DNA of 50,667 bases from Girardia tigrina (lineage: Eukaryota): positions 1-50,667 of the forward strand of contig MQRK01224578.1 of assembly GCA_001938485.1 (NCBI GenBank), read 5' to 3'. Positions 1-50,667 of this stretch are shown here, piece after piece (position 1 is the first letter of the stretch; every line of letters begins with the position of its first letter). The position numbers and the translations under genes are program-made. A model generated the notes under the pieces. The model was not told the origin of the DNA. It did not search any database and saw only the letters and a program-made list of their open reading frames with translations.

Positions 1-33
<33 letters not shown>
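1..33. repeat. (TA)n microsatellite
   Basis: Perfect TA run; others at about 7578-7608, 12441-12462, 12893-12919, 20736-20755 and 38936-38971, several abutting N-gaps. Confidence 0.95.
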
Positions 34-37
<4 letters not shown>

Positions 38-1199
38 TATTCCAGTAGAAAACATGTTTGTTATAAAAGTTTTTTTATAAATTATTGTTTCTTTTTTCTT
101 GCTTTCTTAATTTCTAGAATAAATTTTATGATGGTTGTCCAATTATCTTTCCTTTTAAATCACCAAATTTAATTATACTAAATGTTTATTTTAATAAAAT
201 AAAAGTTTTATAAAAAGATTTCAAGCTTTGTTTATATTTATCTCATGGACAGTTAACTTTTTCGTACCTATCACCGACATTTTCACCTCGATTGGTTGTA
301 AAATAGTCTTACCGCCAACCTGTTCTACAGTATTGACACTTCACAAAGTAGGAAGATTTAAACAATTTATAAAGTAGAGTTGAGGAAAATTGAAGCAGGC
401 AAATAAAATATTTTATTATACTAGAAAAATATAATTAACAACTTACTGCATTATAACAAAGTACCTTATTTACTTAGTATCGCACCTACATAGAAATATT
501 TTGACTGTTATTCCATTAAAGACATGAATTATGCTTTGTTTATTTAAACCGGACAAGGCTAATTCCAAACATGCATAAAAAATAAACGCAATTCGTAGTA
601 CCTTTCATATTAAGTTTCTGTAAGTTTTATATTCTATTGAACTCGAGCAATGTAAAAGGATTTTAAGTAGTAGTGTAAAACAATAATAGCAAACGATGTG
701 CTTTTAACTCTGTTTGTGTGATCTTTAGTACAAATGTATATTTATATGATTACAAAGATATTCATTATGTAAATTTCTTTTAAATCTTGGAAATAAAAAG
801 TATTAAATAGTTTTTACTGTCTTTTAATATTTCTTTCCTTGTAGATGTAACAAATTTTATATGCACATGCGATTTTGAAACATTTAAGCAAATGTTTCTG
901 TAAAAAACCTTAAATTTTATGGGGGTGACTATTAATTAGTCTCCTACTGTATATATTCTAATACGTTAAAGTATACTACTACATACACAAATACTATATT
1001 ATTCTATAGGAAAAAAGGAAATAAAAAAGAACATATGTGATTGACCTAAATTTTTTTCCTTTACATTTGTTTTCTATTTATATTATACAATAACTTTTTA
1101 ACATAAAATTTTCCATCAATTGGAAGATCTTTTATAGATAAATCTGTTTCTGCTATAATTTTGTAAAACTTGATTTACTAAGTTTTATGTCATGTAGAA

Positions 1200-2030
1200 T
1201 GATTAAAAAAAGACGACCATTCGAATCTTTTTACTTCACAACTGAAAAATATGTCTTACAGAGGCCACCGTGACTCGTTAAGTCCATAACGTTGAACACC
1301 AGAATACAGTGAAAAATGACAGCTTGAAGGTGGTTCAAGCATGGAGACGTCAGTCTTGAAGATAAAGAACGCCTAAGATGGCCATCGATGATATATCAAG
1401 AAGAACAAGTCGTCTTTGTGAAACAACACCCCATTTCCAGCACCTGAAGTTTTAAAGAAGAACACGGTTTTCCAAAAGTACGATTGCTCGTCATCTGCAC
1501 AATTTTGATTTTCTGTAGAGAAACTCTTTTCCAGTTTCCCACAACTTGACTGAAAACCAAGATAAGTATCTAAGTAACTGTCGCAAACACCTCATAAACT
1601 TTCGAAATAAGCTCTTTTGGAAGTGCATTGGAATTTGGAATGAAAAAGGAGTCTTTTTCTGAAAATTAGTGGCTGTTCCCTGGTAAGCCATATCAACATG
1701 TTGTCTTATCTGGTTGTTGTGTAAGGAAAATATTGTTATGCGTCCTTCTAAAACACAAAACAATCTACTCCATATTTAACAAAAGTACAGTAACAGTCAG
1801 GTTTTGAAGTCATGTCACACTCTGTATATGGCCATAACCTCACATCTTCCGATTTTCTCCTGTACTGCTCGTTGGTTCATTTTTTTCGTGAGCACCAGTT
1901 CACATGTGAGGACAATGTGAGAACTCTAATTTCTTTGCCTTGAAATCGCATGAAGTTGGCTTCAAGTGATAGAAAACAATGGATTTTACTTTGAGGAAGT
2001 AATAATATTGATGTTATTGACCGAAAACCT
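1200..2030 (+). mobile_element. Highly decayed mariner transposase remnant
   Basis: Broken frames give KSTIARHLH..., VSHNLTENQ (cf. WVPHEL) and ..YGHNLTSSDF (cf. YSPDLAPSDF); boundaries approximate. Confidence 0.55.
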
Positions 2031-2267
2031 TGTGAACGCAAGTTTAATATTTTGTAAATATGTTTTGATTAAAGCTTCTTTTATATAATTGCTAGACATG
2101 CTTCGATGTTACATACGTCAATTTAGTATTGTAAATTTAGTATTTGAATACTTGAATATTTAAATATTTGAATTGTTTTAGTAATACGATTTTAAAAAGG
2201 TATATTAATTTTAAATGGAAAATTTTTCAGTAAATATTAAATATTAAATTTCAAATTATTGTTGATG
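2030..2267. mobile_element. Inverted pair of Penelope-like pseudo-LTR fragments
   Basis: 2030-2120 is the reverse complement of the pLTR at 12340-12440; 2250-2267 begins a + copy that continues at 7511 after the Gypsy insertion. Confidence 0.7.
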
Positions 2268-2891
2268 AGTTATGAATTTCGACTCCATTAAGACAATTCG
2301 AAATTTATTAATATAACAAAAATAGTTAATTTAAACATACCTTTATTAATAATTCGTATTTTATTAATATTTCCATAACTTCCCCTACTGGTATTTGAGG
2401 TTCATTTCTTCTTGAGTCAATCATTTCGTCTTCCTATCCGTCTACCATCTGCTCGATTCTGCAATTCTAGTTAATGAGGTTATATATATTTTATAATTTC
2501 ATATGGGCCTTCAAATCGGAACACATCTTTTTTTATTCTTGAGGCTCTATCTTTACCATAACCTGTTGACCATCTTCGAAATTTCTCTTTGTTCTCTTCT
2601 CTCTCTCCCACTGTTCCATATGGTTTGCTGCTCTTTCCACATTTTCTTTCACCATCTTTTTAATATCTTCTCCATTTTCTGTCAGTGACACTCCTCCAGC
2701 CGCGTAAAAATTTATTTTCCGTTTAAAAACAATTTCAAACGGGGAAAATCCGGTTGTACTTTGTACCGCCTCATTAAGCGAAAACTCAATTTTGGGACTT
2801 ATTTCCAACGACATCTATTTAACCTTCTCTCCATTGGTTGTCACTAGCATATCTCTCACTGTCCGAATATATCGTTCTGTGAGTCCATTGG

Positions 2892-3764
2892 TGAACGTTC
2901 AACGATCTTCTTAGCGAAGTTGCCGCACCCTATCCCTAGAGATGCCGAATTTGCTCCGAGATAAAATTTGCTCGTTTCTAATCTTCAGTGAGCAAAAGCG
3001 CTCAGACTCCCGCCACAACTCTGCATCGCGACTCCACCTTCCCAACTCATCTATGTATAGCACCCAATCATCAATTATGATCCTTAAGAGGATACTATTT
3101 CTTTCGCAATTTTTTGTACAATGACCAAGTTTGAAATCATTGATACAATTCTTGATAATGTCTGTTTTAAATTCCCCAATGGACGTCAAGGCAAGCAATA
3201 AGATTTTCAGTATCCTTAAACAATCGGTGATTTGGAAACAGATAGGCTGTATGTTCATCTGGACTAAGTCCTAGGAAAAGAGCATCGAATTGTGGAATAT
3301 CCGTTGAATTTCCACTGTTGGACTTGAAAAATTGTTTAATGTCAGAAAAAAAATCATTCGAAGAATATTCCAAATTCAAAGACAAATTTATCCTGTGAAC
3401 ATTCTCCAAAGACGTCCTGCGCTTCGATTTCGTTGGATAAGATACAGTTCTCATTTATTTTATTTTTACTTTTAACAATGATAATAAAAGCCAATACAAA
3501 AATCCATATTGATTAGTAATTTTTTTATTATGAAAACTCAATAATAAATAATACATTAAAACAAGGCCATTCATAATACAATTTTTAACTTACATTTTTC
3601 TATTTACAATAAGTTAATAAATTAAATCTAAATAATTTACATATAAAATTTCAAACTATTAAATTTTTTACATAATTTAATATAAAACAAAAAGCAAAAC
3701 GGCTTGGTTTCGACGGAATTCCATAACCAACTCATAAAAACAATTCTTGCTCGATTCTCGAACA
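2892..3764 (-). mobile_element. 873-bp solo LTR inserted in the Gypsy integrase
   Basis: Termini TGTT...TTCA; exact 5-bp TSD ATTGG at 2887-2891 and 3765-3769; removing it restores the integrase motif HHQSNGLTER. Confidence 0.85.
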
Positions 3765-4910
3765 ATTGGATTGATGGTGGAATGGACTACTACACAGATG
3801 TTCAATCTCATGTTTTTGACAGAATTCCTTGAACTTCGTACCCGTAAAACATGTTCCATTACCTGTTAAAATTCGTTTCTGTTTACCAAATCTATAAATC
3901 CATTTAACCAGAATACATCAAATTACAATATCTTCAGATTGCGTTCTGATTTCCGTCAAACTCACTAATTTAGAGAATTAATCCACTATCACTAACAAAT
4001 ACGGATAACTTGAATTTTTATTTCCAATGAAAGCAATATATATCACCAACTGTTCTCAAAAATCATCACATTTAATTGGAATGAATTTTTCTTTTGTTTT
4101 CTCTGTTATTGCCTTCCTAAGATGGCATTTGTCACATTCCCCAATTACTGTTTTCATTTCCTTCACCAATTCTGGAACAAAAAAATGATACATTATATAC
4201 CGTTTTGTTTTTTTTATACCAAAATGACACAAATCAACATGAATTCTTTTCACACACTCTTTTCTTATACTTTTCGGAACTAACGGTAAAACATAATTCC
4301 CCTCTAACCGCCTAACTAATCCTTCTTTTACAATCAAGCCCTTCCTCTTGTCCTAAATCATCAGACCCCTGATATGGGTCCTCGCGAGTCTTCTCTAGTA
4401 TTCTTTTCCATTTTCCAATATCCTCGCATTTATCCTGTTCCTTTTTGATCAAAGTCAACGTCGATTGAATCGCTACTGAATTGATATGTTTCACTTTGGC
4501 TTTCTTACTTTTTGGATCTTCATACTTAATTTGGCACTGCGAACATTCCTCCTCATATAATCGTGATACTGCATCCACATTCCCATGATTCTCACCTTTT
4601 CGATATTCCAGCTTGAAATCGAACTCTGCCATGTTATCCAGTCAAGTCTGAAATTGAAGAGTTATTGGTTTTGATGATATTTTAATATATATCATATATT
4701 CTTCTAATGCCAGCAGCTCTTTCCTGGTCACACAATATCCTTTTTCGAATGTCGATAGTGTTCTCAATGCATATGCTATCACTTTTTCATCGTTGCCTTC
4801 CTTCTGGCTTAACACTGCTCCAAATGCAGCAAATGAGGCATCCGTATTCAGAATAAAATCTTTAAATGAGTCCATAAATTTCAGTGCCGGTGTTTCACAT
4901 AGTTTACTCT

Positions 4911-5876
4911 TTAACTCATTAAAACTCTTATCACATTATTGGGACTAAAACATCTCCTTGCATACCCCTTTTCCTGCATTATACAACGGTGCAGCAATTT
5001 GCGCAAAGTCATAATGAACTTTCGGTAATAATTTGCCAGTCCTAGGAAAGCTCTTAAATTCTTTGTACATTTTGGAATCGGAAAATTCTGAACTTCTTCT
5101 ACTTTTCGTTTCTTTGTCGATAATCCCATTTGATTTATTGTGTGTCCTAAAAACACCAACTCTGTAACACCAAATTTGCATTTTTCTGGGTTTATTTTGA
5201 AACCCACTTTTCTTAATCTGTTCATTACTTCCTCCAGTAATTTCACACGTTTTAACCAAGATTTCGAATAAATGAGAACTTCATCCAAGTAAATAACCAC
5301 TCCTGAAAACAATAAATCATCAAACAATAAACTCATCAACTTTTGAAACGTTCCCGGAGCGGTAGATAACCCAAATGGAACTCTGTTAAAACAATATTGT
5401 TGTTTCTTATTACAAAACTCTGTTTTCTCTTGCAAGTCCACATCCAATGCGACTTGATGATAAGCTTTACCCAAGTCCATACTCGAGAACACTCGTGATC
5501 CATGAATAGCATCAAATAACATCTGACTATCCGATATCGGAAATGAAACCTTCTTAGCCACTTCATTTAACTTTCTAAAATCCAGACACATCCAGATTCG
5601 ACCATCCTTCTTTGGAATAACCACCAATGGTGAATTCCAATCGCTTTTACATTTTCTAATAATACCCGCGATTTCCAATTGATGCAACAGATCTTTGACT
5701 TTCTTTTCCAAGTGCATAGATTGCCTTCTGGGGTTCAAAAATATTGGTTTACTATCCGTCTCAATTCTGTGAACTACCGCCTCTGTAAATCCTAGATCAT
5801 ATTCATGTTTCATGAATACATCTTCATATCGAACCACGACTTCTTCTAACTCTTTACACACTTTTGAGGCTTTCAT
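4911..5876 (-). pseudogene. Gypsy reverse transcriptase domain (disrupted pol)
   Basis: SDWNSPLVVIPKKDG, CLDFRKLN, PFGLSTAPGTFQ, YLDEVLIYS, FLGLANYYRKFI. Confidence 0.95.
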
Positions 5877-7510
5877 ATTATCTCCAACATATTTGAATTT
5901 CTGCCTTTTTCTTCATGGTATTCTTTTTTAATTAATTTTAGTTTAAATTTCTTGATTACTCCAATAACCTCTTGTCTAATCTCGTTAACTACCACTAATT
6001 CAACCTTCTGCGACTCCGACTTCCACTCTAAAACAACTATTATTTTACCTAAACATGACCTTTTGAAAAAACTCAGTTCAAAATAATCTCACGTGGAACC
6101 ATTTTTGGCTGCCCAATCTTTTTCCATCCTATCTCACTAATTACTGATACACCCGCACCACTGTTCCAAAGCATCGACATCACGTGACCTCTGATTCGCA
6201 CTTCACTCTACCATCTTCCATCCGTGCCGACCTTCATATCCGCATTCCGTTTTTCTTTCGCATTTATATCGATTCCACTGACGAAATGCTCACAATGGAA
6301 CCGTTGGCATTTAAATCTTCCTCGGAATTTTCTCCTTGAATTTCCCGACCTTCTTTCTGTGTTTCTCTGATGCATATTGGATTCAACTCTCGTATCTGGT
6401 AACACTGACGGAAACCATGTCCACTCTTTCCACATATTAAACAAACATCACTCAACAGGAAATTTCTTCTGGTATGTCCATGTTTTCCACAACAATAACA
6501 ATCTCCTTTCGATAAAATTTCTTCCTCCGGCTGTGGGAGTCCCTTTACTCGGCAGTACAATTTCTTTGTTTGATACTACGCTGATTGAACTCGTGTTACA
6601 ACTTGTTGTGACGGTTCGGAGACCATAATCGATTGACATCCCCCAGTTATCCCCGGTCGCCTATTGAACTGTTCTATAGGCTGTCAGTCTGTAGTTTCTT
6701 TGAATTTGGACTGACCGTTTCTGAATTTCTGAAAAGATACTAGATCCTTGTATTACTTTCTTTTCAGAATTACTTCTGCAAATGATCGCTTTCTCGTCAT
6801 CACATCAACCTATTCTTCTCTTGCCATATTATTTTCATAAATTCTCGCTTTATCCCGCATCTCTTCGATCCGCATTCTCGGTTTGAATACAAACATCTCC
6901 TTCAGCCCTGGGGTCGTCTTCTTTTTCGTAATAACTCTTCCACAATTTCGTCTTTACTCCGTCCCTGTAACTTTTCCACAGCTTATCTGACTCTCAGTTT
7001 GAAAACTAAAAATTTCTCATTTTCTTTCTGTTCAATATTACTTACCGCTTCAAGATCTTCTAATTCTGAGCTCTTCTTTGTATACATCTTCATAAACCAC
7101 TGCTTGGCCTCCTCATCTGACACCGCTTTCCTATCTTCTTTGAAATTTTGCCACCGAGTCTCCGCCTGCTTTGTCAACATACCGTCGAACAATGTTGTGA
7201 ATGACATTCCCATACCTTGAGTCCATCGGCACATATCTGCAAACCAGCATCCTGCTTCTTTCGTAGAATTTCCATTGAAAGGCCTCAGTTTCTTGTCGAT
7301 CGCATCGGTTAATGTTCTCGGAAGTTCCAATATCGGTACTGATTTGATGATTTTAACTCCATTTCGTGGCGGTTCTTCCACTTTGGCATGGTAGCCAGTT
7401 ATGAAATTCGACTATATTAAGACAATACAAAATTTATTAATATAACACAAATAGTTAATTTAAACAAACCTTTATTAATAATTTTCTATTTTATTAATAT
7501 TTCCATAACT

Positions 7511-7573
7511 ATGTATGTAAGCATCGAAACATGTTTAATAATTATATAAAATAAGCTTTGATCAAATTATATT

Positions 7574-7577
<4 letters not shown>
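7511..7577 (+). mobile_element. 3' part of a Penelope-like pLTR (hammerhead 3' half) ending at (TA)n
   Basis: ATGTATGTAAGCATCGAAACATGTTTAATAATTATATAAAATAAGCTTTGATCAAATTATATTTT matches about 12354-12420. Confidence 0.8.
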
Positions 7578-7611
<34 letters not shown>

Positions 7612-7638
7612 ATACACTTCCTATAAAAATTTTCTCGT

Positions 7639-9470
7639 TGTTAAGAAAACTCATACATTTGATAGATCATTTATTACATTGACAAGTTTGATAATCTCCA
7701 TGACAATCACTATTATCGCTCGCACTTAAATCCATCGATCAATGTTTAATACTTATCATTACAATCTGAACTAACTTGAAGAAAATAATTTTATTTAAAT
7801 TATTTAATTTTAATTTTATAGGGTAAAATAAAATTACTTTTTATAATCATTTTTAAACATTATTTGGATTTTAATTATTTAAAAATTTACAAAAATAAAA
7901 TCAATCACATTATTTAAAAGTTACAATAATAAAAATTAAAAATTTGAATATTAAATCTAAATTTAAATAAATTAGTTTCAGATTATAAGAATTAAAATAT
8001 TAATCATCCATCAGATTAAGAGAGGCACAATCCCAAATCAACACACAACATTCAAACATGCAAACGCTACACGAAAACATCAACACACCAAATATTCCTC
8101 ACATCCACCTCGATTCAAATGGCTTTAGTCATTTCACATTTCTGATCAAAATTCTACCATTTTCAAACTCCAATTCATAACTTCCTTCATGTCTTCTGCT
8201 TTTTACTGTGACTGGATCCAGATATCGATTTTCTTCCTTTGTAACATTTTCTTTTTTTATCAACATTTTATCCCCTGTATGAAATATTCGTTTTTTTTCA
8301 TCACATTTTCGCTTTTTTTCTTAACACAACTCTGTTTCTTGGTATCTTTCCACCAATGTCTTAGCTTCCCACCAAATATCATTTCTGCTGGGGAGATACC
8401 TGTGGTAGCTTGAATTGTGCTGTTCATCATAAATTCTACTTCTGGCAAAATTTCCTACCAATCTTTGTGGATTTGATCTTTTATCTTTATGTTCATAACA
8501 TCTCTAATTATTCTAAATTGTCTTTCAATGATGCCATTGGTATTGTGATGATAAGGACTGGAGTAAATTATTTCTACTTTAAATTTCTTCAGTGTGTCTT
8601 TGAAGAGTGTCGATTCGAATACCTTACCTCTATCCACATGGATTTCTTTTGGAGGTCCGAATTTCCAAATCTATTTTTCCAGTAGTACCTTCCGTGCAGT
8701 TTTCTCATCTTGATGAATTACAGCAGTCAGACTAATATACCTGCTAAATTGATCAATTATAGCTAATATATATTGATATCCATTTAAAGTCATTTTAAAT
8801 GGTCCGCAATAATCCATATACAGCTTTTGAAATGGCTCATCAGCGAATTTTTTAATATAACTTTCTTTCATTTTCGTTGTTAAAGTCTTTCTCTTTTGAC
8901 AGTTTATGCAACATTTTACAATTTCCTAAATTATCTCTCTCATATTAACTATATCAAAATCATCTTTCAAATAGTAATAAACATTTTTACTACGAGCATG
9001 GCACAGCACCTTGTGAGCTTCTTCCACGAATTCTGTCCTTGTGGTTCTCGGAATTCAATATTTGTTATCTATTGTTATCACAATATTGTCTTTAAGCATT
9101 TATTTCTTTGTTCTTTCCATTCTAATATCTTCTCTGATCTGATTTATTTCGTCATTATTTTTCTGCCATTTGAACTCTTTTGATTCTTCATCTAAAGTCA
9201 AGATTCGTGCTTTAATCTTTCCTTTCTTAGCTTCTTCGTGCATTGTTTGACACTGACTACATAATTCACAAAAAATTATCGATATTGCATCTGCATTTGA
9301 CTGTTTTCCTCCTTTCCGATATTCCATTCTCATATCCACTACTAAAAAAATTATTCACTGTTGAAATTGCGGTGTTATTAGATTTTTGTATTCAGCATAA
9401 AGGTAATAGCCTTATGATCAGTTCTTACTAAAAATCTTTTACCGTATAAGAAGTGTTTAAAATTTTGCGT
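7639..9470 (-). mobile_element. 5'-truncated Gypsy element: RNase H-integrase remnant, PPT and 3' LTR (7639-8103)
   Basis: MDYCGPF, IIDQFSRY, SSPYHHNTNGIIER, TTGISPAEMIFG; PPT GAGGTGGA precedes the LTR start TGTGAGGAA. Confidence 0.88.
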
Positions 9471-9529
9471 TATTTTACTTTATTTTGCTCATTTTGAATA
9501 CTAATAAATGAGTTTTAATTAAGGAGTCT

Positions 9530-9956
9530 TATTAAGAACACTAATTGGATGTTTAATACATTTATTTGTATCACAACTTGAATCGCCATTAAAACAATTC
9601 TCTATAAAACTTTCATAGCTAGTCATCGTTCTTAATTGATAATTTTAATTCTATTTCTAAATGAATTATTATTTAAAATAAATTTAAATTACAATTTATT
9701 TATAATTTGATTTCAAAATAATTTATAATATAAATTACAGAAATAATTTTAATTATTTTAAAAAATGTGCTAAATGCATTATTTATTGATATTTAAATTT
9801 AATTTTAAAGTTAGTTATTTAAATTTTCAAATTGAATAAATACTTCGACGTTTTAAAATATTTTAAGTATCAATCTATCATCTGGGTGGGAGAAACACAT
9901 CCTAAAACAACACATTAAACAACATACAATAAATACCATTCAAAATATTTCTCACA
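9530..9956 (-). mobile_element. Solo LTR, TGTGAG family (427 bp, TG..TA ends)
   Basis: Exact 5-bp TSD AGTCT on both sides; shares the TTTCTCCCACCCAGATG core with other copies. Confidence 0.9.
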
Positions 9957-11199
9957 AGTCTGATACTCATTAAATGATTCTAATTAATTAAGATAAAATC
10001 ATTCTGTAGAACAAAAAACATCATATTTAGAACACAAATATGATTTTCAACATTTTTACTATCACAAATCGATTTTTCTCTGGGATAAATCTCGTAGATG
10101 AAGGATATACAGAATCTTCGAACCCGATTGCGATATACTATGTGTCACTGCCTCTTAACGGTACCGCGGAGACGGACTCAGGAGTCATTCCAAGGGTGTT
10201 TCTCGTCTTTCGGTTAGGTAATACGGCAAATTTGGGGATATTTTAGTGTCATTTGTACAAAATGTGTTTACACAGGCAAAGTTCTACAGAATCACGGTAC
10301 GAGGGATAATGACAGGTCCTTTCTGATTGGGAAACCGAAGCGCGCTCGTGCACTGAAAGATCGTATTCTTGCATCTATAGCCGTGCGAGAAAGTCAATAG
10401 GCTCTGTATTGTCTATTTATGATTTCTACCCGATACAGAGTCTATGGCTCACTTCTCTGTACGCCAATACTGGTACTGTAGTCCCTACGATAAGCAGTTA
10501 TCCATCCACTCGGGGGAGGCTTATATCTTAAATTTTACTTTAAAATTATTTAAATGATTTTCATTTAAAACATTTAATCAAACCGTTTTAAAAATTTATT
10601 TTAAACATTTTATTGTAACTAAAAAGATAATTTCCTTTCAACCTTAGATTCAACCATACATTAGTTTTCTGTTTTTCAGAAAGGTTTTCATTTCGATTTC
10701 GATCAACCATTCTGTATATCCCTATTTAAAAATAAATAGGAAACATTTTAATTGGGTTAATTTATTGTTTGACTTACCACTTATTTTGACACTTAGTAAT
10801 TTATAATAAGATTATAAGTGCTTCTACTACAATTTTCATTTCAATTTTTTATTATTGGCTTTCAAAGTTAATTTTATTGTTATATTTCAATTTTAAATCC
10901 TCAATATCAGTTAGTTTAAAATCTTAAAATAAGGTTTTATATTATTAATTGAGATTATAGGTTTAATTGACGTTGAAACAGGAAATTAAGTAATACAACT
11001 CCGAATGATTTCTGACAGTAAGAAAATCATAATTTCTTGAAATTATAAAATGAATTGTCAATTATTTGAACAAATATATATTCCGTTTTCCCTTAAAAAT
11101 CGTTTTATGAAAATTATTTTCCTGGGAAAAAAGAAATGGCAATCATAACATAAAAATCATTAAATTTGTTCCCTAATTAGTTCTGCTAATTAGTTTTTC

Positions 11200-12440
11200 A
11201 TTAGCACCAACTTTGGTATCAATATTTATGAAGTCACTTGAGGATAAAATGAATGCATACCCTGGTGAAAAACTTGTGTTGTACAAGAGATATGTAGATG
11301 ATGTCTTTTAGGTTTTCTGAAATCAATCCCTCATAGAACCATTCCTAACATTCATGAATGGTCTTCATCCGAATATTAAATTTACCACAGAATTGGAAGT
11401 AGATAATAAAGTTCCCTTTCTCGACATTCTTGTCACTAGAATGAATGGAAGCTATAAAACTGAATTATTCAGAATGGCAACAGTTATAGGTCTTTACACA
11501 ACACCACAGAGTTTTTGTGAGGAAAAATACAGAGAGGGTATGATCAAAGGGCTTGTTCACAGAGTTTGGAATTTGTCGTCCAGTTTTGAAATTGCAAATC
11601 AGGGTTTAAATATTCTTAGAAGGCGCTTGAGGGACAATATGTATACAAACAAGCAAATCGAACACAACATTAGGGTAACATTAGACAAATTATGTACAGA
11701 TGCACGAGTTAAAAAACAATTAAAAAAAAAATACTGAGGAATACAAACAAATCATTAAAATTCCATATTCTGAAGGATTTAGAGCGTTTAAGAAGAGTAT
11801 TTGTAGATCAATAAGTAGTGTTAAAGTAGTCTCTGTCACATCCAAAGTTCAAAGTTTCCTCTCAAACAAATCGAAAACAGTTTGTGATTTGCAAGCTAAT
11901 CTGGTATATAAATTTAATTGTCACGGANNNNNNNNNNNNNNNNNNNNNNNNNNNNNNNNNNNNNNNNNNNNNNNNNNNNNNNNNNNNNNNAGTCGATCGA
12001 GTAAGGTTCTTGATCATTGGTTATGTTGTAAGGATAGAACCTCATCCATTTCAAAAGATGAGTTTTCTGTTTTACAAAATGGTTTTGATTCACATTACGA
12101 ACGACAGTTGTGTGAATCTCTACTAATAAGACACTACAACCCATCAATCAACATTCAGAATGAGCAAAGTAAGGTTATTTCAATACTTAAAATTTTTAAT
12201 TAAAATATTTTTTGCCATTATTACCCAATAATATTTTCATAAATAAAAATATAAAATCCTTAATATACCTTTTAAAGTAAATGTATCTATTAAAATTATG
12301 TTATTCAAACAATTCTATATTCATATTCTAAACATCCAAAAATTGTTGATGATGATGTATGTAAACATCGAAAAATGTCCAATAATTATATAAAAAAAGC
12401 TTTAATCAAATTATATTTTCGAAATACTAAACTTGCGTTG
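11200..12440 (+). mobile_element. Penelope-like retroelement 3' half: RT, GIY-YIG endonuclease and pLTR
   Basis: YKRYVDDVF; HPNIKFTTELEVDNKVPFLDILV (11354-11737); NLVYKFNC...ERQLCESLLIRHYNPSINIQ (11889-12203); disrupted, with a gap at 11928-11990. Confidence 0.9.
12342..12383 (+). ncRNA. Minimal type I hammerhead ribozyme motif (degenerate, C3>U)
   Basis: ATTG-TTGATGA-T-GATGT atgtaa ACATC-GAAA-aatg-TC-CAAT. Confidence 0.7.
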
Positions 12441-12526
12441 TATATTATATATATATATATTATTGAGTCTTGTGAACGCAAGTTTAGTATTTCGAAAATA
12501 TAATTTTTAATTTTTTTTATACAACT

Positions 12527-12568
12527 ATTGGACATGTTTTGGTGTTTATATACATCATCATCAGCAAT
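12527..12568 (-). ncRNA. Minimal type I hammerhead ribozyme motif (degenerate, G12>A)
   Basis: ATTG-CTGATGA-T-GATGT atataa ACACC-AAAA-CATG-TC-CAAT in the inverted pLTR copy (about 12470-12700). Confidence 0.7.
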
Positions 12569-12591
12569 TTTCTATTGAATTGTTTGAATAA

Positions 12592-12826
12592 TACAATTTT
12601 TCACAATTTTAATAAATATAATTTACTTTAAAAGGTAACGAAGAAATTAAACATTTTTATTTATCAAAGTATTATTGGGTAATATGGCAAAAGAAGAAAT
12701 TAAAAAGTATTTTTAATTAAAATACTTTTGCCATATTACCCAATAATACTTTGATAAATAAAAATGTTTAATTTCTTCGTTACCTTTTAAAGTAAATTAT
12801 ATTTATTAAAATTGTGAAAAATTGTA
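12592..12826. repeat. Perfect inverted repeat with 102-bp arms
   Basis: 12592-12693 is the reverse complement of 12725-12826; runs into an N-gap. Confidence 0.9.
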
Positions 12827-12919
12827 NNNNNNNNNNNNNNNNNNNNNNNNNNNNNNNNNNNNNNNNNNNNNNNNNNNNNNNNNNNNNNNNNNATATATAT
12901 ATATATATATATATATATA

Positions 12920-13529
12920 CAGTAACTTTTTGAGATAATGAATTTTTTTAATAATGAATTTTTATAAAAACGAGCATCCATTGACTATTTCATTAAGAAA
13001 TGCAAAAAATTGTTATAAATAATGAATTTTTAGATAATGAACGAGGAAATTTATTTAATCCTTTCGCTTTTTTTCAACAATAATTCTTATTTCAAAAAAA
13101 ATTCTAATTTCAAAAAAAAATTCTGCATCATTAAATAATAACATAAATTCATCTGAAATTTTTGACTACGATGACTTTCCAATATGTGCCGATTCTGATA
13201 TTGATAATACGACCTATCTCGAACAAATTGAATCTATAAATAAAATTGAAGAGGATGAAGAAAAACAGCAACAAGATGAGCAAGAAATCGAATATGCAGA
13301 TGCAGTGTGTTGTTTAAAAAAATTAGAAAGGTGTTTTCTGATGCATAACAACTCTGCTCTTAAAAACTTGGATGATCTAAGAAATCAGTTACTTGATAGC
13401 AAAAAAACAGAACTTTAAAAATAACAGATTTTTTTGAAAACATAAATAAACATTGGAATCTTCATTATTTTTTTTAATGAGCAGATGTTTTTTGGTCTCC
13501 GTGACGCTCATTATCTCAAAAAGTTACTG
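12920..13529 (+). mobile_element. Non-autonomous pogo/Tigger element (internally deleted)
   Basis: TIRs CAGTAACTTTTTGAGATAATGA, TA TSD; retains an acidic transposase C-terminus ending KITDFL. Confidence 0.88.
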
Positions 13530-13749
13530 TATATGGGATGACAACGGGTTAAGCTGACATAATTTTTTCAAATTGTCATTATACAGAATTTGAATGTAAA
13601 ATATTTAATTAAATGACATTGTCCAAATACTAATACCTAATTCTCATTGTAAATTTACGGCTTCTTTAAAAAGTACCTTTTATGACTTATTTTCACGCTT
13701 AACATTAAATTTCTCTATAAATAATTATTAATTAGATGAAAATTTCATG

Positions 13750-13843
13750 AAATCCTGACAGTTTGACAAATCCCGCCCGAACGCCCCAGACGAGCATTAT
13801 TACTCGGACATGTCCGGGAAAATCCGGACGTTAGGTCACCTTA
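13750..13843. mobile_element. hAT (Blackjack-like) terminal fragment
   Basis: GC-rich CCGGAC/CCGGGA subterminal motifs ending GGTCACCTTA, resembling a TAGGGTGACC-type TIR. Confidence 0.45.
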
Positions 13844-13844
13844 T

Positions 13845-14069
13845 ATAATCATTTAAAAATATTAATTTGATTTAATTATTTACAAATTTAAAAATATAAA
13901 ATTAATAAATTCATTTAAAATTTACAAGAATTAAAAATTCGAATATTAAATATAAATATGAATAAATTAATTTCAGATAATAAGAATGAAAATATTAATC
14001 ATCCATCTGAGTTGGAGAGATAAAATTCCAAATCAACACAAAACATCAACATTCCAAATATTCCTCACA
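13845..14069 (-). mobile_element. Partial LTR, TGTGAG family
   Basis: Similar to about 7845-8103; starts TGTGAGGAATATTTGG. Confidence 0.8.
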
Positions 14070-14864
14070 GTTCATACTGAATCATATAAGTAAAACGTTT
14101 TTAAAAAGCACGATTATTTCAGTTTGATGTAGGGAGCAGGGCTTCTAAAATTAATGAATTTTTATTTGTTGAGTTTTTTAATATTTCATCAGTTTTGGAA
14201 TATTAAAAGTCATTTTCTTACATTGCAATGACACTGAAATTTAATAAGTTTTGTTAAATCAATCCATTTTCCAGTAACAAAATATTCAAACAGTTCATTA
14301 ATTACCTTGGTGTTTGTAAGGGCTTATGCCACTTTCGTTATCACTAGAATCAAGATTCATAATTTAACACCAAAATTTTATTATTGACAATAATTCATAT
14401 AATTAAACAAAATTCTTGTTAATTTAATTATTTCGCCAAAATTAATCTATTAAATTTTTCTTCATATTCAATTTGCTAAATAAAATTAATTTTTCAATTA
14501 TAACGAAAAATTTTAATTAAAATTTTATCTTAAAACTAATTAATTTAAATTTGCCATAAGCCTTTTATTTAAAAATTATTTCTTAAAATATTATAAAGTT
14601 TAATTCGTTTATTATTTATTTTACAATTCTTATGTCAAATTCTTATTTCTTATTTCAATTCTTATTAAAATATATCAATCGATATATCTGTAAACATTTA
14701 TTACTTTTAAATAAGTATTTAATTTTTGATGTTTTTCCTTTATAATATCATTTTTAATTTTAAAACTTTTGTACTTATTTACTTTTTTAACACTTTCAAA
14801 TTAAAAAAATAATAAACGATTTTTGCGAAAAGCAAATTTAAACTAACTCATCATATAAAAAATA

Positions 14865-16283
14865 TATAATCTTTCCTTTCTTTGCTTCTTCATGTGTTGT
14901 TTAGCATTGACTACATAATTCGCAAGAGTTTCTCGACATAGCATCTTCATTTTAATGTCTTTCGCCTTTCCTGTATTCCATTCTCATATTAAGACCGCTG
15001 AGAAAATTTATCCATGTTTGAAAATGCGATGTGTTATTGGATTCTTTGCGGTCATCATAAAGGTAATAGATTTGTGATCTATTCACAATAAGAATCTTTT
15101 TTCAATATAAGAAATACTTAAAATGCTGAGTGAAATAATATATTGCAAGTAATTCTTTTCTGATAATACAATAACCAAGTTCATGTTTATTCATCTTATG
15201 AGCATTTTACAACTTTTGAATAGGTATTTCTCGGTTTTTATTCATTATTTCTTTGATTAGTGTACCTATTTTCGATATTTCTTTGTTGGCTGTGTTCTTT
15301 ATAATGTGATTTACGTTTGCCTACTGTTTTCCATTCATCATGTTTACCTACCGTAATGTATGCCGCAACTGTTTCTTCTTTTCCATTTTGCGTAGTTCAT
15401 ACATATTTGAAACTACATCTTTTATGTCTTTTGTTTCGGTAGCTCCTCTCAATTTCAATTCTCTCTTCACCTCATAATCGACAACCATATTCATGCAAAC
15501 AAGGTTGAGCAGCTTTTTCTTAGAAGTTTACTTTCTGTTATTATTGTTATTAACTCTTCGGCTTTTTTGAACGTTTCTTCCGGATTTGAAGATCCCCACC
15601 GGAGATTTAAAATATCCTTCATTGTGTCGAGCAAAGATTTTTCTTTCACAAATGCCATTTTAAGCTTTTCTTGAAACATATTTCCATCTGCTTCTGAAAA
15701 TTTTGTGATTGCTGATGGAGTCATGTTGATCGTCACCATCACTAATCTTCTATTTTCTGTTATACCCATAATATCCGCATAACGTTCGAAATTTTTTATG
15801 AAGTCATCTAATTTCGACTCGGATTTTTCGTGTCCCATAATGTTCGTTGTCACATGAGCTGTGGTCGCCATATTAACAACATCAATATGAGTTTTGTAAC
15901 ATTTATTATTATCACAAGCGCATTCACTATTTGACATCTCTTTTGATCAATTTATTTCTGAGTTCAAACTAATTATTTTCAATAAATGAAAATCTGTTAA
16001 TAAAAATTATTAATTATAAAGAATTTAATTGGTTGAAATTAAATCTAAACATTTTTCAAAAAAGAACATATTAAATTAATATATTAAAATTTTAAATTAC
16101 ATTAAAAAATAAATAATACATTCAAAATTATTTTAAATCTTTTTACTTTACAATTAAATTAAATTATTTTTAATTAGTAGGAATCAAAGAAAATACCAAT
16201 CATCCATCTGTGCAGGAGAGGCACAATCCGAATCAACATACAAAATGCACAATATCAACACACAATTCAAAACATTCCTCACA
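14865..16283 (-). mobile_element. Internally deleted Gypsy element: 5' LTR (15871-16283), PBS, gag N-terminus, RNase H fragment
   Basis: PBS TGGCGACCAC (15870-15861) resembles a tRNA-Arg 3' end; ORF 15937-15491 starts in the LTR; RNase H GYCIIRKELLAI at about 15140-15180. Confidence 0.85.
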
Positions 16284-16530
16284 ATAACTGTCAACCATAT
16301 TTATACAGGCAAGGTTGAGTAGTTCTTTTATAGACAATTTTTCTTTTGTTAGTGTATTCACAAGTTCTGCTTTTTGTATGTTTCTTCTGGGTTAGAGGAT
16401 TCCCATCGTAAGTTAACCAACTCCTTCATTGTATCCAGAATGGATTTTTCTTTAGTAAATGCAGCGTTCAATTTTTCTATGTAATTTTTAACATCCATCT
16501 CTGAATATGTCATAAACACAGATTAATTGA
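16284..16530 (-). mobile_element. Second gag fragment of the same LTR family
   Basis: Paralogous to about 15480-15720 (KLNAAFTKEKSILDTMKELVNLRW). Confidence 0.75.
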
Positions 16531-17102
16531 TATCTTGCTGATGTTTAAAACTCGTGATACTTGTCCTTTCGATGTACTAGGACTTTCTTGATAATATTCT
16601 CTAACTTTGTCGATGTTTCACTCCGTTCTTACAGTTTTTTCTTTAGTTTTCTTGCCTTGGTTGTCATCGAATATTGAGTCAGTTGACTTGAACTTTTCGA
16701 ATGTTCATAAAATTTTTGAAGCGTTGATAGTATTGTGGTTTTCACATTCTTATTTAAAGGCTTCAAATGTTTCTGAAAGATTTTGAGCATGTTGTAGGTC
16801 AGAACCATGAAGACACGATGATCAACTGCATATTTCGACATTTTAATCACAATTTATCACAGTTAAAATTAATTCAAAATAAAAATAATGCACTAGAAAA
16901 TTAAAAAATGACTAAAAACACTAATCTCACAATAAAACAAATTACATATTCGTAATCAGTATAAAATTATCTTTCAAATTACACCTCATTTGCATTGGAA
17001 ATCCGAGTTATGTAATTTGACCTTGATTATGTAATTTGACCCTGATGCTATACGCCGATCCCCTAAGTTATATATAAAAAAATAATCATAGGACCACCCT
17101 GG
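16530..17102 (-). mobile_element. 5' fragment of a Tc1/mariner-related element with DUF4817-type HTH
   Basis: MSKYAVDHRVFMVLTY...KTTILSTLQKF; terminus CAGGGTGGTCC near 17100; 19-bp tandem duplication at 17008-17045. Confidence 0.5.
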
Positions 17103-17379
17103 ACGAAACACATTACGCTAAACAATAATTTCTGATAATCCATGTCAGAGAACATTAAAATAATAAAATAAATCAATTCGAAAAATTGCATCATATTATG
17201 TATTTTATTTTATCATTATGATTTTCACATAGAGTACTTACACAGCTTACATTTGATTTTTGTTTTATTAAATACTTTACGAACAATTCCATTAATACAA
17301 TTCAGTGCTCCCATAAATGCGTTGCGGAACCATAAGTGAAAATACATTATAATTAATAGATCGAATCTCGATAGTAAAG

Positions 17380-18175
17380 CGGAACAAGAGACATTTCAAT
17401 AAAGATAAATTCGTAAATAATTAAAAAAATATGAATAATATTCACAAAATCGTTGAATCTTGAAGGCACAAATCTGAATTGTCGAGGAAAATAAAATGGC
17501 GATTATACAGAAAGTGTTATTCGTTTAGTAATTGTCTCCCGAAGAACTTGTTTTTCTCCAAACATGTTTCCCATCAATTTTATCACCATTTTGAGCTGAA
17601 AGTAAATGTAGTTTCTTTTGGCACAGACTTTCTATTAAACGAATGCCTGCAAAGTTTTTTCAATAAATAAAAATTTTTATTTATAATCAGAAGAAAATGT
17701 TATTCAAATTAGAATAAGTATTAATTCATCATTTTTAATAACATTCATAAAGACCGAGATCATTTTCTTTCACGGTTCGAATTATGTATCTAAAATTCTT
17801 TTGGCTTGTGTAAGAAGAAGATTCTTTCCCATCAGGACAATACATATCTCAAACTAAATTGAATGAACAGAAGTTATATCTTTTGTAATATTCATCTTAT
17901 TCGAATGATTTTGCTCACTTTGATTTTCATCTGTTTCAAAAGGTAGAAATTTTACTCAAGAGAAAAAGATTATTTTGCATAAGAAGTTAAATCAGCTGTA
18001 GACGACAATTTTAGATGTCTTGTAGAATCACTTTTTCGTAATGGAAAAAAAGTGTGGAACATTAACAAAAGAAGTGAGTTCAACTTAAATAAGAATAAAC
18101 GAAAATAAAAAATATGTAAAACATAAATTTTCTTACTTTCCTTTTTCTCTCATTTGCATTTTTAAGCATCCTCCT
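17380..18175 (+). mobile_element. Highly decayed mariner remnant
   Basis: HQDN..., SYSNDFAHFDFHLF (cf. PYSPDLAPSDFHLF) in broken frames. Confidence 0.5.
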
Positions 18176-18828
18176 ATTTATAAACCAAGTGTGATAGCAA
18201 ATTGTATAGACAGTATCTCAAATAAGATGTGTTCCGCCGATCCTCAGGTTTCCCCGAAGACCGATGGTGATAGCAGAGGTGCACAGTAGGAGTGAAAGGA
18301 ACGCGGATTCGTTGTGCTTGGACCATTTTAATTTAAGATTGGTCAGACAGATCATTTGACTTTTGAAATAAGAATCAAATGTAATAATACATAGTTCACA
18401 TTTTTGAACAGTTAGATTTTATTTAGTAAATAATCGTTGTTGAAATTTTAGGTCGTTTTAAAAAATTAGAATTGTTTGTTTTTGATAAATTACAATTCGT
18501 TTTCGATAAATTACAACCAATCAAAATTACAATCAAATTGAATGATGTTCCGCAAACAGAAAAATAGAAATCAATAATTTAAAACATTAATTTCACTAAA
18601 TTCAACTTCTCACTCGGATTAGATAGAGAATCCGAGCGAGTTTAGACAATTACAAATATCGAGCCTATCTCCATTAATAAGACACAGGTACGAACACCCA
18701 TCCACGATTTTACCTGTCAAGGAAAATTCGGCACACGAACTAGTCAAACTATCGCACTATTACTTGGCATCGGTGCAAATGTGTACGTGACTGGAATTAG
18801 TAATCAATTAATAATGTGAAATATAATA

Positions 18829-20598
18829 CAGTGGACTCCGCATATCTCGAAGTGCCACTTGCCAAAACAAATTTCGATATAACCGTAGTTCGATATAACC
18901 ATAGCATCACCTTACATTACATAAGACGCAACAATTTATCAACCATTGTGATAATGATAAAAGGACAATCTTCATATGATGAATTTTATAAAATTAATTT
19001 TAAAATATCATTTTTAATAAAAAATTCTTTACTGAAAAGACTTATTTTACAAACGGGGGAAATAATCAAGAATTGATTTTTGTACTTTTTTTTCAAATAC
19101 TGCTTGTTGAATGATTGTTTCGATATTATTCAAAGCTTTTAGTTTGTCAGAGAAGTCTTGGCATTGGAAGAAGATTCGTACCTTTTTTTATTGATTTACA
19201 TGAATCTCTTGAAGTTGTTTGATTTAGTCCTTCAGTTTTTTTCCTTCCTCACAGTCTGAGTCAGAGTTCAGTGGCTCACTCAGAGATCCTGTCGCCAAGG
19301 AGGAAACGATATTATTATAACTTAACAGTCCAGATGTTCCAATGTTGTCGTCTTCAGAGAAGTACGTTTCTGGAAGAAGATCATTCGGTATCTCCAACAA
19401 ACTCCTCAACTGCTGAAAAATGGTCTCAACATCAGGATAAAAATATGAGCTTTCTTCCACATCATCATTATGGATTTCGGAACCTTCATAATTCCGGATT
19501 TCTTCCAGCAGGATTGAAACAGACTTCTAGCCAGCTAGCCTGTATGAGGTCCAAAGCTTCAAGAAGATTCAAGAAAATATTGCTTTGCATGTCAACATCT
19601 ATTGCCACAACATATTTAGGCAACACACTCGTGCGGTAAGATCTTTTAAATGCAAGAGTAATTCCTTAATCCCATGGTTGTAATTGAGATGTCGTGTTTG
19701 GTGGAAGAAATGTAAGTCTTTTAATACCATTTTGCAAAAAATTCAAAACGAAAGTGTTTATTTCAACCAGATAATGTAATGTTTTTGTAATGTTTTTAAA
19801 TTTTAAAAAGCATTTTGCGAATCAAAAAATATTAAAGTTCTAGAATGGCCTCCGAACTCACCAGATCTGAACCCAATTGAAAATCTATGGGGAATATTAA
19901 AAATTATATCCAAAATTTGAAAGAAATAATTTTGGAAGATTGGAAAAATTTTGATCAAGAAATTATTCGAAACATGTTTGATTCCATGACAAAAAGAGAT
20001 TTCCGAAGTTTTAAAAAATAATGGAAATTTAACCAAATATTAATAAATTAAAAAATATTACTTTTTATATTAAATTTTAATTTCACTATTTATTAAATTA
20101 TAAAAAAATTGTTAAAATTGAGCGACAACATTTTGCGTTGCACTGTGTTATTTATTATCAGTGTTATCAGACTGTATTATCACGGTATTATCAGACGAAT
20201 ATTTGAAAGTAATTTTACCTTTATTTTTCAATCAATTTATTGGGATGATGATTCCCAATAATTTCGTTTGATTTGTGTTTTTCGAGAGGAGAAGATGAAT
20301 TCACAGAATCTTATATTTTCAAAACAGTTTCATAAAAATTTTTAAATTTTACACATTAAAACAATCGACAAAGTTATCACAAAGTTGTTTTTTTTTAATT
20401 TTTTTTAAAGTGTATTGACTTCGCTATACCAATAGTAAAATTTGGTTCGTACATTACAGTAACTTCGATTAATCCGTAATTTCGATATAGCCATAGTTTG
20501 TTATAAGTATAGCTTTTTGTCCAAAAAAGCCCCGATATTTAGTCGGTACAATAACATATATTCGATATATCCGTCTACGATATATACGGAGTGCACTG
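18829..20598 (-). mobile_element. pogo/Tigger element (deleted) with nested Tc1 fragment
   Basis: TIRs CAGTGGACTCCG / CGGAGTGCACTG with TA TSD; DDE_1 remnant FLPPNTTSQLQPWD; internal CGATATA subterminal repeats. Confidence 0.85.
19725..20146 (+). mobile_element. Tc1 3' fragment nested in Tigger
   Basis: [22 protein letters not shown]; ends ...GCACTG. Confidence 0.8.
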
Positions 20599-21029
20599 TA
20601 ATAATAACTATAATCTCTTTGTTCGTAAAACAAACAGGAAGCAAAAAGTTTAAATTCAAAGTTTATTATTTTAATTATTAACTTTTAATTCTTTTTTCAT
20701 TTAATTATTTAATGTAATCCTTTTAATTCATATCTTATATATATATATATATATANNNNNNNNNNNNNNNNNNNNNNNNNNNNNNNNNNNNNNNNNNNNN
20801 NNNNNNNNNNNATATTCGTCTTGGCAGTGGAGACGATTGAGAGTCAAATATAAATAGCAATATAATAATTAGAATTTAAATTCCGAACAAGATGAAAAAT
20901 TATCTAATAAAATTAAGTCAAAAATTTATAGTAATAGGTTGATAAGAAAGTTCTAGCGTTTTTGATTAATCGAAAAACTTAAAATAAATTCAAAGAAAAA
21001 CAAAATATAATTTACTAACAACAGCTCAA

Positions 21030-22230
21030 GCACTCATAAGAAATCATCAGCACTAATCAAAATAAGCACCATCGTTGTTGATCACTTTTTTCCATCTTTC
21101 AGGGTTAACATACCACATTTGTAAAATTTAGCAGGCTGTGATCCAAGGAAAGATTTCAGTTAGATCTCCGACTCGGTATCATTACTGAATTATTTTTGAA
21201 CCAGAGAATTGCTTTAACGATCCAAACAGATGAAAGTCTGATGGTGACAAGTCCATTCTATATGTAGGATGAATCTAATCGGGACCCAGCTAGGTTAAAG
21301 CACTTTTTGGAACGACATATAATCGAGCATTGTCGGGCAGGCATCTAATCGCCCAATCAATAGACCGCAGTTCCTTTTTCTTAGAGAATAGTCTGTCCAA
21401 TTGTGCATAATAAAGCTCAGATGTGATCCTTGTGTTTGGTGGAAGAAGTTCATATAGCAGAACATCCCTGCTGTGCCACCATATGGACAATATGACCTTT
21501 CGCAGATGTAGACCAGGCTATGGTTGATACGCAGGTTAATCAGATAGATTCAGCAAGGAACATCGGTGTTTTATGTTGCCCTACTAAACCCATTTCTTAT
21601 CGCTGGTGAAAATGCTGTTCAACCATTCAGCCGATGGATAAAATGAGGAGGAGAAGTGGAGACTATTGTTCGGTGTTTATGATCAAAATCCGGAAAATTA
21701 TGCGGAAGTCACTTGTCAAGCTTGGACATCTTTGCAATAGTGTATAAATAGGCTATGACTGTCGGCTGAGTCAAGTCCATCATTGGGGCGATTTCACGGG
21801 ATATCAAGTATGGTACATCTTAAACAAGTTGGAGCAACCTATCATTATCAAAATCCGATGGTCGACCTTATCAAGATAGGGTTTTTGAGACAGAAGTCAC
21901 AGGAGCAAACCCTTATAAACTAATGTTAGACATCTCGTAAGGATATTACTTCTTCTTCAAAGGCATCAGTTATGAGACGAATTAATTACATGGCTTTTAA
22001 CCCTGAATTGAAATTGTAAAGAAACACGAATCATCGGCTTTGATAAAGAAATTTCTTTTTGTGTAAACGTTTTCGGTCATGTCAAGTTCTGCAATAAAAA
22101 ATGTATTGCAATAAAATAAATAATGCGGAACCTTCTTCAAGCACACATTTAACTTTTATAACTTTTGTTTAAACATTTGAAAACAATTAGCATTTATAAA
22201 AAATGCAAGAACTTTCGTATCAACAAAATA
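21030..22230 (-). mobile_element. Decayed mariner element
   Basis: IFTSDKKW, KVILSIWWHSRDVLLYELLPPN, DNAR, PSDFHLF; TIR-like TTTTGTTGATACGAAAGTTC near 22228. Confidence 0.8.
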
Positions 22231-22749
22231 TAAAAGAATGATAGGAATGATGTTACTCAACACAACATTTTTTAAAGTACACTTTTAAAAATATTTTACA
22301 TCTGCAAAAGATTTTTTTATTTGTGAGATGGAACTACTTAAATTTTAAGTATTTAGTCATTTTGAAGTTCTTGTATTAAAATTATGCCAATGGGTAAATA
22401 ATATTACATGTTACATTAAAAAATACGAAAATCAAGATGAGATTAATTGGGAAATTGAATTTTTAAAATTAAGGAAACATCTTGATACATCATGAGAGGA
22501 TTTTCATCAAGATATTTTTAATAAAACACTTAAAACTATACTTGAATGTCCAAAGTGATTAGTCATATCATATAAAAGTATTTTTTAAAAAATGATAAAT
22601 TGCTTAATAATCAATAGAAATAATAGAACTATACTCATAACTGAAAACACCTTAGTGGAGAAACACGTTTCGTGCTTAAAATATATAAGATTTTTAGAAT
22701 TTTGTCTTTGATTCAATTTATTGATTAACACTTTATCAATGAATTTCAA

Positions 22750-23450
22750 TAACCAATTTCACAGCGTGATATTTCCTCTACCTCTCGTGAAAGGGTTTAG
22801 AGAATACTTAGACTTTGATCTGCAAGATCCACTCCAAGGGTACTGTAAAATTGTCACTGACAGTAATGCAACGTCAGCATATTTAACTATGTACACAGTG
22901 ATACAAACTCTAACACTTTTCTTGCTTCTCCAAAACTTCTTCTAAGATAAGGGTTGAAGCATTACTCATCAAGTAGGATGATCTTGGAATTGTCAATGGA
23001 TGACCTAGTAAGAAAATCAGTTACATATATTTTTCCTGAGATTCAATGTTTCCTCGTTATTTATCCTATCAAGAAACAATTTTGTCTTTTTTAGGGTACT
23101 TTTGATTAATGAAAGTGTTTTTCTTATATTTTCTATTGATGGACTTAATCGAAAAGATTCAGTGCATTTTAAAAATATTTTTACGAGTTATTATCGGATC
23201 CTACTGAAAAACGTTTTGAATGTACGAAAGCACTTCGTAAGTGATCTAATAACTAGTTTTTTTGTTTTGGACAGTTTGAACTCTAATCCAAACTTTCTGA
23301 AAGGTTCAACTATGGAAAAGGCAGTTTTTCCTTGAGGTGTTTAGCAACATCTGTCAATTTAAAACCCTTTTCACAGACATTTAAAATATTAACGTGTCTA
23401 ACCTCACCCATTATCTTATTATAAAAAACTTCTTAATTTACACTTGAATC
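22750..23450 (-). mobile_element. Possible decayed non-LTR (R2/NeSL-like) RT thumb remnant
   Basis: Broken frames VEPFRKFGLEFKLSKTK...FLDRIN...LRK...GHPLTIPRS; motif resemblance only. Confidence 0.3.
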
Positions 23451-23557
23451 GAAGATATTCTTCTCATTAAGAAGTTTTCTAAAAATCATAAATAATATTT
23501 AAAAATTCTAAAATAATATTTGAAAAAACTGAAATGACAATTGAAATGCAACACATA

Positions 23558-24080
23558 CAGTCAAGGCCATAATTCACCGGCCAATCTTGCATTTTAAAAA
23601 AATTAATATCTAAATGAGTGTGTGTAAGTGCATGTATATAATTTTCTTAACCAACATCCAATAAGAATACAGCTTTAGTAGCATACCCACTATGATATTA
23701 TGATATACAAAAGTATTTGTGTCAAGTATTTGTGACTATTCCGACATGACTGGCAACCAACTTTTACCCACTCTGAGAGCACAAATTGTCGCTTTACACG
23801 ACACTGGAGTCTCGAACCGTGCAATTGCCTTGTGATTCAATATTAACCGCGCTACAGTAGCCGACACTCTCCGTCTTCATCAAGCCACCGGCGCCTTTGC
23901 CTAAGTGAAACACAGTGGATGAACCAGTTGTGTTGAGGTGAGATTCATCACCTGTGTTTTACTCGCGTCTCACAAGAACTGAAAATAGCACTAATAAACG
24001 GAGACATAAGTCCATTGCGGTTTTTTTGCAACCACCTCAACATAATTAACTTCGACATATCAAGCTCATTGTAGCAGTGT
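23558..24080 (+). mobile_element. Tc1-like element 5' fragment (HTH)
   Basis: TA|CAGTCAAGGCC terminus; MTGNQLLPTLRAQIVALHDTGVSNRAIA*..NRATVADTLRLHQATG. Confidence 0.7.
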
Positions 24081-24523
24081 AAAGTAATGAAGTCGACTTG
24101 AATATATTTTTGTGTATATTTTTGGTTTTTTTTATTTTTTATTATTATTAATTTTTGAGTATATTTTTAGTTTTTTTTTATTTTTTTATTTAGTAATTTA
24201 ATTTATCTAGTAAATTTCCAAAAAAAAGCGAAATTAAATAAATAAATTTATATGTATATTTTTGGTTTAGTAAATATTTAGTAATTTAAATTAATAAATT
24301 CCAACGCGAAATTAATTCTGCGCGAAATTAATTCCACATCCCTTTATTATGCTCATTCTGGTTAGGTAATCGAAATTAATTTATAAAATAATTAATTTTA
24401 AATGACTCAGTGTCTTCATGTGACAACTTACAAATTTATTTCATGTTTATTCACAATTATTAGAATTATTATTAGTATAAGTATTAAAAGATTTAGTACT
24501 ATTCTTGTTGATCATAAATTTAC

Positions 24524-25017
24524 CTTGATTGTTTCGATTATATTTAGTCAAGAAAGCAGCAATTAAGAGATTTCCATAATGAATTCTTTCGAAATAAGAA
24601 AGGTATCGTTTTGAAGCATTGACAGATGTTAATGGATAGATCCTTTCAAAATGACCTCTTCTCTCGTATTCATCCAGACATTGAATTATCAGTCTTACGT
24701 CTTTTGGTGTTAAGCAATCTAAAATTTGATATGGGATGTTATCTGACTGATCGAATCTGAAATCAGATCCATTAGTTGCAACAGACACGAAATGCTTCAT
24801 TTTGGCTTTTTCGTCTTCACTTGTTTCATATATCCAAAATCGACGATCTATAAATAAATCAGAAGTAGGAAATGTTATATTTTCAGGAGACTTTGATGCC
24901 CCATTCGAGTTTGATTCAACATCCATTGGTTCAGGAAGAATGAAACCACTGAGATTCAACATGTCTTTTATCATTCCACCTTTAATAATGACATCAAGAG
25001 GTGAATCAGAATGCAGA
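24524..25017 (-). CDS. TTLL4: TTLL4-like exon i (last exon identified)
   Basis: LHSDSPLDVIIKGGMIKDMLNLSGFILP...LTPKDVR...DEYERRGHFERIYP...KYNRNNQ(G); donor gtaaat at 24523; read-through would stop at 24447. Confidence 0.9.
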
Positions 25018-25416
25018 CTGAAAAATAAATATTAATTTAATTCTAAAATTATTACTTTTTTATATTTGATCGTATTTTAATTAACAAGATTATCTCAACA
25101 ATTCATTAATATAATTTATTTTTTTTCGACATTGAAAAACTATCACTGCAATATCCATATATACTAAATTCGTCAAATAATTCGTTCTCAATAGAACGTC
25201 TTGAAGTGTTTAGTCCATTGAGAGAACGAAAATTTCAAACAAAAACAATGAATGGTGAGTCTATATGGTTTTAAATTTTTAAATAATAATTTTATAATAA
25301 AATTTTTATTTAATGCTTATATTTTTATTTATTGCGAAAAAGTATTTTTAAAATTTCTATAATTTAAAACTTACTAACCGTTTATAGTTTTTGTTTAAAC
25401 TTTTCGTTCTGAAAAG

Positions 25417-28060
25417 CAGTGGCGGTATGCTGACGAAAAATTTGGGGGCCCGAAAACCTATATAGATCAAAATTTATTGAATATTGATAGTAACCAAATT
25501 TTTGCTACAATTGTTCCGTGTTTTTGTCAATATTAGCCATAGATAAATATCATAACACACATGCTTTAAACAAACGAAATACATTTATTTCAAATATTAA
25601 AAACATTTCTCCTTAACTAAATAATAAAAGTAAATTTCAACGTCTATCTTCAAAGTTATTTCACAAATGTGTTGCTGCAGGTCTTCTTGGCACGATTTGA
25701 TTCCACCGCAATAACCATTAAATCTGAAAGTTGGTCTTTTGTCATAACTGTACAAAAGTAATTCTTCACTAATTCGAGTGCAGAGAAAGACCGCTCACAG
25801 GACGCTGAGGTGACCGGCAATGTAAGCACCAGACAATAAAGTTGAGCCAGATGGGGATACGTTGTGGTAAAGCCACGATTAACCATTGCGGAGGAATACA
25901 GGAAGGATGTTACCCTTCTCATATATCTCCCGTGAGAACAACCGATACTCAGTCCGAGCATTGGAAGCATTCACGTCCTCTCGGTAAAAGACAACAAAGT
26001 GTCTAGTTGGTTTAGATGAGCTATGTTTGGAGAACCTAAGCATTCAAGGCATTACAACAAGGGAAGAACATTTGTATCAAAGTGGATTTCCAGTACTGAC
26101 AACAACAGGTCAATAGTTCCATAGAAAAAGTAACATCTGTATCTCTCTCGACCAGTGAGTAACACCTGATGTGAGTAACAGATAGATACATAGAATGTAT
26201 AATATAATATTGATATTTATTCTATTATCTATGAATTACATTGATCATCAATTCGCTTGGATATTTTTCGTTGCCATGATTCCTCATATTGAACTTCGAT
26301 GGTATCAGCAATTTGTTCGGCTTTTGTGCACATAAGATCAAAAGCCTTTTCAGAACGTTGCTCTTTGATTGCACTAATCAGTGAGTTTAATTAAGATGAC
26401 ACTGCGGATATATTGGTGTCTTTTCTTTGTAGATCCTTAGAAAGAATATTAAAGAGCTCTAAGAATTCACTCATGACTGTGAGACAGAGGCAAAATTCAA
26501 AATCAATAGCCTTTAAGAGGGATGATGCATCACCGGCTATATTGCGATCAAACGAAGCATCCAGAGTGACGTTTTTTATTGAAGCAACTTTTACGGGAAG
26601 TGTTTTCAATTGAACACACCACAGTTGTCTGAAAAGCTGCTTCATTGCGTTGTACTTAAAAATCGAAGAGTATGACAACCGTATGTCGGAGTGACTGTGT
26701 CCTGTGAACTTATCAAGTTGTCAAAAATACCATGATGATTTGTGGAACATTCTGTAAAACGATAAAGTTTTTGCACACTCCAAAGAAATTCCTCATCGTA
26801 ACATTTTCATAGCACACGTCAACGAAAATCAAATTTAAACGATGTGAAAAACAATGAACAAAGTATGCTGAAGAAGAAATGTTGCGAACTCTTGCTTGTA
26901 CATCAGTATACTGGCCTCTCATGGTGGAACAGCCATTGTCCGCTAATACTTGTCATAGATAATGTTCGCCGAACTTAAGAATGTGTGATACACATCGAGA
27001 GAGAGAGAGAGACATACTAATCTTAGCGGCCAATGCGTATCAAGAATTGGTGACCATCTAAATCAAAATTGTTCAATAAACGGATCTTGATGGACTTATC
27101 CTTAAATCGTCGACAATCGTTAATTTCAATGGATTCAAAACTAAAGCAGCGTTTGAGCGTGAAATGACCGAAGAAGTTTGATATTCTGCTCAGGTTTTCC
27201 AATTTCAATGCAAATATCGAACTTAAGCATAAATATTTCACTGCGCATACGAATGACTTTGAATTTTAAATGTTTTTTTGTGTTTTTATTTTGTTCGTTG
27301 TATTGTGTTATTTGGGTGGTTGTGCTGGCTGCAACTGTCCAAGAGCACCGAGAGAGCCAACAACAGTGAACCAAATGGCCGAGGAGCAGAAAATCTATCG
27401 AGAGAGATACATTTAAGTTCCTCCCGACCCGAAGTCCGCCATCCAGCGCCGGAGTATTGCAATCATGCTAGCGCTGCTCATGCTCTGTTATCAGATAATT
27501 CGTGGCTTTTGAGAACAGCGCTCAGCTCATCTAATATATTAAGTCATCCAATATAAAAATGTTGATCTTTCTTACTAAGATCAGGCAAAGTATCCTAACA
27601 TATGGCAAAATACTTTGCAAGCCTCCCTTTAGAGGCTACATCAGCCTTCAGCAACTGACCAAGAGTTTCAATCATCTCATTGTGCGATTTGGAGGATGTA
27701 TAGCTTGGCTAACCAAATGGATTTGAAGCTGAGTGTTTCAAATGACTTTCCAGTCTTTCATTCCATCTCCAATTAACTCCGTAATTTCAAGAAAAACTCC
27801 CCTGTGACTTGTACTTTCTTTTTCATAGTCCCCCCTAGAAGGAAACTTCAATATTGTAATGGTATTAGTTATATCAAACAAAAGTGGTAGAATATCGTGT
27901 CGTTGCCGGCATTCTTTATTTCCCAGTTGTAACAATCGCTTCCCCTCGTCAGCTAATTGGGCATCATCTGATGAAATGTTCTTGAAATCGGTCCAACGCT
28001 GCATGCTAAAAAAATGTTGATCGCTATTTGCATGCTTGCCGAATCGTCGACCTGACCCAA
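25417..28060 (-). mobile_element. Decayed hAT (Tip100/ZMYM1-like) transposon, 5' truncated, interrupted at about 27015-27555
   Basis: RGDYEKESTSHRGVFLE, FVHCFSHRLNL, TLPVTSASCERSFSAL (hAT dimerisation domain); TIR CAGTGGCGG at about 25417. Confidence 0.88.
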
Positions 28061-28663
28061 GGCCTGACTCAACTTTGTCTCTGATCCATCAAAAATCTTC
28101 AAACCTCTAATGTTCGGAATCACGTGGTGGTGTGTCGCCATATTAAGAACACCAACATGGGTTTTCGAACTTTTATTTTCAATACAATTAGAATTGTCTT
28201 TTGGACAACTCTCAGCAAAGCTTTCGTAATTCGACATCGTTCTAAATTGATAAATTTTAGTTAATGTTTTTTAATAAATAATTATTCGAACAAATTTTTC
28301 GTTATTTTCAGATTTTATTTTTAAAGTTCAAATTTTGTAATTTTAGTAATAATTTTATCTACATATTAATTTTATTTAAAAAATGATTTTTTTTAAAGAA
28401 AGAACATTTATTTAATTTAAAACTTAGTTAAAAGCTATTTACTTTATTTAAATTTTTAATATGAAAATTTGAAATGATTTGATATTTTCAAAGTTTTTTT
28501 TTAAATATCTTATGCTGTACTCTAAAATGCAAATTATACTCGAATAAAAATTCATCATGAACATCCAAAATATAAATTTTCCATCTGGGTGGGAGAAACA
28601 CATTTCCAAATACTAAACTCAACATACAAATTTCAACATACCAAATTTAAAATATTCCTCAAA
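28060..28663 (-). mobile_element. 5' LTR (28141-28663), PBS and start of gag, TGTGAG family
   Basis: PBS TGGCGACAC at 28140-28132; ORF from 28237 reads across the LTR end. Confidence 0.85.
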
Positions 28664-28689
28664 AACAATAAAATATTCCTATTGGCTTG

Positions 28690-29520
28690 CTGCATAAAGA
28701 AATGATGCACATTCGACTCAACAAGAACATATTTGTATAGAAAAAAAGACTCACATTTATGAATGAGACATCTAAATAGTCTGCTATGAAACCATGAGCT
28801 GAGCTACACATTGATTAAACCAAGACAAACAAAATGAATACTTAGTAATTGGAGACTGTGACCCTGGATGGATTAAAACTTTGAACTTCACTAAGAAGAC
28901 AATAGAAACAATGATCTGCCCAGGAAAATATTTTCAAGATTCGGAGTTCCCTTCATCGTGGTTTCAGATGAGGGAACAGAATTAACCTCAGACAGATTGC
29001 AGAATTGGACAAGAAACCAATGATTTCAGCAAATTCACAACTTGGTCTTCCACCGATTAGCAAATGGGAGAGTCGAACGTACTGTACAAATAATCAAGAA
29101 AGCTGTGGCATCTTTGGTCGAACTAATTATCTCGTTAGACTTCCACTAAATTTGAAGAACACAATCAACAGTACCACCAGAAAGAGTCTACCTCAATGGA
29201 ATATTAGAAGAATACTCCAATACCTGATTGTTTGAAAGTTCGATACGTACGAGATAGTACAATGTATTGCTGAATATCCAGGAAAGCCCAGTAACATGGC
29301 GATTCATCATCCATCATGAATGCGGTGCGGCATGGATAAGGAAAGAAGGAAAGATGCAGCTAGCTTAAAATTCTTATCTGTCTCTGATTATAAATGCAGA
29401 AGCGTCGTGTGAATTAAAAGAAGACGTCACAATTCATGGTCTCAAAACTAAAAACGATAATGTAGAAGAGAACATGAGTCTATTACTTTGGTAAAATATT
29501 AAAAAACCAAGCGGAACGAT
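28690..29520 (+). mobile_element. Decayed Gypsy integrase fragment
   Basis: IFSRFGVPFIVVSDEGTELT and P.SNGRVER in broken frames. Confidence 0.6.
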
Positions 29521-29629
29521 TAGTCAAACACCAAACTTTAAATGATAGAGGTATAATATATGGCATTATTAATTGTTTTTTAATTAATATTATCAATTAT
29601 TAAATAAAAGTAATCGTCACTTGTATTAC

Positions 29630-29863
29630 CTAGGTGAAACATTTACTTCAAGTATCCATGGCTTAAGATTTTCGTCTAATATCACATCGAATCCGAACAA
29701 TTCTTGGACTGAATATGATGTTTTACAATAAACGTTTACTGAAGCATTTATTGCTTCTTCTGCCGAAATAATTGTTTTAACCACTAAATCCTTTATTTTG
29801 GACCACACAGTATCTGTGTTAACCCCGCGTCTTTTTAAATACTTCCATAAAGACTTAACTGAC
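29630..29863 (-). CDS. TTLL4: TTLL4-like exon h
   Basis: SVKSLWKYLKRRGVNTDTVWSKIKDLVVKTIIS...ELFGFDVILDENLKPWILEVNVSP(S), with the catalytic ELFGFD and LEVN motifs; 49-nt upstream intron. Confidence 0.95.
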
Positions 29864-29912
29864 CTAAAACAATCAAATAATTATATTAACAATTAGATTA
29901 ACCAATGACAAC

Positions 29913-30035
29913 CATTTATGGCCTTTACAAGATTCGGTATCATTATTATCCATGTATTCGATATTTTGTTTGTTAATGGAGTAATTTGTAAGGTGCACAA
30001 ATCGATTATGAAGGGTTTTCACTGAGTTTGAATAC
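29913..30035 (-). CDS. TTLL4: TTLL4-like exon g
   Basis: YSNSVKTLHNRFVHLTNYSINKQNIEYMDNNDTESCKGHK(W), with the HLTNYS motif; the donor GTTGTC is weak but required by frame. Confidence 0.92.
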
Positions 30036-30802
30036 CTAAATCACAGTACATATTAAATGGCATGCAGTTTACATATGAGTAAAATAATTTTATATACTTT
30101 TTAGAATTTTAAACACTGACATAACAAATACACCAATGTTTATTTTATTTAAAAGTTTTAAGTTGGATTACTATTGCTCATTTAAGTCAAAAGTCATCGA
30201 TTTTAGAAAATACTTTCAAATGCAATATTCAATAAACGTGGCAATGTATCTATTGCATTTATATTCATTAACAATTTAAAAACATGGTGTTAAAACTGTA
30301 AAAAATATACTAATGAGCATATTCGGAATTTTATGATATCTTGATATACTTCAAGATATCTTGATTTACTTCATCATGCTTTTCCCACTGCAATCTCTTA
30401 AAACTGATTTAAGTATAAAGTTGAAAAAAAAGTTAAATAAAAATTTACAAGAATTTTAATATATAATAATATTAATAATATAATAATGATTTTTTAATTT
30501 GTGAATAATTGATTCCAGTTGTCCAGGGAGGGATATCAAGCAACATACGTTAAACGTACTATAAACACATTCACACATTAATCAAACATTCAAGTATCAT
30601 TCATATATCATTACAAATGTAACATAAAGTTCAGCGGGAAGAACGAAAATATGTTAGTGCACAAATAATTTAGAAGACAAATTTACAAAGATCCATCATT
30701 TCGGCAAACGATTGTGCACACGAGGTGTTAGTTAATTTGCATTTAACTGATTAAGATTTACAAAATTTTAAACTTAATTGGATTTACAAAATATCAAATC
30801 TA

Positions 30803-32082
30803 TTGGGTTGGCCAAAGTCATTGCGTTTTTTACTAAAATATTTATTATCAATAAATGACATGCATGCACAAATATTTTTACACGATATACTGTCCATTAT
30901 TTTCAATCACTTTCTTCCACCTTTCCGGTAGCTTCATTATTCCTGATTCATAAAAACCTTTGCCTTTGTCAGCAAAAAAGCCGTCTAGGAACGATTTGAT
31001 GCCATCATCACTCGCGAATGTTTTTCTGTTTAAGGAATTCTGCAGTAATCTAAATAAGGGAAAATCCGATGAGGCCAAGTCTGGATAATACGGTGGGTGC
31101 GGCAAAACCTCCCAACCCACTGATAAGAGTTTCTGGCGAGTGGTCAAACTTATATGCGGTCTTGCGTTATCATGCTGAATTACAACTCCTTTTCGATTTG
31201 CCAATTCAGGACGTTCCTGTTGAATTGAATGAGCCAATTTCTCCAGCTGACCACAATATCTGTCTGAATTGATGGTTTCATTCCTCGGAAGGAGTTCAAA
31301 AAACACAATTCCTTTAAAATCCCACCAGACAGAAAACATAACCTTCTTTTGGTGAATTTCTGCTTTTGGTATCGTTTTGGCAGGCTCACCAAGTTTTGTC
31401 CATGATCGACGGTTTTCCACATTGTTGTAAACAATTCATTTTTCGTCACCCGTAATCAAGCGCTTCAAAAATGGATCACTTTGTTCTCGCTTCAAAAGAG
31501 AATCGCAAATGTCTATATGTTTCACCAAATGAATTTCTTTCAGTTCATGTGGTAACCACATATCGAGTTTACTGACGAATCCAACTTTCTTGAAATGACT
31601 TCCAACACTTGATTTTGATATTTCCAGAGTCTCTGCAACTTCTCTTGTCGTCATATGTGGATTAAATTTGATTAGTGCTGTTATTTTGTCGCCATCAACT
31701 TCAAGTGGTCGACCGGAGCGTGGTGCATCTTTCACATGAAATTTTTCAGAACGAAATTTAGAAAACCAGTATTGACACTGTCGAAGTTTTAAGGAGTCAC
31801 TACCATATACAAACATATCTTCTTATGAGCTTGCACAGCGGTTTTCCCTTTGCGAAAATAATACAACAAAACATGACGAATATGCTCATTTTGATTTTCC
31901 ATTTCGAATTGACGGTAAAGTAATAAAGTAAAACAAAATCAATTAATATTTTGTATAAACATAGTCTGAAAATTAAGGTTTCAGAATATATAATTGAATT
32001 TAAATTTTATCACATCGTTTTATATTTTCAAGCTTTTTATTAGGACGTACTCAAAAACGCAATGACTTTTTGGCCAACCCAA
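30803..32082 (-). mobile_element. Full-length mariner (DD34D), 1280 bp; transposase 31902-30878 with two frameshifts
   Basis: TIRs TTGGGTTGGCCAAA..GTCATTGCGTTTTT, TA TSD; MENQNEHIRH, WLPHEL, ITGDEK, HDNARPH, YYPDLASSD. Confidence 0.96.
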
Positions 32083-32127
32083 TATACAAAAATCAAATAT
32101 TTTAGATTAAAGTAAAATGAAATATTA

Positions 32128-34066
32128 CTTTAAAACCTCTCTATAAAGTTCCCTCTTTATAAGATGTAATTCTCTATGAGGAACAATATTTTTAAACACC
32201 GTTAAAATAATAAATTTTAAGCCAAAATTCATGTAAAATAAATATATAAATGTAAAAATACAAAGCAATGCAATTATTAAAGCAATGCAATTAGAAAATA
32301 AAATTACATCTTTAGAATTTTTTTTAATTTTTAAATTTTTGATAATATATTAACAATCCCTTTCTATATAATTTTTAAAATTTCAATTGATTCTTTATAA
32401 GAAACTTTAACTTTGTTAAAAATTACACGTCATATAATATATGTAAAAAATATATACCTCTCTATAATGAAAATGCAAAAAAAGAAGCTCAATTACCATT
32501 GGAAATAAACTTGAAATTGTGAACTTGTACAATAAAGGGAAAGACAGGTCGATTATTTGTCAAAAATTTAGTTTAACTAAAGCAAGTTTGTCAAGAGTAA
32601 TAAATTTTACAAAAGAAAAAGCAGCAAAGTTAACAAACACAAATCCTAAGTTCTTCAAAAGCCGAACATCAGAATTTGGATCTAAACTCGATAAATTTCT
32701 CATGGATTTTATACATAAATGTAATGAAATGGCATTCCCGGTAACTGGAAAGCTGATTAAAGCAACAGCGTTGAAATATTTTAGATCAAGAGACATCTTT
32801 TAGTTCTAAGCACATCTAAAGCCTTAAATTGATGACTGCAAAAGTTTCAAGTGAGGTACAATATAACCTCAAAAAAGCTAAAAGGTAAGAGTGGAAGAAC
32901 AGATACCTTTAATGTTGATGAAAGTGGTCTTTTTTGGAAACTTTTTCCAGATAGAACAATGTGCATTAATAACTTTAAAGTAGAAGGCGCAAAAAATTCT
33001 AAAGAACGCCATAGTATTTTATTTGGAGTTAATCAGGTTAAAGAAAAAATGTCACCTTTAATTATCGAAAAAAGTAAAATTCCTTGAGACTTTAAAAATC
33101 GCAATGTCGAGACACTTGGAATACTTTATGATTATAACTCGTCAGCATGGATGACAAAAATCATATTTAAGTGTTATTTTGATATGATAAATCAAAAACT
33201 TATTCTGGAAAAAAAACAGAAAAATTCTTGTAATCCTTAATAATTGCAGTTCTTATATGATTGAGGAACTTTCAAATATCAAATTTGTCTTTCTTTCACC
33301 GAATACAACATCGTTGATTCAACCTTTAGATCGAGGAATTATTAATAACTTTAATCAAAGATACAGGGAGAGTTTTTTAAATACAATATTTAGTTTGTCA
33401 TGTGAAGAAAAGAAAGCAAAACTAGAAATTTTTAATGTGTTCAATGCTCTTGAACATATCGTATTGGCCTGGAATCAGGTATCATATACAACTAACGTTA
33501 ATTGTTTCCAAAAGCTTTTTGGTTATGGAATATTAGAAAATGAATCAACAAGAACGAATTCATTTGAAAACGAAACAGAAAATCTTGTAAGAATTATTTT
33601 AGTAATTTCTTCCACTGCACTAGAGGCAACTCATAAACTATTAAGTGGGTTTATCGAGTGTGATTCGAAAGATAATTTAATGATACTTTATACAAAAGAA
33701 CTTATTGATGATCTATTAACCACAGAAAATGAATGTATAAATAAAAATATTTGCATGACATCGATCAGCTTAAAGTGGAACTTGTTGCTTTAAAAAACGA
33801 GATCAATCTTGATATAGCTACTGAATTTTTCAAAGTAGAAAATATGTTAAACAATGAAATTAATAAACGAATTTTTTAAATAATTTGTTTTTAATTAGTC
33901 TATTTTGTATTTATTTGTTGAATTGAAAATTAAAACAGATTCAATGCATTATTTTTTCTATTATTCATTAATTCAATATAAATTCATTCCCTCTCTATAA
34001 GCAACTGTACTTATAGAGAGGTAGTTTTCTCGGTCCAAAATAATTCCTTATAGAGAGGTTTTACTG
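32128..34066 (+). mobile_element. Full-length decayed pogo/Tigger element
   Basis: TIR ..TAAAACCTCTCTATAA / TTATAGAGAGGTTTTACTG with TA; CENP-B-type HTH (32519-32803); FNVDESGLFWK; FLSPNTTSLIQPLDRGII. Confidence 0.92.
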
Positions 34067-34094
34067 TAGTTTTAAATGAAATTAATAATAATTA

Positions 34095-34263
34095 TTGGGT
34101 TGTTGCATAAGTAATTGATTGAAGTGTTATTATTTTTGCTGTTAAAATTTTATGATTTCATTAAATATATAATTGACTGAGTCATTATTTCGGTTGTTAA
34201 AATTCTTTGATTTCTTTGAAAATAAATGTTTAAAAAACGGCGGGAACTTATGCAGCAACCCAA
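34095..34263. mobile_element. mariner-derived MITE (169 bp)
   Basis: TIRs TTGGGTTGTTGCATAAGT / ACTTATGCAGCAACCCAA, TA TSD. Confidence 0.85.
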
Positions 34264-34667
34264 TATATCCATTATGATCCATTAGCCGCCGGTATCGGTT
34301 GTTTTTGAAAATATGCTATCCTAAGTTTCACTATTCGTAGATATACATTTATTCATTATTCTTGTTTCTAAATATATTTACAATGCATTTAATACAACGT
34401 TTCATCTACAAAATACATAGTACCACGTTGGTACCAGCACTGGTATTAGTTCCCTTAAGAAATGGTTATAATGTTATAAATACATCCAAATATATTGAAA
34501 TAATCTTCCCTACATATAATTTGATCTCTGATTATTTAATCAAGTGTTATGAAAGGATTTGCAATGTATGTGATAAATCAAAGGACGTAAGAAAATTATG
34601 TATTAAAATCTTTAAAGAAAAAATATTGTGTTGAAAATTTTTTTAACTATAAATGATTAAAAATTAC

Positions 34668-34796
34668 TTTGTTGAAGCAAATCGAACTAAGCCGTCATCG
34701 TACAGATAAATTCGTAAAGGATTAATATCTGCTATGAACACGTACAATCGGAGGTCGAATTTGCTGTCATTGATGAGATAAGGATTGGCAATATAC
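34668..34796 (-). CDS. TTLL4: TTLL4-like exon f
   Basis: YIANPYLINDSKFDLRLYVFIADINPLRIYLYDDGLVRFAST(K), with the KFDLR and GLVRFA TTL motifs; AG/GT ends. Confidence 0.95.
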
Positions 34797-36640
34797 CTAC
34801 AAAAATAACGACGTTACACCGACTAATAATTCTTGAATAAAACTTTCATTTAGCACATATTCTAAATTGCATTGCTTAGAAATTTTAATTAAAAATAATT
34901 AATTAATTTAGAAATTCTATAATCTTAGATATTCCTTGAGATTCTGATTAATAAACATCAGAATCGCATATACTTCTCTCAAAAATGTACATTTCATTGA
35001 ACAAGCCCTTAATTCCAGAAATTAAATACATTATTATTTTCAAATTAGAAACTTTTAATTAAGTTTATTTATCATATTTTTAAAAAGTCAATAAAATACT
35101 ACTTATTATTGATAGTAGTTTATTTTATGTGTTAATCATTGACAATTTAACTGCATCAATTCGAATTCTGCATTCACTTAGTGGTTTCCACTAATAACAT
35201 TTTCATTAAATATAGAAAAATTAAAAAATCATTTTAAATAATTTTAATTGGTTTATGTAATCAAATGTAAAGAGTAATATTTATCAAAAATGGTAACTTT
35301 GTTCGTGTTATTAAAGCTAGTTGCGATGACAATTTGAAATGTGGTTGGTCGAGAAAATTCGAATGGTTGATCGAACCTAGGCTTTTAAAATGAATTATAT
35401 AAGTTTACAGTTAGAAATTTTAATAAATTCAAATGAAATAAAATTTCTTAAGTTTAAGTAATCTTGAGAAAATCTCATCGTTGTAATGAATTTTCTGGAT
35501 ATGAATATATATATTGTTAATTTATTGTTAAAAAGATTGTTGTTAAAATTAAATGTGGAAAAACGAATCTCCGCACAATTTTTTAAATAACGACATTGCC
35601 ACATGATATATGTCGCAATATGTTAAATGGGGATCAAGTTCGAGTGGAAAACAAAAGAGAAAGAGAAACGGCCCTCGTAAAGACCATAATTATCGCTTGC
35701 TCAAAAAATACGGAACAGTAGTATTTAAAAATTCTAATAATAATTTTTGATATTCTTAACTTCTCTTATGAAGATGAATCACTTGGCCAATTTCTAGAAG
35801 TTCCTTGGCAAGACTAAACACTACGTTAATGAATTAATGATAGTGGTCATTTTTAGGATCCTAGTTATACTCCAAAGGTAAGCATCGCTACACCGGGAAT
35901 GAATTAATGCCAAGACTATCAGACATAGTAATTTTGATTACGAATTTAGAAATATATTTCGAAAAACTGAAACAATTATCATTAAAAGCATACAGAGTTG
36001 TGGATTAACTTTATCGATTACCTATTTGAAATAAGTAAACCAGACGAAATTAAAAAAATATATTTTAAGTATTAAAAAGTTATACAACTTTAGGAATATT
36101 ATTTAAAATTTCATTAATGTTTTTAAATAAATAGAAAATATTTTTCAATCTATTGCAAATAAGATTACCATAAAAACAATAACAATTTTCTTCACGTAAC
36201 TAAAAAGTAAACATCAACAAAACCATAAATTAAAAAAGATAAATCAATAAATTGCTTTTATTTTCTTTAAATAAATATTTGCATCAGAGAAGATGAAAGA
36301 AGTTGGAATTTTTATAAAAGATAAAATGTTTATATTAAATTATTTCTTGAAATAAATGAGTTAATCAAAGTTTTTATCTTTCAACATTATAGATAATTCT
36401 TTAATAGTTTAATTATTTAAATACATTGTCATTATTGAATTATATTTCCTGTAAGTTAGTTAATCAGTTTTCCAGCAGGAGATTTAAGAAAACACTTATG
36501 AAAACCTAAATACAAATTAACACAGAGATTTTTCATTATTATTATTAGCATGAACTCCATGAAGAAGACGAAAGAGAAACGGTTAGACCGAAAACATTAA
36601 AATTGTATGAATTATACCATTGAACTTAGAGTATATCTTG

Positions 36641-38932
36641 TGTGGTGTTCAAAAAAATCAATAAAAATAAAAATTCAACAAATTAAATGAATAAACAAAA
36701 ATTAATGTTTTTGTTTTACTAAACAAAGTGGCAAACAAATTCAAAAAATTAAGAAATATGAATCCACCACGAACAAAAGCAAAACCACAGCCAGTAACTT
36801 GAGCAAACACAACCTACAGGTAAAACTGCAGAAATGCCACTTTTTTCCGACAAGTTGAATTCCTGGGTCACGTATTATCCGACAAAGGCGTACTACCACT
36901 GGAGAGCCGTGTCAAAGCTATCAGAGATTTTCCCCGACCAGTAACAGTCACGGCACTGGAAGCTTCTTTGGGATGATAAATTTCTGTAGACGGTTCATAC
37001 CGCACATTTCCGACATACTGGCAACCCTTACGGTCCTTTCTTCCGGACCAAAACGCTCACAAATCACCTGGACAACCGAGTCAGAACAGGCGTTTTGTCG
37101 AGCCAAAGACGCCTTACAAAAAATCAAATCCCGTCATTTCCCGGACAACAACTTACCACTCACATTGACAACGGACGCCTCCAACACGGCAATAGGCGCA
37201 GTCTTGATGCAGGTCCGCAATACGCATTCCGAACCCATAGAATTCTTTTCTCACAAACTGTCACCGGCTCAGACAAGATATTCCGCCTTCGATCGGGAAC
37301 TGTTAGGCCTTTACATGTCGGTCAAATATTTCGAACATTTCTTGATCGTCAAACCGGCAGTCGTTTACACGGACCACAAACCGCTCCTGCATTATCTGAC
37401 CATGAAATGTCCTTCCCCGCGGCAACAACATCACATGAGTTATCTGTCACAATTTAACATCGAATTACGCTATATCAGAGGAGCTGAAAACGTTGTCGCA
37501 GACTGTTTGTCCCGCGCAGACATAGCCAGTCTTGATTTCGAACCCCTCCTTACCACTGAGACCCTACCACAACACACACCCACCCAAAAAGATCTCAGTT
37601 TTTTCTCCAATCCACCGGTCTCCAAAGGGAACATATTCTTTGACACTTCGCTCACTGGATCCATCCGACCGATACTTGGACAAGAGCTACGCGCACAAGC
37701 TTTCCAAGCCGTTCATAACGTCGCTCACTCCGGCAGGAAAGCAACTTACGAGTTGTTACGAACTAAAGTCATTTGGCCACAGATGCGGAAAGACATCACA
37801 CTATGGTGTCGGCCTTGCTTCGACTGTCAACGGGGCAAGGTCACCCGGCACACGAAACCACCGACCATAGCCTTTCCTACTGGCAGCAGGTTCGACACAA
37901 TTCATATGGACCTGGTCGGCCCACTTCCTCTGTCAAAAGGATTTTCTTACTTGTTCACAATAATTGACAAAAACACACGCTGGCCTGAAGCGTTCCCTCT
38001 CAAAACAACCGCCACTGAGACCATAGCAGACATATTGATGAACCACTGGATATCCAGATTTGGCATTCCCAAGCGGATCATTACCGACCAGGGTCGGCAA
38101 TTGAATCTGCACTTCTTACGGATTTAACCAAAAGACTGGGTACCTAAAAGGTGAGGACAACAGCTTACCACCCCCAAACCAACGGTCTCGTGAAACGCTT
38201 CCACAGGACAATGAAAAACTCGTTCAGAGCGCTAGACCAAACCACAGCCTGGGCAGACCAATTACCTTTCGTCCTTCTTGCTTGGTGTAACATACCCGAC
38301 GGCAAACACGGGACTTCGCCAGCACAACTGCTTTTCGGGTCAAACACGTCCTTCGTAAACGAACTGTTTTTTAACGAAGCCCCCCGGAACAACAGCCAAC
38401 TGGTGGCAGCTCGGACGCTCTTCATGGAAACCAACAGAACGCCACAACATCACGACACACATAAGATTTTCGTTCCCAAAGACCTAGCAACTGCGAAATT
38501 CGTCTGCCTGCAGAAAGAAACCACATCTTTAGAATGTCGTTACACTGGGCCACACAGACTCATCTCCATCGACTCAAGCAACAACACAGCAAGAAATACC
38601 CTCCACGGTGCAGAACGCACCGTCAACGTATGTAAACTTAAACCCTGCATACACTTCTAGGATTATACACCCGGTAACAACGATACAGCACCAAACAACA
38701 ACAGTCTGCCAGATACCGGTGATCACACATGCACAGCCCCACAACATCCACAGACGTTACACCAAGCCAACGGAATCAATCCATACCAACACAGTCAACG
38801 AGGACCACACTACTCCGATCTAGACGTCGTCCAGCACGCTACAGAGAACAAACCCAAACACTTACATAGCACACATAACACTGAAAAATCATCATCCGTA
38901 CTATACCACATTTATTGTATTTTTTTTGTTTT

Positions 38933-38971
<39 letters not shown>

Positions 38972-39441
38972 NNNNNNNNNNNNNNNNNNNNCCCGCCGAT
39001 CGGCAGTCACACTCAGCGACAACTCTCAACACTCTGTGGCATCCACGCCCGTGCTCCACACTTCCTGTGGGGGGCTGATGTGGTGTTCAAAAATAATCAT
39101 TATAAATAAAAATTCAACAAATTAAATGAATAAACAAAAATTCATGTTTTTGTTTTACTAAACAAAGTGACAAACAAATTCAAAAAATAAGAAATATGGA
39201 ATCCACCACGACCAAAAGCAAAAGCACAGCCAGCAACTTTAGGAAACACTCAGTCGTTAAATCAAATATCCCCAAACAATACACGAGTTTTCAATTCAGT
39301 GATCATGCCGATAGATGCCCCTATTTTGCCGATTCGGTTCGTATTCTCATGTCATATATCAATATATTTTACGCTCGTTCTATTTGTTTTTTCTTCCCGT
39401 TCCAACGACGGAAGTTGGTGGTGCAAACTACACACGCCAAA
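36641..39441 (+). mobile_element. Internally deleted Gypsy element (RT end, RNase H, integrase)
   Basis: 5' LTR fragment 36641 to about 36808 fused to RT; 3' LTR 39079-39441 after PPT GTGGGGGGCTGA; TSD TCTTG (36636-36640 and 39442-39446); ORFs 36973-38127 and 38151-38660 (TDASN, HMDLVGPLP, AYHPQTNG). Confidence 0.92.
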
Positions 39442-39929
39442 TCTTGCCATATTAAACACTTTACCATCATTGGAAACTACTTTAAGGAAAAAAGCATGAA
39501 AATAATAGAGATAGTATTCCATATTTACATTGAGTAATTGATTATTAATTGATTAATTGTTTAATTTTTGTTATCATTTTTTTCTTTTTTCAAAATACAA
39601 AATATTATGGATTCGTTAGGATTTTGCAGAACTATAGAGCGCATCTAGAATTATGTTGGTTTAGGAAAAAAATAAATATAGTTTTGCTTTATTTTTATGT
39701 AATATTCTTCAATTAATAAATGAAAATTCATTATAAAAATTCAATTATTTCTTTTACTTTCCTAATTTTACCAGTTCCTTTTCAATTAAATATTTACCAA
39801 TTAAAAATAATATACTAGTCAATTTTTTATTAATTACTGATCAAAAATAAATAATACTAATCAAATAATTAAAAAAATAATGATCAAATAATTGAAAAAT
39901 AATGATCAAAGTATGGAAAATACTGATCT

Positions 39930-40325
39930 TTTAATATAAAGTTTCATTTCTGTTTCCAGAGGGTAAACCATCTTTCAATATAATGATGCACTAATTCATA
40001 CAATGACACGAGTTATATTCCAATGAAGTTGAGAATCTCATTCCACCGACACCATTCCTAGATCCGGACATAATTGAAAATTTATGGGTGATTTTAGAAA
40101 TTCAAATAAAAAGCTGATTTCTACCGACATTGTCTCTAAATGTACTGGAAGGTGTTTTAACTTAAGAACGAACTAAAATTCTTTCGAAAACAAATCACAA
40201 TTTGTGTGAAGTAATATTTCGGAAAATCGAGGCTGTAATTGCCACAAATGGTGGACGTATATCATACTATTATATATCTTACTGATTATTTAAAATATTT
40301 CTCTTACTTTGTCATACTTCTGTAA
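39930..40325 (+). mobile_element. Decayed Tc1 3' remnant
   Basis: F..DDALIH, PPFLDPDIIE.LW, AVIATNGGR in broken frames. Confidence 0.5.
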
Positions 40326-40435
40326 ATGTGTAGATACTCTGTGCAGATATTCGATGCATAACATGGTTTTTAATTTCGTGTCGTTTATAATTTTTCTATT
40401 AATAAAATTTTAAATATCAGTTTAAAATTTCTTAC

Positions 40436-40518
40436 CTCTGAACAATGACAGGTCTTCGTTTAGGTATTTGATTCCATTTGTAAACAACTTTTACTCCAAT
40501 ACCTCTTGCAGACGCTGG
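40436..40518 (-). CDS. TTLL4: TTLL4-like exon e
   Basis: PASARGIGVKVVYKWNQIPKRRPVIVQ(R); donor gtaag; too short for the ORF track. Confidence 0.95.
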
Positions 40519-40707
40519 CTATTAGAAAATTGTATTAAATCAGCTTTTTACTTTTTATAGTTTATAATTTTATTTTAATAATTTATTTAATAAATATATG
40601 ATTATATTTGTTGAAAAGAATAAACTGGAAAATTTTTAATAAATCATAATTGAAAACTTTTGTTTTCAATGCAGGAGTGTCCCAATTATTAAAATAAAGA
40701 AATGTAC

Positions 40708-41650
40708 CAAGGATGCGACCCGTACGGGCACAGGTCGATTTTACGGGCATCGGACATGGTGGTATTGGCAACGGTAGGGCACGGGCACGGGCTCGGATTT
40801 CATTAATTGTTATATCATATACAATAAATATATTGTATTATATATAAAATATTTTATATAATATATTAATACATTAATAAAAACAAATAAATGAAAAATA
40901 AGATTTATACAATGAGCGGCACATTTCAAGGATAGAACCGAAGGTCTTTCAGAAGAAACTACATTAGTAGCTGCAATCATATTTTTGGGATTATCGATAA
41001 TTCACGAAATTACAACAATATGGTAATTGCGCAAAAATTATTTTCTCATGTCATTATTTTATTAACTAAACTGTATGATACTAATATTTATCTTTCACGG
41101 AAAGCTAAAGGAAACCCTAAATATTTTGGTCGCTAATAAATTACTTTCTAACATAGACATAAATTAAATATAGTTATTGAATATAGTTACAAAAAATATA
41201 ATCCTCAAAACATTCATCAATTCATAAAAGTCCACGACACTTATTAGGTAGTTCGTCAATTGAAAGAACAAAATTATCAAGAAAATATCAATTTATAAAA
41301 AGCGTACATTTTGTAAATGATCTTTTTATTTGTATTAAGAGTCTGTTAATAATTTCAGTTCTTTTATTAATAATTTAAATCTTACATAATAATTTATCTG
41401 AAAATATAATTAGCAATAGCGAATTTTATGAATTTTTAAGATGTACCCATCACTTGACAGAGGAAAATATTTTTGTTACAAATCATGCTGCATAAATTAT
41501 TGAACTTCGGAATAAAACTTGTATTCCACCATATTACACATAAAAATTAAACATAAGAACTCTTTTATTAATAAAATAGTGTTATTCTATTTATTTATGA
41601 CAAAACGTGAAGATCATTGTGACAAATATTATGTGTGATCAATTGCTTCA
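40708..41650 (-). mobile_element. Decayed hAT (Ac-like) 3' end
   Basis: Terminus CAAGGATG with clustered ACGGGC subterminal repeats (40720-40795); ATNVVSSER resembles the hAT dimerisation motif. Confidence 0.55.
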
Positions 41651-42334
41651 AAACAGAGTCAAAATATTGCATAAGGCAAAGAAAAGGTGTATGCGACATT
41701 TAACGCACAATTAAGTATCAATTTAGACGTGAACGCAGCAAGTCTCTTCATAAGTTGCGTTTGATTACGGATGTAGCTAGTTGAAAGATAATTGATAGGT
41801 TGTAGATACAGAGCAATTATTTATTAATTGAATGTACGTGTAGATACCTATTTACCAATTTGTGAAATTACCGTATTTATTGTGATAAAAAAAAGATTTA
41901 TTAACTAAATACAAATTTGAAAAATCCACTTAATTGTTATTGTCGCGCATTTAAAATAAATAACGCATAATTAATAATGTATGATTTTTTATTAAAAATT
42001 CTAAGTTTTACAATCAGAAATTTTAATGGTTTACTTTCAATATCTGTAATTTGGTTGACAAACGTATTTTGAAGTTTAGGGTAAAACTAATAATAAATAT
42101 ATTTATAAAAATAATTTTTCGAATAAGAACTCAAATATTTCTGGCGTTAAAGCACGGCTTCAAGTCTATCTCAGATTCAAATAAAGTTTAGACCATTGGT
42201 AAAGTAGAAGGAAGACGGAATTTTAAGGAATTAGAAAATGCTATTATCTGAAAGGAATTCGAAAACTTTTTTTGTGCTCAAATGAATAACAAATTAATCT
42301 ATCTTTATAGAAATTTTCTATTTTTTTTAACCCC

Positions 42335-42440
42335 TGTGAAGAATTTTTAAATTTGAATGTTGAAATTCGTGTGTTGTATTTTGCAATTTGAATTTGGTAT
42401 TTGGAAATAGGTTTCTCCTACTTAGATGAGAAATTGCTAT
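42335..42440 (+). mobile_element. Partial LTR, TGTGAG family (+ orientation)
   Basis: TGTGAAGAAT...TTTCTCCTACTTAGATG. Confidence 0.7.
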
Positions 42441-42849
42441 TTTCGATTGAGGTGCAAGCCACTGGATCCAGCTGTGGTGACCGGAATCCCTTTAACGTAG
42501 GGGAAGTTTGTAGCCGATAAATAAAAAAATATCAAATGGCCGACTCGTCGTTGTGTCGGTGCTGTGACCGCTTCATGGAAGTTCCCCGTCGAGCAGTGAA
42601 ACCTGGAGCGGCGGGGTTTACTATCGCTCCGTTCACTCGAAGTCGGTCAGTCCGACTGACGAGATCACGTCGACCAGCGATGCGCCTTCGGCTCGCGCAT
42701 AGCAGCACTCTATTTTGTCCAACCGCTTTGTTTTGCCGCAGAGTGGTATGGTTACGCGGGCGCCGCATGAATTTGTGGTATAAGGTTCACAATACAGAAG
42801 AAGAACCGAACGTGAACAGACAACTTTTATTTTTTAACGACAATTGATA

Positions 42850-43190
42850 TCTATATTTTTCAATTTAAAATTCACAGAATTTTGTAAGCATTTTGACAGT
42901 TATTGGGAGAGTGTGTCGTGTGAAGCATTGTTAATTAGGTCACATTGCCCTAAAATCAATGTTCAATCGACAGTCTCAACCAGCTTATTGAGAATTTTTG
43001 ATTAGCATGATTTCATGCAATCGATTACATAATCATCATTTTTGTATTTATATACAGGTGAATTGATTATTAATTAGTGACCTGAAGATGACGGTAGATA
43101 CGTCGAAATATATTGTCTTAAAATATATTTTTAAATGGATGACTTTGGTTATTAAAATAATGTTTTTAATTAAAATTTTGGTTGGAATAA
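42850..43190 (+). mobile_element. Penelope-like 3' end (GIY-YIG C-terminus and pLTR)
   Basis: FDSYWESVSCEALLIRSHCPKINVQ followed by a hammerhead. Confidence 0.8.
43079..43117 (+). ncRNA. Minimal type I hammerhead ribozyme (intact core)
   Basis: GAC-CTGAAGA-T-GACG gtagata CGTC-GAAA-TATA-TT-GTC: stem I GAC/GTC, stem II 4 bp, palindromic loop III. Confidence 0.85.
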
Positions 43191-43193
43191 ATT

Positions 43194-43615
43194 TATTAAG
43201 ACCATAAGATTTTCAACATTTTTATTATTAATACAATTATATTATTATTATTGTAGTTTATCGTCAGGATAATTATTGCCAAAACTTTCGTAGGTTTGCA
43301 TCATTCAATTGATTAATATTTCGAATTAAAAAAATATATCGCATAACTTATTCGGTTGAAATTAAAATGAATTTTATTTTTAAAAATATTAAATTGATTT
43401 AATTATTTTTAAATTAAAAAAATTTTCATACCATTTAAAATTTTATAGCGATTTTTAAATTTTAAAAAATTTTAAATAAATTTAAATATTAAACTTAAAA
43501 TTAAAAAAATATTAGTCTCAGATTGTAATAAATTAAAATAATAATCAGCCATCTGAGTAGGAAACACACAATTCTAAATCAACACAACATTCAAACACAT
43601 CAAACATTCCTCACA
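43194..43615 (-). mobile_element. Solo LTR, TGTGAG family (422 bp)
   Basis: TGTGAGGAA...CTTAATA; TSD AAATT/ATATT (4 of 5 match). Confidence 0.8.
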
Positions 43616-44220
43616 ATATTAAATTTCTTAAAATGTTTAAAATAATCATGAAATCTTAAAACTAATTAGTATAATAAAATGAAAATCTTTGTTCGAATAA
43701 TTATTTTAAAACGATGCGAACTAAAATCTTAATAATTTAGATTGATGTCAAGTGATGAAAGTGATTTTAAGAGTTATAAAAGGGACTATATGAAACTGTG
43801 ATAATAAATATTTAGAAAACATTGTTAGTGTTCTTCACAACCAATGTGGGTAAATAATTACTTCTGCAAATGACTTATTTGAAGTTTTTTTATACTTCCA
43901 ACGATACTTACAATAAGGTAAAGGTTGACAAAATTCGTCGACTACTTCATATAAGATACTGAGAATAAAATACTGATAAATTATAATAGAATATAAAATA
44001 TCAATTTTTTAAGGGAGAAAAAAATTAAAAACAACAATTAAAAATCATATTTCATCATTACATACGGTGTTTCCCAGTCAGAAGCAATTGTTGGAGTGGT
44101 TATTCAATATTTATTTAACTATATATTTCCAATTTTTGAGTCTTGTGTTTGCTAAATTATTTATTTCGGTAAAATTATGTATATATATTTATAAGTGGAA
44201 GCTAAAAAGAAATTAAATAC

Positions 44221-44415
44221 CGGTTTAATAATCCATTTATGTTTATTTCCACCGGATTCCCAGCATTGTTTGAATAATTCCAGATCAGTTGGTAAACAGA
44301 AGGTTTGAGGTATGAAGTCAAACTCATTATTTCCTACTTCTTGTTGCATACGATAAATATTTCTCCAAAGTCTGTCTTTGCGCCCCAATTGAAAAGAACC
44401 GGGAAAGTGATTTAC
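44221..44415 (-). CDS. TTLL4: TTLL4-like exon d
   Basis: VNHFPGSFQLGRKDRLWRN...PQTFCLP...KWIIKP; 195 nt, phase 0-0, AG/GT ends. Confidence 0.95.
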
Positions 44416-44605
44416 CTGCAATATATAAATAATAAATACATAATAAATTTCTATCAAAGAAGACACGAATAATATCGAAAATTCTACCAAACATCAACAT
44501 TTGTAAAATGAATTATATAATTATTTTAAAATACCAATGATTAGATGAAGAGACAAGTAATTCCAAAAAATGTGATTAATAAATCCTAATTGATAAAAAA
44601 CTCCA

Positions 44606-46192
44606 TAACATCAATATGAGTTTTACAACATTTATTAATATCACAAGCGTATTCACTATTTGACATTTTTCTTGATCGATATATTTCTGAGTTCATACTA
44701 ATTATTTTCAATAAATGAAAATCTCTTAATAAAAATTATTAATTATAAAGAATCTAATTGGTAAAAATTAAATCTAAACATTTTTACAAAAGAACATATC
44801 AAATTAATATATTAAAATTTTAAATTACATTAAAAAATAAATAATACATTCAAAAATTATTTTAAATCTTTTTACTTTAAACTTAAATTAAATTATTTTT
44901 AATTAGTAGGAATTAAAGAAAATACCAATCATCCATCTGTGTAGGAGAGGCACAATCCGAATCAACATAAAACATGCACAATATCAACAAACAATTCAAA
45001 ACATTCCTCACATCCCCCTCGGTTTAAATAGCTTTAGCCATTCAACATTTCTAATCAAAGTTTTACCATCTTCGAGCTGTAACTCGTAACTCCTTTCGTG
45101 ATTTAGTTTCAACACAATTGCCGGACCCATGTAACGGTCATCTTATTTTGATATATTTTCTTTTTTTATCAACACTCTGTTTCGAATTTCAAAAACTCTT
45201 CTTGTCTCCACATTTTGTTCGACATTAACTTGGTTTCCGTTAGTTTCTTTATTGTTCTTCCACCAATGTCTTAATCGTCTCCCAAATATTATTTCAGTCG
45301 GTGAAACACCTGTCGTAGCTTGAACTGTACTATTCAACATATTCCATTTCCGACAAAACATCTGTCCAATCTCTGTGGTTGCCGTCCTTCATTCTAATAT
45401 TTATAGCATCTCTGATTGTTCAAAATTGTCTTTTCACTATCCCATTTGTATTATGATGATATGGACTTGAATAGATTATCTCGACTTTGAACCCTTAGAC
45501 TGTATCTTTGAACAAAGCCGATTCAAATGTTTTTCCTCTATCAACATGGATTTCTTTTGGAGGTCCAAATTTCCATATTCATCTGTCCAATATAACTCTA
45601 CGAACTATTTTTTCATCTTGACTAGCAACTGCATTCAGGCTAATATATCTACTGAATTAGTATACTATTGCAAGTACGTATTGATATCCGTTTATGTTTC
45701 TTTTGAATGGTCCACAGAAATACATGTATATTTTCTGGAAAGGTTCATCTGCCGACAACTTTATATGTTTTTTCTTTCGTTTTCACTGTTAATGTCTTTC
45801 TTTTTTGACAATTTAAATAACTTTGGACTATTTCTTTAATGAAATTTGTCATATTTTCCATGTCAAAATCTTCTCGAAGATAGTTATAGACTTTATTTAC
45901 TACCAGCATGGCATAACAGCTTCAATAACATCTCTTCAATAAAATCTGTTCGTTTTTCTTTTGGGATCCAGTATTTATTGTCCTGAGTTGCCACAATGTC
46001 ATTTTTTAGTGTCCATTTCCTCGTTTTCTCTTTTCAGGTATCTTCAACAATTTGTTTTATTTCTTCATTATTCTTTTGCCATTTGAAGCCCTCTGACTCT
46101 TCGTTCAATGCAAGAATTCTCGACTTGATCTTTCCTTTCTTGGCTTCTTCATGCAACGTCTGACATTCGCTACACAATTCGCAAGAATTTCT
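44606..46192 (-). mobile_element. 5'-truncated Gypsy element: integrase remnant, PPT and 3' LTR (about 44606-45012)
   Basis: Paralogous to 8104-9300; PPT GAGGGGGA; LTR closely similar to 15871-16283. Confidence 0.88.
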
Positions 46193-46838
46193 GTATACTT
46201 CTAAAATCAAGGAATATTGTATAACAACTAAAATGTCACGTTGATAATTCTCTAGAATTTTAGAAATTTTCAATTTATTGTTTTCGAGAAATTACACATT
46301 TATTATTTCAATTAAATTCTTTGAAAATTAGACGGCAATGAATTTCTTTTTAACCTAACACTAATAATTATATTTAAGACTTTCTGACAACCGATCTAGC
46401 TTTGAATAAGTAAAGTGTAATCTAGCTTTGGTTAACAAAGCTTGCTTCGTTTCGTGCTGTCAAAATTAAATTTCGGTCGTTAGAAAAAGAATTTCATCAA
46501 AACATATGTTACATTATTAATACGTTTATTAATGTAATTATTAATATGTTAATTTTTGTATTAGAAATGATAATTACTTAAATGTTTACCGATAAATAAA
46601 AGTTTAAATTTCTAATCGTTCTTTTGAAAAACTATCAATTTAACTTCAGTACGACAACATCAAAACAAATTTATCCTCTGTTGAAATCATAACTCCAAAT
46701 ATTTATTTCTATAACAATTTACTATTTTTCTGCATTCTCTACAACTTTGTTGGGAGTTTTAAATGACGTACCGATTATGTAATGATTGCATAATCATTAT
46801 CTCTATTATTGAAGTTAATTTCGTATGAAAAATCATTT

Positions 46839-46877
46839 GTTCTGACGATGACGGTTAAACTGTCGAAATTAATAAAT
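46839..46877 (+). ncRNA. Minimal type I hammerhead ribozyme (intact core), probably from an orphan PLE pLTR
   Basis: GTT-CTGACGA-T-GACGGT taa ACTGTC-GAAA-TTAA-TA-AAT; preceded by a palindromic hairpin like that of the 43079 copy. Confidence 0.8.
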
Positions 46878-47414
46878 TTTGATTGGCTTTGAAATTTTTT
46901 GTTCGATAATCTGTCAATTGTACTCAAATTTATTCACAATTAACTATATTTCAAACAAAGTTACGAGGAACAATATTTAATTATTTTACACAAAACCCAG
47001 ATATCAAAATTTTATTACATCAATACATAAATTTTAGTTTTAATTATAAATATTTATACATTAATTATAAAACTTTTAGTGGCTGTTTTATTTTTTAAAA
47101 AAAGTCAAATGTTTTAAAAAATGAATTATTAGCAAATAATTTTAAACTTAAAAATTTTCAAATAGTTTTTGTTAGAAGAAAAAAGATCTACACTAAAATA
47201 TATTTAATAAAAATAAATCACAAACACTCATACATCAGTTATATACAGAATAAAAGGAGAGTCAAAGGTTAACTCTGCTCTCGACCCCTTAATAGTTATA
47301 TAATACAAATCTAGAATTATTCAAAATTTGTTGATTGTGTAATATTTTATTTAATTAATTTAAATTTAATTTTATAATATCTCACAACTTTAATGTTTAA
47401 AAATTATTTGTTTT

Positions 47415-47835
47415 TATTAAGAACATTAATTTGGTTTTCTTTACATTTATTTATATCACAATTTGAATTTCCACTAGAACAATTCTCCGCAAAACTTGCG
47501 TAGCTCGTCATCGTTTTCGATTAATAATCTTTAATAATATTCTTTAACGTCTTATTATTCAAACAAATTTAAATTACAATTTAATTATTCCAAAAATAAT
47601 TTATACTTTAAATTTGAAATAATTTTTATTTATTTTAAGAAAATATTATCAAAATATTATTTATGAAATATTAGTTTAATTTTAAAGTGATTATTTAAAT
47701 TTTAATATTTGATTAAACAACCTGACGTTTTAAAATATTTAAAATATCAATCTTCCATCTGGGTGGGAGAAACACAATCCTAAAACAACATACCAAACAA
47801 CACACAATAAACACCATTCAAAAATATTCCTCACA
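47415..47835 (-). mobile_element. Solo LTR, TGTGAG family (421 bp, TG..TA ends)
   Basis: Exact TSD GTTTT; close paralogue of 9530-9956. Confidence 0.9.
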
Positions 47836-48079
47836 GTTTTAAAAACTACATTTTTAGCGAATAAAATTTCATTAACTTATTTCTGAAAATTACTTTTAAA
47901 ATTAAGTAGAGATAATTTTAATTACAATTCTTTTCAAGAATTTTTGATTTAAGATATTTGCTTATTTTAAATATTCAAAAATTTATGAGTTCGCCAAATC
48001 TTCACATCTTCCATATCAATGTAATATTTAAGATTTGATACTTTTTTAATTAAGATACATTAAATAATTTAAATACTCA

Positions 48080-49250
48080 TAAATGAACAAGACAGAGGCT
48101 GAGTTTTGAAATTTTATTACGAAATCTGCAACCGAAATGATTTAGCTATTTCCATGTTGTACAATAAACAATTGTCATGTGGATCTTTAACCACTAAACA
48201 AAAATTAAGAAAAGATCCAGAATTGAGATAGTAGATTAACCAAATTTTACAAAAAAATCAAACTACAAAATATCGCAAGAAAACGTTATTGGAAGAAAAG
48301 GTATCCGAATTGGTAGCTAAATATGATATTGCTATAATGATTATGACGAATAGCCGTATTATTCGAGAAGATTTTTCAGCAAATGGATATTCATTACCTA
48401 ACAGTAGAGCTAGCATACTAAAGATAATTTATGCTTACTATAAAACCAAGAAAATTTGTCTGGTTTAAAAAGTTAAGAAAATGAAATGTAAGATTTCTTA
48501 TATCATTTGATAAATGGGCAAGCTTAAAAATAAAAAAAAATATCAATGTTATGATTTTTTATGAAAATGAATGTGGAAACTTAAGAATAGTTAAAATAGA
48601 AGGGAAATGTTTAGTTAAAAGAATAGTTTAAATAATTGAAAAGCGTTTGTTCGAATTATAAACATATTAAAAGACGAAGTTCAGGAATATGTTATCAATA
48701 GTTTAATGAATTACGATCAGTTTTCTAAGAAATATCACCTGTCTCTTATTAAATTTTTCATTAAGGTTTATATTAGTTAAAAAAACATTCATTCAAAAAC
48801 ATTCAAATTCGAAAAGGTCATTTTGTTTGATGTTTTATGAAATAAACATTGAAAAAATTTAGTTTCGATGAAATTTTTGTAGTAATTTTTCATTGTAATA
48901 AGAATTTTTATGTTTAAAATTTTGATTAATTAATAAACTTTATTTCAGAGAAATTATTTTTCAAAACAAAGAATTTGTGAAATATAAAATAGTTATTTTA
49001 ATAGTTAACAATCGAAAAATATTAATTTTAGATTATGTGAATGTTCAATGACTGAGAATTTTAATGAAATCGCTTTCATGTGTATTAGAAGCTTCTTAAG
49101 AAAAATCAGTTTTCATATCTTTATAATAGAATTTGACTCCTTCTATTTTATAAATCTTATATTATTTTCCAATAAATTGCATATTTTTGAAAAATTCAGA
49201 CATATATAGCTTTTCTTTGAATGAATCCAATTTATTCAAAATAAAAAATA
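48080..49250 (+). mobile_element. Decayed hAT (hATm-like) transposase remnant
   Basis: VSELVAKYDI...SRIIREDFSANGYSLPNS and SFDKWASLKNK (cf. SLDEWTSLKN) in broken frames. Confidence 0.5.
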
Positions 49251-49260
49251 AAAAAAATAC

Positions 49261-49337
49261 TTTTTGATATTCCTTTATTGTTTTGAATACTGGTCCCTTC
49301 ATATGTTTTCCAAAATAAAGGATCCAGTCATTTGATT
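49261..49337 (-). CDS. TTLL4: TTLL4-like exon c
   Basis: SNDWILYFGKHMKGPVFKTIKEYQK, homologous to the TTLL4 DW..WG.HMK....I.EHQK segment; AG/GT ends. Confidence 0.9.
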
Positions 49338-49386
49338 CTATAAGAGTTTACTTTTGAGAAAAGAAAATCAAATAATGTTATCAAAC

Positions 49387-49419
49387 CGGTATCTTCTAAA
49401 TCATCCCCAGAACAAGTAT
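49387..49419 (-). CDS. TTLL4: TTLL4-like exon b (33-nt microexon)
   Basis: tgtag|ATACTTGTTCTGGGGATGATTTAGAAGATACCG|gtttga gives (Y)TCSGDDLEDT(E); flanked by 54- and 49-nt introns; skipping it joins T+AA, a stop. Confidence 0.75.
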
Positions 49420-49473
49420 CTACAAAGATTATAGCTTCAAAAGCATACTTCATACAAAAAATATTTTTTTTAC

Positions 49474-49584
49474 ATCTTGACGGCCTGAAACCAGATCTGC
49501 TAATTGTCTGTTTGACAATCACTGGAGTGAGGAGACTTGTTCTCCATCTCAGCAGTTTTCTTAGCTGCCAAGGCAATTGTTCGA
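49474..49584 (-). CDS. TTLL4: TTLL4-like tubulin polyglutamylase, exon a (first exon found)
   Basis: Encodes (V)EQLPWQLRKLLRWRTSLLTPVIVKQTISRSGFRPSR, matching the start of the TTLL4 TTL domain; AG acceptor at 49586-49585, GT donor at 49473-49472; 111 nt, phase 1-1. Confidence 0.9.
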
Positions 49585-50554
49585 CTTTATTAAAATTATT
49601 GTTCAACAAATGAGATAAAATAAAAATAAAGATTAATTTCGTAAATGAAGCAATCAGAAGAACTTTTATTATTAAAAAGAACCTTTGATAAGATTCAAAA
49701 GATCTGAAAAACAGAATATTTTTTCTATCTAACGAAAATTCTAGTGATTCTGCATAATTTCAGAAAAATTTTCAGTTACTTTCTATTAATATATATTGTT
49801 AAAGTTACAATAGAATACCAGAAATAACAGAAACAGATAGAATCACACTGTATAGTAAATATTAGGTATCCTATTGAAACTCTAACTGTAATAATAGTGT
49901 ATGACAATATAGAAGATTAATGAATATATAATAAACAATTTTAATTAGTTCAATTAATTAATAAAAAAACAATACGAATCAAAAATATTACACAATCCGA
50001 TCACAGGCAATAAATAAAAGACCAGGAACAAGAAAATACCCCTAGGATCATAGAGGTACGAATATTAGAATAATAAAAATGTAAAATGAATTACCAACAG
50101 TCTTGTCGAAATGGAATAGATAAAAGATTACTGGTATAATTTTGGTTAAATAATGAATCAGATAAATCTTCGACAGAATTGCCAAAATTAGTTAAATTAA
50201 CAACGAAAATTATCTTTCGTCTGAATTAAATGAATACTCTTCGTAATAGGACAATTTTCTTTTCGGAAATATTGAATTGGTGTTACAGTAACTGGTGGAC
50301 TTGATTCGATCACAAAAAAATAAGAATAATTATTGTTAGTACGATGAGCTAACGCTGGACAAAAATATCAAATTCAAAAATAGTCAAATAATAATATTTC
50401 AGGTAATTATGATTTGTGTTACAACAAATCAATTAATATTGATTTGATAATTTTAATTTTTTAATTTAAATTTTAAATTTTAGCTTGACTACTTAATGTA
50501 GTCAAGTGTATAATACATATAATAAATAATATAATATATATAAATAAAAAAGGA

Positions 50555-50667
50555 GGGTATTTGATAATGATTTTCGGGTTTTGATTAGTAACTTTGATCA
50601 CAATTATGAAAGGACAATTACTGAAGCACTCTTGATAAAGTTTCTTAAACCTAGTCTAAATGTGCAA
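50555..50667 (+). mobile_element. Penelope-like GIY-YIG C-terminus running off the window
   Basis: FDNDFRVLISNFDHNYERTITEALLIKFLKPSLNVQ, paralogous to 12050-12160 and 42880-42970. Confidence 0.75.

Follow-up and report, generated by a model that had tools for sequence, protein, structure and literature searches.

A Ty3/Gypsy retrotransposon family of Girardia tigrina in which the gag frame probably opens at an ATG inside the LTR

In the Ty1 retrotransposon of Saccharomyces cerevisiae, the GAG AUG lies inside the 334-bp long terminal repeat (LTR). The available part of one description gives Ty1 a 5′ UTR of 53 nt, a GAG start upstream of its primer binding site (PBS) and a PBS that lies within GAG codons (PMC5454406), and in the available part of another the N-terminal region of Ty1 Gag is disordered (PMC10372613). 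A study of animal Metaviridae LTRs by Benachenhou et al. (2013) describes, in its accessible portion, LTRs that begin in TG, an AATAAA with a GT-rich stretch after it as the best conserved motif, and an AATAAA near the LTR end in Sushi (PMC3601003). For Tf1 and HIV-1, the available text of PMC11042837 reports integrase-independent, PBS-guided insertion, in which LTR ends are followed by primer-copied sequence. A literature search conducted outside most subscription papers and Repbase/GyDB entries yielded no account of gag beginning within the LTR of a Gypsy element; the start codon, the PBS and primer binding go unmentioned in the available part of PMC4202319, and that of PMC9503155 contributes nothing further.

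The window, the whole stretch of DNA analysed here, is 50,667 nt long (contig MQRK01224578.1), and its minus-strand LTRs belong to a Ty3/Gypsy (Metaviridae-type) LTR retrotransposon family. Copies of the family have the domain order gag (two CCHC, zf-CCHC present)-PR-RT-RH-IN. The pol order is that of Ty3/Gypsy elements, the Pfam sets of homologues agree with it, and the Ty1/copia order, with IN before RT, is not seen in the family. The 5-bp target site duplications (TSDs), the polypurine tract and the tRNA-Arg PBS likewise fit a Ty3/Gypsy element, and copies with two LTRs were found (L156, L163, L164). A Pfam scan of the window copies matched no Gag domain. In an AlphaFold model of Gag, residues 3-36 have a pLDDT below 50 and a helical capsid-like fold lies beyond them, which together with the zf-CCHC suits a Ty3/Gypsy Gag; the top Foldseek matches are the dArc1, Copia and Ty3 capsids, with a best E of 4e-3 and none at E<=0.001. 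No reference from a named lineage of Gypsy (Mag, Osvaldo, Gmr1, CsRN1 etc.) is among the closest database matches. Seemingly open frames 858-1,153 aa long proved to be assembly gaps rather than real ORFs.

Like the animal Metaviridae LTRs, those of the family begin with TG in all subfamilies and carry AATAAA and then a GT-rich stretch, with the AATAAA near the LTR end as in Sushi; 5-bp TSDs and a polypurine tract are seen in the window as well. They differ in that TA closes the LTR in most subfamilies (A, B, C, D, G, H) where CA does so in others (subfamily E and the relatives L261, L262 and L279), in that the AATAAA region is coding, and in a contiguous PBS of only 7-11 nt, matching the 3′ end of tRNA-Arg.

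Copies in the window are described here by their leader, the stretch from the LTR ATG to the LTR end (copy coordinates such as 7735 and 9626 give the A of each ATG). Two 5′ LTRs on the minus strand retain their junction with gag. The subfamily A LTR (15871..16283) has a leader of 22 codons from ATG 15937 and an AATAAA starting at 15907; its PBS (15861..15870) is a 10-nt match to the tRNA-Arg 3′ end that forms Gag codons with the LTR's last A, and leader and gag are open for 148 codons (15491..15937) in a broken, internally deleted copy. The subfamily D LTR (28141..28663) has a 32-codon leader from ATG 28237, an AATAAA starting at 28177, a tRNA-Arg match of 7 nt only (28134..28140) and 94 open codons of leader and gag start (27953..28237), also in a broken copy. 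Two minus-strand solo LTRs, of subfamily B (9530..9956; ATG 9626, AATAAA start 9566) and subfamily C (47415..47835; ATG 47511, AATAAA start 47451), have open 32-codon leaders and perfect 5-bp TSDs. The minus-strand 3′ LTRs, of subfamily E (7639..8103, ending ...TAACA; AATAAA 7675-7670) and subfamily A (44607..45012), are each preceded by a polypurine tract and an integrase remnant. A further minus-strand solo LTR lies at 43194..43615 (TSD 4/5). LTR ends were set by the TSDs (5/5 at 9530-9956 and 47415-47835, 4/5 at 43194-43615), and the end at 15871 is backed by contigs of three public runs that exit the LTR there (34, 22 and 15 contigs); these runs are assembled contigs whose RNA nature is mostly guessed, they located neither a transcript start nor an end or poly(A) site, and their summed depth was left unused.

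The first-pass annotation of these copies proved correct in its geometry. The distance from ATG to LTR end is 3n+1 in five copies (97 nt at 7735, 9626, 28237 and 47511, and 67 nt at 15937), the leader at 7735 has one stop, that at 43301 is frameshifted (108 nt), that at 44666 lacks the last 7 nt of the LTR, and the terminal A adjoins TGGCGAC at the 15937 and 28237 copies, with the frame open into gag. All the copies it named are on the minus strand. It overlooked two: an LTR 5′ piece on the minus strand (13838..14069, left end approximate), broken off ahead of the leader, and a plus-strand LTR split by insertions (42335..43839), with a 5′ part from 42335 and a 3′ part at ~43678-43839 whose leader from ATG 43745 is frameshifted. 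TGTGAG matches at minus-strand 19253 and 37255 and plus-strand 11516 are not LTRs.

The same layout recurs throughout the genome. Searching for TTAAYATGGCGAC gave 1,667 LTR/PBS junctions, against 12 for the reversed control, and an ATG stands 67-97 nt ahead of the LTR end, in the gag frame, in at least ten subfamilies (leaders of 22-32 codons). Among the first 30 junctions by contig order, unselected, an ATG-started stop-free run of at least 20 codons reached the junction in 21 in the gag frame, compared with 0 and 1 in the other two. The modal leader is 22 codons in subfamily A (45/60 copies), 32 in D (20/28), E (18/26) and C (7/9), 26 in G (5/6) and 31 in H (3/3); subfamilies I, J and K are one copy each, and the families share ancestry. 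When neutral evolution was simulated (HKY) along the leader tree, with invariant columns held fixed, the ten leaders all stayed open in 0-1 of 2,000 runs, and a stop was expected in 6-8 families. Indels between families are all multiples of three (-30, -6, +3, -18 and -18, the last two in less certain alignment), while 13 of the 16 indels that arose after insertion break this rule and the mutational spectrum is mostly 1-nt. Leader third positions are 58-71% T, so that stops are avoided by the composition itself.

Constraint on the peptide is a different matter. Leader omega is about 0.45-0.85 between subfamilies; in five shared families it is 0.4-0.6, against 0.15-0.2 for Gag, and in the proximal half it is 0.55-1.0, not distinguishable from 1. 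The departure from 1 is weak and model-dependent (2dlnL 0.9-12.3), and thus constraint at the nucleotide level could account for some of the frame signal. In the leader, third positions are less variable (0.40) than first (0.47) and second (0.45) positions, the opposite of Gag, and synonymous change at shared 2-fold codons is 0.13 in the leader versus 0.42 in Gag. The invariant residues N-K, C and N are also invariant as DNA (AATAAA, TGT, TTAAYA). Of 120 copies whose leader is intact, 114 have an in-frame AATAAA at 37 nt (40 in H) from the end of the LTR, and the seemingly conserved Asn-Lys is this motif, likely a poly(A) signal. Composition is more distinctive: hydrophobic residues number 2-6 where base composition predicts 8-14, and Cys exceeds its expectation in 8/10 subfamilies, an enrichment that a reading of the leader as a pure spacer leaves unexplained. 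The Cys count varies from 1 to 5 across subfamilies, and is zero in L261, L262, L279 and L339-L341.

A leader stands at the N-terminus of 7/7 database Gag homologues. The metagenome relatives L261, L262 and L279 (64-66% RT identity) form one clade with support of 1.00 in an RT tree built with FastTree, from which L260 and L264 were omitted for stops within the matched range. These three have the junction frame and upstream ATGs of the family, and their leaders are unrelated in sequence; leader length across the radiation is 10 to 32 codons. A conserved peptide despite nucleotide divergence, as first proposed, is therefore not borne out by the omega values, the invariant DNA or the Cys-free relatives. 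The proposed selected N-terminal Gag extension, beginning within the LTR, is borne out by its frame, its avoidance of stops and its polar, Cys-enriched composition. Judged from these sequence comparisons, the gag frame and the polar composition of the leader are under selection and its sequence hardly is. The test suggested earlier, dN/dS and indel phase in young copies, did turn up indels out of phase, but it was mis-aimed: inserted copies decay neutrally, so selection has to be measured between subfamilies, and within-family dN/dS was dropped because of post-insertion decay.

We consider it probable that in this Ty3/Gypsy clade the gag frame opens at the distal-LTR ATG and translation likely begins there, the LTR's final 70-100 nt encoding a polar N-terminal Gag arm, predicted to be disordered, while also containing the integrase end, the short tRNA-Arg primer site and what is likely the poly(A) signal. 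Since the frame is selected and the short peptide is free to change, this is likely a compact layout in the style of Ty1 and not a new micro-gene. Transcription would start upstream of the LTR ATG (Inr-like words were noted by eye ~35-40 nt ahead of it in several subfamilies), scanning ribosomes would take that ATG as the first, the AATAAA of the 5′ LTR would be passed over, and the Gag arm, preceding the capsid, would serve in assembly or as a spacer, tolerating changes of sequence. As in Ty1, the gag frame opens upstream of the LTR end and runs through a coding PBS, and the N-terminal region is disordered, here by prediction. Ty1 belongs to Ty1/copia, whereas the window family has the Gypsy domain order, an animal host and a tRNA-Arg primer, and reads the junction as Met-Ala-Thr, the AATAAA as Asn-Lys and a leader that varies in length.

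The junction itself invites other readings. Its Met-Ala-Thr consists of the LTR's last A, the TGG matching the tRNA-Arg CCA and the following PBS codons; with a flush LTR/PBS junction and the leader frame, the ATG arises automatically and does not argue for a second start. It would be a by-product of the LTR end and the CCA complement. Leaky scanning could nevertheless use both ATGs, giving two products in a ratio that matters for particle assembly: a long Gag whose Cys/Asn-rich arm is functional (its role concerning metal, lipid or assembly) and a short one from the junction Met. We regard this as unlikely. Each of the nine subfamilies that have a junction shows A at -3 and G at +4 around the junction ATG, and the upstream ATG context is weaker in E and K, but the integrase end, together with the complement of CCA, sets the junction context, which would be conserved even without use. 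Cys exceeds composition and one TGT codon is essentially invariant across ten subfamilies, yet that codon shows no synonymous change at all and the Cys number ranges down to none; in favour of this reading, the available part of PMC10372613 adds that Ty1 particle assembly requires the disordered N-terminal region, which is exchangeable. Some copies end in 12-39 nt of tRNA-Arg complement, which insertion of the Tf1/HIV-1 type explains; because the PBS is coding here, unlike in those systems, Gag codons are sometimes overwritten by the tRNA-copied sequence, as in L241 and L194. That a second functional start yields long (Cys/Asn-armed) and short Gag while reverse transcription of tRNA-Arg continually rewrites the first Gag codons toward Met-Ala-Thr-Thr-Pro, the primer tRNA acting as a protein-sequence template that subfamilies escape through a PBS reduced to 7-11 nt, is quite unlikely.

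It is very improbable that Gag starts only at the junction ATG, with the upstream frame an untranslated side effect of a U-rich, triplet-periodic 3′-end-processing sequence. The quiet third positions and the non-significant proximal omega agree with it, but all ten subfamilies, and distant relatives of unrelated sequence as well, retain an in-frame ATG, fixed indels are all 3n against a mostly 1-nt spectrum, and the neutral simulation fails to keep the leaders open. Least credible, and extremely improbable, is selection of solo LTRs as mobile promoter-plus-microORF cassettes that give host peptides or N-termini, as the first-pass annotation had it. A first look gives 2,900-4,196 candidate LTR copies per query, and in many of them the ATG is intact and the frame open. 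The leader, however, contains no stop codon, which means that a solo LTR is not a self-contained microORF, and the flank adds a median of 8.5 random codons before a stop (n=60 solo copies); inserted copies decay near-neutrally (pN/pS 0.97, LTR-only set B, with the frameshifting indels above), and neither an own stop nor the protein-level conservation of an independent microORF or accessory gene is seen. Cargo capture behind the LTR ATG was rejected: 16/168 junctions lack gag and none of them has a long ORF. Solo-LTR leaders would be by-products of LTR duplication, and individual solo copies may be co-opted.

The favoured reading, a Gag that starts at the distal-LTR ATG, would make the Ty1 arrangement of a Gag start in the LTR and a coding primer site a stable design throughout a clade of animal Gypsy elements. 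It bears on the annotation of Gag starts and on how PBS evolution is read, as a coding PBS would be pulled two ways, by the tRNA template and by the protein. Many solo LTRs in the genome would offer a ready ATG with a frame open into the flank, a candidate source of new N-termini.

All seven LTR copies recorded in the first-pass annotation lie on the minus strand, each named by the A of its leader ATG, the leader being the codons from this LTR-internal ATG to the LTR end in frame with gag. The distances from ATG to LTR end were borne out in the five intact copies (97 nt at 7735, 9626, 28237 and 47511; 67 nt at 15937), as were the defects: one stop at 7735, a distance of 108 nt at 43301 and the absence of the last 7 nt at 44666. 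The LTR end was set independently by 5-bp target-site duplications in two solo copies and by contigs from three public runs that exit the LTR at 15871. An additional LTR piece (about 13838-14069, minus strand) and an additional split LTR (42335-43839, plus strand) had gone unnoticed. The AT-rich window, from a host genome of 1.43 Gb (G000), also holds RT and RNase H-integrase remnants of other Gypsy-type elements outside the leader family (4911-5912, minus; 36859-38660, plus) and, by Pfam, hAT, mariner and DDE_1 transposase remnants and an exon-like piece (25656-25970, minus; 30878-31822, minus; 33191-33793, plus; 44161-44493, minus); the exon-like piece, of the tubulin-tyrosine-ligase family by Pfam, adjoins the 44666 LTR. 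A candidate enhancer, made up of the word TCTCC-n5-AGATGG and runs of TGTTG, sits some 60-100 nt into the LTR and is kept across seven subfamilies, unlike the rest of U3 (window 15871-16283 and other LTRs).

Between their two LTRs, host-genome copies encode, in Ty3/Gypsy order, a gag that carries two CCHC knuckles, then protease, RT, RNase H and integrase; the database proteins nearest to them carry no lineage name. The junction word TTAAYATGGCGAC, spanning LTR end and PBS, occurs 1,667 times in the host genome vs 12 for the reversed control. Several non-retrotransposon ORFs lie within or beside a family A copy (L159:3318-5925). The PBS would pair with the tRNA-Arg 3' terminus (18 matches in the genome; ARAGORN called tRNA-Arg in two of the five loci scanned), and the match extends over 7 nt in subfamilies D, E and H, 9 nt in C and 10-11 nt in A, G, I, J and K. 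The 11th PBS base in A and G varies, so that a Thr codon reads ACA or ACG without a change of amino acid; ACG is the form that agrees with tRNA-Arg. The tRNA-Arg genes lack CCA. At 7 of 168 junctions, partly hand-picked, 12-39 nt of tRNA-Arg complement are present; the LTR ends and such a stretch, with CCA, follows at L239, L240, L241, L194, L204 and L225, and at L241 and L194 gag resumes after the tRNA copy, out of register. PBS tails of cDNA are described for Tf1 and HIV-1 (PMC11042837). At L255 (350-425) the LTR is followed by the complement of the whole tRNA-Arg including CCA, either a read-through copy or a PBS-guided insertion into a tRNA gene; its anticodon is GCG, as expected of an inosine-read copy, and a GCG copy also occurs in the tRNA array L259. 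Because the LTRs end in A and every PBS opens with TGG, an ATG, here a putative second start, arises wherever the two abut directly; the gag frame is one of the three phases it could occupy.

The gag-frame opening inside the LTR is real and selected. Of the 30 junctions that come first in contig order, 21 are reached in the gag frame by a run of 20 or more codons that begins with ATG and contains no stop; the other two frames give 0 and 1. Clustering of the 168 junctions gave subfamilies with modal leaders of 22 codons in A (45/60), 32 in D (20/28), E (18/26) and C (7/9), 26 in G (5/6) and 31 in H (3/3); three single-copy leaders have 32, 32 and 26 codons, and subfamily B was drawn from LTR-only matches. 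A leader with shuffled bases stays open 2-10% of the time, and when sequences were evolved neutrally along the leader tree, the invariant columns being kept fixed, all ten leaders stayed open in 0, 0, 0 and 1 of 2,000 runs. The proposed indel frame bias was found between subfamilies, where every change in leader length is a multiple of three (-30, -6, +3, -18 and -18, with a less certain alignment for the last two) and spacing 5' of the ATG varies freely. Random indel phase had been named as evidence against selection; this does not hold here, since 13 of 16 indels within individual copies are not multiples of three, yet all subfamily changes are.

Constraint on the peptide sequence itself is loose. 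When each of five families was represented by one real copy, the leader had an omega of 0.4-0.6 (2dlnL against 1: 1.1-6.4), vs 0.15-0.2 (2dlnL 69-74) in the 59 Gag codons that follow it. Across ten related families, fitted from intact-leader copies only and with three represented by one copy each, omega was 0.45-0.85 for the leader, 0.15-0.55 for its distal 16 codons and 0.55-1.0, never significant, for its proximal 16. Uncorrected between-family pN/pS was 0.94 for the leader vs 0.37 for Gag, and in the leader the third codon position is the least variable of the three, the reverse of Gag. Composition is under constraint: leaders hold 2-6 hydrophobic residues where 8-14 would be expected, and 8 of 10 families have more Cys than expected. 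Where positions do not vary at all, it is the DNA that is fixed (TGT, AATAAA, TTAAYA). In 114 of the 120 copies with an intact leader, an in-frame AATAAA sits 37 nt (40 in H) before the LTR end, followed by GT-rich sequence; it is probably the poly(A) signal, read as Asn-Lys. No motif pair is better conserved in animal Metaviridae LTRs than these two (PMC3601003). AlphaFold, from a 10-sequence alignment, placed residues 3-36 at pLDDT <50 ahead of a helical domain, whose best Foldseek matches were the capsids of dArc1, Copia and Ty3, all above E=0.001.

Solo LTRs had been proposed to act as mobile microORF cassettes. This reading is best regarded as a by-product because the leader has no stop of its own (in 60 LTRs without a following PBS the flank adds a median of 8.5 codons), LTR-only set B has a pN/pS of 0.97 and no cargo ORF was found behind 16 non-gag junctions; individual solo copies may have been co-opted.

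The probable LTR-internal gag start is a variant of the layout known from Ty1, which has a 53-nt UTR and a PBS within GAG (PMC5454406). The leader family's PBS likewise lies inside gag codons, but unlike Ty1, a copia element, the family has the Ty3/Gypsy order. The disordered, exchangeable N-terminal region of Ty1 Gag (residues 66-136; PMC10372613) is a loose analogy for the leader arm. No description of a Gypsy gag start within an LTR turned up among the papers listed by literature searches, a weak negative.

A leader precedes N-M-A-T in all seven Gag homologues found. The survey of metagenome loci covered the 44 of 79 in which 1.7 kb or more lies upstream of RT. In a separate Gypsy clade (41-42% RT identity; L318:28-3414, L332:3-5060, L333:1005-4364, L323), gag-pol frames stay open for 60-175 codons ahead of a TGGCGCCCAAC-type primer site, that of tRNA-Lys, and cross it in a different frame. 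At L315 an ORF begins inside a two-copy LTR. A distant family in the host genome has a 13-codon Cys-free leader in 3/3 copies, ahead of a putative gag. The junction frame and upstream ATGs are common to L260 (96% RT identity) and to L261, L262 and L279 (64-66%), the last three forming one clade with family A (support 1.00); at the sister locus L310 gag starts past a PBS-like word. A 3' repeat confirms LTR identity in L261 and L262, and the LTR of L279 is putative. Their leaders (13 codons in L262, 10 in L279, up to 30 from several ATGs in L261) are Cys-free and unrelated to that of the host family while the frame is the same, so what is conserved is the layout rather than the peptide.
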